This document shows positions 1 through 48,461 of a stretch of DNA of 48,461 bases, in pieces. This DNA comes from Methanomicrobiales archaeon (GTDB taxonomy: Archaea > Halobacteriota > Methanomicrobia > Methanomicrobiales > JACTUA01), in assembly GCA_035542895.1 (NCBI GenBank), contig DATKKN010000005.1, positions 1 to 48,461 on the forward strand. The letters are read 5' to 3'. The notes beneath the pieces are model-generated. The model searched no databases. It saw nothing but the letters and a program-made list of their open reading frames with translations, and was not told the DNA's origin. How positions within the stretch are numbered: the stretch's first letter is position 1; each line of letters begins with the position of its first letter. The translations under genes were made by a program, and so were the position numbers.

Positions 1-1
1 G

Positions 2-1216
2 CCCGACAACTCCACGAGATACGGCCAGCACACCGTTGAGGCGCGGATCCGGGAGTCCCTCCTCAAGCTTGAAGGACTGAAGAAATGGATCGTGCGGCCT
101 GATCTCGAGGTCAGGGTCCTCGTCCACGAGCGGGTACATGACGATGTGGCAGAGACGATCCTCTCGGTCGCGGGAACGGAAAAGGCGGACCTCATCGCCC
201 AGGGCGCGAGGGGGCGGACCCTCCGGAGCCTGGTCCTCGGCTCGGTCTCGGCCGCGGTCCTCAGGGACGCAAAGACCGGCGTCCTCGTTGTCCATGACCG
301 GGCACTGGACAGCGGGGAGGCCTTCGGGAGATACTGCCAATCGGCGTTCGCGCGGGTCCTCTGCCCGGTGGACTTCTCGAAGCCATCGCTCGACACCGTG
401 GAGGCCCTGCCCTCCCTCGGGCGCATCGGCGAGGTGATCCTCCTCCACGTGCTCCCTGAGGATCTCCACAGCTGGGACATCCCCATCGCCCGGCGGAGCG
501 CGGAGAGGCGCCTCGGGGAGATGAAGGAACAGCTGGAACAGGCCGGGGTGAAGGGCCGGTACGTCGTCGGTAAGGGGAAACCGGCGGCCGCGATCCTCGA
601 AACGGCGGCAGGGGAGGACGCAACTCTCCTCGTCCTCACCCGGTTCGGGAAGCGGGACTATGTGCAGGCCGCAGGCATCGGCCCCACCGCCGCGGAGGTC
701 GCCGAGAAGGCGCACCAGCCGGTCCTCGTCAGGTACCCGGCCCTCCACTACGACGTGGTGACCCGGGAGCTTGCCCCGCAGGAGTTCCCCGTCGCCGAGG
801 AGATCTGGCTCCGGTACCACCAGCAGAAGACCGACCCGGCGACCGACCGGCTCTTCGCGGTGTTCGTTGACGGCGTCCCTGCGGGCGTGGCCCGGTGCCG
901 GAGGCACCCGGACGGGCATGAAGTGGACGGGGTCTTTGTCCTCCCGGAGTTCAGGAACCGGGGGTACGCGAGAAGGCTCATGGGGGCCCTCGTCCCGGCA
1001 TGCGGGGGCGAGGACCTCTACATGCACTCGACCCTGGAGCTCGTCCCCTTCTACCGCTTCTTCGGCTTCGTCCCCATCCCCGAGGAGGAGCTGCCCCCGA
1101 CCATCAGGGAGCGGTACTCCTTTGCGATGGGCGACCTCGCCATGGCCGACGTGCAGCCCATGGAGCGCCGGGCTACAGCAGGTTCTCGACCTTCGAGTTC
1201 GCGATCCGGCCGCTGA
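2..1216 (+). CDS. Tandem universal stress protein (UspA) domains fused to a C-terminal GNAT N-acetyltransferase domain; 5' end runs off the window
   Basis: The frame is open from nt 2, with no stop before the GTG at 92, so the gene is probably 5'-truncated. Usp-type C-terminal motifs are 'ADLIAQGARGRTLRSLVLGSVSAAVLRDAKTGVLVV' and 'ATLLVLTRFGKRD...GIGPTAAEVAEKAHQPVLV'. The GNAT acetyl-CoA motif is 'VDGVFVLPEFRNRGYARRLMGAL', followed by 'LVPFYRFFGF'. Confidence 0.8.
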   Translation, partial: PDNSTRYGQHTVEARIRESLLKLEGLKKWIVRPDLEVRVLVHERVHDDVAETILSVAGTEKADLIAQGARGRTLRSLVLGSVSAAVLRDAKTGVLVVHDRALDSGEAFGRYCQSAFARVLCPVDFSKPSLDTVEALPSLGRIGEVILLHVLPEDLHSWDIPIARRSAERRLGEMKEQLEQAGVKGRYVVGKGKPAAAILETAAGEDATLLVLTRFGKRDYVQAAGIGPTAAEVAEKAHQPVLVRYPALHYDVVTRELAPQEFPVAEEIWLRYHQQKTDPATDRLFAVFVDGVPAGVARCRRHPDGHEVDGVFVLPEFRNRGYARRLMGALVPACGGEDLYMHSTLELVPFYRFFGFVPIPEEELPPTIRERYSFAMGDLAMADVQPMERRATAGSRPSSSRSGR

Positions 1217-2387
1217 CCCCGCGGCGGTCGTCCTGGTGAGCGAGGATGTAGAGGTACACGTCCCGGATCTGCCGGAACTGGTCGACGTAGCTGTTGTACC
1301 GGGTGACGAGGGCGGCATACCGGTTATAATCGGCGTCAAAATCCACCTGCGTGGAGTAGGAGGTCCCCGCGCTGAGCTTTGCCTCCAGGGTGTCGATCTC
1401 GTCCAGCATCACCATTCCGGTCGCGTTGATCCAGGAGAGCTTCTCCTCCATCCTTTTCTGGACCGACACGATGTGCATCACGTCGTTGATGGCCCGGTAG
1501 GTGATGGTCCCGTTCCCGGTCGGGATGACGACCGGGTCCGCGTTCTCGAAGTCATCAGGGTAAAGGCCGATAAAAGAGGGCCGGGTGGTCTCGATGTACA
1601 CGTACTTCCTGCCCCCGAGCGTGTAGACCCGGAAGGAGGGCGTGCCATCGGTAACGATCCGGATCCCCGCCGTGGCATGGTGCTTGTCGGGGAAGAGGAG
1701 GATGGCGGCGTCGTACCCCTCCCGGTCGAGGAGCCCGAGGAGGAGGAGGCTCTTTTCGTCGCAGTCCCCCGTCATGTCGTGGATTACCTGGTCGGGCCTC
1801 CGGGGGCACGCCGGTGCCGAGGCGTCATACGGGATCTGCTGGACGAAGTGGGTGAGGAGCTCCAGGTACTCGTCGTCGTTCAGCACCTGCATCCTCCGGA
1901 TCCGGTGGAACTCGGCAAGGAGCGAGTCATAGACGGGGGCCTCGCGGGGGTCACGGAACATCCCCGTGTAGAAGGTGGCGAGCAGGTCCTCATCCCCCGG
2001 GCGCCAGTCCATGAGAGGGCAGGTGGCCGGCCACGCTTCACCGGTCCCGGAGGGTACCGGGACAGCGAAGCTGTACTCCTGCCCTCCGGAGGTGAAGGTG
2101 AAGGAGCGCGTCTCGCCAATGAAGAGGAGCGGCAGGGGCGTGGGAGTCGCGGTTTCGGGGATTGGGGAGGGGGGGGCCTGGGGAACAGGCGTGGTCCTGG
2201 CAGGCCGCGGCTCCTGGGCTGGATGCCCGGCCTGGAGACACCCTGCAAGGAGGATGACCGCGATGGCGAGGAGGGCAATGGCGGCGGCGGGCCTCCTGGC
2301 GTCCTGCCGCGGGCGCCGGCAGGGAGGACTGGCAGGGAAGGCAACCGTACGGGTACTCCTGAGTGGTGCTTTATCCCGTTCCTGCAT
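1173..2387 (-). CDS. Membrane-anchored, lipoprotein-like protein with a transglutaminase-like (Cys...His) core
   Basis: ATG at 2387. A basic N-terminus is followed by a hydrophobic anchor ending in the lipobox-like 'LLAGC' and a Pro-rich linker. 'MTGDCDEKSLLLLGLLDREGYDAAILLF..HHATAGIRI' resembles the catalytic core of transglutaminase-like proteases. The 3' end overlaps the convergent Usp-GNAT gene by 44 nt. Confidence 0.55.
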   Translation of the reverse strand: MQERDKAPLRSTRTVAFPASPPCRRPRQDARRPAAAIALLAIAVILLAGCLQAGHPAQEPRPARTTPVPQAPPSPIPETATPTPLPLLFIGETRSFTFTSGGQEYSFAVPVPSGTGEAWPATCPLMDWRPGDEDLLATFYTGMFRDPREAPVYDSLLAEFHRIRRMQVLNDDEYLELLTHFVQQIPYDASAPACPRRPDQVIHDMTGDCDEKSLLLLGLLDREGYDAAILLFPDKHHATAGIRIVTDGTPSFRVYTLGGRKYVYIETTRPSFIGLYPDDFENADPVVIPTGNGTITYRAINDVMHIVSVQKRMEEKLSWINATGMVMLDEIDTLEAKLSAGTSYSTQVDFDADYNRYAALVTRYNSYVDQFRQIRDVYLYILAHQDDRRGVSGRIANSKVENLL

Positions 2388-2420
2388 GAAGCTTCGTCTC
2401 CGTTGCCGAAGGGCCCGTCC

Positions 2421-3230
2421 TCATCCGGCGCCGGCCAGACCGGATATGATGATGAGGAGACCGAGGGCGATGGCGAGCACCCCGAGGTTGACCCGCTTGA
2501 CCACCCTGAGGACCACGTCGATGGCGAGGTAGCCGGACCCGAAGCTCGCGGCGAGGAGCGCGAGGCCGTCCACGAGGGGGAGCTTCCCGAGGCCCCCGCC
2601 CAGGTAGAACAGGATCTCGGCGAGGACGACCGTGGGGATGCTCAGGAGGAAGCTCAGGTGGAAGCTTGCCTCGCTGTCAAACCCTCTCAGGATAAGGCCC
2701 GTGGTGCTGGTTCCCGCCCGGGAGACGCCCGGGAGCACGCTCAGCCCCTGGAACAGGCCGGTCAGGACGCCATCCCTCCAGCCCGCCTGCTCCTTCCCCC
2801 GGGTCTTCGTGCCCTTCCGGAGCGTGAGCACGGCCCCGGTGGCGATCAGGCCCGCGCCCATGACCGCGAAGAGGAGGCTCCCGTTCAGGTTCGGGAGCAC
2901 GAGTATCTCGAGGAGGAGGAGCGGGACACCGACGAGCCCGGTGAAGAGGAGCGCGGTGAAGAGGAAACCCGGCTCCCGGCGGGCAAGGGTCTTCACCTCC
3001 AGGGGGCGATCGAGAAGGTCCCTCGCGAGGTTCCTGATATCGGCGCGGAAGTAGAGGGCCGCGGCAAGCACGGTCCCGACATGGAGGTAGAGGAGGGCGG
3101 GGACCACGAGGGCCGGGTCGCCATGGAGCACCCTGAGGAACACGAAGGTGTCCTGGGTCTTCGAGCTCACGGGCACCCACTCGGTGATCCCCTGGACGAT
3201 GCCGAGCAGGATGATGGAGACCGGATCCAT
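2421..3230 (-). CDS. uppP: Undecaprenyl (polyprenyl)-diphosphate phosphatase, UppP/BacA family
   Basis: Family signature at the N-terminus: 'MDPVSIILLGIVQGITEWVPVSSKTQ'. The protein is polytopic and about 269 aa. I trimmed the 335-aa ORF to the ATG at 3230 because the upstream extension is Arg/Pro-rich and non-membrane. Confidence 0.85.
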   Translation of the reverse strand: MDPVSIILLGIVQGITEWVPVSSKTQDTFVFLRVLHGDPALVVPALLYLHVGTVLAAALYFRADIRNLARDLLDRPLEVKTLARREPGFLFTALLFTGLVGVPLLLLEILVLPNLNGSLLFAVMGAGLIATGAVLTLRKGTKTRGKEQAGWRDGVLTGLFQGLSVLPGVSRAGTSTTGLILRGFDSEASFHLSFLLSIPTVVLAEILFYLGGGLGKLPLVDGLALLAASFGSGYLAIDVVLRVVKRVNLGVLAIALGLLIIISGLAGAG

Positions 3231-3657
3231 ACCTGTACATGGGCGGGATGCATTTATTTTTGCCGGGAGGGCCGGGGCCTGGTCTTCCACTACGAGGTGA
3301 TGAAACGGGGACCTGCCATGGCAGGCAGCCGATGAAATCCCTTTCTGGGGGAAAAACCAGGGAATGGCATCCGGGTTCCGTGGGAGTCGGGGCCTCCGGG
3401 GGTGTCTTCTCCATGGAGAATTCTGCATCCGGCGCCGGGGGAGAAAAACCGGTATGTTCCACCGGTGAGGTTGAAACCTCTTCCTCCATTGCTGAAATGA
3501 GATTCAGTTGACCTGCCCCTATAAAATGGATAATATTCTCATATTCTTGTAAATAATTTCCACTTAATCAAAAAATCATTGAAATCGAAATAGAAATGAT
3601 TATATCTAGCCTCACAAATTAGATAGTGCGATGTGAGGCTGCCCGACGGGATTCCCC

Positions 3658-3900
3658 ATGAAGCGCAATAAGAATGGTGATGTTGACCGGCTCTGCGGCA
3701 ACTGGATAGCCCACATGTCCTTCCTCGAGGCCATCCGTGCCCACAAGATCTCGATCCAGTGCCCGGAATGCGGGAAAACCCACGAGTTTCTCGGGTGGAC
3801 CTGCTGCGACCTCTCCATCGAGGATGCGAGCAGGAAGCTCGGCGAGGAGTATCGCCGGAGGGTCCTTGCCGGGAGGTCCGATGGATCCCTCCAGCCCTGA
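3658..3900 (+). CDS. Small (80 aa) putative zinc-ribbon protein
   Basis: The ATG is preceded by a roughly 150-nt AT-rich spacer (3500-3650). GC3-rich codon usage matches neighbouring genes. Contains 'CPECG' plus downstream 'WTCCD' and upstream 'LCGNWIAH'. I recognise no family. Confidence 0.5.
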   Translation: MKRNKNGDVDRLCGNWIAHMSFLEAIRAHKISIQCPECGKTHEFLGWTCCDLSIEDASRKLGEEYRRRVLAGRSDGSLQP

Positions 3901-4021
3901 CACCCTCCCCCTTCCGGCATCGATTCCGGCTGCTGTAAAACGCGCAGGGATTGTCCCGTGATACCTGGGCCGCGGGGCCCGGGAGAAAAAAAGAGCTCTA
4001 TTCCGGGCGAAATGGACCGGT

Positions 4022-4573
4022 TCAGGTCCTGGTTTTGAGATACTGGGTCGCCACGACCATGCCCGATATCACCATGATACTCACCGCGACCGTGGGGAAT
4101 TCGGGAACCGGAACGGCGGCAGGGGTGTTCATCCCGAAGGTGATGCCCGGGATCTCTCCGGTGGCAGCGGTGTAGGCGACGGAATAGCCGGGATCCGAAT
4201 AACCGTCCGGCGGGGCGGAAGGCTGGACCACGGGATAACCGGCATTGGCGTCCTCCCGCTCAACGACCGTGGCGTACCAGGTCTGGCCATCCGGGGGGGT
4301 GGGAAGGAGCACCGAGAACCCATTCCTCCCGTTTTCGGTCGAGAAGGAGGTGAAGTCCTGTTCCGACCTGATTTCCCCGGTGCCAGCGGGTGCGGTCATC
4401 ACCTTCAGGTGGAGCGTAATCCCTCCCACGCATGGCTCGAAGCTGTCCCTTGCCCCGTTCCCGCTGGTATCGATATAGGCACAGCCGGTCATCGTGGTTG
4501 CAGCCGCGACCCCGGCCAGCGAGGCAAGTGCCAGGATGAAGAAAATGCTGGCTACGGTCCTACCTGCATGCAT
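4022..4573 (-). CDS. Secreted SdrD-B/Cna-B-like fold protein with a C-terminal PEF-CTERM sorting signal (predicted archaeosortase substrate)
   Basis: Signal peptide 'MHAGRTVASIFFILALASLAGVAAA' from the ATG at 4573; the ORF track starts at a TTG at 4618. 'YIDTSGNGARDSFEPCVGGITLHLK' is typical of SdrD B-like repeats. The C-terminus 'PVPEFPTVAVSIMVISGMVVATQYLKTRT' has a PEF motif, a TM helix and a basic tail. Confidence 0.8.
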   Translation of the reverse strand: MHAGRTVASIFFILALASLAGVAAATTMTGCAYIDTSGNGARDSFEPCVGGITLHLKVMTAPAGTGEIRSEQDFTSFSTENGRNGFSVLLPTPPDGQTWYATVVEREDANAGYPVVQPSAPPDGYSDPGYSVAYTAATGEIPGITFGMNTPAAVPVPEFPTVAVSIMVISGMVVATQYLKTRT

Positions 4574-4633
4574 CGGGAAAATACCCCCACCCCACTCTGC
4601 GATTCTTGATTTCAACAATGAAATGGCTTTCGA

Positions 4634-4643
4634 TTATATAAAG
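4634..4643 (-). promoter_or_regulatory. Candidate archaeal TATA box for the PEF-CTERM gene
   Basis: The minus-strand reading is TTTATATAAT, 61-70 nt upstream of the ATG at 4573, within an AT-rich divergent intergenic region. Confidence 0.3.
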
Positions 4644-5067
4644 GATTCGGTGAATAATTATTTTTAAATTATCTTTAAAGATTTAAATTTTTTCGACAGG
4701 AATCATTATATATGATGACTCGTATTGGATTTGAAATGAGATGGTACTCTTAAAGATTTCTCTTACCGGTTTCCCGAATTCTTTTTCTTATTTGGTGATT
4801 CCCTGTTTCCATCGCCACGAAACTGTTATATTTCACTCCTTGAATACGAACATCCCCCTCGTGGAGTGGAAATGGGGGGTGATCCTGCCCCGGGGGTGTC
4901 CCTGATCCTGCGGCACCCCCCCAAATCTTCGCCGGAGCACCCCCGGAGGAAACCGGATCCCAGTGAATACCTTCCCGGGCGACGGGAATGCGTACGGGAA
5001 GCGGGTCATTTTAAGGCGGCGATTCCCATGATAATATAAAGGTTTTCTCCATTTTATCAACGATGAC

Positions 5068-5075
5068 TATTTATA
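5068..5075 (+). promoter_or_regulatory. Candidate archaeal TATA box for the archaeosortase gene
   Basis: TATTTATA lies 55-62 nt upstream of the ATG at 5130 in an AT-rich spacer. Confidence 0.3.
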
Positions 5076-5129
5076 GGAAAGAATAAAACAATATCTTTTT
5101 TAAGGCATACTATCAAGAGATTGTGTTTA

Positions 5130-6056
5130 ATGCAAACCGAATTTCCGGGGCCGGTTAACCCCAGGAGAATCGCGCTCGGATGGTTCCTCGTGGTTCTCTT
5201 TGCAACGGGCCTCTTTCTCCTGTTCACCCCCGAAACCTACATGAAGATCGATGCCATCTTCATCTGGGTCCTCACCTGCCTGGTCCTCCTCTACTTCTCG
5301 ACCCGAAAGATCACCCGGCTCACCCCGGGGAGAAAGATCCTGGTCATCGGTGCAGGGTTCCTCCTCTGTCTCCTGAGCATCCTCCGGATACCCCTCGGGG
5401 TCGGTCATACGCTCTATTCCATGGGCGATTTCACGGTTTTTCTCTCGGGGCTCGGCCTGATCCTCTTCGGGGCCCTGGGGTTCGGATCCTTCGTCATGCC
5501 CCTGCTCCTGCCCCTGGTGGCCGTCGAGGGATTCCAGGTCTATGATCTCTTCATCCGGCACATCGACTGGCTCACGGCACCCCTGGTCGCGGTGGACATC
5601 GGCATCGTATCCTCCCTCCTCCACCTTACCGGCATCCCGGTAGGCATCCAGGGGCAGGTGATCTCCTTTGTCTCCTCCACGGGGCTCCCCGTGTATCTTT
5701 CCATCGAAGGGGACTGCACGGGGCTCTGGTCCCTGGGCACCTTCACCATGGCGGTCATCATCGTGGCCGTGAGTTTTCCCCGGGCCTTCGATCTGCGGGG
5801 CATCCTGTACATTCTCCTCGGGTTCCTGGGAACGTACGCTGCGAATATCCTCCGGATCTACGTGATCATCCTGACCGGTTATTACTACGGTCTCAGCAAT
5901 GTGATGGAGCATACCCACATCCATATCGGCTGGCTCATCTTCACCGCATGGATGGTGTTCTTCTGGTACCTCTTCTTTGTGCGCCACGTCGGGATCTCCT
6001 TCACCTCGAAGGATGGCCGCCGGATTGCCGGCACCCGGGACCGGAAGGCCGGGTAA
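5130..6056 (+). CDS. Archaeosortase (exosortase/archaeosortase family transpeptidase), probably the PEF-CTERM-specific type
   Basis: Polytopic membrane protein carrying the family's signature positions: 'IEGDCTGLWSLG' (conserved Cys), 'ANILRIYVIILTG' (conserved Arg) and 'HTHIHIGWLIFTAW'. It is divergently adjacent to a PEF-CTERM protein. ATG at 5130; a TTG at 5121 is also possible. Confidence 0.85.
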   Translation: MQTEFPGPVNPRRIALGWFLVVLFATGLFLLFTPETYMKIDAIFIWVLTCLVLLYFSTRKITRLTPGRKILVIGAGFLLCLLSILRIPLGVGHTLYSMGDFTVFLSGLGLILFGALGFGSFVMPLLLPLVAVEGFQVYDLFIRHIDWLTAPLVAVDIGIVSSLLHLTGIPVGIQGQVISFVSSTGLPVYLSIEGDCTGLWSLGTFTMAVIIVAVSFPRAFDLRGILYILLGFLGTYAANILRIYVIILTGYYYGLSNVMEHTHIHIGWLIFTAWMVFFWYLFFVRHVGISFTSKDGRRIAGTRDRKAG

Positions 6057-6184
6057 CCTCCCGCTTATCCCGGTGAAAGGTGACCGGGGGTCCTCAGGGG
6101 CCCCCTTCTCTCCGGTCCCAGAATCATTTTTATGGTGAAACGGGCAACAGATGGTACGCGGGGGATCAGCGGCAACCCGGGGGC

Positions 6185-7333
6185 ATGAGGGTGGCATTTC
6201 AGTTTTTCGCGTGGTTCAGGAACGCTCCGCCCTACCAGAAGGCGATCCTGCTCGCCATCCTCATCGGTTTTGCCACCATGATCACCTTTGTCCTTCTCGA
6301 ATACCAGGAGGACCGGTTCACCTCCCTGTACATTTACCCGGATTCGTACACGCATTCCCAGGGGAGGGGCAACACCTCCTTCCTGTACGGGATCCGGTCC
6401 TACGAGCGGGACCGCACGGCATATACCCTTCAGTTCTTCGTGAACGACCGGCTGGTCGGGCAGAAGGACTTCGACCTGGATCCCGGCAAGGTTATCGAGG
6501 AGAGATCGGCCATCGATATCTCGAACGATTCCCTCCCCACGAAGATACAGCTCGTCCTCAGTTCGGGTGCCGGGAGCTACGAGGTGCATTACTGGATCCT
6601 GGGGACGGCCCCGGTCGCCGCCTTCTCGGCGAAACCGACCCAGGGCAAGGAACCCCTGACCGTGACCTTTTATGATAATTCCACGAACTCTCCGTCCTCG
6701 TGGGCCTGGAACTTCGGTGACGGGACGACGAGCACCCTCCGGAACCCTGTCCATACCTTCACAAACGGCAGCTACTCGGTGAGCCTGGTGGCATCGAACT
6801 CGGGCGGGGAAGGCAGCGAGCGCAAGACCAACTTCATCACGGTACTCCCCAATGTAACCATCTCCGCCGTGTCCCAGGTGAGCCAGGTCCAGAGGGTCCT
6901 TCTCAGGGAAACGCTCACGGTCCGGGACCGGCAGAGTATCCTCGATATCATCGCCCTCGATTACTACCGGGGTCCGTACGCAAACGACCTGGTCGCCTAT
7001 AGCAGGGAGGTGTTCAGCCTGGAGAATATCTCCAACGCCGAACCGGAGCCGGGGTACGAGTATCTCCTGGTCAAGGTACTCGTCAAGGACCGGCAGGGAA
7101 CGACCCCCATATTCGTGGCCCAGGCAAGCTTCAGGACCTGCGTTAAGGGTACGAACCGGTGTTCGGATGCCGAGCGGGCATTCATCACCCTGCCCACCTT
7201 CGAGGACAAGGTCATCAGCCTGGATGATTCCTCGAGCGGCTGGATGGTCTTCATTGTCCCGGTATCCGAAGTCATTGACCTTGCCTACTATGACTCATCC
7301 GGACTGCCGGCGGGGTACATCCAGATCAGATAA
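6185..7333 (+). CDS. Membrane-anchored surface protein: DUF1616 C-terminal-like region, PKD domain and DUF4352-like domain
   Basis: ATG at 6185, then one TM ('AILLAILIGFATMITFVLL'). 'FTSLYIYPDSY...YTLQFFVNDRLV' matches the extracellular part of archaeal DUF1616. PKD motif: 'PLTVTFYDNSTNSPSSWAWNFGDGTTSTLRNPVHTFTNGSYSVSLVASN'. The 'YEYLLVKVLVKDRQG' segment is DUF4352-like. Confidence 0.7.
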   Translation: MRVAFQFFAWFRNAPPYQKAILLAILIGFATMITFVLLEYQEDRFTSLYIYPDSYTHSQGRGNTSFLYGIRSYERDRTAYTLQFFVNDRLVGQKDFDLDPGKVIEERSAIDISNDSLPTKIQLVLSSGAGSYEVHYWILGTAPVAAFSAKPTQGKEPLTVTFYDNSTNSPSSWAWNFGDGTTSTLRNPVHTFTNGSYSVSLVASNSGGEGSERKTNFITVLPNVTISAVSQVSQVQRVLLRETLTVRDRQSILDIIALDYYRGPYANDLVAYSREVFSLENISNAEPEPGYEYLLVKVLVKDRQGTTPIFVAQASFRTCVKGTNRCSDAERAFITLPTFEDKVISLDDSSSGWMVFIVPVSEVIDLAYYDSSGLPAGYIQIR

Positions 7334-7485
7334 CTCCCGTCCTGCCGTCGGGGATGGTCGCGGACCTGGACGGGCTCCCCGGGCAGGACCGGGGGCATCC
7401 GGAGAGAATCCGCTCCCGGCCGGCACAGATCCCCGAACGCGCCGGAGATACGGGAAGGGTACATTCCCCGGAGAGACCCGTCTGT

Positions 7486-8946
7486 TTACCGGTCCGGGTG
7501 CCTCCGGGTAATCCCGACCAGGTCCCTCACGATGTCCTTGCTTACGTACCCCGTGGCGTACGCGAGGGCAGGGAAGAGGATGATGGCGATGCCGATTCCC
7601 AGGAGGGGATGCGGCCTGAGGACCATGAGGAGGAGAACGGTGACAATGAAGCAACCGGCGAGCCTCCCGATCCGGTGCAGGATGACCTTCAGGGGGGTGA
7701 GGTCCTTGACGAGGGCGATGGTAAGGAGGGTGGAGATGATGAAGAGGAGGGTGTTCGAGATATAGGCCCCGAGGAACCCGTTCCCGAATCCCAGGGACCG
7801 GGACAGATCGATGAGATAGACGGTCAGGACGAAGAAGAGCGGGAGCATGGCGAGGGGAATCACCGCGATGATGGCATAGTCCTTCGCATCCGTGGCGCGA
7901 GAGAGGTTCAGGTTCGCGATGAAGACCTGGATGAAAATGAACAGGTACCCCACGGCCATGATGGGAAAGTACGTCGAGGCGTCCAGGTACGCCCGGGAGA
8001 AGAGTACCCGGACCAGGTATTCGGAATAGAGGGAGAGGGTGATGAAGATGAGGACCATGAGGGCGAACAGGGCCCGCGTGACATCGGCAAGCCCGCCCCG
8101 CCGGTAGATCCGTTCCGGGTCCGCCGAGGTGGCCTCGGGGACGGAGAGGAGGGTCATCGTGCCCATGGCAAAGAAGAAGAACGACCCCAGGGTGAGGGAC
8201 ACGTCAAAGTACCCCTGCCAGACGATGCCGAGGTCATGGCTGATGACCATCTTGATGAGGGCCTGGCCGAAGGTGTTCAGGGACCCGAAGATGAACAGGG
8301 CGATGCCGAAGGCAAAGATCTGCCGGGAGGGCCTGCGTATCGAGAGGATCGGGAGGTACTGGCGCCGGTATGTTCCTGAGAGGGCGAGGATGGCAAGGGG
8401 TATCACGTTCGCGAGGACAAAACCGATGAGGATGATCTCGAAGGACTGCATCCCTGCGAGGAGCAGGCCGGCGATGATGACGAGCCTTGCCACCGAGGGC
8501 AGCGCCATGGTGATCCCCGGGAAGGCGTACTGCCTGAGCCCCGTGTAGAGGGCCTCGAAATCGGCAAGGATGGTGAGGGAGAAGAGGGAAAAGATGATGA
8601 CCGCGTAGAACAGGTTCATGCGATCGAGGGGGATATTCAGGTAGGAAAAGAAGGGCTCCCGGAAGATGAAAAGCAGGGCCGAGAGGACGAGCCCGATGAG
8701 CATGCTCATGACCATCGAAAACCCGAAATAGTGCCTTCCCTCCTCGGAATGAGCGAGGATCTGCGGGAAATTCAGGGTGGTGACCAGCTGGAACACGCCG
8801 GGGAGTGTCAGGGCAAGCAGGGTGATGAGCCCGTACTCGTACGGGGTAATGGTATTTGCAAGCACGATCTTGGTCAGGACTCCTGACCCGCGCTGGAGAA
8901 GGACGAAAAAGATGAAGAGTCCGGAGTAAAACGTCAGCGTCTTCAT
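7486..8946 (-). CDS. MOP-superfamily polysaccharide/oligosaccharide flippase (Wzx/RfbX-like)
   Basis: About 486 aa with about 14 predicted TM helices. The N-terminus 'MKTLTFYSGLFIFFVLLQRGSGVLTKIVLAN' is typical of 'polysaccharide biosynthesis protein' flippases. I chose the ATG at 8946 over the ATG at 8988. Confidence 0.75.
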   Translation of the reverse strand: MKTLTFYSGLFIFFVLLQRGSGVLTKIVLANTITPYEYGLITLLALTLPGVFQLVTTLNFPQILAHSEEGRHYFGFSMVMSMLIGLVLSALLFIFREPFFSYLNIPLDRMNLFYAVIIFSLFSLTILADFEALYTGLRQYAFPGITMALPSVARLVIIAGLLLAGMQSFEIILIGFVLANVIPLAILALSGTYRRQYLPILSIRRPSRQIFAFGIALFIFGSLNTFGQALIKMVISHDLGIVWQGYFDVSLTLGSFFFFAMGTMTLLSVPEATSADPERIYRRGGLADVTRALFALMVLIFITLSLYSEYLVRVLFSRAYLDASTYFPIMAVGYLFIFIQVFIANLNLSRATDAKDYAIIAVIPLAMLPLFFVLTVYLIDLSRSLGFGNGFLGAYISNTLLFIISTLLTIALVKDLTPLKVILHRIGRLAGCFIVTVLLLMVLRPHPLLGIGIAIILFPALAYATGYVSKDIVRDLVGITRRHPDR

Positions 8947-9330
8947 GGAAGCTCCCTGTCGCCGGTCGTCAGCCGCGCGATCTGACACCGGCTGTCATGG
9001 TGTTGTATCTGTCTTCACTATCCGGGTCCCATCACCTTTCTGAATCATATCACATAAACCCATACCGTCCTCATTTCAGCATGGATCCACGCCCCCCGGC
9101 ACCCCATTCGAATATGCCCTTCCAGGTGCTCCGGATCCCCGCAGAAAACCTCCCTGCGGGCCGGAAGGGTGGTTCACTGCCCCCGAGCGTATGGGTAGAG
9201 ATATGTATTTCCTGTTCCCACTATAGGCAGGTGACCCGGGGGAACCGGAGAGCGACCGGACGGTTTCACGGTACCGAATCAAGGAACGAATCCGGGACCG
9301 GACCCTCTCAACGGAGAATCCCTGGTATCT

Positions 9331-10344
9331 ATGGCATTCGAGCTCCGGAGCGCAGGAGAACCCGACAGGGAGGCATGGGAAAAGGCGGTGGAGGCCTCTC
9401 CCCATGGCACCATCTTCCATTCCTGGAGATGGCTGAAGACCCTGGAGAGGCATGTGGACATGCGGTTGTATCCCCTCCTCGCTTACCAGGGGAGCCAGCT
9501 CGTTGCCCTCTACCCGTTCTTTGTCCATACCTACGGCCCCTTCCGGGTGGCCGATTCCCCTGCATCCGACGGCTTCATGCTCTACCTCGGCCCGGTCATC
9601 CCCGGCTACGAGCAGATGAAGCAGGAGCGGAGGGAACACGTCTTCCTCTCCCTCCAGGAAAAGGTGGATGATTTCCTGATCTCGGAGCTTGGCTGCAAAC
9701 TGATCCGGGTCCGCACCTCGCCCTCCCTCCCCGATTCGAGGCCCCTGATCTGGAGGCAGTACAGGGTCAAGCCCGCGTACACCTACCGGATCGACCTCGC
9801 GGGCGGCATTGACCGGGTATGGGAGCAGTTCGACGGGAAACTGAAGGCCGACATCAGGCGTTCCCAGAAGATGGGGGTCACGGTCCGGGAGGGAGGGCCC
9901 GCGGACCTCCTCGAGGCTCATGATACCCTGTACCGGAGGTTCCGGGAGAAGGGCCTGAAGAAGCGGGAGTGCAGGGAGTTCCTGGCCGACATCTACCGCG
10001 AGTTCCAGCCGTCCGTGAAGGTCTTTGTCGCGGAATACCAGGGGAAGGTCGTGGGGAGCGTGGTCGCCCTCCTTCACAAGGATATCCTCCGTTTCTGGTT
10101 CGGGACCCCGAAGAGCGGGCTGAAGGGGATCTATCCCAACAACCTGGTCCAGTGGGAGGGGATCCGCTGGGCCGCGGCAAACGGTCTCCGGATCTGCGAG
10201 AACATGGACACCGGGGACGATGTGACCCGGGCGCCCTTCAAGGCCAAGTTCAACGCCGGGATCGAGCTCTGGTTCAAGGCGGATAAGTATGCGTCCAACT
10301 TCTACAAGCTCGGACACTTCTTCATCAACCCCGACCAGTTCTGA
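9331..10344 (+). CDS. FemAB-like GNAT-fold acyl/aminoacyl transferase (paralog 1)
   Basis: 'SPHGTIFHSWRWLKTLERH', 'LYRRFREKGL' and 'VKVFVAEYQGKVVGSVVAL' are shared with the paralog at 22682..23737. The architecture matches FemAB-related proteins found in exosortase/EPS loci. Confidence 0.7.
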   Translation: MAFELRSAGEPDREAWEKAVEASPHGTIFHSWRWLKTLERHVDMRLYPLLAYQGSQLVALYPFFVHTYGPFRVADSPASDGFMLYLGPVIPGYEQMKQERREHVFLSLQEKVDDFLISELGCKLIRVRTSPSLPDSRPLIWRQYRVKPAYTYRIDLAGGIDRVWEQFDGKLKADIRRSQKMGVTVREGGPADLLEAHDTLYRRFREKGLKKRECREFLADIYREFQPSVKVFVAEYQGKVVGSVVALLHKDILRFWFGTPKSGLKGIYPNNLVQWEGIRWAAANGLRICENMDTGDDVTRAPFKAKFNAGIELWFKADKYASNFYKLGHFFINPDQF

Positions 10345-10615
10345 GGGGTTCCCGTCTCCACGGGTGAGGCCGTCGGAGGTATCCCGGCGGGGATTTGATG
10401 CGGGGGAAGGCTCGGGCCGGACCGCACGGGTCCCTTCCCGGGGCGGAACCTCCCCCCGCCCGGGGGTTGAGACCCCGCGGAGATCGATCCGGTGCGGGGG
10501 CCGGAACCCGCCCCTGCCCCGTGAAAGGACCGCCCGCACCGGCCATGTCGCCGGGACCAGCCTGAAACCCGGGAAGGGAGAGGACGAGATAGAGGAAAGG
10601 AGAACCATCGGGCCC

Positions 10616-12676
10616 ATGCTCCCCGTCCTCCTCCTGGTACTCGTCCTTCTCCCGGGCGCAGGCCTGGCCGGCCTCCAGGTGGTCGGGAGGATCCCGAACG
10701 GGCCATGCTTCGATATCGCCGGGGGGAACGGGTATCTCTTCGCGGCCCAGGGCGCCGAGGTCCGGGTATACGACGTATCATCCCCGGAGAAGATCCGTTC
10801 CCTGGACTGGAAGGGGTACGTGGCCCGGTTTTTCCAGGGATCTGCCATCCGGGGACTCACCCTCGAGGGTGGGACCCTGTACATCGCGGACCAGGACGCG
10901 CTTGGCATCGCGGATGTGTCAGATCCCCGGCACCCGCGGGTTACCGCCATTCTTTCCCACGGGACCGGTGGGATCCTCGAGGATGTTGCCGTCAGCGGCA
11001 ACTACGCGTACCTGAGCATCGAGGGGGCAGGGATCCAGGTGGTCGACGTCTCGGATAAGGCGAGGCCCGCGAGGGTCCGGACCATCCCCGTCGGGGGCTC
11101 GGACAATCCCTGGAGGATTGCCGTGAACGGGAAATACCTGTACGTGGCAGGCGGCGAGGACGCCCGGCTGGATATCTTTGACCTCAGGGATCCCGGAAAC
11201 CCGGTTCGTGCTGGAAGCTACACGGCGGATTCCCAGGGCTCCTTCTCTTCCGTGGCCGTGAAGGACCGCTATGCCTACGTCGCGGAATACTATACCGGGG
11301 TGAGGATCATCGATGTCTCCGATCCCAGGAAACCCCTCCCTGTCACCATGATCCCGGATATCAACGCGAACGACATCAAGATCCTCGGCAGCCGGGCCTT
11401 TGTCTCGACCCGGTACGAGGGATTCCGGATATACGATATCTCCTCGCCGGGGACCATGACCCTCGCGGGGACGGGCACGGGAATCAGCGGGTACACCGAG
11501 GGTATCTTCCCGACCCCGGTGTATACCTACCTCGCCCTGGAGTCCCTGGGGCTCGGCATCTGGGATTCATCGGGTACCGGAGACCCGGTGTTCATGGTGC
11601 AGGTCCCCTCGGGCCCGGGCACGGATTCCCTCGTTGTACGGGATCCGTACCTCTACCTCGGGGGGCATAATTATGGCATCTGGATCGTCGATGTATCGGA
11701 CCCGGTGCACCCGGCCGAGGTCTCCGTCGTGGAAAACGGCGGGAGAAACGGCTGCCTCGCCATCTCGGGTGACACCCTCTACGCGGCCGGGGACTGGGAG
11801 GGGCTCTGCGTCTATGGTCTTTCTGACCCCCTTCATCCCAGCCTCCTCACGGTCGACTTCGGGAACGACATCTCGACCCTCCTCCCTGACGGGGAATACG
11901 TCTATACCGGGGGGAGCAATTCCCTCTTCGCCGGGGGTATCGTCGATGCCAGCCGGCGATCCTCCCCGAAACTGATCTCGACCTCGCCGTACATGAAGGG
12001 GAAGTTCGCGATGTACGGACGGGACTATCTCCTCGTTGCCGATACCTACGGGACCGGCGGCCTCCATATGCTCGATGTGAGCAACAAGAACAGCCCGACC
12101 CTCGTATCGACCTTCCGGGAAGGGGAGGCCTTTGCCGACGTGACCGTCATCGGGGATACCGCCGTTGCGCTGACGGGAAACGACCTCATTACCCTTGATA
12201 TCCGGAATCTTCACGAGCCTGTCCTCCTCGGAAGCCTGTCCTTCCCGGGGGAGTGGGCAGGGTCGGCCCTCGCTGCCGATGGACCGATCGTCTATGCATC
12301 GGGCTATGGGAAGGATCCAGTCAGGTCCTTCGATGTCTCAAACCCCTCGAGAATCCGGCTGATCGATACCCTGGATCTCCCCGCCGCCGACCCTTACCCG
12401 GATATCACCTTTGATAAGCAGTATGTCTACACGGGAAACAAATTCGGGGCATATATCCTGAGCAAGTCCTCCATCCTCCCCGGCCCGGGCAGTACCGCGG
12501 TACCCACCCCCGGCGCCGGTACCCCTGGCACACCGGCCCCGGTATCCCCGGCCCCAGGCGGGCGGGAAACCGGCCCTGCATCCCCGGAAAATCCGGTCGG
12601 GTTCCCCTGGTCACCGGTCGCACAGGGTATCGGTGATTTCTTCAGGTGGATATGGCATTTCTTTGGTGGTGCCTAG
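10616..12676 (+). CDS. Secreted LVIVD-repeat beta-propeller protein with a Pro/Thr/Gly-rich C-terminal tail
   Basis: Signal peptide 'MLPVLLLVLVLLPGAGLAG' from the ATG at 10616, preceded by GGAAAGGAG. Repeated units have the form 'A..G..V.DVSDP..P'. It is strongly similar to the protein at 18463..21714. The 109-codon upstream extension in the ORF track is low-complexity, overlaps the previous gene, and was rejected. Confidence 0.85.
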   Translation: MLPVLLLVLVLLPGAGLAGLQVVGRIPNGPCFDIAGGNGYLFAAQGAEVRVYDVSSPEKIRSLDWKGYVARFFQGSAIRGLTLEGGTLYIADQDALGIADVSDPRHPRVTAILSHGTGGILEDVAVSGNYAYLSIEGAGIQVVDVSDKARPARVRTIPVGGSDNPWRIAVNGKYLYVAGGEDARLDIFDLRDPGNPVRAGSYTADSQGSFSSVAVKDRYAYVAEYYTGVRIIDVSDPRKPLPVTMIPDINANDIKILGSRAFVSTRYEGFRIYDISSPGTMTLAGTGTGISGYTEGIFPTPVYTYLALESLGLGIWDSSGTGDPVFMVQVPSGPGTDSLVVRDPYLYLGGHNYGIWIVDVSDPVHPAEVSVVENGGRNGCLAISGDTLYAAGDWEGLCVYGLSDPLHPSLLTVDFGNDISTLLPDGEYVYTGGSNSLFAGGIVDASRRSSPKLISTSPYMKGKFAMYGRDYLLVADTYGTGGLHMLDVSNKNSPTLVSTFREGEAFADVTVIGDTAVALTGNDLITLDIRNLHEPVLLGSLSFPGEWAGSALAADGPIVYASGYGKDPVRSFDVSNPSRIRLIDTLDLPAADPYPDITFDKQYVYTGNKFGAYILSKSSILPGPGSTAVPTPGAGTPGTPAPVSPAPGGRETGPASPENPVGFPWSPVAQGIGDFFRWIWHFFGGA

Positions 12677-12731
12677 GTTCCCCTTCAGCGCGTGGGGAGG
12701 AGCCGGCCCGGGGTTCCCGGACCGGGCCGTA

Positions 12732-14090
12732 TTACCGGGCGACCTTGGAAATCACGAAGAGCTGCTTCCCGGTTTTTGTCGCGGGGATATCGTCGGGGAA
12801 ATCCAGGTGTACCTGGGTGTTCTTCCCCATGTGCTCCTTCACGGCGAGAACGATCTGTTCGGAGTATTCCGGAAGGTAATTTTTGCCCCGTACGATTCTC
12901 ACGTCCAGGTGCCCCTGCCGCTCCTGGATCAGCTGGTACCTGCGGATCGAGTCCCGCTGTTTCATGGCGATATGCTCGAAGACATCGGTCAGGGGAAGGC
13001 CGGAGATGACGCTCCCGTCCTCGTGGCGCACCATGTTGATGATCCTGCCCTGGATGGATTTGAAGAGCGGGAGCCCCCGCCCGCAGGCACACCGCTCGCC
13101 GGTCCCGATGGCGGTATCCCCGGTGCGGTACCTGATGAAGGGCATGGCATAGTTGCAGAGATCGGTCGACACGATTTCACCGAGGGAACCGTCCGGGACC
13201 CGTTCCCCGTCCTGCACGAGCTCGAGCACCGATTGCTCGGGGCAGAGATGGTACCCCGCATGCTCCCCGCACTCCATGGCGGCCGCTCCGCCGTCCCGGC
13301 ACCCGTACTCATCGAAGATCCGGGATTGGAACACCTCCTCGATGAGGGATCGCTGGGGGGGCAGCAGGGTCTCGGCGGTTGTAAAGATCGCCACCGGGGT
13401 GATGGGGCTGCCCCCGTGTTCCCTGAGGTAATGAGCGAGGGAGAAGATGGCAGAGGGGTACCCCCTGATAAACCTCGGTGAGTACTTCCTGATCCGGTCA
13501 GTGTACGACGCGACCGTGGCCTCGTTCATGTTGAGGGATGTGAGGGCAAGGTTCCTTTCGAACAGGTACCTCGCCCGTTTCTGGAGGCTCATTTCATTGG
13601 GGACGAGGGAGGACCCCCCGAGGGTCATGTAGCGTTCGCCCAGGCGGTATCCTGCCCAGCCCCAGCCCCTGAACCCCGAGGCCCAGAGCATCGAGATGCT
13701 CGCGAGGCTCGTGTAATACCTCAGGGGTTCGCCCGTGGATCCGCTCGTGGTATTGAGGAACGGCCGGTGATTACGGTAGTCCACGGCGAGGAGTTCGGGG
13801 GCATGGTTCCGGATATCCTCCTTCGTGAGCAGCGGGAGCTTCCCGAGATCCTCGGCCGTCCTGATGTCCTGGTCGGAGAGGCCCCTCTCCCTGAAAATCC
13901 GGCGGTAGTAAGGGACCCGGGAATAAGCGTGCCTGACCAGGGACCGGAGTCTCTCGTCCTGCAACTCCCGGAGCTTTCCGGGCTTCCACCACTGGGACTT
14001 CTCGAGGAAAGCAAGATCCCGCTGGATGGTGGTCCCCTTGACGAATTCCATGCAGGGAAAGACGATCTGCCTGAGGAGATGATGGTACAT
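12732..14090 (-). CDS. Adenylate-forming enzyme of the phenylacetate-CoA ligase / CapK / F390-synthetase family
   Basis: AMP-binding motifs 'TSGSTGEP' and 'YRTGD'. The 'CACGRGLP' Cys pair and the N-terminal 'VPYYRRIFRERGL...DLGKLPLLTKEDI' are typical of PaaK/CapK-like proteins. Confidence 0.85.
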   Translation of the reverse strand: MYHHLLRQIVFPCMEFVKGTTIQRDLAFLEKSQWWKPGKLRELQDERLRSLVRHAYSRVPYYRRIFRERGLSDQDIRTAEDLGKLPLLTKEDIRNHAPELLAVDYRNHRPFLNTTSGSTGEPLRYYTSLASISMLWASGFRGWGWAGYRLGERYMTLGGSSLVPNEMSLQKRARYLFERNLALTSLNMNEATVASYTDRIRKYSPRFIRGYPSAIFSLAHYLREHGGSPITPVAIFTTAETLLPPQRSLIEEVFQSRIFDEYGCRDGGAAAMECGEHAGYHLCPEQSVLELVQDGERVPDGSLGEIVSTDLCNYAMPFIRYRTGDTAIGTGERCACGRGLPLFKSIQGRIINMVRHEDGSVISGLPLTDVFEHIAMKQRDSIRRYQLIQERQGHLDVRIVRGKNYLPEYSEQIVLAVKEHMGKNTQVHLDFPDDIPATKTGKQLFVISKVAR

Positions 14091-14221
14091 ACGGGATTCA
14101 GGGTGTAACAGTTATCCCGGTTTATAAAAAACCTGCTGGTACGTGACCGGTGGAAAAGGGTATTCGGGGCATGACGAGGGAAAGATCAGGAATCCGGCGC
14201 TTTCACCTGGTGGGCCATCCC

Positions 14222-17200
14222 CTAGATTGAAGGGAGCCATCCGGACGGGAATGAGGTGCGATTTGATGTCGGCGAAGGGCTGACCACCGGGGTGACCTCC
14301 GGGGGTGCGGTCACCACCGGTGAGGGGGTTGGGGGCGGGGTGACCTCCGGGGTTCCGGTCACCACCGGTGAGGGGGAGGGGGTCGGGGTTGCCTCCGGGG
14401 TTCTGGTCACCATCAGCGAGGGGGAGGGGGTCGGGGTTACCTCCGGGGTTCCGGCCACCATCGGCCGGGGAGATCCGGCCGGGACAACCGTCGGGGCTGC
14501 CCCTGCCTGGGTTTGCCTGAGCCAGGGCAGGTACCGGATCAAATTCCCGGGGACATCGTACTCATACTGCAGGGAATAGAAACCGGGCTTTTCCAGGAGG
14601 AAGGTATGCGTGCCCCGGGTAACCGGGAAGGTCACCATACCGCCGCCGTCGCTCTCGAAGGACCGTCCGTCCACCCAGATCGTGGCATTCCTGACCGGGT
14701 TTCCCGGTTCATCCCGTACCTGGAAGCTGTTGGTTCCCTCGTAGAGTGCGGGGATCGCCCCCGCGAACCTCACCCGCTCGATCTCGGGCTCGATGATGAG
14801 GGTCTTCTCCCCCCCCGGCCCCGCGTCGGTGGACACCGAGAGGCGGCAGGTCTCCCCGGCGAGTTCCCTCCGGGAGATGGTCCCGTTTTCGACCCGGTAG
14901 GGGCAGCGCCCCGAGATCCCGGGCAGGTTCACCCGGTAGGTGATCCCGCTCACCCTGGCCTTGTTCCCGTTGGAGATCTCGAGCGTGGCTGAATCGAGGC
15001 CAAGCCGGCATCGCGCCGAAACATTCTGCATCTGCCTGAAGTGTTCCGCCACGACCTCGAGATCCACCGTGGTGATACCGAGCTTCCGGGATGTGTTGAG
15101 CAGGTCGAGGAACCGGTCGGAGTAGAGGGGATTCGTGATGTCGCCCGCATTCCAGATGTACGCCGCGATGCCGTTTGACTCGTCAAGGGAGACGAGGGTC
15201 TCGTTCCACTGGGCAAAGATGGTATCCGGATCCGTGGAGTACCTGAGAGACTGGCTGTCCGGGGAGGTAACCGGGACGAGAACCACGCCGGTGCGGTTCC
15301 CTGCAATATAGGCCATCCTGAGATCCCTGACGGACTCGTCCGCCGACCCGTCCCCGGGCGGCGGGACGAAATAAGAGAGCAGGTACGAGATCCCGTTCTC
15401 GGAAAGGGCCTCCATGGCATCAGGGTTGTAATTGAACTGGGAAAAGAGGATCCCTTTTGCGCCGAGAAGGTTTTTCGTGGTCCTGACTTCCGTGTTTATG
15501 GCGGCAGGGCCCTTGAAGTATTCGTTCTCGTAGGAATTGACGTACCCGATGATATCCTTCGGCGCGATCTGGGAGACGTTATCCTGCGTGGAGAGGATCT
15601 TGTGATAGATCACGCTGGCATTTGAGAAGGGATTCCCTCCCGTGCTCGTATTCATCACGCCGCCCACATCCTGTAAAAACCCTGCGATGGCCAGGGGAAG
15701 TGCCCCGTTCGGGTAGGGCGAGGGCGAGACCGAGGTATAGCGGTCGGCATTCTTTTCCGCCTCGGCGGGACTCCCGACGGAGAAGAACTGGGTGATGGTG
15801 ACCGAATCAGAGGGGCCCAGCTGGGAACCCGATTCCACCGTCACCGTCGAGTAATCATAGAGGATTTCCCCCTTGTAGGAAATGGTGTCCGGGTGGGACG
15901 ACGTGTCCCCGTACCTGACGAGGAGCCCCGAGCCCCCCTCCTTCAGGTACACGTCCGAAAATTTCCGGTTCCTGATGGTGATGAAGTCCTGGGAGGGGTA
16001 GATGTGCTTCGTCGCCCGGGCGGGTCCGGATCCGGTGAGCCCGCCGATGGTGAACTCCTGCGAGGGGGAAAGGATGGAGGTGGAGAGGCCCACGTTCATG
16101 ATATCATTCCTCTCCGAGGATGTCCAGTCATTCGCGAGGGTAATCTCCCGCCTGACTGCATGTTCATAGAATTCGTACGTCACCCTGAGCGTGGCCCAGC
16201 AGGTACCGTGCTCGTCCAGGACCGTCGTCCGGTAGGATACCCGGTTCCCTTCGAGGATAACCTCCGGGTAGGTCAGGTCGTTCAGGTCAACCTCGATGTA
16301 CCTTCCCGCCTCCCCGGGCCATGACAGGGTGACGTAGTCATAAATCTCCCCCTCCTGGAGGAAATCCTTCGTATTGGTCCCGATATACCGTATCCTGGGG
16401 GTCGCATGGCTGAGCTTGACCTTGTACGCATCGTTGGAGAATATGAAGGTCGGGCCGGAGTCCTCGATGGCCGGGTTGCCCTCGATAAAGACCACCTCCC
16501 CCCTGCCGCTGGTGGTCGAGCTTTGCGCGGGCGGGCTCCCGATATACCGGTAGAGACCCATGCCGTCGTCGGATGCATAGATCCGGTCCAGTTTGATATT
16601 GGATCCGGTGGAGAAGTTGGTCCGGTCGGGGTATTCCTTGAGAATTCTCTGGGAGGTGATGAGGTACTTGATGTTGAAGCTGTAGAGGTCGTCTGTGTAG
16701 TTCATCGCCCCGGGCGAGAAGTAGACCTTTTCCAGGTCCTGCAGGTACTGGGATGTCTCGGGGCCGGGCGAAATGCTCGGGATGCTCTTGTTGGCATAGA
16801 GAACGATCCTCTCCCGGTACACGAAACTGGAGACCCCCTCGCCCGGGTTCCCCACGGTTCCCAGCCAGGTGAGGCCCTCCTTTTCGTTCATGGTTCCAAA
16901 GACCTGCGGCTGGTAATGGAGGTTCCCGATGATGGGCACGACGATCATTGGGAGAAAGATCAGGCTGTAGAAGATGAACGGGAGGATCCTTCTCAGCCGG
17001 GACCATGACGTGCCCGACAGGAACCGGGGTGAGGATAACCGGTCCGAGATGAGGAAGAACCCCTCGGCTGCACAGAGGGGCACCGCGAGAAACAGGTAGC
17101 TCACCTCCCTGAGGGAACCGGTTCCGCCCGATCCCTGGAGGGCGCCCGGAAGTACCGCCGCCGCAATGAGCGAGAGGAGGATATTCTTGCCCCTCGCATC

Positions 17201-18277
17201 GAGCCTGAGGAACCCGAAGATCGAGAGAAACGACTGGATCGGGCCCATCCAGATGGGGGTCATGGTGACCCCGTGACTCAGGTTCGTGATGCTTCCGATG
17301 ATCGGAACCGTATAGAACCGGTGCTGAGCCACGGTATCTATCCGGGAACGGATCTGGACCAGGATGAGCCCGATGGCATAGATGAGGCAGGCCCAGAAGA
17401 CCGCGTAAATGATGTTGTTGGACACGAAGACATTGTCGTACAGCGTGAGAGCAAGGTCATTGAGGACCGGAAGATTGAGGGCGGACCCGGCCCAGCTCCC
17501 GACGGAGAGGATCATTCTTCCCTTGTCGATGTACTGGGCCTGGACGAAGGGGAATATCCTGATGGCGGATATGTAGAGGACGAGTGAAATTAACACGATA
17601 AAATACATGTTCCGGTCGATTTTCCTCCAGATAAAGGCAGAAATGAAGAAGTAGGCAGTGGCGAAGAAGAGGAGGAACATGAAGGTGCCGGTATGGGTGA
17701 AGACCAGGGTAAAGACGAGGAGGAGGACCACCGCGAAATTCCTGATGCTCGCCTTCCGGAGGGTGAGCAGGAGGATGGTCATCAGGATAACGCTCACGAA
17801 GATATTCGTGGAGTAATTCATGATGTTCAGGACGAGGAGCGGCGTTGAGACGAAAAATATCAGCGCAAGGATGGACTTCTCCTGGGTCATGAGCAGCGAG
17901 CGGGCATAGATGTAAAAGACGGTCAGGGCGATTCCGAGGAAGATGATGGAAAAGCTCACGAGAAATTCCATGGAGCTGAGCCCGGTCAGCTTCATGACGA
18001 TCGCGCCGAAGTACCACATCCCGAAGGGATAATCAGAGAGCTGGTACTCGCTGCTGTAGGTCTTCTCGTAGAAATCATTGAGGGACCGGGAGTCCACCAT
18101 CCTCATGGTATTGTACATATGGGTATACACGTCGGAACCCGTCGGGTTCTGATAGATCCCCATGGGAATGACGTAACCGAAGAGCACAATGGCTAGGAGG
18201 AGGTACAGGAAATAAGGGGACTTCTCGGATCCGATGCCCGTAAGGGTAACGGATTTCCGGATCTGTTCCAGCTTCAC
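14222..18277 (-). CDS. 1351-aa polytopic membrane protein with a large extracytoplasmic region and a Pro/Thr-rich repeat tail (function unknown; polymerase or GT-C-like candidate)
   Basis: The first ~470 aa contain more than 12 hydrophobic helices. About 800 aa of soluble sequence follow, including a stretch ('GAKGILFSQFNYNPDAMEALSENGISYLL...GVVLVPVT') that resembles deacetylase or glycosidase barrels only vaguely. The C-terminus is a 4 x 16-aa 'TPEVTPTPSPSPVVTG' repeat. Confidence 0.7.
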   Translation of the reverse strand: MKLEQIRKSVTLTGIGSEKSPYFLYLLLAIVLFGYVIPMGIYQNPTGSDVYTHMYNTMRMVDSRSLNDFYEKTYSSEYQLSDYPFGMWYFGAIVMKLTGLSSMEFLVSFSIIFLGIALTVFYIYARSLLMTQEKSILALIFFVSTPLLVLNIMNYSTNIFVSVILMTILLLTLRKASIRNFAVVLLLVFTLVFTHTGTFMFLLFFATAYFFISAFIWRKIDRNMYFIVLISLVLYISAIRIFPFVQAQYIDKGRMILSVGSWAGSALNLPVLNDLALTLYDNVFVSNNIIYAVFWACLIYAIGLILVQIRSRIDTVAQHRFYTVPIIGSITNLSHGVTMTPIWMGPIQSFLSIFGFLRLDARGKNILLSLIAAAVLPGALQGSGGTGSLREVSYLFLAVPLCAAEGFFLISDRLSSPRFLSGTSWSRLRRILPFIFYSLIFLPMIVVPIIGNLHYQPQVFGTMNEKEGLTWLGTVGNPGEGVSSFVYRERIVLYANKSIPSISPGPETSQYLQDLEKVYFSPGAMNYTDDLYSFNIKYLITSQRILKEYPDRTNFSTGSNIKLDRIYASDDGMGLYRYIGSPPAQSSTTSGRGEVVFIEGNPAIEDSGPTFIFSNDAYKVKLSHATPRIRYIGTNTKDFLQEGEIYDYVTLSWPGEAGRYIEVDLNDLTYPEVILEGNRVSYRTTVLDEHGTCWATLRVTYEFYEHAVRREITLANDWTSSERNDIMNVGLSTSILSPSQEFTIGGLTGSGPARATKHIYPSQDFITIRNRKFSDVYLKEGGSGLLVRYGDTSSHPDTISYKGEILYDYSTVTVESGSQLGPSDSVTITQFFSVGSPAEAEKNADRYTSVSPSPYPNGALPLAIAGFLQDVGGVMNTSTGGNPFSNASVIYHKILSTQDNVSQIAPKDIIGYVNSYENEYFKGPAAINTEVRTTKNLLGAKGILFSQFNYNPDAMEALSENGISYLLSYFVPPPGDGSADESVRDLRMAYIAGNRTGVVLVPVTSPDSQSLRYSTDPDTIFAQWNETLVSLDESNGIAAYIWNAGDITNPLYSDRFLDLLNTSRKLGITTVDLEVVAEHFRQMQNVSARCRLGLDSATLEISNGNKARVSGITYRVNLPGISGRCPYRVENGTISRRELAGETCRLSVSTDAGPGGEKTLIIEPEIERVRFAGAIPALYEGTNSFQVRDEPGNPVRNATIWVDGRSFESDGGGMVTFPVTRGTHTFLLEKPGFYSLQYEYDVPGNLIRYLPWLRQTQAGAAPTVVPAGSPRPMVAGTPEVTPTPSPSLMVTRTPEATPTPSPSPVVTGTPEVTPPPTPSPVVTAPPEVTPVVSPSPTSNRTSFPSGWLPSI
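14289..14480 (-). repeat. In-frame 48-nt tandem repeat (4 units) encoding a Pro/Thr/Ser/Val linker
   Basis: Plus-strand units start at 14289, 14337, 14385 and 14433 (GGGGTKRCCTCCGGGG...). They translate on the minus strand to GTPEVTPTPSPSLMVT / RTPEATPTPSPSPVVT / GTPEVTPPPTPSPVVT / APPEVTPVVSPSPTSN. Confidence 0.9.
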
Positions 18278-18462
18278 CGGTTAATGAATCGTCCCGGAAC
18301 AATAAAATGTTTTGATCTCCAGCATGGTTACCGGGAATAAAGGCCTGGTCCCGGTCCTTCGGTCCCCTTGTGGGAAGGGACGAAGGGTGGCTGTGCCCGC
18401 CAGGAGTCCCGGGCCGAAATGATGGCGGGGAGGTTTCCCGACGGGGTGCCGGGAAAATGCGT

Positions 18463-21400
18463 TCAAAGAATCGAGGTGACGAGCCAGACCACGATTCCCG
18501 CGGTGAAAACGCCCGTGCCCTTGATGAGGATGCCGATCAGGTCATCGAAGTCGCTCCTGCTCCCGAACCTCCGGATCACCTGGGTGGTCGTCACCGTCCC
18601 CCCGAACACGAGAACCGAGTGAAGACCGAGCGGCGGGAGGGATTCCGCCGGCAGGCTGGGAGGCTGCCTGCGGGTTTTCTGGGAACCATCACCTGGAATC
18701 CCTGTTCCCGTGCCCGAATTTACCAGGCCTCTTGATGAGGACGGGGCAGGGGATTGGTCGCCTGAACCCGGAGAGGTGGTCCGTTCATTCCCCTTCTGAC
18801 CGGAGGGGTGCCGGGATGTATCCTGGAGCCGGGAGTCCTTTGGCCCGGATCTCTGGGATATCCCGTCAGGTGGCCCCGTATCCGGTGCGCCCGGTGGGGA
18901 GGGTGACCGGGACGAGGGAGGGGAAACGGTCTGGGCCGGCTGGGGCACAGGCGCCTGGGTCACGGGAAGCGTCGGGACCTGGGTGGCCGTCGGGGTGGGG
19001 GTCGGGCTCTCCGTCGGGGACGTCGCCGCCTCCACGGTGATGAGGACGGTCTCGGTGTCGGTCAGCGCGCCGTCTGATATGGAGAAGGTCACCGGGTACG
19101 TCCCGACCTGCGCTGCGGTGGGTGTCCAGGAGAAGGTCCCGGTATCGGCCGACAGGAATGCTCCCTGGGGCATGTTGCCCGCCGAGCAGGTGAGGGGATC
19201 GTCATCCGGGTCGGTCGCCGAAAGGCTGAAGGTCAGGGTCGAACCCGCCTGCACCGACCTGGGCCCGAGGTGCGGGTGGGTGGGGGGCAGGTTGACATTG
19301 TTCACCGTGATGGTGACCAGTTCGCTGTCGGCCAGCTGGCCGTCGGACACGGAGAAGCTGACCTGGTATGTCCCCGCCCGGTGGTAATCCGGGGTCCAGG
19401 AGAAACTCCGGGATCCCGCGCTGAAGCTCGCCCCCGGGGGGAGGGAGGTTGCGACATACGCGAGGGTGTCCCCGTCCGGATCCGATGCCGAAACGGCGAA
19501 AACAAGAGCCTGTCCCTCGTTCACGCTCTTCGCACCGATGGCCGCGAGGACCGGCGCCCGGTCGGGTGAAGGCGTCGGGGTTGACGTGGGCGTGATGCAC
19601 GAGCCTATGCAGATCACGGGAGGCTGGGTCGGGGAGGGTGACTGGGTTGTGGTCGGCGCGGGAGCCGGAGTAGGTGTCGGGGTGGTCGTGGCCGTCGGGG
19701 TCGGCGTGGGAGTCGGAGTAGATGTCGGGGTGGTCGTGGCCGTCGGGACCGGCGCGGGGGTTGCCACGGCCTTCGTCATGATGAAGGCGCCCCACTTGGT
19801 TCCGGCATACACGTAGCTCGAGTCCACGTACAGGCCGTAATAGGGATCCTCCGAGTAATAGGGAAGGGCAACCGCGTCGACCTGGCGGATGGCGGAGGGG
19901 TTCGATATGTCAAAGGCCCTGACAGGGTTCGCACCATACCCGGCGGCATACACGATGTTCCCGTCCGCCCTGAGGGCATAGGCCGACCATCCCGAGAGCG
20001 ACAGGGTGCCGAGCAACCTGGGATTCCGGGGATCGGTCAGGTCGAGGGTGACGATGCTGTTCCCCTTCGTGGCGACCGCGGTATTGCCAACGACATCGAC
20101 ACCCGTGAAGCCGGACCCGCCCTGGTAGTTGGCGAGGAGGGTCGGGCTGGTCTTCACGCTGACATCGAGGATATGGAGCCCCCCGCTCCCGTACTCGTCG
20201 GCGACGAGGAGGACCGCTGCCCCGTACTTCGCAAACTTCCCCTTCATGTACGACGAGGTCGAGACCAGTTTCGGGGAGGACCTCTGGGTGACATCGACGA
20301 TACCCCCGGTGAAGAGGGAGTTACTCCCCCCGGTATAGACGTAATTGCCGTCCCCGAGGGCATACATGAGGTCGTTCCCGAAGTCGGTGACCACCCTCGC
20401 CGGGGCCGCCGGACTGGTGATGTCAAAGATGCATAATCCGTCCCAGTCGGCGGCCGCGTAGAGGTTGCTGCCCTGGATGCTCAGGTCGTAATTCCGGCCG
20501 CCGTCGGACACGAAGGCTACCTCCGTCGGGCTGGAGGGGATCTTCAGGTCGATGACCCAGATGCCCTCGTTATGCCCGCCGAGGTACAGGTACTGGCCGT
20601 TCGAGATGAGGGAGTCGACGCCCCCGATGGAGAGGACATGCGCCTTTTGGGCCGGTGACGTCACCTTCGTCGTGTCCCAGATCCCAAAGCCCATTGACTC
20701 CATGGCAAGGAAGGTGTATGTCGGTGTCGGGAATACCCCCTCGGTGTAGCCGCTGATGCCCGTCCCGGTGCCCACGAGGGTCATGGTCGTCGGCGTTGAG
20801 ATGTCGTAGATCCGGAATCCCTCGTACCGGGTCGAGACATAAGCATAGCTGCCCGAGATCCTGATGTCGTTCGCGTTGATGCCCGAGATGGAGGAGACGA
20901 GGGTCGGGCTCGCGGGATTCGAGACATCGATGACCGAGGCCCCGCTGTAGTACGAGGTGACGTACGCGTACGTTCCCCTGACGGCGACACCCGAGAAACC
21001 CTGGCTGCCCCCTGTATAGGTTCCTTTCAGGACCGGGGCCGCGGGATCCGTGATATCAAAGATATCCAGCCGGGAGCTCACCCCCCCGTACGGGTTACCC
21101 GAGGTGACATAGAGGTAGTTCCCGCTGATCGTCGAACGCCAGGGATATTTCGTACCGCTGGAAAGGGTCTTCACCACCTGGGGGCTCGACTTGCTGGAGA
21201 CGTCCACGACCCTGAGACCCACGCCGTAGACTGAAAGGTACGCGTAGTTCCCGCTCACGGCAATACCCCTGCTGCTGTCGGATCCCCCGTTGGGGATCAC
21301 CGAGAGGATAACGGGATGCAGGGGGTCAGAGATATCCGCGATGGCCAGGTGGAACTCGTCATCGATGTAGAGGTAGGTGCCATCGATGGCCAGCCTGCGG

Positions 21401-21714
21401 ATCGCATCACCCTGGTAGAACCGGGAGCCGTATGCGGACCAGCTCAGTGCCGAGACCTTTGCAGGAGTTGATACATCATAGACCCTGACTTCCCCCCCCT
21501 GCGCTGCATAGGCATACCCGTTCGCGCTCACGATATCGAAGCAGGGCCCGTTGGCAACTCTCCCTACCAGCTGCATGGCCCCCAGACTGCCACCGGGGAT
21601 CCCGATGGCAAGGACCAGCACGATGATGAGTTTCAGATGGAGAGATGTTATCCGCACACGCTCACCTCCACGGTATGGTTCAGATCCAGCTTGCCCGTTT
21701 TCGCTTATAAACAT
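18463..21714 (-). CDS. LVIVD-repeat beta-propeller protein with two cadherin-like/Ig-like domains, a long disordered tail and a C-terminal TM helix
   Basis: Signal/anchor 'LHLKLIIVLVLAIGIPGGSLGA'; start at ATG 21714 or GTG 21657. The propeller is paralogous to 10616..12676. Thr/Pro linkers are present. There are two repeats of the type 'P.L..IG...V.EG..L.F.VSASDPDGD.L...A..LP.GASFS...F.WTP...Q.GTY.V.F.VSDG'. The last residues, 'GTGVFTAGIVVWLVTSIL', are hydrophobic. Confidence 0.85.
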   Translation of the reverse strand: MFISENGQAGSEPYRGGERVRITSLHLKLIIVLVLAIGIPGGSLGAMQLVGRVANGPCFDIVSANGYAYAAQGGEVRVYDVSTPAKVSALSWSAYGSRFYQGDAIRRLAIDGTYLYIDDEFHLAIADISDPLHPVILSVIPNGGSDSSRGIAVSGNYAYLSVYGVGLRVVDVSSKSSPQVVKTLSSGTKYPWRSTISGNYLYVTSGNPYGGVSSRLDIFDITDPAAPVLKGTYTGGSQGFSGVAVRGTYAYVTSYYSGASVIDVSNPASPTLVSSISGINANDIRISGSYAYVSTRYEGFRIYDISTPTTMTLVGTGTGISGYTEGVFPTPTYTFLAMESMGFGIWDTTKVTSPAQKAHVLSIGGVDSLISNGQYLYLGGHNEGIWVIDLKIPSSPTEVAFVSDGGRNYDLSIQGSNLYAAADWDGLCIFDITSPAAPARVVTDFGNDLMYALGDGNYVYTGGSNSLFTGGIVDVTQRSSPKLVSTSSYMKGKFAKYGAAVLLVADEYGSGGLHILDVSVKTSPTLLANYQGGSGFTGVDVVGNTAVATKGNSIVTLDLTDPRNPRLLGTLSLSGWSAYALRADGNIVYAAGYGANPVRAFDISNPSAIRQVDAVALPYYSEDPYYGLYVDSSYVYAGTKWGAFIMTKAVATPAPVPTATTTPTSTPTPTPTPTATTTPTPTPAPAPTTTQSPSPTQPPVICIGSCITPTSTPTPSPDRAPVLAAIGAKSVNEGQALVFAVSASDPDGDTLAYVATSLPPGASFSAGSRSFSWTPDYHRAGTYQVSFSVSDGQLADSELVTITVNNVNLPPTHPHLGPRSVQAGSTLTFSLSATDPDDDPLTCSAGNMPQGAFLSADTGTFSWTPTAAQVGTYPVTFSISDGALTDTETVLITVEAATSPTESPTPTPTATQVPTLPVTQAPVPQPAQTVSPPSSRSPSPPGAPDTGPPDGISQRSGPKDSRLQDTSRHPSGQKGNERTTSPGSGDQSPAPSSSRGLVNSGTGTGIPGDGSQKTRRQPPSLPAESLPPLGLHSVLVFGGTVTTTQVIRRFGSRSDFDDLIGILIKGTGVFTAGIVVWLVTSIL

Positions 21715-22059
21715 ATCTTTTCATTAATCGAAATAAAAGTCACGTTTCGGGCGTGGATTACATGAAGGCCATTTATTTCTTATTTATTTCATTTAAAGAA
21801 CGTTATATAAAAAACGAACAATTATATATAACATGGTGAGAATGTTCGGGAGATGAAATCTTTTCCATTAAAATTCCGCGGGTATCCTTGAGATAACATG
21901 CCTGCGTTTCCCTGAAAGACCCGCAATCCGGGATGCCATCCCCAAACAGGCCGGCTGATCCTGCCCGCCCTTTCCGGTCATGATGAGAATACTGATACAT
22001 TTAATATATCCGAAAAATGAGTACGGTTTGAAGCTCCGGACCGGAGCCCTTGAACCGAG

Positions 22060-22590
22060 TTGGTGGTCTGTACGGTCGACGAACCCGAACCCTGCCAGTT
22101 TGTTGAGGACGAAGTTGCCTCGTTCGCTGAACTGGACAAGCGCACCGACCCGGTCCGGATCTGCTGGAGATGGCTGAAGCATCACGGCACGTTTCTGAGA
22201 TACCGGTACTCGGCCATTGATTCGCTGCTCCGCGGGATTCCGGCCGGTAAACCGGCGTCAGCAGGGCATAAGGGGATCGGAACCAAAGACTTAAACCTGA
22301 ACCCCGGGGAACTGGTCGAGGTCAGGTCCGAGGAGGAAATCCGGTCAACCCTTGACCGGAGGAACCGGTACCGGGGCCTTATCTTCATGCCCGCGATGTG
22401 GCAGTTCTGCGGGAAGCGCTTCAGGGTCTACAAGAAGGTGGTCGACATCAAGCTCGAGACCACGGGCCACATGAGAAGGATCATGTCCCCGACCGTCTTT
22501 CTCGAGGGGGTTACCTGTAACCGGTGCGATCGCGAATGTTACTGCTTCTGGAAGGAGGCATGGCTGAAGAGGGTGCCCGACCAGGCATGA
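22060..22590 (+). CDS. Conserved hypothetical protein with a C-terminal Cys cluster
   Basis: Coding-like GC3 usage. 'LNPGELVEVRSEEEIRSTLDRRNRYRGLIFMPAMWQFCGKRFRVYKKV...FLEGVTCNRCDRECYCFWKEAWLKRV' looks like a conserved small domain that I cannot name. Only TTG 22060 or GTG 22063 are available as starts. Confidence 0.5.
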   Translation: MVVCTVDEPEPCQFVEDEVASFAELDKRTDPVRICWRWLKHHGTFLRYRYSAIDSLLRGIPAGKPASAGHKGIGTKDLNLNPGELVEVRSEEEIRSTLDRRNRYRGLIFMPAMWQFCGKRFRVYKKVVDIKLETTGHMRRIMSPTVFLEGVTCNRCDRECYCFWKEAWLKRVPDQA

Positions 22591-22681
22591 TGGTCCAGGA
22601 AACCCTGGTCATGGATACCTGCACCTTTGCCCGGAGCACCGGGTAACTCTGTTTACCTGAAAAGTCCCGATCTTCCCCCCC

Positions 22682-23737
22682 TCAAACCAGGGACCCGATC
22701 CTCTCGGACAGGGGTTTCACGATACCCATGTATCCCCTCATCGCGCAGCTCCCGAGGAAACCTGCCTTGCGCGATACGTACCGGGTGCGCAGGTCCAGGT
22801 TCGGGATCTTGGCCGAGTAGTACCGGGAGAGGCGCTGGTTTCCGGCGGCGCCCAGGATCGAATACCAGGTGTAGCCCCGCGCGGCGGCATCCTTCAGGGT
22901 CTCCCAGTTCAGGAGCTCATTGGGCGACGGCGAGATGGCCTGGGACGGCTTCGGGTTCCCAATCCAGCTGGTCATCTCGTCCCGCGTGAGCTCCAGTTCA
23001 ATGGAGCCGGTCACGATCCTCCCCCCGTACTCGACCGCGAAGACCTTGATGCTCTCGGGGAATTCCCGGAGGAGCTCGGTCAGATACGGTTCCGGGACGT
23101 TGACCGACTTGCCCTGTTCCCGGTATCTCTGGACGAGGAGGTCGTATATAGCCCTGAGCTCCTGGACCCCCCCGGTCCGGATGGACATCCCTATCTTGAG
23201 GGCCTTCCTGAGATCGGTCCGCTGGGTTCCCCGGAGGTCCTTCCACAGCTGGTCCGGGCCTTCCCGGATGTCTGCGATATAATCGAACATGGTATCGTTG
23301 GTATATCCCATCCACCTGAAGGTACGGACATCGATCATGGAGGGAGAATGGGCTATCAGGCTGTAATCGGGGCGCAGGGCCGTGGTGATATACTCCATGG
23401 CCACCCTCTGCATTTCCATCCGGTTCTGCTCCCTCCTCGAGGATTTCTGCCGTGTCCCTGCCCCGAGGACCGGCCCGAGGAACCTGATGGCCAGGCGCGG
23501 CGGGGGCGAGAACAGCAGCCTCATGAGGGGGACCGTCCTGAGAAAGACCGGGAAGATCCCGGTCATTTCCTCCCCCTCGGTGGAGACGAGCGGAAACAAA
23601 CGGGCGCCGCCGGCGTACTTCTCGGCGATCCTCAGCCACTTCCACCGGTGGAAGACCGTCCCGTCGGGTGAGTTCGCGTTCAGGTCATCCCATTCCCCGG
23701 CATCCGACTCCGTTGCAAGGGCGATTCTAGCTCCCAT
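22682..23737 (-). CDS. FemAB-like GNAT-fold acyl/aminoacyl transferase (paralog 2); last gene of the 5-gene operon
   Basis: 'SPDGTVFHRWKWLRIAEKY', 'LVQRYREQGK' and 'IKVFAVEYGGRIVTGSIEL' parallel the protein at 9331..10344. Its start overlaps the upstream gene by 11 nt. Confidence 0.7.
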   Translation of the reverse strand: MGARIALATESDAGEWDDLNANSPDGTVFHRWKWLRIAEKYAGGARLFPLVSTEGEEMTGIFPVFLRTVPLMRLLFSPPPRLAIRFLGPVLGAGTRQKSSRREQNRMEMQRVAMEYITTALRPDYSLIAHSPSMIDVRTFRWMGYTNDTMFDYIADIREGPDQLWKDLRGTQRTDLRKALKIGMSIRTGGVQELRAIYDLLVQRYREQGKSVNVPEPYLTELLREFPESIKVFAVEYGGRIVTGSIELELTRDEMTSWIGNPKPSQAISPSPNELLNWETLKDAAARGYTWYSILGAAGNQRLSRYYSAKIPNLDLRTRYVSRKAGFLGSCAMRGYMGIVKPLSERIGSLV

Positions 23738-25379
23738 GGTATCCCCCGGAAAAGACGATGGTCATTTCCATAGCCCGGTCACCGCCGGCCGGTTGCACGT
23801 CGATGGTGCCCGGGCTCCGGGCAACGGGGCTCCCGCCCAGGACCTCCTTCAGCTCCATCCCTTCCGGGACATGGATCCGGACCGGCTGAAGGGCACCCCG
23901 GATCATCCGGATCCCGAGCCGGTCTCCCTCGAGGTGGCACTCGGTCCTCGCCCCGTTCCTCGCCACCCACCAGCGGGCGATATCCCTCGCGCTCGCGATC
24001 CAGGCGTTCTCCTTCCCCGCGCGCGAGAGGATCTGCCGGTACGCATCGCCCCAGCCCGGGTATTCGTGGGGGTTGAACACGGCATGGTGCCAGAGGAGGG
24101 TCAGGACACCCCCGCACCCCCGCACCGTCCCTGCAATCTTCACCCACTCCTCCTGCCAGCGGGGATTCCTGAGAAGGGCGATATCCTCGATGACGAGAGG
24201 CAGCTCGAGCAGGTTCAATGCCCGCCCTTCGGCAGGAAGGAACGGGGAGAAGGGAAAGCAGGTTCCCCACCGGAACCCGATCCGGTCATTGAACCCGAGG
24301 GTCGTGTCGCAGAGGAGTCCCAGCCCCTCGTGATGGAGCCAGGTCTCGGGGATCCTGAGGTTCAGGTTATGCTGCCTCGTGGTGTACACCGGCTCGCCGA
24401 GGACCTTCTCGAGGGATTTCTTCTCTCCCTCGAGGGTCGGGAGGTCATCATAGGAATTGAACGAGCCATGGAGGCCGACGTCCCATCCCGATGCGGAGAG
24501 CCTCCGGATCAGGCTGCTCAGCTTCGGATCGTCCCACCGGTACCGCCTGCCGAGGTGCCTCCACGAGGAGCTCTCCAGGGGCCGCACCCTCGCGGTTTCA
24601 TGGAGGAAGAAGAGGGATGACCGTGCCCCCAGCCCGTCCTCGAGAGACATAAGGTCATCAAAGGCCCAGTACGGCTCCTTCCCGGAGAGCCGGTCGAGGA
24701 GAGAGAGCCCCTGGAAATACAGCCCCCGGACATCCCCCCGGGCGGCGAGCTTGAGCGGGGTGGTGATCCACTGGTAGGTCTTCTTCACCTCGTCGACGTC
24801 ATGGGTGAGGCAGACCGCGAACGCCCTGCCCTGCGGCCAGAACGGCAGGGACACGAGGGGGACACGGAGTTTCCCGTACCCCGCAAGGATCAACCTGAAG
24901 AGGAGATCCTCGAGGAGATCCGCGACCGGAAGCGACGCCATGCCGCGCTTCAGCCCCTCGTCAGGGCCTTTCCAGACCGGTTCCAGCCGGCCGGAGAGAA
25001 GGGCCCCGATCTCGCCGAAGGGATCGAACCCGATGGAGATCCCGGCCCCGGTTCCGGTGATGCACGGGAACCGGTCCCCGTTCCCGCCCTCCCACCAGCC
25101 CAGGATCCTCCCGTCGTCCCCGGAATCAGAGGGTGGTGCGAACAGCGGGATCTTCCCTTCGCTGACCCTGAGGTATCCTGGAATCCCCGGAGCCCCGTCC
25201 CCGGGATGGTCCTGCGCGGCCCTGATGGTGAACCCGGAGTCCGGATCCCCCCCGCACTTCAGGGTGACCCCGGAGTGGCCCGAGGGATCGCTCTTCACCG
25301 ATAACCCGTACTTCCCGAAGAAGTGGCGCAGGCCGAATCCGGTCCGGGCGTCCCCCGACGGGTAAAGGCAGGTGAGCAC
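23727..25379 (-). CDS. Polysaccharide deacetylase (NodB/CE4-like) with an N-terminal domain of about 180 aa of unknown function
   Basis: 'FAVCLTHDVDEV' is an Asp-Asp type motif 1, and 'WDVGLHGSFNSY' is the metal-His motif. The GTG start at 25379 lies 3 nt after the stop of the upstream gene. Confidence 0.7.
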   Translation of the reverse strand: MLTCLYPSGDARTGFGLRHFFGKYGLSVKSDPSGHSGVTLKCGGDPDSGFTIRAAQDHPGDGAPGIPGYLRVSEGKIPLFAPPSDSGDDGRILGWWEGGNGDRFPCITGTGAGISIGFDPFGEIGALLSGRLEPVWKGPDEGLKRGMASLPVADLLEDLLFRLILAGYGKLRVPLVSLPFWPQGRAFAVCLTHDVDEVKKTYQWITTPLKLAARGDVRGLYFQGLSLLDRLSGKEPYWAFDDLMSLEDGLGARSSLFFLHETARVRPLESSSWRHLGRRYRWDDPKLSSLIRRLSASGWDVGLHGSFNSYDDLPTLEGEKKSLEKVLGEPVYTTRQHNLNLRIPETWLHHEGLGLLCDTTLGFNDRIGFRWGTCFPFSPFLPAEGRALNLLELPLVIEDIALLRNPRWQEEWVKIAGTVRGCGGVLTLLWHHAVFNPHEYPGWGDAYRQILSRAGKENAWIASARDIARWWVARNGARTECHLEGDRLGIRMIRGALQPVRIHVPEGMELKEVLGGSPVARSPGTIDVQPAGGDRAMEMTIVFSGGYHGS

Positions 25380-25382
25380 CCT

Positions 25383-26477
25383 TCAAACCCCTCCATTCCC
25401 GGTCTCGCCACGGAGGCTTCCGGGGTAATTCTCGATGAACCGCGTCATCCAGGAGGTGACATCGATCTTCTCCGCAAGGAGCCTTTCCCTCCTTGCGAGC
25501 CAGGTCTCCCTCGAGCCCTCTTCCCCGAGGATCGCGAGGGCCTTTGCAAAGGCCTCTTCCTGGGTCGAAAAGAAATAGAGGAGCTGGTACCGGTCCCGCA
25601 GTTCCAGGAAGTTCCCGCTCCCGGCGCCCGTCGCCTCTCCCGACCGGGTCGCCTCGATGTGGATGGCGGGGGTCCCGAGGACCGCGGCCTCGGCCGCCAT
25701 CGTCCCGCCCTCGCCGATATAGAGCCGCGCGAAGGCGAGGAGGGAATGGATCTGTTCCGGGGAAATCCGGATCCGGTATTTCTCGAGGTCGGGGTGGAGC
25801 GGCCGTTCCGAGGAGATGAGCACCTTCCCGAAACGCTCGAGGGACCGGACGAACTCCAGCTCCGATCCCGTCCTGATTCCCCTGAGGGAGGTGTCATGGA
25901 TCGCGCCCCAGGAGATGAACCTGAGAACGACGTATTCACCGGGGGAGAGGCCCATCCCGCCGAGGGATGAGGGGTCGGGGGTGAAATGACGGGGGTGCAG
26001 GTAGGCGAGTTCCTTGTACCCGCGGTACGTGACATGCTTCCCCGGGTCGACGGGCTCCCGGAAGCACGACGGGGTGACGATGGTGGTTGCAAACGGAAAG
26101 GTGAGCAGGCTCGCCACCCGCACTCCCTCGGTATCCGTGAAGATGACCGAGGGTTTCCTCATCAGTGCGGCCACGTGGGCGATGTAGGGATTATGGATCC
26201 CGATCAGGATGTCCGGGTTAAACCCCCTCGCGATCCCCCAGAGTTTTGCATCAATCTGGAAGAGGGAGAATGCCTTTTTCAGGACGCTTTTCTGGATGGC
26301 CCCCCGGTTGATGTACGGGAGCCCGTACTTATCGAGAAGGGCGAGGGTGACCTCCTTGTCCCGGGCCGTGATGAGGATCTCGTGCCCCCGGGATTGCATC
26401 TCCCCGATGAAACCCCTGAAGAAATGCACATGCGCCGGGTGGGCGACATCCACGAGCAGTTTCACGGGCTCACGCAC
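25383..26477 (-). CDS. DUF354-family protein (GT-B / UDP-GlcNAc 2-epimerase-like fold; putative glycosyltransferase)
   Basis: 'LLVDVAHPAHVHFFRGFIGEMQSRGHEILITARDKEVTLALLDKYGLPY' is the characteristic DUF354 N-terminus. About 364 aa. Overlaps the upstream PIG-L gene by 8 nt. Confidence 0.75.
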   Translation of the reverse strand: MREPVKLLVDVAHPAHVHFFRGFIGEMQSRGHEILITARDKEVTLALLDKYGLPYINRGAIQKSVLKKAFSLFQIDAKLWGIARGFNPDILIGIHNPYIAHVAALMRKPSVIFTDTEGVRVASLLTFPFATTIVTPSCFREPVDPGKHVTYRGYKELAYLHPRHFTPDPSSLGGMGLSPGEYVVLRFISWGAIHDTSLRGIRTGSELEFVRSLERFGKVLISSERPLHPDLEKYRIRISPEQIHSLLAFARLYIGEGGTMAAEAAVLGTPAIHIEATRSGEATGAGSGNFLELRDRYQLLYFFSTQEEAFAKALAILGEEGSRETWLARRERLLAEKIDVTSWMTRFIENYPGSLRGETGNGGV

Positions 26478-27102
26478 CCAGCCTCATCACCCATTTGATG
26501 ACCTCGAAGGCCTCGGCATACTTCTCCTCGATCTGGACGCCCCGGGTCAGGGCAAGGCCCCGGATGAAGTCGCTGCTCAGGTAGGCGCGGTACCTCTGGG
26601 TCCGGTAACATTTCAGCGCGTCGATCTTCTTCTGCACCTGGTGCTCCTTCAGGGAGATGAAGGCAAGGGTATGAAAGGTAATGTTGTTCCAGGGCTGTTC
26701 GTACCCGAGGATGGTGCACTGCTTGAAGGCCCGGAGGGTCTCCTCCCTGGTCGTTTTATGGTCCTGGTGGGTATCGTACGAGGAGGGCGTGAAGACGATT
26801 TCGGGCTGGATCTGCGAGCGGAGGGAGATGAGCGTGTCGAGGATCGACTGCCTGAGCCTCGGGAACTCCCGGACCTCGTACTCGAAGAGGATCGGCTCGG
26901 TGATCCCGAGGATCCTCGTTGCCTCCCTGACCTCCCTTTTCAGGATATCGCAGGGATACTCGGGCGGTATCGATTTCTCGCACGAGGACAGGGCCACGTA
27001 CGAGACCTCGTCCCCCTCCTCGATGAACCGGGCCACCGAGGCGCCGCAGCCGAGTTCGCCGTCGTCGGTATGGGGACTGATGACCAGGATTTTACGCGCC
27101 AT
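26470..27102 (-). CDS. PIG-L / LmbE-family N-acetylglucosaminyl de-N-acetylase
   Basis: Zinc-site motifs 'ISPHTDDGELGCG' and 'YDTHQDHK'. 210 aa. Overlaps the upstream gene by 11 nt. Confidence 0.85.
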   Translation of the reverse strand: MARKILVISPHTDDGELGCGASVARFIEEGDEVSYVALSSCEKSIPPEYPCDILKREVREATRILGITEPILFEYEVREFPRLRQSILDTLISLRSQIQPEIVFTPSSYDTHQDHKTTREETLRAFKQCTILGYEQPWNNITFHTLAFISLKEHQVQKKIDALKCYRTQRYRAYLSSDFIRGLALTRGVQIEEKYAEAFEVIKWVMRLGA

Positions 27103-28672
27103 CGCCTGCCTCCAGGGCCTTCATGGCCTGATGGATCCTCCGGGTGCTTTCGGGAGATCCGGACCCGCACGGGTACAGGATATCTCCCTCCATGAGCGGG
27201 AACTGCCCTTCCCCGGGATCGATCCCTGCGGTTTCCGCCGCGGTTTTCCAGCTTTCCCTGATGTGTTCGGGACCGCAGGCGAGGAAGAGATCGAGCATCG
27301 AGGGGGTTATCGTGAAAACCTTCTTCGCCATGAGTTCCTGGACCGACGAGTTCAGGAGCCGCCCCTCCAGGCGCTGTATGGCCTTCCCTTCCCCGCCTCC
27401 GGCCCGGAGATCCCTGATCTGGCGTTCCAGGCCGGTCCGGTAGTCCCGTATCCGGTCAGCAAGGGACGGATCGGTGACGTCCTCCTCCCGCAGCGGGAAG
27501 GTTCGCGTCAGCTCGCGGAGCGCCCGCCGGTGGGCGATGCCCAGGTAATAATCCGCCGATCTCCAGGCGAGGGTGACGGGTTCGTGAAAACCCATCGCCC
27601 GCGAGATTGCCCCGGCGAGTTTCCCGTACCTGAGCCCTCCACCGGTTCCCGAGATAAAGAGGCTTGTCCCGAGCCCCTCTGAAAAGATGATATTCCGGGC
27701 TACCGCGTTCGGGCTCATCCGGGGATACAGGCCATCGAGATCGATGAGCCCCGGTCCCCCGGGGAACCGGTGTTCTCTCCCGCACACGGGGCACGTGCCG
27801 CCCGGTGGAGAGGATGGAGGGGCCGCGAGACGCACCTTCCCGCCGCACTGGCACTCGTACCAGAACGGGATATCATCTTCGGTTACGGGGGCGATCCCGG
27901 GTCCCGCGTGGGCGAGCAGGGCATTGAACCGGGCGTTATATTCCCCGAGGCCGGTGAGGACCCGGGCGGATGCCTCCCTGAAAAGGCCGGCCTTCTGGAC
28001 ATCGGTATACCGGAAGAAGTGGAGGGAAAGCCCCAGGATCCCGGAACAGATCCCTGCAAAGGCAAAGGCGTTCAGATCCGAAAATGTACGGGCGCGGGAA
28101 TAGCTTGACTCGAGGATTCTGGTCAGGAGACTCATCCGGTCCCTGAATACCTCCGGGTCGATCCTGAGAATGCTCATGCTGCTCAGGTACATCGCTTCTA
28201 TTTTCCCGATTTCCGCCTGGAAACGTTCCTCCGGGGGCTTTCCGAGGGTATGAAAACATTTCCACCGGTCCCGGTCCGGGATCCTGAACCCGATGTTTTC
28301 GCTCCCCTGCTTGTTGAAGGCGGGAACCTGGTTCTGGGCCAGGTAGGACGCGGTGGAGAGGTTATAGTCCGCGAACCCGAAGGCCGCGACGGCGTCCGAC
28401 CCGAGGGAGCGGAGCTGCCTCCCGAGGAGATCGAGGAGAAAGGCCTTCTTCCAGACACCGGGATAGGGGAGAAAATTCGGCTGGTGCCCGGACTCGAGGA
28501 CGATGGTCCGCTCCGTGACCGGGTTCCCTTCCGTCTCCGGTATGCCGGCACCGGTGCTGAAGGACCGGGAAATACCAAGGATCCCTTCAAGGTTCTTCAC
28601 CTGGCGGGGATCCAGGATATGGTAATTGCTGAGACCCGGAATCAGATCGGCCATTCGCATACGGTCCGCCAT
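27092..28672 (-). CDS. BshC-like protein (putative amino-acid:aminosugar ligase) with an inserted CxC...CxxC zinc ribbon
   Basis: 'VLESGHQPNFLPYPGVWKKAFLL...AAFGFADYNL' parallels B. subtilis BshC 'VVGGQQAGLLTGPLYTIHKIISI...IFWVAGEDHDL'. 'SPNAVARNIIFSEGLGTSLFISGTGGGLRYGKL' parallels BshC '[33 protein letters not shown]'. Zinc ribbon: 'ECQCGGKVRLAAPPSSPPGGTCPVCG'. The comparison was made from memory by eye, not with an HMM. Confidence 0.6.
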   Translation of the reverse strand: MADRMRMADLIPGLSNYHILDPRQVKNLEGILGISRSFSTGAGIPETEGNPVTERTIVLESGHQPNFLPYPGVWKKAFLLDLLGRQLRSLGSDAVAAFGFADYNLSTASYLAQNQVPAFNKQGSENIGFRIPDRDRWKCFHTLGKPPEERFQAEIGKIEAMYLSSMSILRIDPEVFRDRMSLLTRILESSYSRARTFSDLNAFAFAGICSGILGLSLHFFRYTDVQKAGLFREASARVLTGLGEYNARFNALLAHAGPGIAPVTEDDIPFWYECQCGGKVRLAAPPSSPPGGTCPVCGREHRFPGGPGLIDLDGLYPRMSPNAVARNIIFSEGLGTSLFISGTGGGLRYGKLAGAISRAMGFHEPVTLAWRSADYYLGIAHRRALRELTRTFPLREEDVTDPSLADRIRDYRTGLERQIRDLRAGGGEGKAIQRLEGRLLNSSVQELMAKKVFTITPSMLDLFLACGPEHIRESWKTAAETAGIDPGEGQFPLMEGDILYPCGSGSPESTRRIHQAMKALEAGDGA

Positions 28673-28795
28673 ACCCCCGTTTTCCCGGAAAGAGGAAGAA
28701 ACATGCTATATGTCGTATGGAAATCGTCCGTCCCAGGGTCGGTCGTATCCCGGACGCGTATTCCGGCGATCATGGTTGCTCCAAAGCACCGGGCC

Positions 28796-29191
28796 CTATT
28801 TTTCGGAGCCCCGGGGTTCCCCGAGGTGTTCCCGGTTCTCAGGCAGCTGCGGGCTTCCCGCCTGCCTCCGGAAGATCTTGAGGTCAACCCACTGGCGCAA
28901 CCGGCTCCCCCGGTATCCGGCCTGGATCATCCAGGCGAGCGCGGCAAGGGCGGTCACGATGGCGATGGTGAAGAGGATATTCGTCGCCGTGACATCGATG
29001 CCGAGGAAGATATCGGCAAAGAGAACCGACGTCGTTACCGAAACGATGGAAAGGACGAGAGAGAGGGCGATGCGTTCGAACCTCCTGAGCCTGTCGCCTG
29101 TCGGGTAGAGGGCCCAGGTGAGGGCATACCCGGGGACGAAGAGAACGAGAATGTACCCCGCGATGGTTCGGAACAGGGTAACCGGGTCCAT
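28796..29191 (-). CDS. Small membrane protein corresponding to the N-terminal (TM) part of DUF1616
   Basis: 'ILVLFVPGYALTWALYP...ERIALSLVLSIVSV' matches the conserved DUF1616 N-terminus. There are three or four TM helices. ATG at 29191; GTG at 29200 is possible. Confidence 0.6.
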   Translation of the reverse strand: MDPVTLFRTIAGYILVLFVPGYALTWALYPTGDRLRRFERIALSLVLSIVSVTTSVLFADIFLGIDVTATNILFTIAIVTALAALAWMIQAGYRGSRLRQWVDLKIFRRQAGSPQLPENREHLGEPRGSEK

Positions 29192-29241
29192 AGATACCAC
29201 GATATTTTAATCCCCGGAAGGATTAATTATTCCGATTGGCC

Positions 29242-30213
29242 TCACCCGGGTATCAGGAAACCCGCGATGCAGAAGATACCCGTGAGCCCGAACATGGCGA
29301 GGGTCGCCTGGCGCTCGGTGAGGGGGAGGATCGAGGGGAGCACCCACTTCAGGGTGTACCGGTTCGGCACCTCGAGGGTCCCGTCCGGCCGTACCCTCCC
29401 GAACTTTTCGAAGGGCACCCGCTTCATGTTCAGCTTCCAGTACACCCAGAGCAGGAAGTTCACCGTGTGGGGGATGAGCATCACGAAACCGGAAACGATG
29501 AAGCCTTCCACCACGCAGGTCGCGCCGATGGCCGCTCCCACGGAGAGCGCCCCGATATTTCCCCAGAAGACCTGCGCGGGGTACTTCTCGAAGAGGAAGT
29601 ACCCGGCGAGGGCCCCCGCCAGGCAGAGGATGAAGAGCACCTTGAGGATATCCCCTGAGAACCAGGACTTTGCGAGGAGCGTGGCGAGGATCATGAGGGA
29701 GAGGCCGGGCGCGAGGCCGTTGAACCCGGAGTGCATGTTGACGAGGTTCGCAACCACCGGGACAAAGGTCGGGATCAGGAGCTGGAGGTACAGGATGTTC
29801 AGGTCGACCGGGCCGAGGAAGGGAATCAGGAGGGGAACCACCGGCACAAAGGGGATGAGCGGGTAGGAGCAGTAGTAGAGGAGGATCAGCTTGGCGGTCC
29901 TCCCGATATCGATCATGTCGTCAACAAGCCCGAACAGGGCAAAGAGCATGATGACCATGATCATCGCGTGGTTCTCGGGCCGGATGTGTTTTGAGTAAAA
30001 GAGTGAGATGATCGACATGGAGAAGAGGGCGACGAGGAGGAGGATCAGCCCCCCGTTTATGGCGACCTCGGGCCTGTCGGGTTTGTACATGTCCCGGGCA
30101 ACGAAGCCCCCCGACTTCATCGCCCGGATGCTCCGGGGCATCACGAGGAGCATGAGCCCGAAGGGCATGAGGATAAAGAACAGGAACATGAAGATAAGCG
30201 GGAGATACTCCAT
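29242..30213 (-). CDS. GT4-family polyprenyl-phosphate HexNAc-1-phosphate transferase (AglH/WecA/MraY-like)
   Basis: 'LFGLVDDMIDIG' (DDxxD) and 'VANLVNMHSGFNGLAPG' (NxxNxxDGxDGL-type) motifs in a polytopic protein. ATG at 30213; GTG at 30219 is the alternative. Confidence 0.8.
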   Translation of the reverse strand: MEYLPLIFMFLFFILMPFGLMLLVMPRSIRAMKSGGFVARDMYKPDRPEVAINGGLILLLVALFSMSIISLFYSKHIRPENHAMIMVIMLFALFGLVDDMIDIGRTAKLILLYYCSYPLIPFVPVVPLLIPFLGPVDLNILYLQLLIPTFVPVVANLVNMHSGFNGLAPGLSLMILATLLAKSWFSGDILKVLFILCLAGALAGYFLFEKYPAQVFWGNIGALSVGAAIGATCVVEGFIVSGFVMLIPHTVNFLLWVYWKLNMKRVPFEKFGRVRPDGTLEVPNRYTLKWVLPSILPLTERQATLAMFGLTGIFCIAGFLIPG

Positions 30214-30516
30214 GGGCACAATAATTTTCTATCCTGGCATATATATTTTATGATTGATGTTTTCTCGCGTGGATCGAAAATATCCATTTAAATTGCAGGA
30301 AATACAATTCCCGGTCGGGTCCACATACTGTGGAGATACTTCCCGGGGCTTGAATTGGGCAAAACCGTTTCAAAGAGGTCCAAAACGGATGAATCGCCCC
30401 GGACACCTGTATCTGAGCTGGGTGTGCAGGGAGTGCCCCGGAGCAATGTATCATGCCCGGGGCATCGGCATCGATACCTTCCCCGGGCTTAATACCTGTC
30501 ATGGCGATGATCCGGT

Positions 30517-31404
30517 ATGCTCTGGGCGGTGTTCGCCCTCCTGGGGGCAATCCTCGACGCGGGCTATTACGGGCTCGTGAAGCGGTTCCTCTCATCCCTC
30601 GCAGACGAGGTCATCGCGGCCGCGACCTTCCTCTCCTGCGCGATGATCCTCCTCGCCGTCTCCCTTGCCCGGGGGATCCCCCCGCTCGGGCCGGGCCTCC
30701 TCCCCGCGGTCCTTGCCACGGGGATCCTCAACATCGTCGCCGCCATCCTCGTGTACTATGCCCTCCGGAGGACCGACCTCTCCCTCGCCGTCCCCCTTAT
30801 CACCTTCACCCTGGTCTTCCTCATGGGGACCTCGTTCCTCGTCCTCGGCGAGCTGCCGACCGCCGCCGGGGCGGCCGGGATCCTCCTCATCGTCGCCGGC
30901 ACGATCATCATGCATGCCCCACCCGGGGGGCCGGGCCTCCTCTCCCGGGCGGGGGCCCTGGCCCGGGACCGGGGATCCCTCGCGATGATCGCCGTGGCCT
31001 TCCTCTACAGCCTGTCCCTCCCCTTTGACAAGCAGGTGGTTGTCTCCTCGGATACGACCTTCGGGTCGGTCCTCGTCGTCGCCTTCATCGGCATATTTTT
31101 CCTCGGGGTGTCCCTTGCCCGGGGGTCGTTACGGCGGGCCTCCCCGGCAGCCGCCCTCGGCGCCGGCGCGAGCCTCGGGGGCGTGCTCGCCCTTGAGGCC
31201 ATAACCATCAACCTCGCGTACACCCTCCAGATCGTCCCGTACGTCATCGCGGTGAAGCGGCTCTCCATCCTCTTTTCGGTCCTCATCGGCGTCCTCGTCT
31301 TCCGGGAAGGGGGCCCCGGGCGGAGGATCGCGGGCGCCCTCGTCATGCTCGGCGGGGTGGCCGCCATCGTCCTCTCGACCCTCCCGGGAACGTTACTATC
31401 ATGA
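30517..31404 (+). CDS. EamA/DMT-superfamily transporter
   Basis: Ten-TM profile with two EamA halves: '...YYALRRTDLSLAVPLITFTLVFLMGTSFLVLGELPT..GILLIVAG' and '...AVKRLSILFSVLIGVLVFREG..RIAGALVMLGGV'. Confidence 0.8.
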   Translation: MLWAVFALLGAILDAGYYGLVKRFLSSLADEVIAAATFLSCAMILLAVSLARGIPPLGPGLLPAVLATGILNIVAAILVYYALRRTDLSLAVPLITFTLVFLMGTSFLVLGELPTAAGAAGILLIVAGTIIMHAPPGGPGLLSRAGALARDRGSLAMIAVAFLYSLSLPFDKQVVVSSDTTFGSVLVVAFIGIFFLGVSLARGSLRRASPAAALGAGASLGGVLALEAITINLAYTLQIVPYVIAVKRLSILFSVLIGVLVFREGGPGRRIAGALVMLGGVAAIVLSTLPGTLLS

Positions 31405-31432
31405 AGGGCCCGGGCCCATAGATTCCAACGGC

Positions 31433-32818
31433 ATGGAACTGCGGCGTGACCTCACCCTCTTTGACCTGACGAACATCGTCATCGGGTCCATCGTCGGGGC
31501 AGACATCTACATCGCCTCGGCCCTCACCGCGGGGCTCGTCGGGCCCTTTGCCATCGTGGTCTGGGCCCTCGCCGCGATCTGCGCGACGGTCCTTGCCCTG
31601 GTTTTCGCCTACTGCAGCTACTACCTGCCCCTGGTAGGGGGGCCTTTTGCCTATGTCTCGGAGGCCTTCGACGACTTCTACGGCTTCATCGCCGGTTGGT
31701 CGCTCTGGATCGCCGAGATCCTCGCCCTCCCGGTCTTTGCCATCGCGTTCACCCAGTACCTCGAGTACTTCATCCCCCTGTCACCACTCCAGGAGATCCT
31801 GGTGAAGGGGGCCTTCATCACCGCCCTTACCCTGGTCAACGTGGTCGGGGTCAAAGCCGCCGGGAGGGTGAACGACCTCCTCACGATGCTGAAGCTCCTC
31901 CCCCTCTTCGCGATCGTCGCCGGCGGCCTCGCGGTCTTCGTCCTCGATCCCGCGAGGTTCATAGCCAACTACACCCCCCTTGCGCCCCTCGGGTTTGGAC
32001 ATGTCGGGGCTGCCCTCGTCCTCATCTTCTGGGCATACGCGGGCTTCGAGCTGGGGACCTTACCGGCGAGCGAGGTGAAGGACCCGAAGAATAACATCCC
32101 GAAGGCCATCATCAGGGGAATGGCCGTGGTCACCCTCTTTTACCTCTCCACGAACTTCGTGGTCTTCGGCATGGTTCCCTGGCAGGTCCTCGCCGGCTCA
32201 AAGACCCCCCTCGTCCTCGTGGGAGCGGCGCTCTTCGGGGCTGCGGGGGCCGCCTTCATGACGGTGGGCGCCCTCGTCTCGGTATCGGGCTCCGACGAGA
32301 GCGGGATCCTGGGGACCGCCCGGCTCTCCTATGCGATGGCCATCGACGGGCTCTTCCCGAAGGTCTTTGCGCGCATCCACCCCGGGTACGAGACCCCCTA
32401 CGCGGCCCTCGTCATAGAAGGGGTGATCGCCTTTCTCCTGTCCCTCATCTCGGGGATCCCGGGGCTCATCTCCTTCGCGGTCTTCAACCTGGCCTTCTCC
32501 TTTCTCCTCACCTGCCTCGCCCTCACGATCATCTCGAGAGGGAAGACCGACAGGCTCCCCGGGCAGGAGGTCCTCCCCTGGGTGGGGGTCGTCATCTGCC
32601 TCTACCTCCTCTGGTCCACGAGCCTCTTTGACAAGATCACCGGCACCCTGGTCATCCTCGCCGGAATCCCCATCTACGTGTACTTCTCCCCGAAGGCCGA
32701 CATCTACCACCTGAAGGAGCTCTTCACCTCCGAGGAGGCCATCTTCGTCCGGAGGATGGCACGGCAGCGGCGGTTCCTTGCAAACCTCCTCAGGATCATC
32801 CACAATATAGTCGGGTGA
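31433..32818 (+). CDS. APC-superfamily amino acid/polyamine permease
   Basis: The N-terminal 'LTLFDLTNIVIGSIVGADIYIASA' and 'GGPFAYVSEAFG'-type motifs, with about 12 TM helices. Confidence 0.85.
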   Translation: MELRRDLTLFDLTNIVIGSIVGADIYIASALTAGLVGPFAIVVWALAAICATVLALVFAYCSYYLPLVGGPFAYVSEAFDDFYGFIAGWSLWIAEILALPVFAIAFTQYLEYFIPLSPLQEILVKGAFITALTLVNVVGVKAAGRVNDLLTMLKLLPLFAIVAGGLAVFVLDPARFIANYTPLAPLGFGHVGAALVLIFWAYAGFELGTLPASEVKDPKNNIPKAIIRGMAVVTLFYLSTNFVVFGMVPWQVLAGSKTPLVLVGAALFGAAGAAFMTVGALVSVSGSDESGILGTARLSYAMAIDGLFPKVFARIHPGYETPYAALVIEGVIAFLLSLISGIPGLISFAVFNLAFSFLLTCLALTIISRGKTDRLPGQEVLPWVGVVICLYLLWSTSLFDKITGTLVILAGIPIYVYFSPKADIYHLKELFTSEEAIFVRRMARQRRFLANLLRIIHNIVG

Positions 32819-32936
32819 TGAGGGGTCGCGAACGGTGAGCCGTTCGCGGTCGCACCGGGTCCGATGGACCCGTCGCTCCGCATCTGGTCTTCGACCCCCC
32901 GCGCCACCTCCGTTTCGTCTCCCGAAACGATCCGGG

Positions 32937-33830
32937 TTACCGGGGGTTCTTCCCGGTCACCGTGGGGTTGTCGGGGTACATGGTCCACTCGGTGAAGGAC
33001 CCCTCGTAGAGCCTGACCCTCGGGAACTTGAGGTAGTACCTGAAGAGGCAGAACTCGTTCGTCGCCTCCCGGCCGGTCCCGCAGGAGCAGATGATGCTCT
33101 TGTCGGGGGTGATCTTCTTCTCGGCGAGAATCGCCCTGATCTGGTCCCCGGGCTTCAGGAGCTTCGCGTTCTTCGGGTCCATGAGGCTCTTCCAGGGGAG
33201 GCTCACCGCCCCCGGGATGTGGCCGGGCTTCGGCCAGGGCCCCTGCCCCTCGTACACGGGCGATGGCCGGGCATCGAGGAGGATGACGTCGGGCCGGTCC
33301 TTCGTGGCCTTCACCTCCTCGTACTCGATGATGAAGTCCTTCCTGAGCTGGACCCTGAAATCGGATTCGACCACCCTCGGGTAGACCTGCGAGAGTGGCC
33401 GGCCCTCCTGCTGCCATTTGTCAACCCCTCCGTCAAGGATATAGACCATCCGGTGCCCGTACCGGGCAAGGGTATAGGCGAGCATCGTCTGCTCGAGCCC
33501 GTCCCCGATGTAGGTGGTGCATATCGAGAGCGGCCCCGAGCTTGAGCTGACCACCACGGGGTCCCCGGGCCGGATCCCGAGCCTCCTCAGGAGGAGCTCC
33601 GCCATCTCGGGAGGGAGGAATACCCCGGGCCGGTCCCGTGAGATCCGCCAGTGGTTCTCTTCGACAAAGAGGGCGCCGGGGATGTGCCCCCGGACGTAGT
33701 CATGGATGTTCGGCTGGGAGTCGATGATCTGGAGGCCCGGGTCCTTGAGGTGCGCGGCGAGCCACTCCGTCGAGACCCACCTCACCTCGCCGTCACCGGG
33801 CGGATAGGGATACGTCTGTTCCGCGGCCAT
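32937..33830 (-). CDS. Tandem-rhodanese sulfurtransferase (thiosulfate/3-mercaptopyruvate sulfurtransferase family)
   Basis: Two rhodanese modules: 'WVSTEWLAAHL..LQIIDS...Y..GHIPGALF', and the active-site loop 'IICSCGTGREA' followed by 'YEGSFTEW'. Confidence 0.85.
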   Translation of the reverse strand: MAAEQTYPYPPGDGEVRWVSTEWLAAHLKDPGLQIIDSQPNIHDYVRGHIPGALFVEENHWRISRDRPGVFLPPEMAELLLRRLGIRPGDPVVVSSSSGPLSICTTYIGDGLEQTMLAYTLARYGHRMVYILDGGVDKWQQEGRPLSQVYPRVVESDFRVQLRKDFIIEYEEVKATKDRPDVILLDARPSPVYEGQGPWPKPGHIPGAVSLPWKSLMDPKNAKLLKPGDQIRAILAEKKITPDKSIICSCGTGREATNEFCLFRYYLKFPRVRLYEGSFTEWTMYPDNPTVTGKNPR

Positions 33831-33902
33831 GGGGAATCCTCGGGGTCCGGTAAGGACCCGGGAGAGAGATGGGGATGGGGGTTAATATGGGTTTGGGTTA
33901 CC

Positions 33903-34140
33903 GACGTTTCGTGAAACGAAATGGAGGTGGAGCGACCGCAGGTCGCGACCACGACGTTTCGTGAAACGAAATGGAGGTGGAGCGACCGCAGGTCGCGACC
34001 ACGACGTTTCGTGAAACGAAATGGAGGTGGAGCGACCGCAGGTCGCGACCGGAAGGTTTCTATGAAACCGACCCGAGCGACCGCAGGTCGCGACCAGGAG
34101 GTTTCTATGAAACCGACCCGAGCGACAGAAGGTCGCGACC
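33903..34140. repeat. Intergenic tandem repeat array: 3 x 50 bp plus 2 x 45 bp units, each carrying two short palindromes
   Basis: The core GCGACCGCAGGTCGCGACC recurs at 33932, 33982, 34032 and 34077, and as the variant GCGACAGAAGGTCGCGACC at 34122. Each core is preceded by CGTTTC-GT-GAAACG (units 1-3) or GGTTTC-TAT-GAAACC (units 4-5). The array lies between the stop of the Lon-like gene (34171) and the start of the sulfurtransferase gene (33830). Confidence 0.95.
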
Positions 34141-34170
34141 GGTCCCTGGCCGGCCACGATCTGGAGCAAC

Positions 34171-35106
34171 CTAGCCCGATGTCGTTGCAGCCTTCACGAC
34201 GTCGTCGATGGTGTCCACGTACCGGATGGGAACCCCGATTTTACTCTCGACGTAGCTCTTCGCGTCCACCGTCGTCGGGACCTGCTGGATGACGGTGAAG
34301 CCGTAGTAGTTCCGGGTCCGCTGGGTGTACTGGACGAGGTTCGCGTTTGCCCGCGGGAGCAGGAAGAGCGACTTCCCCGAGTCCTTCGCGGCCTGGGCCT
34401 TCTCCACGACCCCCCCGATTGCCCCGACGTTCCCGTCCTGGTCGATGGTCCCCGTGAGGGTCACGTCCTCCCTGAGGGGCTTCTTCTCGATGGCCGAGAT
34501 GACGAGGAGGGTCATCAGGGCGCCTGCGCTCGGCCCGTCCACTGACGGCACCTGCCCGGGCGCATTGATGGAGATGATGACGTCACTCCCGGCGAGGGAG
34601 ACCCCGGTCCGGTTCTCTGCGACATAGGTCGCGGTGTTCGCCGCGTCCTGGAAGACGACCCCCATGAGGGGCTGGGTGTCCACGAGGACGCGGCCTTCAC
34701 CCGGCTTCACCTCGGCGGTGATGTTGAGCATGACCCCGGACTGTACGACGGTGCCGCTGGCGAACGGGCGGTTCGGGTCGTACTGGACCTGCTGGAGGAC
34801 GGCCGGTCCCTGGAGGACCGCAGATCCCACCGGCCCTGTTCCTGACGGGGAGACCTTGATGAGGCCGGTCAGGTCCTGAAGCTGTTGCCGGTAGAGCCCC
34901 AGCTGGTTCTCGTACGCATTGATGGTGACGTTGTCCCGTTCGATCTGCATCGAGAGCTGAGCATTCTCGGCGGACAGGGTGCTCACCTGGCTCGAGATTT
35001 CCTGCATCTCCGGGGGGCCCAGCTCCCGGAGGGCGACATACCCGAGGAGGAAATTCGCTCCGAGGGAGAGAACGAGGATGATTCCGAGGACCTGGATCGG
35101 CTTCAT
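34171..35106 (-). CDS. Membrane-anchored Lon-type (S16) serine peptidase without an AAA+ module
   Basis: ATG at 35106 gives 'MKPIQVLGIILVLSLGANFLLGYVAL' (TM). A coiled-coil-like stretch follows. The S16 catalytic region is 'VDGPSAGALMTLLVISAI...LTGTIDQDGNVGAIGGVVEKAQAAKDSG' (Ser...Lys dyad). The 150-codon N-terminal extension in the ORF track overlaps mscL on the other strand and was rejected. Confidence 0.8.
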   Translation of the reverse strand: MKPIQVLGIILVLSLGANFLLGYVALRELGPPEMQEISSQVSTLSAENAQLSMQIERDNVTINAYENQLGLYRQQLQDLTGLIKVSPSGTGPVGSAVLQGPAVLQQVQYDPNRPFASGTVVQSGVMLNITAEVKPGEGRVLVDTQPLMGVVFQDAANTATYVAENRTGVSLAGSDVIISINAPGQVPSVDGPSAGALMTLLVISAIEKKPLREDVTLTGTIDQDGNVGAIGGVVEKAQAAKDSGKSLFLLPRANANLVQYTQRTRNYYGFTVIQQVPTTVDAKSYVESKIGVPIRYVDTIDDVVKAATTSG

Positions 35107-35257
35107 GCTCTCAGGGTGGGAAGATCGATTATATACGTTTTTTCCCGATCGGCAAAATATGAGGCCCAGCGGATGACCCACGAAAGAACGTGCCTGCCCG
35201 CTCCGTTTCGCAATGGATAAATAGGGGATTGCACTCTTTTTCCCGGGGTGTTCGAAA

Positions 35258-35563
35258 ATGAGCCTGGTTTCTGAGTTCATGGATTTCCTGAAGGAGTACA
35301 AGGTCGTCCCCCTTGCCATTGCCTTTATCATGGGCATTGCATCGACCGCCGTGATCAAGTCCCTGGTGGACAACATCATCATGGGCTTCATCACCCCGCT
35401 ATTGCCGGCCGGCGACTGGAGGACGGCCCTCTTCCAGATCGGTCCCTTCAAGTTCGGACTGGGGGCATTCCTCGGTGACGTCATCAACTTCGTCATCATC
35501 GCCTTCGTCGTATTCCTGACCGCGAAGTACATATTAGGGGAAGAGAAGGTCACCAAGAAGTAG
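35258..35563 (+). CDS. mscL: Large-conductance mechanosensitive channel MscL
   Basis: 'FLKEYKVVPLAIAFIMGIASTAVIKSLVDNIIMGFITPLL' and a second TM, 'FLGDVINFVIIAFVVFL'. 101 aa, the typical short archaeal MscL size. Confidence 0.85.
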   Translation: MSLVSEFMDFLKEYKVVPLAIAFIMGIASTAVIKSLVDNIIMGFITPLLPAGDWRTALFQIGPFKFGLGAFLGDVINFVIIAFVVFLTAKYILGEEKVTKK

Positions 35564-35762
35564 ATCGCTTCAATCCAACCTTTTTATGCCTGTTTGAGAT
35601 CCTGATCCGAAAGAGGATTGGACGGCACCCGGTCGGGACTCCTTCTGTCCTTGCTGCATGATGTGGAGGGCTGATGACCGGGTTCACTAAAGCAGATCCA
35701 TCCCTCGGGAAATCAAATAATAATTTGATGGTATCTCACTTTCCGTTCAATTGCCAAATTCG

Positions 35763-36149
35763 TCATAGTTGTTCATCCCGATCCCCGGAAAATGCCCTTC
35801 CCATGTATTTCTGGAGGTAGCCGGCGATGTAAGGAGTGACCACGGGTATGATCATGGAAAGGATCTCCATGGTCATGTCCGGTCGGGATCTTTGTTCCCT
35901 GCTGCCAGTCACATTCTCCCTCACAGCACGATGCCGGGTCACCAGTCGGAAGAGCCCGTATATGGCTATCCCGGCCCCGATTGCCGCAGCTGCTGATGCA
36001 ACCGGGTGCTTCCTTACGGTTGTACCTAGAGAGCCGAGGGCCTGAGATGGTGCCTGGCGAACAGACTGTTTCAGCCCGGCATAGGACCTTGCGATCATTT
36101 CCTCGGTCACGAGGAGGTCCTCCTCGGTTACCTGCCTACGTTTTTCCAC
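35763..36149 (-). CDS. Small membrane-anchored protein (DUF883/YqjD-like or YqjK-like position)
   Basis: A charged N-terminus, then 'KHPVASAAAAIGAGIAIYGLF' and a second hydrophobic segment. Overlaps the upstream gene by 14 nt. Confidence 0.5.
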   Translation of the reverse strand: MEKRRQVTEEDLLVTEEMIARSYAGLKQSVRQAPSQALGSLGTTVRKHPVASAAAAIGAGIAIYGLFRLVTRHRAVRENVTGSREQRSRPDMTMEILSMIIPVVTPYIAGYLQKYMGRAFSGDRDEQL

Positions 36150-36525
36150 GGTTCACCATCTCCCCGGCTGTCGGTGTCTGCAGGACGATCTTCTCCGAGA
36201 AGAGCTCATACGCGATGATTCCTGCCATGGCAAAGATAAGGGCTCCCGTGATCAGCAGGGCTGCCCAGAGCGGTACCACCGTCGCGAGAAGGGAGATGAC
36301 GCCCACCAATACCACCAGTGTGCCCGCCGCGAGCAGGGTAACCAATAGAGACAGGTACACGACCTTCTTTACCAGAAAGCGAAATGGCTCGAACACGTAA
36401 TGCTGCAGGAACAGATCGGTCTTCTGCCGCAGGTAGAGATCGATATACCGGATCAAAGCGGCGAACTGCGATTCAACCGATAATTCCTCATCCCGGGCGG
36501 CATGCTCCATGCGATCCCTCATCAA
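36136..36525 (-). CDS. Holin-X / YqjE-like (DUF1469) two-TM membrane protein
   Basis: An amphipathic N-terminus followed by two long TM helices ('VVYLSLLVTLLAAGTLVVLVGVISLL', 'LWAALLITGALIFAMAGIIAY'). Overlaps the upstream gene by 4 nt. Confidence 0.5.
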   Translation of the reverse strand: MMRDRMEHAARDEELSVESQFAALIRYIDLYLRQKTDLFLQHYVFEPFRFLVKKVVYLSLLVTLLAAGTLVVLVGVISLLATVVPLWAALLITGALIFAMAGIIAYELFSEKIVLQTPTAGEMVNRGKT

Positions 36526-36929
36526 TCGTGGGATTTGGAGATCAACATGCCAAAGAGAAATCCCACGCCCATCGCAATGAGGACCGCGGGAATGGGGTGA
36601 TCGCTGATGAGCGTCTCGACCGGTTCCATCCTGTCATGGAACCGACCTTCCATTTCATGGAATTTCATCCCGGCTTCTCCTTTGAACTGGTTCACCCGGG
36701 CCTCGACATCATGAAGGATCTTCTTCACATCCTCTCCATGCTTCGAGATGTCCGTACTCCGCAGCCTCCGGGCAGCCTCCTCCAGTGCCTCTGCTGTCTG
36801 GAGTTTCATCTTATCAGCCCCGGAAACACCCTTGTTTACCATCTGATCCATAATTTCCCCTGCCATAATCATGCACCAATCCTCAATCTTCGGTTGACTT
36901 TTTTTCTTACCCGTGTTCAACTGCCTCAT
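36522..36929 (-). CDS. DUF883 (YqjD/ElaB-like) C-tail-anchored stress protein
   Basis: A helical charged body and the C-terminal 'DHPIPAVLIAMGVGFLFGMLISK', which matches the YqjD/ElaB tail 'ENPW..vGiaAgvGfllGlLl'. The true start may be an internal ATG near 36866. Confidence 0.55.
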   Translation of the reverse strand: MRQLNTGKKKSQPKIEDWCMIMAGEIMDQMVNKGVSGADKMKLQTAEALEEAARRLRSTDISKHGEDVKKILHDVEARVNQFKGEAGMKFHEMEGRFHDRMEPVETLISDHPIPAVLIAMGVGFLFGMLISKSHD

Positions 36930-37171
36930 TCATCCCCTGGTATGGGATGTTCATGATATGTTCGGGATATCATCCTGGAGGTATCCTCATCTGTTTCGTC
37001 CATACCAGAGCAAGCAATACATATCGGGATTTACCTAAATAAACGCTCTGCAGGGGTGCGATCTGGTGTGACAAGCTGGATTTGCGGGATGAAGAAAGGA
37101 AGGCAGGATAATCCAGAAGGACCATCAGGTTTTTAACCCTTCCCGCCCACCGACCGGCAGAGGAAGAGAAC

Positions 37172-37588
37172 ATGCCAGAGGAACTGCAGGAACAGGAGGA
37201 TCTCACCAGGGACCTGCTCGCCCGGCTCGCCGACCCCCGGGAGACTGTGCGCGAGAGCGCGGCCGAGGCCCTCGCGGTGGCGGCCGGGGACGAGGACTGG
37301 AGGCCGGACGACCTGATCCTCTGCGACGGGATCGGCACGGTCATCGGCCTCCTCGGCGACCGGAACCGGCACATCGTGCAGTCAGCCCTCGCGGTCATCG
37401 GGGCCATCGCATCTGCAGGGCACGAGGAGGAGCTGCTGAGCCACGGGGTCATCGACAGGCTCGAGGCGATCCAGTCCCACCGGGACCCGGCGATCCGGAG
37501 GCTCGCGCGCGAGATGCTCTGGTCCCTCACCCCCGACGTGGAGGACCTGGTAACCCGCCAGGAAACCAGAGAGGAGGAGGAGATCTAG
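37172..37588 (+). CDS. HEAT/armadillo-repeat protein
   Basis: 'LADPRETVRESAAEALAV', 'LLGDRNRHIVQSALAVIGAIA' and 'SHRDPAIRRLAREMLWSL' are HEAT-like helical repeats. The C-terminal tail is acidic. Confidence 0.55.
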   Translation: MPEELQEQEDLTRDLLARLADPRETVRESAAEALAVAAGDEDWRPDDLILCDGIGTVIGLLGDRNRHIVQSALAVIGAIASAGHEEELLSHGVIDRLEAIQSHRDPAIRRLAREMLWSLTPDVEDLVTRQETREEEEI

Positions 37589-37609
37589 GGCGGTGTCGGG
37601 ACCGACACC

Positions 37610-37882
37610 TCATCCGAGAGTAATCCCAAAGAGGGCAAGGACCATCACGAGGATCGCGCCGGGTAGGCCCGCGATGGCGCAGACGAGGATGGTGACCCAG
37701 CCGACGTCGATGTCCGGCTTTCCCGCGTACTGCATGAGGTGGAAGCAGTTCGCGGCGAAGAGGACGAGCAGCCCTGCGATCGAGTTGATCACCAGGTGCA
37801 CGATGTTCCGGAGGACGAAGTAGACCACCGCCGCGAAAGCGAGGATCACGAGGAGGAGGACGAGGATACCGGCCGGTGCCAT
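37610..37882 (-). CDS. BofA-like small membrane protein (pro-sigmaK processing inhibitor family fold)
   Basis: The ATG at 37882 gives a 90-aa protein. 'LVINSIAGLLVLFAAN' and 'CAIAGLPGAILVMVLALFG' match BofA-family motifs. Confidence 0.55.
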   Translation of the reverse strand: MAPAGILVLLLVILAFAAVVYFVLRNIVHLVINSIAGLLVLFAANCFHLMQYAGKPDIDVGWVTILVCAIAGLPGAILVMVLALFGITLG

Positions 37883-37920
37883 AGTTACCTGTACCCACCT
37901 GTCCGGTGAAAAATCCGTGA

Positions 37921-38313
37921 TCACCCGTAGCCGGAGATATCGTAGTCGATCTCCGTCGATTTCGTCACGCACTCCTTCCCGTGGACGAGGACCTCCTCCA
38001 CGGTGCGCTTCAGGATCGCCGGGTACACCGCGCCGACGAGCTCGCTGACCGGCCGGCCCTGGCAGAAGAACTTGAAGGTCGGGGTCCCCTTCACCCCGTA
38101 GCGCTCGCCGGTCCAGAGGTTCACAGAGACATCGATCCTGGCGAAGAGTACCTTATCCCTGTATTCCAGGGAGTACTGGTCATAGTAGGGGGCCATGGCC
38201 CTGCAGTGAACGCACGTGGGAGAGTAGAACATCACCGCCACCGGGAGCTGGGCCTTCTCCACCTGGAGGTGGAACGTGCGGTCGTCGACCTCGAAGACGA
38301 GGGAACCCTCCAA
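37921..38313 (-). CDS. Thioredoxin-fold protein (CxxC)
   Basis: 'VAVMFYSPTCVHCRAMAPYY....VLFARIDV......YGVKGTPTFKFF'. The only start in the ORF is a TTG at 38313. Confidence 0.75.
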   Translation of the reverse strand: MEGSLVFEVDDRTFHLQVEKAQLPVAVMFYSPTCVHCRAMAPYYDQYSLEYRDKVLFARIDVSVNLWTGERYGVKGTPTFKFFCQGRPVSELVGAVYPAILKRTVEEVLVHGKECVTKSTEIDYDISGYG

Positions 38314-38441
38314 GGCGCCACCCCTTTCTACTCCTTAATCAGGGGATCGTGTTAAAGGTTATGGAAGAGGATGCTGCGAGGTGCAGGAAGGCCGGAGGGA
38401 GCCATCGGTCTTCCCCGGTTCAGGTCCTCCCTTCAGGGATC

Positions 38442-38951
38442 TTATGCCTGCCCCGGGTTCTTCCTCTCGCTGAGGAGTTCCCTCCCCATGGCGAGGGCCG
38501 TCATGAGGAAGAGGGTGGTGGTGAGGATGCCCACCGCCATGGTATAGAGAGAGGACCGTGCGACCCAGCTGAGACCGCCCAGGCAGTGTGCGAGGCCGAT
38601 GATGAGGACGGCGGCCACCCCGGAAGGATAGTACCGGGTGTTCTTCAGCCACCGGAGCATGGCAAGGGAGGCGAGGAAGTACAGGGCGAGGAGGGAGATG
38701 AAATATACGACCATGAGATTGTGCCCAAGGACGAAGCGCACCACCGGGCTCGCCTCGAAAGAGAGGACGGTATCGTGGCTGCCCGCGAGGCGAAAGGTCA
38801 GGGAGTAATCGAAGGCGAGTGCCACCGGGGGTATGAGGGCCAGGAACAGGGCGTCCTTGTAGAGGTATTCCAGGAACCGCCTGGCCCGGGAAGCCCTGGC
38901 GCCGGGGAGAAGACCGGCAGATGCCGGGGCGGGAACCCGTTTTTCCTGCAT
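38442..38951 (-). CDS. Four-TM membrane protein, DUF5658-like (paralog A)
   Basis: 'ALAFDYSLTFRLAGSHDTVLSFEASPVV' and 'LKNTRYYPSGVAAVLIIGLAHCLGGLSWV' align with the protein at 47784..48227 ('AVIFDYTMTLTFSGGREAIIALEYSPVL', 'LKKTRYYPFGVLLIILIGSTHITGGFSWI'). Confidence 0.65.
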   Translation of the reverse strand: MQEKRVPAPASAGLLPGARASRARRFLEYLYKDALFLALIPPVALAFDYSLTFRLAGSHDTVLSFEASPVVRFVLGHNLMVVYFISLLALYFLASLAMLRWLKNTRYYPSGVAAVLIIGLAHCLGGLSWVARSSLYTMAVGILTTTLFLMTALAMGRELLSERKNPGQA

Positions 38952-38954
38952 CTC

Positions 38955-40526
38955 CTAGGTCCCTCCAATAATACTGTCAGGAATGCGGTAGGTTGTCGCG
39001 TTTCCGGTGAGGAGGGTCCGTCCAGGATCCGCATGAAGGTCAAGGTCTCCCTTGATGTCAACCCCTATGTTATTTACAAAGATCCGGGAGTGCTCTTCGC
39101 TCGCGAGAACCGTCAGGTCATCCCATGTAAGGGATGCATATCCGCTGGAGGGCGGGCAAAAGAGGTTCAATGCAGAGGGGAGGATTTCCACCGAGGGGAG
39201 GTTGAACTCCTGCACGATGCCCCGCGCTGCGAGGGAGCTTTTCACATAGAGGGAGAGGTACCTGAAGGACAGGTTTTCTATCTTTTTCCCATGGATACTG
39301 ATGGTCCCATGATCATCATCGTAGAAGGCCAGGGTTGTGTCAGCACCGGGAGTGAGGTTCACCCTGGAGCCATTGAGGGTGATGAATGACTGCGCATCAT
39401 TGACGGTGAAATGCAGATAAGATCCCCCCGTGATCCGGCCCTCCCGCGCGGTCCTGAACGTCACGGAGTGGTTGGAGAACTCGGAGGCCATGGGCCAGAC
39501 GGCCACCAGGTTCGTCTTCAATGTCCTGTTGGCAGACTGGAGGTTCTGCACGAAAAGGGTTACATTATAGGAACCCGGTTCGGTATACGTATGAAGAGGG
39601 TTCTGGAGGGTGGAGGTATTCCCGTCCCCGAAGTCCCAGGTCCATGAGGTGACCCCTCCGGCCGTCCGATCGGTGAACAGTACCGCGAGTGGACTGGGTC
39701 CGGATTCGGGAAAAGCAGAGAAGTCAGCTGAAAGGGGCCCCTGTTCCAATGGTGCAGGAGGTTTCTGGAGAGCCCAGGTCGCACTGCTCTGGTTGTTGAA
39801 CCAGACGCTGATGAGCGTATTCTCCACTGAGAGATTCCGGGGCACTTCGTAGACGAGATAGCCGTTTATGGCATTGGACTCCCCGGGCCAGAGGAACCCC
39901 CCGGCATGGCCGCTGCTGAGGTACCAGGAATTCCGGAGGTAGGCATAATCGCGTTCGTTTACACCCACCTCCCGGATCCATTGGTATGTGCTGTTGAGTC
40001 TCTCGAGGGCCGTTTCATCGTAACCTGTTGTGTTCTGGTAAGGAAGGTTGGTATAGCAGGAATTATCCCCGGAGGGTAGGATTCCGCAGAGACTGAAGGC
40101 ATCAGCCGAGGGGATCCACTGGGCGACTGAGCCGAGGTTCACCATGTGGATGTAAACGAAGAGAAAGCGATTCCCCACATCAGGGAGCTGAGGAAAGAAA
40201 AGACCGCTGGTTGGATCCAGCCAGTGGTACCGGTCCAGGTACCGGTACCTTGTCACCGAAGCCTTGATGGTGAAGCCGGCGGGGCCGTAACGGTACTCCT
40301 CACCAAGGGCAAGAGTTACCCGCGGGGGCACGGGAACCTGGGTGGGAGTAGCGGGAACCGGCGTCTCTACCGGAGTGGTCTCCTCAGTGACAACCGGGAC
40401 CGGGGTTGTAAGCGGCTGGGTCGTGACCGTGGTGACGTTCCTGGCCGAGGACCCCTTTGCGCCCTGGCACCCCGCCAGGGCAGCGAGGAGCACCAGGAGG
40501 ATGAGCGGCACAATATATATTCGCAT
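38955..40526 (-). CDS. Lipoprotein-like surface protein: Thr/Pro linker, DUF4352-like domain and PKD domain
   Basis: Signal with lipobox 'LAALAGC'. 'NRFLFVYIHMVNLG' is DUF4352-like. PKD motif: 'PLAVLFTDRTAGGVTSWTWDFGDGNTSTLQNPLHTYTEPGSYNVTLFVQN'. Confidence 0.75.
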   Translation of the reverse strand: MRIYIVPLILLVLLAALAGCQGAKGSSARNVTTVTTQPLTTPVPVVTEETTPVETPVPATPTQVPVPPRVTLALGEEYRYGPAGFTIKASVTRYRYLDRYHWLDPTSGLFFPQLPDVGNRFLFVYIHMVNLGSVAQWIPSADAFSLCGILPSGDNSCYTNLPYQNTTGYDETALERLNSTYQWIREVGVNERDYAYLRNSWYLSSGHAGGFLWPGESNAINGYLVYEVPRNLSVENTLISVWFNNQSSATWALQKPPAPLEQGPLSADFSAFPESGPSPLAVLFTDRTAGGVTSWTWDFGDGNTSTLQNPLHTYTEPGSYNVTLFVQNLQSANRTLKTNLVAVWPMASEFSNHSVTFRTAREGRITGGSYLHFTVNDAQSFITLNGSRVNLTPGADTTLAFYDDDHGTISIHGKKIENLSFRYLSLYVKSSLAARGIVQEFNLPSVEILPSALNLFCPPSSGYASLTWDDLTVLASEEHSRIFVNNIGVDIKGDLDLHADPGRTLLTGNATTYRIPDSIIGGT

Positions 40527-40710
40527 TCTTAACTATAGAGAGACCTTTCGAAATAACAAGCTTACGATCATGATTGAATTTTTATAACCCGCTGATACGG
40601 TCCCGCTGACTCCGGTGTATGCAACACGGCGCTTCGGGCGGCGCGTCCCATGACCCGTCGCACAACACGGTTCAGAAAAATTGCACTGTTATCGGTGATC
40701 GTTCTCATCC

Positions 40711-41199
40711 TCATCCGTAACTTCTCGACTCATCGGTTGAATCCGTCTTGTCACTGACTGCACTCCCGAATTCCTGCTGGATCAGCCAGATGCCCTGCAA
40801 CTTGGCTCTTGATACTTTTTTAATGGTCTCGAGCAACCGGTCTTTCGAAAACCCATCCTGGTAGATCGTATGTGAGATGGTAAAATCCTGCAATATTCCG
40901 TCGGGATGGTTCAGGGCGAAATCGATCGACATCTGGTTCAGGGAGAGCATGAAGTTCCAGAAGAACTTCTCCCTCTTTTTCTTATTCAAAGCCATGATTT
41001 TCGTGAGATGTTCGGGGCTTACGTTAACCCGTGTAATGATGACAATCATGTCATCCTTCCCTTTCGGCTGAACTATTTCGAGGGGGTTTTGCGGCGCTAT
41101 TTCTATCCCGAAATGAAAAATTGCACCTTCATCGATCACCTTGTGCCGGAACAATCCTTCATCTGCGAGCCATTTCTGTACTTCATCCGATGATATCAT
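40711..41199 (-). CDS. Cytoplasmic hypothetical protein (possibly YbjN/DUF2299-like)
   Basis: A clean 162-aa ORF in the lower-GC segment. 'MISSDEVQKWLADEGLF..KVIDEGAIFHFGIEI' resembles archaeal DUF2299-type N-termini. The family assignment is tentative. Confidence 0.45.
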   Translation of the reverse strand: MISSDEVQKWLADEGLFRHKVIDEGAIFHFGIEIAPQNPLEIVQPKGKDDMIVIITRVNVSPEHLTKIMALNKKKREKFFWNFMLSLNQMSIDFALNHPDGILQDFTISHTIYQDGFSKDRLLETIKKVSRAKLQGIWLIQQEFGSAVSDKTDSTDESRSYG

Positions 41200-41641
41200 A
41201 GCTCAGCTATCCGTAAGCGTGCATATTAGATTACCGACGAACAGAATCCATCCTCCCTGTCGGTGTGGAAAGAAAAGTCATGAAGGATGCAGATGTAAAG
41301 TGACGATGCAAAAGGGAATGTTCTAGCTGCGTCTCCGGCGGCTATAGGGGTGATCTCCGGGAATTTTTCTTGACAATGGTTTCCATTCGATCATGCCTTC
41401 TGATTCTTCCGGCTTGATGTTTTTCTCTTCCGGTTTTTCCTCATCGATAGATCTTTTCGTAGCGAGCGGCATCCCAACACCAGAAGAAAGGCATTCAAAT
41501 GAGATCCCATAAATCATTCGGTTTTAATATCGACAAGAATATCACAGTAAATACGAAGAACAGGCCTGAACACAAGGTAATCGGAAGATGCAACGAAAAT
41601 ATAGCCTTACCTTTTCGCAAACTTACCCTGCGCCGAATACG

Positions 41642-42031
41642 TCAGAGTCCCATTCCCATGAGCACATGGATGTTATTTGCCACGGCGAAGGAATACCAGC
41701 CGATGAGGACCGCGACCACATTTTGCCCGACGCCCGGGATAATATGATCGGTCCACCGGACGGTCATTGCCATCAGGACGACCACCAGCCATTTCAGGAG
41801 GAAATGAGTGAAATACGATCCGACGAAGGAGACCACGACATGGTTGGCCTCGGTCGCCCCGAGGGAGAGCCCGATGGATGTCGTGGCAATATCCACGCCG
41901 AACAAGCAGGCAAGAATGATGATCCCGATGAACACCGGGGTATCCATGTCACCGGAAATGGTCCTCCAGATATGCCGCAGTTTGAAATAATTACCTACCG
42001 GGATCTTCTTCTGGTAAATATTGGTGTTCAT
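41642..42031 (-). CDS. Small four-TM membrane protein, DUF5658-like (paralog B, divergent)
   Basis: 'LFGVDIATTSIGLSLGATEANHVV' fits the D...T....G..E.NP-type motif shared with paralogs A and C. The antisense ORF 41588..42073 has no membrane or protein-like character. Confidence 0.55.
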   Translation of the reverse strand: MNTNIYQKKIPVGNYFKLRHIWRTISGDMDTPVFIGIIILACLFGVDIATTSIGLSLGATEANHVVVSFVGSYFTHFLLKWLVVVLMAMTVRWTDHIIPGVGQNVVAVLIGWYSFAVANNIHVLMGMGL

Positions 42032-42115
42032 GCCATCACTTCATGCATCGGGACTGTTTTTTCATTGGAGTAATTTTATTGCAGGTATGAGGTTTCCCGG
42101 GATACCGGTCCTGAC

Positions 42116-42538
42116 TCAGGAATCCTTCTTCCGTTCCTCCTCCAGCTTCACCAGCATTTCCCTGAGTTCCCTGTTTTCCTTCCTGAACAATCGTCGCATT
42201 GCCATGGTCTGCCTGTCCTCCCAGAGAGAGAACGCAAACATGAGGATTAAAAACCCGACGGCCGCAGAAAGTGCCCCCCACTTCACCGTGTACGGCCAGG
42301 TGAGACGGTAGAGGCCAAAGTAGATGAAGAGCGGCCCTGCGATCATGAAAAAAACAGAGGAGATCAGCATGAGCCTGTTTCTCTTTTCAAATTCCTCGTC
42401 CGAGAGATGGTCTTCCTCGAGGAAGAACAGTTTCGTGCTGATTACCTTCGTACCAGCCATTTCATCTTTTCGTTCGGGGTTCGCGGGTTCTTTTCCTGGT
42501 TCACCTGCGTTCATGCATCGCACCTCATGAGAAATCAC
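42116..42538 (-). CDS. Two-TM protein with a C-terminal coiled coil (hypothetical)
   Basis: TM hairpin 'LMLISSVFFMIAGPLFIYFGLY' and 'GALSAAVGFLILMFAFSLW', then 'RRLFRKENRELREMLVKLEEERKK'. A GTG at 42538 would overlap the upstream gene; an ATG at 42514 is the alternative. Confidence 0.5.
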   Translation of the reverse strand: MISHEVRCMNAGEPGKEPANPERKDEMAGTKVISTKLFFLEEDHLSDEEFEKRNRLMLISSVFFMIAGPLFIYFGLYRLTWPYTVKWGALSAAVGFLILMFAFSLWEDRQTMAMRRLFRKENRELREMLVKLEEERKKDS

Positions 42539-43199
42539 TCGAAAGTACCGTGAGTTCCGGATAGATACGTTTCATTTCCTTGATGGCGTTGCCAGCTTCC
42601 TTCAGATGCTCGTCGAAACCTGCCTGATCATGATCCCTGTCTGCAAGGGTCGCCTTCATGCTTGCCAGCTCTGCGTCAACGGCGTTTTGTTCTATCTCGT
42701 CAATCCGCGGGAGGACCATCCCGATGGTGAACCCGTCGGACGAGCCGGGCGATGCATGTGATTTCGCAGCGGTGAGAAGGTCGGCTGATCTGGCGATATT
42801 TTCTTTCCCTGTGCGCATCAGCTCCCATGGAGCATTTTTCCCGGCCTGGTCCGGTATTGAGGGAACCGTTGCGAGCATCAGGTATGCGTCCATACAGTCG
42901 GCGTAACCGGCTTTGAAGGTGCTGACTCCTTCCTGCCAGCGGGCGTTAAAATTGGCCGTTTCCTGATCACTCTGGATGAGATTTGTCGAGTACCCCTCGA
43001 CGCTGCTCTGCATGTATTCGTTCCCGGGTTTGCTGATCTCCTTGTAAAACAGGCCGGACCCGAACTGGTAGATTGAATCCGCGCTGATATTATCGGCGGA
43101 ACCTCCTGAGATCGCATTCTGTACCGGCCCGGCGACCATGGCAGTGGTTCCGAGAATGCCGGCGATCAGTATCACGTTTTTCAGCAGAAAATTGTTCAT
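42525..43199 (-). CDS. Secreted hypothetical protein
   Basis: Signal peptide 'MNNFLLKNVILIAGILGTTAMVAG'. The body is helical and I recognise no family. The segment has lower GC. Confidence 0.5.
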   Translation of the reverse strand: MNNFLLKNVILIAGILGTTAMVAGPVQNAISGGSADNISADSIYQFGSGLFYKEISKPGNEYMQSSVEGYSTNLIQSDQETANFNARWQEGVSTFKAGYADCMDAYLMLATVPSIPDQAGKNAPWELMRTGKENIARSADLLTAAKSHASPGSSDGFTIGMVLPRIDEIEQNAVDAELASMKATLADRDHDQAGFDEHLKEAGNAIKEMKRIYPELTVLSSDFS

Positions 43200-43405
43200 G
43201 ATACCTTCACAAGTGGTTTGTTTATCATCCCTATATATTTTTTGAATTATTTATATAATAGATTTTAAGCGATGATTGAGTATTCATCCACTCATCCTCG
43301 CACCGGTGATGAAAGTCCCCAGCTTTGTCCCTGATAATCATACAGAGATCTGGGACTCCTCGCCAAACCGAGACATAATTTGACACCTATTGAGAATATA
43401 CGTGG

Positions 43406-43415
43406 TATATATATT
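43406..43415 (+). promoter_or_regulatory. Candidate TATA box upstream of the pilin gene
   Basis: TATATATATT lies 43-52 nt upstream of the ATG at 43458 in an AT-rich spacer. Confidence 0.3.
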
Positions 43416-43457
43416 ATTGAGGGAATACCTATAAGACCGGCCGCAGATAACTACGCG

Positions 43458-44609
43458 ATGCAGCATGTCCCCTTCAGGCACCGGGAGGACGGGGTTTCGG
43501 TCATCGTGGGGACCCTCCTCCTCATCCTCGTTGCGGTGACGGCAGTGGCGGGCCTCGCCCTCATGGTCTCCCAGATGCAGAAGGAGACGATGATCCGGGA
43601 GAGCCACCAGGCTGATGTCCAGAACGAGGCCCTGAAGATCCAGTCTATCGAGCTCAGGAACGACAGGAACGAATGGAACCTCACCCCGGCGAACGACACC
43701 GTCTCTGTCGGGAACTGGTCCTCCCTCAAATTCGGCCTCCTCAACCTGAACACCAAAGACTCCCAGGTTACTGGTATCGGTGTCAGGCCCGGCAGTTCGG
43801 GGATCATGCGGTATGCATGGAACTACACGAGTGGAAATGAGATATACAATCTGTCGCACAGGCTCACCATCCCTGCCACGAAGTCCGAGGTTGTGGAGCT
43901 GAACCTCGTCGCCAATTTCTCAAGCGTGGTCCCCCCCGATCCCCTCTATATCCATACCGATGAGCCGGTGACCATCCGGGTCATCACCTCCCTCCAGAAG
44001 GTCTTCGAGACCACCTTTCGGCCACCCATTGCGGCCATGCGGACCAAGATCGAGTCGGAAGACCTGTTCACGGGTGCCCAGAGGTCAATCCTTATTCTCG
44101 ATGGGTCCGACTCAACGGATGACGGCACGGTCATGAAATGGAACTGGACTGTTCTGGACGGGTCAAACACCCTTCCGGAGCCCGGTACCTGGGATGATGT
44201 CGTGAATATCGACGCCTCGTATTACGAGGGAAAGATCGTCAGGGTCGAGCCTTCCTCATCGGGACCGTTCCAGATCGGGCTGACGGTGACCGACGATACG
44301 GGGATGACGGGAACATCAAGAATGGTCACCATTCCGAGGAGCGGGGACTTCAGCCCTGCCGTAGCAATGGTCGTCAACCGGACCATGTTTCCGGATATCA
44401 AAGTCTCGGTTTTTGACATCGGGGGCCATCCGGTGAGTGGGTCGGTAGTCAATTTCCTCAGAATGAATGACCCGTTCGGGAACCTGACCTTGTCCAACTG
44501 GTCGGCTGCCACGGACAGTCATGGGACCGTGCTCACCACCTGGCTTGACGGCATGGGCACCATCCGCGTTATTTCCGGGAAACTGTCACCCGTCGATCTC
44601 CCGGTGTAG
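43458..44609 (+). CDS. Archaeal type IV pilin-like protein (class III signal peptide, DUF1628-type) with a PKD-like and a further Ig-like domain
   Basis: 'MQHVPFRHREDG/VSVIVGTLLLILVAVTAVAGLALMV' has a short basic leader, Gly at the predicted prepilin-peptidase site and a hydrophobic helix. The PKD-like segment is 'ILDGSDSTDDGTVMKWNWTVLDG...IGLTVTDDTGMTGTS'. Confidence 0.75.
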   Translation: MQHVPFRHREDGVSVIVGTLLLILVAVTAVAGLALMVSQMQKETMIRESHQADVQNEALKIQSIELRNDRNEWNLTPANDTVSVGNWSSLKFGLLNLNTKDSQVTGIGVRPGSSGIMRYAWNYTSGNEIYNLSHRLTIPATKSEVVELNLVANFSSVVPPDPLYIHTDEPVTIRVITSLQKVFETTFRPPIAAMRTKIESEDLFTGAQRSILILDGSDSTDDGTVMKWNWTVLDGSNTLPEPGTWDDVVNIDASYYEGKIVRVEPSSSGPFQIGLTVTDDTGMTGTSRMVTIPRSGDFSPAVAMVVNRTMFPDIKVSVFDIGGHPVSGSVVNFLRMNDPFGNLTLSNWSAATDSHGTVLTTWLDGMGTIRVISGKLSPVDLPV

Positions 44610-44613
44610 GCCC

Positions 44614-45570
44614 ATGGACCTCCCTCTCCTTCCCTCCGCTCTTCAGGGAGGCGGCTTTCTGGAAGCATACAAGAGGTTCTGTTACCGGTGCGGGAAATTC
44701 CTGGAGCACCGGCCCAACGACCGGATCGCCCGGCTCCTCTACCAGGCCGACCTTGAGATGACGCCCGGCATCTTCCTCTCTATCTGGTTCGGGACCGCCA
44801 TTCTCGCGTCCATCGGGGGTTTTGCCGCGTCCCTTCTCCTCTTCGCCTCACCTTTTTCCCCTTTCTCTGTTGATACCCCCCTCCTCTCAATACCCTGGTT
44901 ACCTGTTTCTGTCGAGGGACCCCTTCCCTACATCCTGATCATGTCAGCCACGGTTGCAGGGATATCCTTTGGCTCGTTCCCCTTCTACCTCCAGAACCTG
45001 ATCACGAACAAGAAAATGGACATCGAGCGCCAGATCCCGTACGCCCTCGCGTTCATGTCCATCCTTGCCTCCTCCGGTGAGACGCCCCTTGACGTCATAA
45101 GAAGGGTCGCCCTCGAGGATTACGGCCATATCTCCCGGGAGTTCGGAAAGGTGATCTTCCGGGTGGATATCCTCGGAGAAGACGCAGTCTCGGCCATGAA
45201 CGATCTCATCATCTACACCCCGTCGGAGATCTTCCGGGGAATCTGCATCGACATCACGAACATCATGTACGGGGGAGGTGGCCTTACCGAGTACCTTGCT
45301 GCGAAGTCCCGGGACCTCATGGCCCTCAGGCGCCAGGCCTACCGGGAGTTTGTGGAGTCACTTTCCATCTTCGCCGAGGGATACCTGGGAGGTGTCGTGA
45401 TGACAATCACCCTCGCGGTCCTCGGGATCATCATTGGCGGGGCCCTAAGCATCGAGCTCGGACCATTCCCCCCGGGGCAGCTCCTCATGATCCTCATCTA
45501 TGCCGTTACACCGATCATCAACATCGTCTTCCTCCAGGTGCTTTCGGTCAAGTACTCGACCAACCCGTGA
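44614..45570 (+). CDS. Half-size type IV pilus platform protein, one T2SSF domain (EpdJ/TadB-like)
   Basis: T2SSF domain: 'IERQIPYALAFMSILASSGETPLDVIRRVALEDYGHISREFGKVIFRVDILGEDAVSAMNDL'. TM helices flank it. The stop overlaps the next start (GTGA at 45567-45570). Confidence 0.8.
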   Translation: MDLPLLPSALQGGGFLEAYKRFCYRCGKFLEHRPNDRIARLLYQADLEMTPGIFLSIWFGTAILASIGGFAASLLLFASPFSPFSVDTPLLSIPWLPVSVEGPLPYILIMSATVAGISFGSFPFYLQNLITNKKMDIERQIPYALAFMSILASSGETPLDVIRRVALEDYGHISREFGKVIFRVDILGEDAVSAMNDLIIYTPSEIFRGICIDITNIMYGGGGLTEYLAAKSRDLMALRRQAYREFVESLSIFAEGYLGGVVMTITLAVLGIIIGGALSIELGPFPPGQLLMILIYAVTPIINIVFLQVLSVKYSTNP

Positions 45571-46883
45571 TCCGCATGACGACCTCCTTCGAATCCTTCA
45601 AGATCCGGTACGACCTGAAGAGGACGTACTTCACTCTCCTCATTCCGGTCGTCCTCGCCATTCTCATCGTCGCCATTCCCCTGGTTTCGGGTCTGACCCA
45701 AGTCCAGGACAAGAGCACGGAGGTGCAGGACGAGAGGATGAAGGCTTACGAAGAGCTCGTGAGGGCCGTGGGGGATGGGGGGAGCATGGGACTCCCGCCC
45801 GAGACAAAGGAAAAGCAGGGGCCAGCCATTCCCCTTGACTTCCTCGTTATCTTCGGGGTACTTGTGGCCATCACTCCGTTTGCAATCGACATGACCCTCT
45901 ACAAGAGAAGGCTCCGGCAGAAGGAGGAGCTCTTCGCCGAGTTCCTCTTCAAGCTCTCTGAGCTCATGCGCGGGGGCCTCGACCCGGTGAAGGCGGTCAC
46001 GGAGCTTGCCCGGACCGACCTCGGGGCCCTCACCGGTGATGTCCAGATCGCGGCCACTGGCCTCACCTTCGGGAAAACCTTCGATGAAGCGATGCGGGAG
46101 ATGGCCCACAGTATGGGAAGCGACCTTATCAGGCGCTATGTTGAACTGGTTATCCAGGCTTCAACGAGCGGCGGGTCGGTCTCGGACCTGATACTCCGGG
46201 CCTCGGAGGACATGCGCTCCATCATTGCCATCGAGCGCGAAAAGGAGGGGAACCTGGCCCAGTATACCTTCATCTTCTACTTCGCCCAGGCAATCCTCGT
46301 CTTCATCGCGTACACCCTCTCCGCGAACCTCCTCACCTATGTCCAGCAGCTCGGATCCCAGACCATTTTCGGTGAGAACCAGATCGCCAACCTGAATTTC
46401 CGGCAGGGCTTCTTTCACCTCCTCATGATAAATTCCTTTTTCGGGGGACTGATCATTGGTAAGATATCCGAAGGAGAGGCGAAGTATGGCCTCAAACATG
46501 CAGTGATCCTTATGGTGACCTGCCTTATCGCCTGCACCATATTCATCCTCCCGGTACCGAAACCTGTAGTCTCGCAGAACCTCACCATCTCCGTGATCTC
46601 GGGCGACGGGCAGAAGGGGATTCCTGGCCTCTCCCTCCCGGAAGGCATCAGCTTCCAGGTGACCGACAAGGAGGGAAACCCCATGAAAGACATCGAAGTT
46701 ACCTTTACCGTGAACCCGAGTGGGAAGGCAACGCCCCCACGGGACGGGACCAATGGAGAAGGGATAACCACGGTCAATGTACAGCTCGGAACCTCCCCGG
46801 GTATTTACCGCATCATTGCCGAGGCAGAAGGCATGACAGCCCAAGCGAACGTCACAGCCTTAAGTGAAGGTGGAGGCGGGTAA
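45567..46883 (+). CDS. Half-size type IV pilus platform protein, one T2SSF domain (EpdK/TadC-like), fused to a C-terminal Big/Ig-like domain
   Basis: T2SSF domain: 'FAEFLFKLSELMRGGLDPVKAVTELARTDLGALTGDVQIAATGLTFGKTFDEAMREMA'. C-terminal domain: 'ISVISGDGQKGIPGLSLPEGISFQVTDKEGNPMKDIEVTFTV...GITTVNVQLGTSPGIYRIIAEAEG'. An alternative ATG lies at 45576. Confidence 0.8.
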   Translation: MIRMTTSFESFKIRYDLKRTYFTLLIPVVLAILIVAIPLVSGLTQVQDKSTEVQDERMKAYEELVRAVGDGGSMGLPPETKEKQGPAIPLDFLVIFGVLVAITPFAIDMTLYKRRLRQKEELFAEFLFKLSELMRGGLDPVKAVTELARTDLGALTGDVQIAATGLTFGKTFDEAMREMAHSMGSDLIRRYVELVIQASTSGGSVSDLILRASEDMRSIIAIEREKEGNLAQYTFIFYFAQAILVFIAYTLSANLLTYVQQLGSQTIFGENQIANLNFRQGFFHLLMINSFFGGLIIGKISEGEAKYGLKHAVILMVTCLIACTIFILPVPKPVVSQNLTISVISGDGQKGIPGLSLPEGISFQVTDKEGNPMKDIEVTFTVNPSGKATPPRDGTNGEGITTVNVQLGTSPGIYRIIAEAEGMTAQANVTALSEGGGG

Positions 46884-46890
46884 TATTCCT

Positions 46891-47499
46891 TCACCCGTAC
46901 CGCTCGCGGGGATCGATGAGGATTCCCTGCTCGGTGAGGGTAAAAGGGATCATCCGGTCGATGGGCAGATAGCCCTGCATCTTGGGGACATGGATGAAAC
47001 GCCGGATCTTCTCCCCCTCCCGCTCGGCCAGGAACTGGACTACCCCATCGGCTATGGATCGGGCGAGGTGCTCTTGGGCAGATGGGAGGATACCCATCTC
47101 AGAAAGAAGGAGTATCGTCCTCCCTGGCCGGGCCGCCCGGGCCATATCGGAGATGGTACGCCTCATTTCCCCGAGGGAATCCTCGACGTGGAAGAAGGGA
47201 AGGGAGTCGAAGACTGCGACAACATCGTCATGAAGGCCGATCCTCCTCCAGTCCGAAACCTCCTCAATGATCTCCATCCCCTCTCCCTCGATGCCGAACC
47301 CCTCCAGGATCTTCTGGACATCCTCCCGGGGCCCGTGAGTGATGTACATCACCCTCCTGCCTTTCTTCAGGGCGTCGCGGGCCATGGATAGGGCATAGAT
47401 AGCCTGGACCCCACCCGTCTCGCCTTCCACGAGAACAAGCCTCTGTCCTGCAAGGAACTCGAAACCGAGGATGGTGGCCATCCCGGGATTATTTATCAC
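46891..47499 (-). CDS. KaiC/FlaH-like RecA-superfamily protein with a degenerate Walker A
   Basis: 'RLVLVEGETGGVQAIYALSMA' sits where FlaH/KaiC have GxxGxGK[ST]; here Lys-Ser/Thr are replaced by Val-Gln. 'DVVAVFDSL' is Walker B-like. The C-terminal 'IRRFIHVPKMQG' is typical of KaiC-like modules. Confidence 0.7.
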   Translation of the reverse strand: MINNPGMATILGFEFLAGQRLVLVEGETGGVQAIYALSMARDALKKGRRVMYITHGPREDVQKILEGFGIEGEGMEIIEEVSDWRRIGLHDDVVAVFDSLPFFHVEDSLGEMRRTISDMARAARPGRTILLLSEMGILPSAQEHLARSIADGVVQFLAEREGEKIRRFIHVPKMQGYLPIDRMIPFTLTEQGILIDPRERYG

Positions 47500-47783
47500 C
47501 CCCTCACTTAAGCGCTCCGCTAGTACAGGCCCCGGTTTGCTACTGAGAGAGTGGCAAAATATAGAGAATATAGAGTGTTAAAGCCGGTGCACCGGCAAAT
47601 CTCTCGTTCCAATCGATGACCTGCAAACATAAAACATCCAATTGATCGTTGTTAAAACTGCCGGTTTAGATGAGAGACTATTTATACTATTACATAAATA
47701 TAACCTCATTGCATTTCCATCACACAATTGTAACCGGGTGGGGGAAACCCTCCCCTGCTCGGGGTCTGCACTCTGTGACCGGC

Positions 47784-48227
47784 ATGAAGTTGTTCAAAGA
47801 GCTCCTTGAACGCCCCTCGGTCATCGCTTTCATCCCGGCCCTCGCGGTCATCTTCGATTACACCATGACCCTGACCTTCTCCGGCGGGAGAGAGGCCATC
47901 ATTGCTCTCGAGTATTCACCTGTCCTGAAAGCCGCGATGGCTGGAAACCTTTTCATTCCCTGCCTCGCCGCCCTCGCGATCGGGTATTATAGTATGGGTT
48001 ACCTGGCGCTCCAGGGCCTGAAGAAGACCCGATATTACCCGTTCGGGGTTCTCCTCATCATCCTTATCGGTTCCACTCATATCACCGGAGGGTTCTCCTG
48101 GATCGTGCGGAACTCCAACTTCTCCCGGGGAGTCCTTCTCATCGCCGCCGCAGGGATCGCCATCGCGGTCTGGACCTTTGTCCTCGCGCTGAAGAACCTC
48201 AGGGCACGGACCGCTTCGGCCTCCTGA
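47784..48227 (+). CDS. Four-TM membrane protein, DUF5658-like (paralog C)
   Basis: The ATG at 47784 gives 'MKLFKELLERPSVIAFIPALAVIFDYTMTL...'. It aligns along its length with the protein at 38442..38951. Confidence 0.65.
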   Translation: MKLFKELLERPSVIAFIPALAVIFDYTMTLTFSGGREAIIALEYSPVLKAAMAGNLFIPCLAALAIGYYSMGYLALQGLKKTRYYPFGVLLIILIGSTHITGGFSWIVRNSNFSRGVLLIAAAGIAIAVWTFVLALKNLRARTASAS

Positions 48228-48228
48228 A

Positions 48229-48277
48229 TCTCTATAGCATCTCATATTCTCTATAGTCTCTATCAGTAATCTCTATA
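48229..48277. repeat. Cluster of four direct TCTCTAT(A/C) motifs immediately after the stop codon; two inverted copies lie upstream of the same gene
   Basis: TCTCTATA at 48229, 48248 and 48270, and TCTCTATC at 48257. The inverted TATAGAG(A) occurs at 47560 and 47569. The 12-nt ATATTCTCTATA (48244-48255) is the exact reverse complement of TATAGAGAATAT (47560-47571). Confidence 0.8.
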
Positions 48278-48461
48278 CTCTCAGGCATGCTCTCATAGTA
48301 AGGGGAAGTGTATCAGGATCATGAGCCCTGCGTACCGGAACCATGGCCTTGAAAGGCCCCTTCATTCCTCCTTCCATCCAACCGGGGACCCCACTGCTCC
48401 CGGACCGGAGATCCTTCTGCCAGGAAAGGAGGATCCGTCACCGAAATCCGGCGTGCGCACC

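Follow-up and report, generated by a model that had tools for sequence, protein, structure and literature searches.

Gene content of the archaeosortase region

The window is the whole 48,461-nucleotide stretch of contig DATKKN010000005.1 from a Methanomicrobiales archaeon, and the genes considered here span positions 4022–30219. Every gene named in the original prediction was found within this span, including the non-obvious BshC-like call.

2421..3428, minus: BacA/UppP polyprenyl-diphosphate phosphatase homologue (PF02673, 141.9 bits), just outside the span
4022..4618, minus: PEF-CTERM substrate protein, 198-aa ORF with an N-terminal signal-like helix
5121..6056, plus: archaeosortase of an unclassified clade (PF09721, 77.8 bits; nine TM segments)
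6080..7333, plus: single-pass membrane protein; N-terminal domain (about residues 37–175), then PKD and DUF4352
7486..8988, minus: Wzx-like (MOP/Polysacc_synt) flippase (PF01943, 29.3 bits, cut-off 28.2; 13 TM segments)
9331..10344, plus: FemAB/FemX-like aminoacyl-transferase, paralogue 1 (PF13480, 48.4; PF02388, 28.5)
10289..12676, plus: LVIVD-repeat beta-propeller surface protein (PF08309, 165 bits)
12732..14090, minus: PaaK/F390-synthetase-type adenylate-forming ligase (NF045666, 156 bits, below cut-off; PaaK 2y27, E 1.7e-28)
14222..18277, minus: 1351-aa giant membrane protein with an N-terminal GT-C-fold glycosyltransferase domain of ~460 aa
18463..21714, minus: 1083-aa secreted or surface protein (Pfam: LVIVD propeller, He_PIG/Big_9/cadherin-like Ig domains)
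22060..22590, plus: 176-aa Cys-rich protein that co-travels with the GT-C protein
22682..23737, minus: FemAB/FemX-like aminoacyl-transferase, paralogue 2 (PF13480, 43.9), last gene of the seven-gene operon
23727..25379, minus: 550-aa VimE-like (CE4-superfamily) sugar de-N-acetylase (NF053580 VimE, 70 bits, E 1.3e-19, cut-off 440)
25383..26477, minus: DUF354 protein (PF04007, 56 bits)
26470..27102, minus: PIG-L family de-N-acetylase, BshB1/MshB-like (PF02585, 71 bits)
27092..28672, minus: 526-aa BshC-fold, class-I aminoacyl-tRNA-synthetase-like putative ligase (structure match)
28796..29200, minus: N-terminal (3-TM) half of DUF1616 (PF07760, 53.8 bits)
29242..30219, minus: polyprenyl-phosphate HexNAc-1-P transferase family protein of the MraY/WecA/AglH type, GT4 (PF00953, 85.8 bits), first gene of the operon

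The window also has a pilus locus near the archaeosortase region. The BacA/UppP homologue, which likewise flanks the Geoglobus cluster described below, is a possible recycling partner for a carrier lipid.

The PEF-CTERM ORF (probable start codon, Met17) is translated to a C-terminus, VPEFPTVAVSIMVISGMVVATQYLKTRT, in which a motif, a TM helix and a basic tail succeed one another; this tripartite signal (PEFPT, TM helix, KTRT) scores only 12 bits against TIGR03024 (cut-off 23). Near-identical C-terminal signals adjoin the archaeosortase in L011, L012, L016, L017, L021, L022 and L028–L030. The archaeosortase itself, 288 aa long in the NCBI call, scores 46 bits against TIGR04178 (cut-off 23), 43.8 bits against the archaeosortase C (ArtC) model TIGR03762 (cut-off 100) and 36.7 bits against XrtA (cut-off 208), and its C199, R245 and H266 are invariant columns of the alignment. 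True ArtC enzymes reach 136–170 bits with the ArtC model, whereas the window's clade reaches about 40–45. That clade, with 23 clusters and 17 representatives at E ≤ 1e-30 among 1.84 billion, is separate, unclassified and rare, and stands apart from true archaeosortase C.

Most members of the seven-gene minus-strand operon were assigned by family profile, the exception being the 526-aa protein, which is without any sequence match in Pfam, NCBIfam or PDB. Its AF2 model (pLDDT 93.7) was submitted to Foldseek, and the best PDB match was BshC (4wbd; E 3e-14, TM 0.57), followed by LysRS-I (1irx). The relationship to BshC, at 13% identity, is seen in structure alone. The protein bears an SGHQPN motif and a CxC...CxxC zinc ribbon, belongs to a family of at least 137 clusters, and is fused to DUF1616 in P0055. 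The PIG-L enzyme scores 68.5 bits against TIGR04001 (BshB1; cut-off 182). For the 550-aa VimE-like protein nothing above threshold was found in Pfam; its profile (A4) weakly matches the polysaccharide deacetylase 3rxz (E 1e-3), and its Geoglobus homologue has a weak PF01522 match. The DUF354 protein is presumed to be a GT-B-type glycosyltransferase or an epimerase-like enzyme. The gene for FemAB-like paralogue 2 begins within the end of its upstream neighbour (11-nt overlap), and the FemAB-like family profile (A5) matches FemX (PDB 1xe4, E 2e-11) and also FmhB (6snr).

In the protein encoded at 6080..7333 (Pfam PKD_4, 54.7 bits), the N-terminal domain resembles the C-terminal half of DUF1616, and its L030 counterpart matches DUF1616 positions 150–281; this region is kept beside the archaeosortase in L003, L015, L017, L023–L027, L030, L032 and L118. 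Wzx-like homologues adjoin the archaeosortase in L011, L013, L014, L018, L023, L031 and L032. The first ~110 codons of the LVIVD ORF at 10289..12676, which overlap the FemAB gene, are probably untranslated, and the protein is conserved in L019/L020 only. The 1083-aa protein has a C-terminal TM helix and lacks a PEF motif; He_PIG-type giants flank the archaeosortase in L003, L009, L011, L023 and L032. No family match was obtained for the Cys-rich protein in family-profile searches, and its homologues occur in L011 (45%), L039 and L042.

Linkage of archaeosortase and cassette across archaea

Conservation was scored from both sides, in 24 archaeosortase loci from genomes of Methanomicrobiales, Altiarchaeota and Hydrothermarchaeota (cluster genes counted within 10 kb) and in 40 cassette loci retrieved with the 526-aa BshC-like protein as query. 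The cassette consists of the GT4 priming transferase, DUF1616, the BshC-fold ligase, PIG-L, DUF354, the VimE-like deacetylase and FemX-like transferases. Cluster genes lie within 10 kb of the archaeosortase in 16 of the 24 loci; in the remaining 8 the contig ends near the archaeosortase or the cassette is found further along the same contig (L011/L117). Seen from the cassette, which is commoner than the archaeosortase, a sortase lies within 10 kb in only 8/40 loci, a lower bound because the spacing in the window itself, 21 kb, exceeds that distance. PIG-L is present in 39 of the 40 cassette loci (52–87% identity), DUF354 in 30, the VimE-like deacetylase in 29 and DUF1616 in 24, and the best-conserved core is GT4-DUF1616-BshC-like-PIG-L, not the FemAB, CE4 and ligase genes.

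At least four archaeal lineages show the linkage: Methanomicrobiales, Archaeoglobales (Geoglobus), Altiarchaeota and Hydrothermarchaeota. It often takes the form of co-directional operons whose gene order changes between loci. L018 is a co-directional, overlapping operon of the order Art>GT4>DUF1616>BshC-like>PIG-L>DUF354>FemAB>Wzx, and L014 carries this gene set again with Wzx>Art at its end. True archaeosortase C, together with PEF-CTERM proteins, also sits inside the cassette, in metagenome loci and in Geoglobus ahangari, where ArtC and PIG-L overlap at the stop codon of PIG-L and the operon also includes the gene of a PEF-CTERM protein; both sortase clades have cassette and PEF-CTERM neighbours in common. 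The smallest conserved sets, in Altiarchaeota, comprise GT4-DUF1616-PIG-L-BshC-like and an archaeosortase. The HexNAc-1-P transferase, 76–87% identical in other Methanomicrobiales, adjoins the archaeosortase in the Altiarchaeota/Hydrothermarchaeota loci L024–L027, L029, L030 and L034. At one archaeosortase locus (L003–L006) a PEF-CTERM protein is present and the cassette is absent within 6–10 kb. In Ca. Alkanophaga only DUF1616, BshC-like and PIG-L are grouped, with neither archaeosortase nor GT4 in a locus of 18 kb that runs from 6.7 kb upstream of the query gene to 10 kb downstream, which implies a sortase-independent role for these three core genes.

The arrangement in the window, taken by itself, could be read as a set of envelope genes gathered into one island by chance or loose association, without direct coupling of sortase and sugar: the archaeosortase and the seven-gene operon are 16 kb apart on opposite strands, surface-protein genes lie between them, and the pilus locus is nearby too. 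Against this stand the repetition of the linkage in four lineages, the involvement of two sortase clades, the varying gene orders and true operon fusion. Assuming 1–3 sortase genes per ~2000-gene genome, we estimate roughly that a sortase would fall within 10 kb in about 2% of cases, and the association of archaeosortase and cluster is far beyond chance. The island reading is effectively refuted by the recurrent linkage around both clades, including the Geoglobus operon, and we regard it as extremely improbable. A conserved functional module had been proposed in place of a chance neighbourhood, and co-conservation with archaeosortase in relatives across phyla bears this out.

Comparison with bacterial systems

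The locus had been described as the archaeal counterpart of bacterial exosortase A (XrtA/EpsH) loci (Haft 2006; TIGR03109, TIGR03019), with the same accessory set. The resemblance is real at the superfamily level: an exosortase-family enzyme, a substrate with a C-terminal tripartite signal, FemAB-like proteins, a sugar deacetylase, an adenylate-forming ligase, a flippase and a priming transferase share one neighbourhood. It does not extend to the curated companion families, none of whose cut-offs is reached. TIGR03019 (XrtA/PEP-CTERM-associated) is the best curated match of both FemAB-like proteins, but at 51 bits (paralogue 1) and 61.7 bits (paralogue 2) against a cut-off of 260 they fall, on curated scores, outside that family, an outcome listed among the prediction's own grounds for refutation, and the window proteins gave no match to the exosortase-associated deacetylase and AMP-ligase families. 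The window's ligase is of the PaaK type and unconserved; found in 1/24 archaeosortase loci and 12/40 cassette loci, with ATP-grasp enzymes at other loci, it is a poorly conserved, variable accessory and not the signature companion that had been suggested.

We know of no counterpart to the PIG-L/BshC-like/DUF1616 core in the description of bacterial exosortase A loci. The framing of the original prediction, an EPS or capsule locus organized like those of bacteria and making a secreted, heavily N-acylated polymer with associated PEF-CTERM proteins, would accommodate the Wzx-like flippase, the priming transferase, a GT-C enzyme that is possibly a polymerase or ligase, the extra GT2 and pyruvyl-transferase genes in L009 and L118, and the top rank of TIGR03019. 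It is nonetheless improbable: in the window we recognized no export or chain-length genes of the Wzy, Wzz/Wzc or Wza type, the bacterial companion families are all missed by wide margins, and a repeat-unit polymer would need more glycosyltransferases than the minimal Altiarchaeota sets hold. What stands of the prediction are the gene calls, the conserved module and the proposal that the amino sugar is aminoacylated or N-acylated, which is consistent with the enzyme set; membership in the bacterial families, the ligase and the EPS assignment are not supported.

The accompanying statement that the biochemical roles of such proteins are unresolved is dated, since Veith et al. 2020 (PMC7468200) gave VimE and VimA roles for a Porphyromonas sortase and already speculated on exosortase loci. 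In P. gingivalis, VimE (a CE4 deacetylase) and VimA (a TIGR03019 match) make 2-N-seryl-3-N-acetylglucuronamide, and the PorU sortase amide-links the cargo C-terminus to this aminoacyl "linking sugar" by transpeptidation (PMC7468200). This Wbp/Vim pathway with PorU is the closest working precedent: the window has a VimE homologue and two TIGR03019-like proteins near a sortase-type enzyme, and in the Altiarchaeota locus L118 Wbp-type dehydrogenase, aminotransferase and acetyltransferase genes adjoin the sortase. The differences are that PorU, a T9SS peptidase of the C25 type, is unrelated to the membrane archaeosortase; that the window lacks Wbp genes and its VimE match is far below cut-off; that it has in addition PIG-L and BshC-like enzymes as a second arm for amine loading, and a PF00953 primer; and that its proteins would be anchored to an archaeal lipid-linked glycan, whereas the anchor in Porphyromonas is LPS.

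Bacillithiol and mycothiol synthesis (BshA-BshB-BshC; MshA-MshB-MshC) offers a parallel for this arm, with GlcNAc transfer, de-N-acetylation by a PIG-L-family enzyme and a class-I-aaRS-like ligase acting on the freed amine. The window set, however, falls below the BshB1 cut-off, is linked to BshC by structure only, and starts with a membrane polyprenyl-P HexNAc-1-P transferase, so that its product would be lipid-linked and not a soluble thiol. To our knowledge, the ligase activity of BshC itself has never been reconstituted. In Staphylococcus aureus, the Gly5 chain that FemXAB build on lipid II supplies the amine used by sortase A. There, too, FemX-type aminoacyl-tRNA-dependent transferases equip a polyprenyl-PP-linked sugar (MraY-family primer) with a peptide amine, and a Cys transpeptidase anchors proteins bearing a C-terminal motif, a TM helix and a basic tail, but the window system is without murein or pseudomurein and the sortase families are unrelated.

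A candidate sugar acceptor for archaeosortase

The nearest archaeal relative is the archaeosortase C/PEF-CTERM system (Haft, Payne & Selengut 2012; TIGR03762, TIGR03024), with which the window shares a polytopic enzyme of the exosortase family in which Cys/Arg/His are conserved, a neighbouring substrate ending in PEF, a TM helix and a basic tail, and, for true ArtC, the same cassette; it differs in its separate small clade and in the sub-threshold scores of enzyme and substrate. No description of an archaeosortase embedded in an amino-sugar aminoacylation cassette was found in the literature searched (Haft, Payne & Selengut 2012 being outside that search), and the coupling is apparently new for archaea.

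We tentatively favour, at slightly under an even chance, a PEF-CTERM/archaeosortase anchoring system that is coupled physically and functionally to a pathway for a lipid-linked aminoacylated amino sugar. From the observed gene content, folds and cross-phylum linkage we infer each chemical step and the role of the product as sortase acceptor. Judging by its family, the PF00953 transferase would load HexNAc-1-P onto polyprenyl or dolichyl phosphate; the PIG-L enzyme would strip the N-acetyl group, and the BshC-fold ligase would join an amino acid to the freed amine (GlcNAc to GlcN to aminoacyl-GlcN, as in bacillithiol/mycothiol synthesis). DUF354 may add another sugar, on which the VimE-like deacetylase and the two FemX-like transferases would expose, then aminoacylate, another amine, while the PaaK-like or an ATP-grasp ligase could supply variable acyl groups. 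Wzx would flip the product, and the GT-C enzyme would transfer or extend it outside the membrane. Finally, the archaeosortase (Cys199/Arg245/His266) would cut the PEF-CTERM tail; attack by the aminoacyl sugar's free alpha-amine would resolve the acyl-enzyme, and the protein would end up joined to a glycolipid or glycan through an amide bond. The acceptor of haloarchaeal ArtA is reportedly inferred to be a phospholipid and not a sugar, which counts against this last step.

Rather unlikely, though a serious contender, is a reading in which the sugar and the sortase share a substrate: the glycan would be put on PEF-CTERM or S-layer proteins by the GT-C enzyme or AglB (N-/O-glycosylation), the archaeosortase would independently cleave the tail and attach the protein to a membrane lipid, as proposed for ArtA, and the clustering would reflect a common task, the maturation of one set of surface proteins. 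AglH/WecA-type GT4 enzymes are the usual archaeal N-glycan primers, genes for large He_PIG/LVIVD surface proteins lie among those of the cluster, and some cassettes have no sortase nearby; the higher identity of GT4 and PIG-L (76–88%, versus 43–66% for the sortase) suggests from sequence a housekeeping glycoconjugate. The 1351-aa protein, whose external part (~900 aa) has a Pro/Thr-rich tail, points both ways. Foldseek with the AF2 model of residues 1–650 (mean pLDDT 65; 70–90 in the TM part) gave the oligosaccharyltransferases PglB/STT3/AglB as best matches of the GT-C domain (E 8.5e-6, TM about 0.45), but the STT3/AglB WWD motif, which was looked for, is absent from the protein. The family adjoins the archaeosortase or the cassette in L009, L011, L015, L017, L019, L020, L023, L032 and L116, yet is much rarer than the cassette (19 clusters) and is missing from the Geoglobus and Altiarchaeota operons. 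A shared substrate also leaves unexplained why amine-exposing and aminoacylating enzymes are conserved partners of two sortase clades, and why sortase and PIG-L are translationally coupled in Geoglobus.

If the favoured coupling of sortase and amino-sugar pathway is true, a lipid-linked aminoacyl amino sugar would be a plausible, testable candidate for the molecule that receives archaeosortase-sorted surface proteins.

Gene content of the sortase locus

Genes were called from ORF length and GC content at the third codon position, and their products were scanned against Pfam and NCBIfam. The window is ~60% GC, and its encoded proteins are not acidic, which speaks against a haloarchaeal origin. 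The archaeosortase, PEF-CTERM substrate, Wzx-like flippase, two FemAB-related proteins, deacetylase, PaaK/CapK-type enzyme, giant membrane protein, and HexNAc-1-P priming transferase named in the original prediction were all recovered in place. Seven genes on the minus strand form a tight operon, with junctions in transcription order of 41- and 123-bp gaps, 11- and 8-bp overlaps, a 3-bp gap, and an 11-bp overlap. tRNA and Rfam scans of the whole window both returned no matches.

Table. Genes of the sortase locus (positions, strand, assignment).
2421–3428, minus: BacA/UppP (PF02673)
4022–4618, minus: 198-aa PEF-CTERM protein; signal-like N-terminus, C-terminus VPEFPTVAVSIMVISGMVVATQYLKTRT
5121–6056, plus: exosortase/archaeosortase-family protein (PF09721, TIGR04178)
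6080–7333, plus: single-pass PKD/DUF4352 protein (PKD_4)
7486–8988, minus: Wzx-like protein, 13 TM segments
9331–10344, plus: FemAB-like 1 (PF13480, PF02388)
10289–12676, plus: LVIVD propeller (PF08309)
12732–14090, minus: PaaK-type ligase (PaaK 2y27)
14222–18277, minus: 1351-aa polytopic protein, GT-C fold
18463–21714, minus: LVIVD/He_PIG/cadherin surface protein (Pfam)
22060–22590, plus: 176-aa protein, no family match
22682–23737, minus: operon gene 7, FemAB-like 2
23727–25379, minus: operon gene 6, 550-aa VimE-like deacetylase
25383–26477, minus: operon gene 5, DUF354
26470–27102, minus: operon gene 4, PIG-L
27092–28672, minus: operon gene 3, 526-aa protein, no family (BshC-like)
28796–29200, minus: operon gene 2, DUF1616 N-terminal half
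29242–30219, minus: operon gene 1, PF00953 HexNAc-1-P transferase family (GT4)

The LVIVD ORF opens with ~110 Arg/Ser/Pro-rich codons (10289–10620) that overlap the 3′ end of the FemAB-like gene; the true start of the LVIVD gene is probably near a signal-like MLPVLLLVLVL segment. Between a rhodanese gene (32937–33830, minus) and a Lon_C-domain gene (34171–35556, minus), positions 33902–34142 hold a perfect tandem repeat of 50 bp × 3.0 (100% matches), which a 45-bp × 2.5 repeat follows and overlaps; this intergenic element has no Rfam match. Further along, a type IV pilus-like assembly locus (43380–47499) encodes a KaiC-like ATPase fragment, a PKD protein, and two T2SSF/PilC-like membrane proteins, of which one has a Big_1 domain. 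In L018, a relative's locus, homologues of these genes (63–83% identity) immediately precede the archaeosortase, so the pilus genes may belong loosely to one surface island with the sortase cluster.

Enzymes encoded by the cluster

The 526-aa protein had no Pfam or NCBIfam match at E≤10 and no sequence match to the BshC family, a 47-sequence profile included, and PDB searches with the single sequence or that profile returned only its zinc ribbon. We collected at least 137 homologue clusters, aligned 47 (alignment A2), and predicted the structure with AF2 (mean pLDDT 93.7). Foldseek against the PDB ranked B. subtilis BshC first (4wbd; E = 3e-14, TM 0.57, full length) and class-I lysyl-tRNA synthetase second, with MshC lower in the list. 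The protein is predicted on this model to adopt a BshC-type fold with a class-I aaRS-like Rossmann core, so that structure prediction bore out the earlier “BshC-like” call where sequence methods were blank. Across the family the SGHQPN motif is invariant, and a zinc ribbon of the form CxC...CxxC is also present.

DUF1616 is split in the window: a 3-TM N-terminal half lies in the operon (28796–29200), and the PKD protein beside the sortase begins with a domain resembling the C-terminal half (6080–6600). In P0055, a homologue of the 526-aa protein, the BshC-like protein is fused to DUF1616, which also occurs at 13668–14093 of L030, an Altiarchaeota/Hydrothermarchaeota locus. The split and the fusion together suggest that DUF1616 could be a physical bridge between ligase and sortase.

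The neighboring PIG-L protein scored 71 bits against PF02585 (gathering 28.2), and fell below the BshB1 equivalog cut-off (TIGR04001, 68.5 versus 182). The two FemAB-like proteins are assigned to the FemABX family by PF02388 (28.5 and 24.9 versus a gathering score of 24), with predicted tRNA-dependent activity; a 31-sequence profile (A5) matched FemX (E = 2e-11), FmhB, the lipid II:glycine glycyltransferase (5e-10), and aminoacyl-tRNA-dependent peptide synthases (1e-5) in the PDB. The 550-aa protein matched the NCBIfam model of P. gingivalis VimE over 264 residues (NF053580; 70.1 bits, E = 1.3e-19), below the equivalog cut-off of 440 bits, which indicates homology without membership. Pfam found no PF01522 (Polysacc_deac_1) domain in it and only a weak one in its Geoglobus homologue (E = 5e-4). 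Its “CE4” label rests mainly on the VimE model, since the family profile gave a marginal CE4 match in the PDB (3rxz, E = 1e-3).

The PaaK-like protein matched PaaK structures at E = 1.7e-28. For the N-terminal 650 residues of the 1351-aa protein, a moderate-confidence model (TM part pLDDT 70–90) has a GT-C glycosyltransferase fold, with PglB/STT3/AglB as the nearest solved structures (E = 8.5e-6, TM ~0.45). We considered a true oligosaccharyltransferase and did not adopt that assignment: the WWD motif is absent, the model is moderate, and there is no STT3 Pfam match. The missing motif is why we file the protein as GT-C only. Its Methanoperedens homologue (L007) has no cassette within reach.

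A glycan cassette beside two sortase clades

The window archaeosortase belongs to the exosortase/archaeosortase superfamily (TIGR04178, 46 versus a cut-off of 23; PF09721, 77.8 versus 25.7), with nine TM segments and C199, R245, and H266 invariant across 21 sequences. It scored 43.8 bits against TIGR03762, for which the curated ArtC cut-off is 100. Judged by these profile scores (~40–45 bits for the clade versus 136–170 for ArtC), it represents a new sortase clade, distinct from ArtC. The clade is rare, comprising 23 clusters among 5.8 billion proteins; only 17 of 1.84 billion representatives matched at E≤1e-30, after which scores dropped sharply.

The 198-aa protein encoded 500 bp from the archaeosortase ends in a tripartite C-terminus of PEF motif, TM helix, and basic cluster. 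It is below the TIGR03024 cut-off (12 bits versus 23, E = 0.2) and has no Pfam match at E≤10 (PF26596 is the Pfam counterpart). The same signal ends 16 neighboring ORFs of related loci, and it also occurs beside ArtC genes.

We scanned for archaeosortases in one genome per species and searched the resulting 24 loci with all window proteins by tblastn. These loci come from Methanoculleus, Methanoregula, Methanoregulaceae, Methanogenium cariaci JCM 10550, other Methanomicrobiales, Altiarchaeota, and Hydrothermarchaeota. Sixteen of the 24 have cluster genes no more than 10 kb from the sortase, upholding the predicted co-conservation in relatives, a test set beforehand. Locus L014 reads BshC-like, PIG-L, DUF354, VimE-like, FemAB, FemAB, Wzx, archaeosortase on a single strand, and L018 reads archaeosortase, GT4, DUF1616, BshC-like, PIG-L, DUF354, FemAB, Wzx, its contig running on into GT2 genes, a GT-C protein, another FemAB-like gene, and a He_PIG protein (L009). 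FemAB-like genes are present in L015, L017, L019, L020, L023, L031, and L032, with VimE-like, DUF354, PIG-L, and GT-C genes in subsets. GT4 adjoins the sortase in the Altiarchaeota/Hydrothermarchaeota loci L024–L027, L029, L030, and L034, some of which also have DUF1616, PIG-L, BshC-like, or FemAB-like genes. Seven of the eight loci without nearby cluster genes reach a contig end ~2 kb or less from the sortase; the eighth, L011, has the entire cassette 18–30 kb away on the same 110-kb contig and is syntenic with the window end to end, from rhodanese-APC-EamA-GT4 through the FemAB-like genes. The only clear negative is the metagenome locus L003–L006, where a PEF-CTERM protein and a He_PIG giant occur with no cassette within 6–10 kb.

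One Methanoregulaceae contig (CAWHIE010000004.1; L019/L020) carries two archaeosortase paralogues 27 kb apart, each with its own FemAB-like, LVIVD, and GT-C genes. Many genes of the L019/L020 nanopore-type MAGs and of the M. cariaci draft (L031) have apparent frameshifts. In Altiarchaeota GCA_042584505.1 (L118, 128–3997), genes for a Wbp-like UDP-sugar dehydrogenase, a DegT aminotransferase, and a Hexapep acetyltransferase immediately adjoin the archaeosortase, followed by GT4, PIG-L, DUF354, BshC-like, VimE-like, FemAB, Hexapep, ATP-grasp, PHP, and three GT2 genes.

Approached from the cassette, 80 metagenome loci were centered on the 526-aa protein, and neighbors were counted in the 40 of at least 8 kb. 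PIG-L was present in 39, DUF354 in 30, VimE-like in 29, FemAB-like in 27, DUF1616 in 24, GT4 in 19, PaaK-like in 12, Wzx-like in 7, and the GT-C protein in 6. An HMM of the window's sortase clade detected an exosortase-family ORF, at low scores, in 8 of the 40, a lower bound because sortase and cassette are 21 kb apart in the window itself. By NCBIfam, these ORFs and that of Geoglobus ahangari (complete genome) are bona fide ArtC (136–170 bits versus 100), TIGR03762 giving this range for the archaeosortases of L115, L074, L091, L096, L107, and L113. The Geoglobus genes lie on one strand in the order GT4, DUF1616, VanZ, DUF1616, BshC-like, PIG-L, ArtC, 260-aa protein, PHP, ATP-grasp, DUF354, 348-aa PEF-CTERM protein, VimE-like, two FemAB-like genes, and GT1; ArtC and the PIG-L stop codon overlap, with BacA just upstream of the cluster. 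Each ArtC gene of the cassette loci and Geoglobus is flanked by PEF-CTERM ORFs, and thus both the PEF-CTERM signal and the cassette are common to two distinct sortase clades. The cassette is also more widespread than the sortase; in Ca. Alkanophaga only VanZ, DUF1616, BshC-like, and PIG-L occur together, with no sortase in the 18-kb locus.

A family of ~320-aa PEF-CTERM proteins, homologous over their full length, occurs in Methanomicrobiales-type and hot-spring loci as well as those of Altiarchaeota and Geoglobus; in Methanogenium sp. S4BF its gene follows Wzx. The family looks like a dedicated substrate of both sortase clades.

Table. Members of the ~320-aa PEF-CTERM family (locus, positions).
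L003, 8941–9891
L028, 8854–9828
L030, 8846–9817
L074, 6008–7012
L091, 10118–11053
L096, 1632–2660
L113, 9657–10673
L115, 16689–17735
L116, 20718–21536

These proteins have no Pfam domain, and a C..CGND motif often stands just ahead of PEF. The window lacks the family and has the unrelated 198-aa protein instead. In metagenome loci from hot springs (L074 7983–8795; also L077, L083, L086, and L095), the gene right after ArtC encodes a second PEF-CTERM protein, ~270 aa long and with a DUF4350/OST48 N-terminal-like domain.

Bacterial parallels and a candidate acceptor

The locus had been read as an archaeal counterpart of bacterial exosortase/PEP-CTERM EPS loci with the same accessory set. A conserved sortase-glycan module stands, and the likeness of accessories holds at the level of enzyme superfamilies; every curated membership test failed, and the “same” set and the EPS function are not supported. 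The FemAB-like proteins scored 51 and 61.7 bits against TIGR03019, the XrtA/PEP-CTERM-associated FemAB model (equivalog cut-off 260.35), which on curated scores speaks against their placement in the exosortase-associated family, although TIGR03019 is still their best curated match, ahead of FemX NF047883 (21 bits). The archaeosortase scored 36.7 against the XrtA model (cut-off 208). We take TIGR03006 and TIGR03098 to be the dedicated models for the XrtA-system polysaccharide deacetylase and exosortase-A-associated acyl-CoA ligases; no exosortase-associated deacetylase or ligase model was among the NCBIfam matches of window proteins at E≤0.01, nor, for the deacetylase, at E≤10. The PaaK-like ligase recurs in only one other sortase locus (L019), with ATP-grasp enzymes in its place elsewhere. 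No EPS export machinery was found. Superfamily-level likeness, failed curated tests, a variable ligase, and this lack of export genes together leave the earlier reading partially supported. To our knowledge, the most constant partners (PF00953 GT4, DUF1616, PIG-L, and the BshC-fold protein) do not figure in the description of bacterial PEP-CTERM loci.

The VimE match of the 550-aa protein led us to compare the cluster with the Porphyromonas linking-sugar pathway. The P. gingivalis T9SS sortase PorU amide-links cargo C-termini to 2-N-seryl-3-N-acetylglucuronamide; the 2-N-acetyl group is proposed to be removed by VimE (CE4), and serine is attached by VimA, a TIGR03019 match whose T. forsythia counterpart attaches glycine instead (Veith et al. 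2020, PMC7468200). The same authors speculated that a similar acceptor is produced by the VimA-like proteins found in exosortase loci (PMC7468200). The archaeal cluster likewise places a deacetylase and FemAB-like pair beside a sortase-type enzyme. Beyond the Vim pair, it has a second amine-generating and -loading pair (PIG-L and the BshC-fold protein), matching the known enzyme order of bacillithiol/mycothiol synthesis, together with a membrane HexNAc-1-P primer and a flippase. No gene for WbpA/B/E/D, the enzymes that make a 2,3-diacetamido uronic acid, was among those annotated in the 48-kb window. In the Altiarchaeota locus L118, the sortase adjoins genes for a Wbp-type dehydrogenase, an aminotransferase, and an acetyltransferase.

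On the basis of these two enzyme pairs, the primer and flippase, and the Wbp-type genes, we propose a linking-sugar acceptor. The cluster would build a carrier-lipid-linked aminoacyl amino sugar. The archaeosortase acyl-enzyme would be resolved by the free alpha-amine of this sugar, leaving PEF-CTERM proteins anchored to a glycolipid or glycan. Gene content, folds, and linkage come from the present analysis, and from them we infer every chemical step; we regard this sugar as the archaeosortase acceptor with a likelihood a little short of even. In the main alternative, the glycan would decorate these surface proteins, and the sortase would attach them to lipid independently. The OST-like GT-C fold, the wider distribution of the cassette than of the sortase, and the strong conservation of GT4 and PIG-L speak for glycan decoration, which we consider unlikely on balance. 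Between Methanomicrobiales loci, GT4 and PIG-L are 76–88% identical, compared with 34–66% for the BshC-like, VimE-like, FemAB-like, and sortase proteins of the same loci, and this uneven constraint hints at a possible housekeeping role for the first two steps.

In a broader form of the linking-sugar proposal, ArtC-type enzymes would attach proteins not to phospholipid but to a “linking sugar” dedicated to this role, an aminoacyl-hexosamine assembled on a carrier lipid by a GT4/PIG-L/BshC-like/FemX-like cassette that predates the sortases and is more widely distributed; this we hold to be doubtful, though possible. In the literature searched (Haft 2012 lay outside it), three papers name PEF-CTERM, and no paper pairs an archaeosortase with FemAB or connects one with BshC, PIG-L, VimA, or a linking sugar; archaeosortase is co-mentioned with one of these terms only incidentally in PMC7468200 and PMC10117864. 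We rate the sorting-system family as already known, and the archaeal cassette linkage, the sortase clade, and the concrete acceptor hypothesis as new.

The acceptor of exosortases and most archaeosortases has been in question for about two decades. It is still an “unidentified compound” in PMC7468200. The locus family offers a concrete candidate with a defined gene set (PF00953 primer, PIG-L, BshC-fold ligase, VimE-like deacetylase, and FemX-like transferases) and what looks like a dedicated ~320-aa PEF-CTERM substrate family, in cultured hosts that include Geoglobus ahangari, Methanogenium cariaci, and Methanogenium sp. S4BF. It gives fold and context to three families without assigned function (the 526-aa family, DUF1616, and DUF354) and extends the association of FemAB, deacetylase, and sortase from Bacteria to Archaea. 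If the broader proposal is true, Gram-positive sortase with FemXAB, Bacteroidota PorU with VimA/VimE, proteobacterial exosortase with TIGR03019 proteins, and archaeal ArtC would represent one recurrent solution, an aminoacylated sugar amine as acceptor for C-terminal protein anchoring, and the long-sought exosortase/archaeosortase acceptor would have been identified by genomics.

What the first reader, a model, noticed from the sequence alone, without database searches (positions are those of the whole stretch)
22682..28672. Translationally coupled BshC-like / PIG-L / DUF354 / CE4 / FemAB-like operon: thiol-cofactor-style logic inside an archaeal glycan locus
Seen in the sequence: five minus-strand genes are packed with overlapping or abutting start and stop codons. 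Three junctions overlap, by 11, 8 and 11 nt, and the DUF354-to-CE4 junction has a 3-nt gap. The first gene product shares two collinear motif blocks with Bacillus BshC (GHQPNF...PGVWKK versus GGQQAG...GPLYTIHK, and SPNAVARN...FISGTGGGLRYGKL versus SNNVVTRP...[14 protein letters not shown]). The second carries the PIG-L/LmbE zinc motifs (PHTDD, HQDH), the same family as BshB and MshB. The third is DUF354, which as I recall belongs to the GT-B/epimerase-like superfamily, the fold class of BshA and MshA. Established knowledge: bacillithiol and mycothiol are made by a GT-B glycosyltransferase, then an LmbE-type de-N-acetylase, then a Cys ligase. BshC ligase activity has, to my knowledge, not been reconstituted in vitro. 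Inference: this cassette makes a GlcN-type free amine and acylates it with an amino acid or another carboxylate. The product could be a soluble low-molecular-weight compound or, given the flanking flippase, priming transferase and second deacetylase/FemAB genes, a decoration on a lipid-linked surface glycan. I am not aware of a characterised archaeal pathway of this type.
Basis: partly seen in the sequence, partly recalled or inferred. Interest (0 to 1): 0.85.

Follow-up and report, generated by a model that had tools for sequence, protein, structure and literature searches.

The report
Sugar-aminoacylation operon partnered with archaeosortase C
A tightly packed archaeal operon pairs two sugar de-N-acetylases with two amino-acid-adding enzymes, one a previously unrecognised relative of the bacillithiol enzyme BshC, and it is the conserved genomic neighbour of the archaeosortase C / PEF-CTERM protein-sorting system, so it may build the still-unknown molecule to which that sortase attaches surface proteins.

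Summary
Five minus-strand genes (28672 to 22682) have junctions of -11, -8, +3 and -11 nt.

- **27092-28672:** no Pfam or NCBIfam hit, but its model (pLDDT 93.6) has BshC (4WBD) as best solved-structure match (E 7e-15, TM 0.56-0.58). Divergent relatives pass Pfam's BshC threshold.
- **26470-27102:** PIG-L.
- **25383-26477:** DUF354 with a GT-B fold.
- **23727-25379:** resembles the deacetylase VimE.
- **22682-23737:** resembles FemAB/VimA-type aminoacyl transferases.

The unit starts upstream with a GT4 priming transferase and a DUF1616 membrane protein.

**Synteny.** It is conserved across Methanomicrobiales, Methanocellales, Methanoperedens, Syntrophoarchaeum, Archaeoglobi, Altiarchaeota and Micrarchaeota.

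**New here.** The cassette is the reciprocal neighbour of archaeosortase C and PEF-CTERM proteins. The window itself has an archaeosortase (5121-6056) and a PEF-CTERM-like ORF (4022-4618).

**Best reading.** A lipid-linked glycan has its N-acetyl groups replaced by aminoacyl groups, possibly providing the amine acceptor for archaeosortase. A soluble thiol cofactor is unlikely.

All functions are inferred and nothing biochemical was tested. I rate it a new variant of a known kind, interest about 0.7.

The parts
29242..30219 (-). Polyprenyl-phosphate HexNAc-1-phosphate transferase (Pfam Glycos_transf_4; AglH/WecA/MraY family). First gene of the co-directional unit.
   Evidence: Pfam PF00953 E 4.1e-24, 85.8 bits. 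Weak MraY hits in NCBIfam. Lies upstream of the cassette, on the same strand, in 15 of 30 well-flanked relatives.
28796..29200 (-). Small DUF1616 membrane protein, conserved immediately upstream of the ligase gene.
   Evidence: Pfam PF07760 E 2.2e-14. Immediately upstream of the ligase in 29 of 53 loci. Fused to the ligase in P0013.
27092..28672 (-). BshC-fold, class-I-aminoacyl-tRNA-synthetase-like putative ATP-dependent ligase. It belongs to a new archaeal family with a HIGH-like GHQPN motif, a CxC...CxxC zinc ribbon and a GxGGGLRYG motif.
   Evidence: No Pfam, NCBIfam or PDB sequence hit. AF2 model pLDDT 93.6. Foldseek top hit BshC 4WBD, E 7.3e-15; second hit class I LysRS. Invariant residues listed. 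The family has 429 representatives. Divergent members hit PF10079 at up to 38.6 bits.
26470..27102 (-). PIG-L/LmbE-family zinc de-N-acetylase.
   Evidence: Pfam PF02585 E 1.8e-19, 71 bits. Nearest NCBIfam model is BshB1 at 68.5 bits, below its cutoff of 182.5. PHTDD and HQDH motifs present. Immediately downstream of the ligase in 33 of 48 loci.
25383..26477 (-). DUF354 protein with a GT-B fold: a predicted nucleotide-sugar enzyme, either a glycosyltransferase or a 2-epimerase-like enzyme.
   Evidence: Pfam PF04007 E 4.7e-15. AF2 model pLDDT 89.9. Foldseek matches GT1 glycosyltransferases, MurG and UDP-GlcNAc 2-epimerases, E 5e-12 and higher, TM up to 0.68.
23727..25379 (-). VimE-like putative sugar de-N-acetylase of the CE4/deacetylase superfamily, with an extra N-terminal region.
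   Evidence: NCBIfam NF053580 VimE E 1.3e-19, 70 bits, below the equivalog cutoff of 440. The Geoglobus orthologue gives a weak Polysacc_deac_1 hit. Family-conserved residues H193 D194 D196 H304 H337 H431.
22682..23737 (-). FemAB/VimA-like putative aminoacyl transferase (two-GNAT architecture).
   Evidence: Pfam Acetyltransf_6 E 3.5e-11 and FemAB 24.9 bits against a cutoff of 24. NCBIfam pepcterm_femAB TIGR03019 E 5.8e-17, below its cutoff. This is the family VimA belongs to (PMC7468200).
9331..10344 (+). Second FemAB-like paralogue.
   Evidence: Pfam Acetyltransf_6 1.4e-12 and FemAB 28.5 bits. TIGR03019 E 1e-13. Relatives carry 1-4 such paralogues next to the cassette.
7486..8988 (-). Wzx-type polysaccharide flippase candidate.
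   Evidence: Pfam Polysacc_synt 29.3 bits against a cutoff of 28.2.
5121..6056 (+). Exosortase/archaeosortase family protein; among the archaeal types it is closest to ArtC.
   Evidence: Pfam Exosortase_EpsH 77.8 bits against a cutoff of 25.7. TIGR04178 signature 46 bits against 23. ArtC model 43.8 bits, below 100. Cys/Arg/His are invariant in alignment A4.
4022..4618 (-). Secreted protein with a PEF-CTERM-like sorting signal (…VPVPEFP-TVAVSIMVISGMVVAT-QYLKTRT); a candidate archaeosortase substrate.
   Evidence: C-terminal architecture found. The NCBIfam PEF-CTERM model scores only 12 bits, E 0.2. The same signal recurs in 20 related loci, 31 observed against 0.1 expected.
2421..3428 (-). BacA/UppP-type polyprenyl-diphosphate phosphatase (carrier-lipid recycling).
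   Evidence: Pfam BacA E 4e-41; NCBIfam. Also lies near the cassette in Geoglobus.
12732..14090 (-). PaaK/F390-synthetase-like adenylate-forming enzyme. It may belong to the locus; its role is unknown.
   Evidence: NCBIfam NF045666 E 8.2e-46 and PaaK 2.3e-36, both below their cutoffs.

Best explanation
**What it is.** The five genes are the distal part of a seven-gene minus-strand unit running from 30219 to 22682. In order:
- GT4 priming transferase
- DUF1616 membrane protein
- BshC-fold ligase
- PIG-L de-N-acetylase
- DUF354 GT-B enzyme
- VimE-like de-N-acetylase
- FemAB/VimA-like aminoacyl transferase

This unit is the conserved biosynthetic companion of the archaeosortase C / PEF-CTERM protein-sorting system.

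**Proposed mechanism.**
1. On the cytoplasmic face, GT4 makes a polyprenyl-(di)phosphate-linked GlcNAc.
2. PIG-L removes its N-acetyl group.
3. The BshC-like enzyme, held at the membrane by DUF1616, activates a carboxylate with ATP, most likely an amino acid. It then amide-links it to the freed sugar amine, as MshC does and BshC is thought to do.
4. DUF354 adds, or supplies, a second N-acetylated sugar. This would parallel the MraY/MurG and Alg7/Alg13-14 pairs.
5. The VimE-like enzyme removes that sugar's N-acetyl group.
6. One or more FemAB-like enzymes replace it with an aminoacyl residue, presumably from aminoacyl-tRNA.
7. The flippase exports the product, and BacA recycles the carrier.
8. 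The exposed alpha-amino group is the favoured candidate for the nucleophile to which the archaeosortase transfers PEF-CTERM proteins.

**Shown versus inferred.** Shown: the folds and homologies, the operon structure, the conserved synteny, and the reciprocal association with ArtC and PEF-CTERM. Inferred: every substrate, the order of the steps, the identity of the acyl groups, the lipid carrier, and the acceptor role.
For: **Operon structure.** Junctions of -11, -8, +3 and -11 nt.

**Fold and family assignments.**
- BshC is the top structural match of the ligase, with class I LysRS second. Transitive Pfam BshC hits occur in divergent relatives, which also sit beside PIG-L.
- PIG-L and DUF354 exceed Pfam thresholds. 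DUF354 is GT-B, near MurG, GT1 and epimerases.
- The last two genes hit VimE and pepcterm_femAB. In P. gingivalis that pair makes an N-seryl sugar, and the T9SS sortase links protein C termini to it (PMC7468200).

**Membrane context.** GT4 lies upstream. DUF1616 is adjacent and is fused to the ligase in P0013. A flippase and BacA are in the window.

**Synteny.** Among 30 species-representative loci with at least 5 kb on both sides: PIG-L 24, DUF354 22, VimE-like 21, FemAB-like 21, DUF1616 21, GT4 15, archaeosortase 15.

**Sortase link.**
- The Geoglobus neighbour is a bona fide ArtC, 136 bits against a cutoff of 100.
- In Archaeoglobi, ArtC and a PEF-CTERM protein lie inside the cassette.
- 31 C-terminal PEF + TM + basic-tail signals were found in these loci against 0.1 expected.
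- Starting instead from ArtC in metagenomes, 13 of 20 loci of at least 5 kb contain the ligase and 18 of 20 contain a PEF-CTERM ORF.
- The window itself has an archaeosortase and a PEF-CTERM-like ORF.

**Precedent.** artA-pssA-pssD synteny led to an amine-bearing lipid being proposed as the ArtA nucleophile (PMC7157517).
Against: - There is no biochemical or genetic evidence for any step.
- The ligase has no significant direct sequence match to BshC. BshC's own ligase chemistry is unproven, so 'ATP-dependent amino-acid ligase' is an inference from fold.
- DUF354 could be an epimerase rather than a transferase; its best TM-scores are to 2-epimerases.
- PIG-L enzymes also act on soluble glycosides.
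- In the window, the archaeosortase is about 16.6 kb from the end of the operon. It scores below the ArtC cutoff, and the PEF-CTERM model scores below threshold.
- Half of the well-flanked loci show no archaeosortase within 10 kb.
- BacA implies that the carrier is released. That fits transfer of the glycan to a polymer or protein at least as well as a permanent lipid anchor.
- The Asgard-type relatives of the ligase sit with Wbp-like nucleotide-sugar enzymes, with no sortase in the two loci seen.
Confidence: 0.5

Rival explanations
1. The cassette decorates an ordinary surface glycan with amino-acid substituents. This could be an N-linked glycan, a capsule or exopolysaccharide, or a sheath or S-layer glycan. 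The archaeosortase and PEF-CTERM proteins are co-located only because they end up in the same surface layer, as originally proposed for PEP-CTERM proteins and EPS. The aminoacyl group is then a decoration and not a transpeptidation acceptor.
For: GT4 is the family that primes archaeal N-glycans and bacterial O-antigens. A flippase and BacA are present, and BacA implies release of the carrier. Related loci carry several GT2 glycosyltransferases, a hexapeptide acetyltransferase and a DegT aminotransferase, all typical of polysaccharide loci. Half of the well-flanked loci have no archaeosortase within 10 kb.
Against: The association with ArtC and PEF-CTERM is reciprocal and very tight. In Archaeoglobi, ArtC and a PEF-CTERM gene lie inside the cassette. 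The only characterised VimE/VimA-type pair makes a sortase acceptor (PMC7468200). No AglB or polymerase was recognised in the window.
Confidence: 0.28
2. This is a GPI-like route. DUF354 plays the PIG-A role and puts GlcNAc on archaetidylinositol or another membrane lipid. PIG-L de-N-acetylates it. The BshC-like ligase then aminoacylates the GlcN, giving an amine-bearing glycolipid anchor for PEF-CTERM proteins. GT4 serves a separate glycan.
For: PIG-L is the GPI-pathway de-N-acetylase family. The ligase / PIG-L / DUF354 triad is more constant than GT4: 24 and 22 loci against 15 of 30. From my own recollection, glucosaminyl archaetidylinositol is a known methanogen lipid; this was not checked here.
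Against: The top 50 structural matches of DUF354 are GT1, MurG and epimerases. None is a retaining GT4 enzyme such as PIG-A, BshA or MshA. GT4 is co-directional and directly upstream wherever it is present. No inositol-lipid genes were seen in the window.
Confidence: 0.1
3. One reading: DUF354, PIG-L and the BshC-like protein act like BshA, BshB and BshC. They would make a soluble low-molecular-weight aminoacyl-glucosamine compound, such as a thiol cofactor.
For: All three proteins share the fold class of the bacillithiol and mycothiol enzymes. The nearest NCBIfam model to the PIG-L protein is BshB1. The triad is syntenic.
Against: The context is consistently membrane and surface: GT4, DUF1616 (fused to the ligase in P0013), a flippase, BacA, VimE/VimA-like genes, archaeosortase and PEF-CTERM proteins. 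The scores are far below the BshB and BshC equivalog cutoffs. DUF354 resembles GT1, MurG and epimerases, not BshA or MshA. No archaeon has been found with a complete bacillithiol pathway (bioRxiv 10.1101/2025.07.06.663066). No thiol-specific feature was found; the four cysteines form a zinc-ribbon insertion.
Confidence: 0.05

Closest known systems
Bacillithiol BshB/BshC and mycothiol MshB/MshC (LmbE-type de-N-acetylase followed by a class-I-aaRS-like Cys ligase)
   Same: An adjacent PIG-L/LmbE deacetylase is paired with a BshC-fold ligase. BshC is the best solved-structure match over the full length, and MshC also appears in the hit list. The conserved motif blocks are collinear.
   Different: No BshC HMM match. 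The motif is GHQPN where BshC has GGQQ. There is an added Cys4 zinc ribbon like that of class I LysRS. The context is archaeal, membrane and surface. There is no BshA/MshA-type GT4 enzyme. The product is unknown, and a thiol is unlikely.
Wbp/Vim pathway of Porphyromonas gingivalis: VimE deacetylase plus VimA make 2-N-seryl-3-N-acetylglucuronamide, the linking sugar used by the T9SS sortase PorU (PMC7468200)
   Same: Genes 23727-25379 and 22682-23737 hit the VimE model and the pepcterm_femAB family that VimA belongs to. They are genetically linked to a C-terminal sorting transpeptidase. The authors of that paper themselves speculated that exosortase systems use such a sugar.
   Different: Scores are below the equivalog cutoffs. 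No Wbp genes are in the window. The sortase here is an unrelated membrane archaeosortase, and there is no outer membrane or LPS. A second deacetylase/ligase pair is present as well.
FemXAB / lipid II pentaglycine / sortase A, together with the MraY-MurG (Alg7-Alg13/14) pairing
   Same: A polyprenyl-P HexNAc-1-P transferase is paired with a compact GT-B enzyme. One to four FemAB-like paralogues are present, and some relatives add an ATP-grasp ligase. A sorting transpeptidase is encoded nearby.
   Different: There are no Mur ligases, no MurNAc and no peptidoglycan. Amino acids would be attached through the sugar's 2-amino group after de-N-acetylation. All of this is inferred.
XrtA/PEP-CTERM exopolysaccharide loci of bacteria, and the ArtA-PssA-PssD lipid-anchoring system of archaea (PMC7157517)
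   Same: An exosortase-family enzyme, proteins with a tripartite C-terminal signal, and FemAB-family and sugar-modifying genes lie in one locus. For ArtA, synteny pointed to an amine-bearing acceptor.
   Different: The ArtC-type system is uncharacterised. The partner genes here (BshC-fold ligase, PIG-L, DUF1616, DUF354) are not the ones known from XrtA or ArtA systems.
GPI-anchor biosynthesis (PIG-A, PIG-L, transamidase)
   Same: A PIG-L de-N-acetylase acts early on a lipid-linked GlcNAc. A transpeptidase-like enzyme replaces a C-terminal hydrophobic signal with a glycolipid amine.
   Different: No PIG-A-like GT4 enzyme, inositol-lipid gene or ethanolamine-phosphate gene was seen. The amine would come from an aminoacyl group added by a ligase.

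Membership tests
BshC (Pfam PF10079 Rossmann-like_BshC + PF24850; NCBIfam thiol_BshC) | Sequence matches the family HMM above its threshold | tested here: not met
   No Pfam or NCBIfam hit at E<=1 for the window protein, and BshC is not among the families listed for the 50 aligned relatives. hhalign against a BshC alignment gives E 0.2. Only divergent Asgard-type relatives reach PF10079: 38.6 and 28.6 bits against a cutoff of 27.
BshC (Pfam PF10079 Rossmann-like_BshC + PF24850; NCBIfam thiol_BshC) | Overall fold: class-I-aaRS-like Rossmann core with a connective-peptide insertion and a C-terminal helical/coiled-coil domain | tested here: met
   AF2 model pLDDT 93.6. Foldseek top hit 4WBD: E 7.3e-15, 560 aligned columns, TM 0.58/0.56, clearly ahead of LysRS-I.
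BshC (Pfam PF10079 Rossmann-like_BshC + PF24850; NCBIfam thiol_BshC) | Signature motifs GGQQxGLxxGPLYxxxK and FIAGPGExxYW | tested here: inconclusive
   The positions align, and G, Q, K, R and two G residues coincide. The motifs themselves differ: ESGHQPNF...VWKK and FISGTGGGLRYG.
BshC (Pfam PF10079 Rossmann-like_BshC + PF24850; NCBIfam thiol_BshC) | Works with an LmbE-type deacetylase to make Cys-GlcN-malate | not testable with these tools
   An adjacent PIG-L gene is conserved, but the product cannot be determined in silico.
PIG-L / LmbE de-N-acetylases (PF02585) | HMM above threshold and the zinc-binding motifs (A/P)H(P/T)DD and HxxH | tested here: met
   71 bits against a cutoff of 28.2. 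PHTDD and HQDH are present. It is not an equivalog of BshB1, BshB2 or MshB: 68.5 bits against 182.5.
DUF354 (PF04007) / GT-B superfamily | HMM above threshold; two-Rossmann-domain GT-B fold of nucleotide-sugar enzymes | tested here: met
   56 bits against a cutoff of 22. Model pLDDT 89.9. 265 PDB matches at E<=1e-3, led by GT1 glycosyltransferases, MurG and UDP-GlcNAc 2-epimerases. Whether it is a transferase or an epimerase is not resolved.
VimE (NCBIfam NF053580) / CE4 deacetylases | Equivalog-level HMM score; Asp/His metal-binding motifs | tested here: not met
   70 bits against a cutoff of 440, over residues 188-451. No Polysacc_deac_1 hit for the window protein, and 20.4 bits against 23.1 for the Geoglobus orthologue. 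Conserved HDxD and His residues are compatible with a deacetylase. It is a relative, not a member.
FemAB / pepcterm_femAB (PF02388, PF13480, TIGR03019) | HMM above threshold | tested here: met
   Acetyltransf_6 43.9 bits against 22, and FemAB 24.9 against 24, which is marginal. The TIGR03019 equivalog cutoff is not met: 61.7 against 260. Use of aminoacyl-tRNA was not testable.
Archaeosortase C / PEF-CTERM system | Exosortase-family membrane protein with a Cys/Arg/His triad, plus proteins ending in PEF + TM helix + basic tail | tested here: inconclusive
   The window archaeosortase passes Pfam (77.8 against 25.7) and TIGR04178 (46 against 23), but not the ArtC model (43.8 against 100). The window PEF-CTERM candidate has the tripartite architecture, but the model scores 12 bits against 23. 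Relatives clearly meet both criteria: Geoglobus ArtC scores 136 bits, and there are 31 PEF signals.

The most novel reading that the evidence does not exclude
The cassette builds the long-sought acceptor of an exosortase-family enzyme. This would be a lipid-linked glycan carrying amino acids in place of N-acetyl groups, functionally an archaeal counterpart of lipid II pentaglycine, the P. gingivalis seryl linking sugar, or a GPI anchor. Archaeosortase C would transfer the cleaved C termini of PEF-CTERM surface proteins onto its free alpha-amino group. The BshC-fold ligase would then be the first member of that fold with a defined role outside thiol cofactor synthesis.
Probability: 0.3. Interest if true: 0.9.

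Novelty: new variant of a known kind. Interest (0 to 1): 0.7.

Why it matters
- **An open question becomes testable.** What exosortases and most archaeosortases attach their substrates to has been open since these systems were described. Only ArtA has a proposed acceptor, an ethanolamine lipid (PMC7157517). A conserved gene set tied reciprocally to ArtC and PEF-CTERM gives a concrete chemical hypothesis. It also predicts a mass signature: a C-terminal peptide plus an aminoacyl-hexosamine.
- **A fold gains a new context.** The BshC fold is extended into a sizeable, unannotated archaeal family: 429 cluster representatives at 50% identity, with no Pfam or NCBIfam model. This family keeps a more canonical HIGH-like histidine. 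It may therefore be a more tractable route to the still-unclear chemistry of BshC.
- **A published suggestion may need revisiting.** 'BshC homologues' reported in Asgard archaea have been taken as hints of bacillithiol synthesis (PMC7278568). The two Asgard-type loci examined here instead pair the ligase with PIG-L and Wbp-like sugar enzymes, so those proteins may belong to this glycan-modifying family.
- **A recurring strategy.** De-N-acetylating a sugar and then aminoacylating it may be a general way to make transpeptidation acceptors in both bacteria and archaea.

Tried and rejected
- **Direct HMM tests of 27092-28672 against BshC.** Pfam, NCBIfam and PDB sequence searches (single sequence and profile) gave nothing relevant. 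The only PDB profile hits were zinc-ribbon proteins matching the Cys4 insertion.
- **Profile-profile comparison.** hhalign of the family against BshC alone and against a 20-sequence BshC alignment was collinear but not significant: E 0.021 and 0.2. The homology claim therefore rests on fold and on transitive hits.
- **WbqC lead.** Ten of 50 relatives weakly hit Pfam WbqC (best E 2.6e-4) and nine hit class I LysRS. A Streptomyces operon with GT4, WbqC, lmbE and murG exists (PMC10404621). I could not obtain WbqC sequences or functional data, so this remains unresolved.
- **PDB sequence searches** for DUF354, the VimE-like protein, the FemAB-like protein and the 1351-aa membrane protein gave nothing.
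- **tRNA genes.** None are in the window.
- **PEF-CTERM model on the window ORF.** It scored below threshold, so I relied on the sequence architecture and a regex scan with a control.
- **Reverse scan set-up.** A broad archaeosortase alignment was too diverse to seed a metagenome scan. A narrower ArtC-type alignment worked.
- **Literature.** Haft et al. 2012 (PMC3256604) is not held, so I cannot exclude that the ArtC neighbourhood was noted there. Searches for DUF354, DUF1616, ArtC/PEF-CTERM and BshC + archaea found no description of this cassette.
- **Considered and rejected: the ligase is a true aminoacyl-tRNA synthetase.** The best structural match is BshC, with LysRS-I well behind (E 2.8e-9, TM 0.40-0.42), and only one relative marginally reaches a class I LysRS Pfam model.

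Full report
**1. The observation.** The window is an entire 48,461-bp contig of a Methanomicrobiales metagenome-assembled genome. It carries five consecutive minus-strand ORFs at exactly the stated coordinates:
- 27092-28672, 526 aa
- 26470-27102, 210 aa
- 25383-26477, 364 aa
- 23727-25379, 550 aa
- 22682-23737, 351 aa

The recomputed junctions are -11, -8, +3 and -11 nt, and purine-rich stretches precede several starts. A GT4 gene (29242-30219) and a small DUF1616 membrane-protein gene (28796-29200) lie directly upstream on the same strand, separated by 41 and 123 nt.

**2. The BshC-like gene.** The 526-aa protein has no hit in Pfam, NCBIfam or PDB sequences. It belongs to a family of unannotated archaeal proteins. 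An exhaustive profile search finds 429 representatives at E<=1e-3 among 1.84 billion cluster representatives. Fifty aligned members share three conserved features:
- an invariant ESGHQPNF...G.WKK block
- a CxC...CxxC zinc ribbon
- a GxGGGLRYG block

An AlphaFold2 model built on that alignment is confident (pLDDT 93.6, pTM 0.93). Its best match among solved structures is B. subtilis BshC (4WBD): E 7.3e-15, 560 aligned columns, TM 0.58/0.56. Class I LysRS follows (E 2.8e-9). Other class I synthetases and MshC come much further down.

I verified the BshC sequence against PDB and built a BshC alignment. The profile-profile comparison is not significant (E 0.2).

A transitive sequence link does exist. 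A divergent 550-610-aa branch of the family includes a Promethearchaeota protein. Its members match the family profile at E 1e-41 to 1e-87, and two of them pass Pfam's Rossmann-like_BshC threshold (38.6 and 28.6 bits against 27).

So the protein is a remote homologue with the BshC fold, but it is not a BshC family member. Some relatives also weakly match class I LysRS (over the zinc-ribbon region in the one relative examined) and WbqC.

**3. The other four genes.**
- **26470-27102** is a PIG-L/LmbE deacetylase (71 bits). Both zinc motifs are present. BshB1 is its nearest NCBIfam model, but far below the cutoff.
- **25383-26477** is DUF354. Its model (pLDDT 89.9) is a GT-B fold matching GT1 glycosyltransferases, MurG and UDP-GlcNAc 2-epimerases; a UDP-2,3-diacetamido-glucuronate 2-epimerase is among them, and TM reaches 0.68. 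No BshA-, MshA- or PIG-A-type GT4 enzyme is in the top 50. The literature likewise predicts a glycosyltransferase of obscure function (PMC4520260).
- **23727-25379** matches the NCBIfam model for VimE, a UDP-diacetamido-glucuronate deacetylase (E 1.3e-19, below the equivalog cutoff). It has family-conserved HDxD and His residues.
- **22682-23737** is FemAB/Acetyltransf_6. Its best NCBIfam hit is the XrtA/PEP-CTERM-associated FemAB family.

In P. gingivalis, VimE and VimA (which belongs to that same FemAB family) convert an N-acetyl sugar into 2-N-seryl-3-N-acetylglucuronamide. The T9SS sortase joins protein C termini to that seryl amine. The authors speculated that exosortase systems might do likewise (PMC7468200).

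**4. Synteny.** A scan of one genome per GTDB species gave 56 loci. They come from Methanomicrobiales, Methanocellales, Methanosarcinales/Methanoperedens, Syntrophoarchaeum, Alkanophaga, Archaeoglobi, Altiarchaeota and Micrarchaeota. Among the 30 loci with at least 5 kb on both sides:

| Neighbour | Loci of 30 |
|---|---|
| PIG-L | 24 |
| DUF354 | 22 |
| VimE-like | 21 |
| FemAB-like (1-4 copies) | 21 |
| DUF1616 | 21 |
| GT4 | 15 |
| Hexapeptide acetyltransferase | 13 |
| ATP-grasp ligase | 7 |

Nearly all are on the ligase's strand. PIG-L directly follows the ligase in 33 of 48 loci. One relative (P0013) is a DUF1616-ligase fusion, which argues that the ligase works at the membrane. This rests on a single cluster from one assembly. 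The Asgard-type relatives also sit next to PIG-L, together with WbpA-, WbpB- and WbpE-like enzymes.

An exosortase-family gene lies within 10 kb of the ligase in 15-16 of the well-flanked loci. In Archaeoglobi it directly follows PIG-L, and in Geoglobus it scores as bona fide archaeosortase C (136 bits against 100).

I scanned every ORF of at least 90 aa in the window and 61 loci for a C-terminal P[EDG][FP] + hydrophobic stretch + basic tail. This found 31 signals. All 31 read PEF, and they lie in 20 loci; only 0.1 were expected from internal control windows. In Archaeoglobi a 315-348-aa PEF-CTERM protein is encoded inside the cassette, between ArtC and DUF354.

The reverse test starts from ArtC-type sequences in metagenome contigs. 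Of 20 loci of at least 5 kb, 13 contain the ligase and DUF1616, 12 PIG-L, 10 GT4 and 18 a PEF-CTERM ORF. Most of the exceptions are truncated on the relevant side. Some of these contigs duplicate the MAG contigs, so the counts are not fully independent.

The window itself encodes:
- an archaeosortase at 5121-6056 (Pfam 77.8 bits; exo_archaeo signature 46 bits; ArtC model below cutoff)
- divergently beside it, a secreted protein (4022-4618) ending VPVPEFP-TVAVSIMVISGMVVAT-QYLKTRT (the curated model is below threshold)
- a flippase candidate, a second FemAB-like gene, BacA, a PaaK-like adenylating enzyme and several LVIVD/PKD surface proteins

**6. Interpretation.** The operon contains two 'remove N-acetyl, add an acyl or aminoacyl group' pairs. 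One is PIG-L with the BshC-fold ligase. The other is the VimE-like deacetylase with the FemAB-like transferase. Each has a characterised precedent: BshB/BshC and MshB/MshC for the first, VimE/VimA for the second.

Two further genes resemble the MraY/MurG and Alg7/Alg13-14 pairings: the priming transferase and the compact GT-B enzyme. The context is membrane and surface throughout.

I therefore favour a lipid-linked glycan whose N-acetyl groups are replaced by amino acids. Given the reciprocal linkage to ArtC and PEF-CTERM, its free amine is a strong candidate for the archaeosortase nucleophile. This would be analogous to lipid II pentaglycine for sortase A, the seryl linking sugar for PorU, and archaetidylethanolamine for ArtA (PMC7157517).

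None of this is demonstrated. The substrates, the step order, the acyl donors and the acceptor role are all inference. DUF354 may be an epimerase. BacA suggests the glycan may leave its carrier. Half of the loci show no sortase within 10 kb.

Three rivals are retained:
- a decorated surface glycan or EPS that does not act as an acceptor
- a GPI-like inositol-lipid route

**7. Novelty.** No paper in the searchable library describes this cassette or its link to ArtC. Haft et al. 2012 could not be read. The individual enzyme logics are known. The combination, the new BshC-fold family and the sortase partnership appear to be undescribed.

Verdict: a real and conserved feature, a new variant of a known kind, with interest about 0.7.

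Noticed in passing
window 14222-18277 (-): A 1351-aa protein with an N-terminal multi-pass membrane region, a CarboxypepD_reg-like domain and a Pro/Thr-rich tail. It has no confident family; there is a faint PMT_2 (GT-C) hint at E 0.9. It sits between the PaaK-like gene and the LVIVD surface protein. It could be a glycan transferase or polymerase for this locus.
   Followed up: partly
window 10289-12676 (+) and 18463-21714 (-): Two large LVIVD-repeat / beta-propeller surface proteins flank the locus; the second also has He_PIG and cadherin-like Ig domains. The 1083-aa protein ends in a hydrophobic helix with no PEF motif or basic tail, so it is not an obvious archaeosortase substrate.
   Followed up: partly
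L061 8001-9755 and L062 4949-6649 (relatives P0437, P0408): A divergent 550-610-aa branch of the ligase family includes a Promethearchaeota (Asgard) protein, and members reach Pfam's BshC threshold. In the two loci examined the ligase lies next to or near PIG-L, with UDP-sugar dehydrogenase, oxidoreductase and aminotransferase genes and no sortase. 'BshC homologues' reported in Asgard archaea (PMC7278568) may be of this kind.
   Followed up: partly
P0013 (relative from a Logan assembly, 712 aa): A natural fusion of the DUF1616 membrane domain (residues 1-98, 50% identical to window 28796-29200) with the ligase (residues 194-710, 44% identical). It is a single cluster, so a gene-calling artefact is not excluded.
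   Followed up: yes
L002 12404-13555, L004 12695-13867, L001 14112-15266 and others: Many related cassettes add an ATP-grasp ligase, a PHP-domain protein and a hexapeptide acetyltransferase, along with up to four FemAB-like paralogues. This suggests a longer peptide-like decoration in some lineages. The window lacks the ATP-grasp and PHP genes.
   Followed up: partly
L009 (record titled Deltaproteobacteria bacterium SpSt-1226): This contig carries the full archaeal cassette, with 63-73% identity to the window's GT4 and PIG-L proteins. It is probably an archaeal contig mis-binned into a bacterial MAG.
   Followed up: no
Literature: PMC10404621, Fig. 2: Streptomyces tRNA-ProX operons encode a dedicated ProRS, a GT4, a WbqC-family protein, LmbE and MurG. 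This looks like a bacterial parallel of 'glycosyltransferase + WbqC/BshC-like + LmbE + GT-B', here with its own tRNA and synthetase. Ten of 50 relatives of the window ligase weakly hit Pfam WbqC.
   Followed up: partly
window 12732-14090 (-): A PaaK / coenzyme F390 synthetase-like adenylate-forming enzyme (NCBIfam E 8e-46, below cutoff; no Pfam hit) lies within the surface-glycan locus. It is a possible alternative acyl-activating enzyme.
   Followed up: no
window 43380-46883 (+): Two T2SSF-domain (type IV pilus / archaellum platform-like) genes, one fused to Big_1/invasin Ig domains, lie next to PKD-like proteins. This looks like a separate surface-appendage cluster.
   Followed up: no
window 92-1216 (+): A fusion of a universal stress protein domain with a GNAT acetyltransferase.
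   Followed up: no
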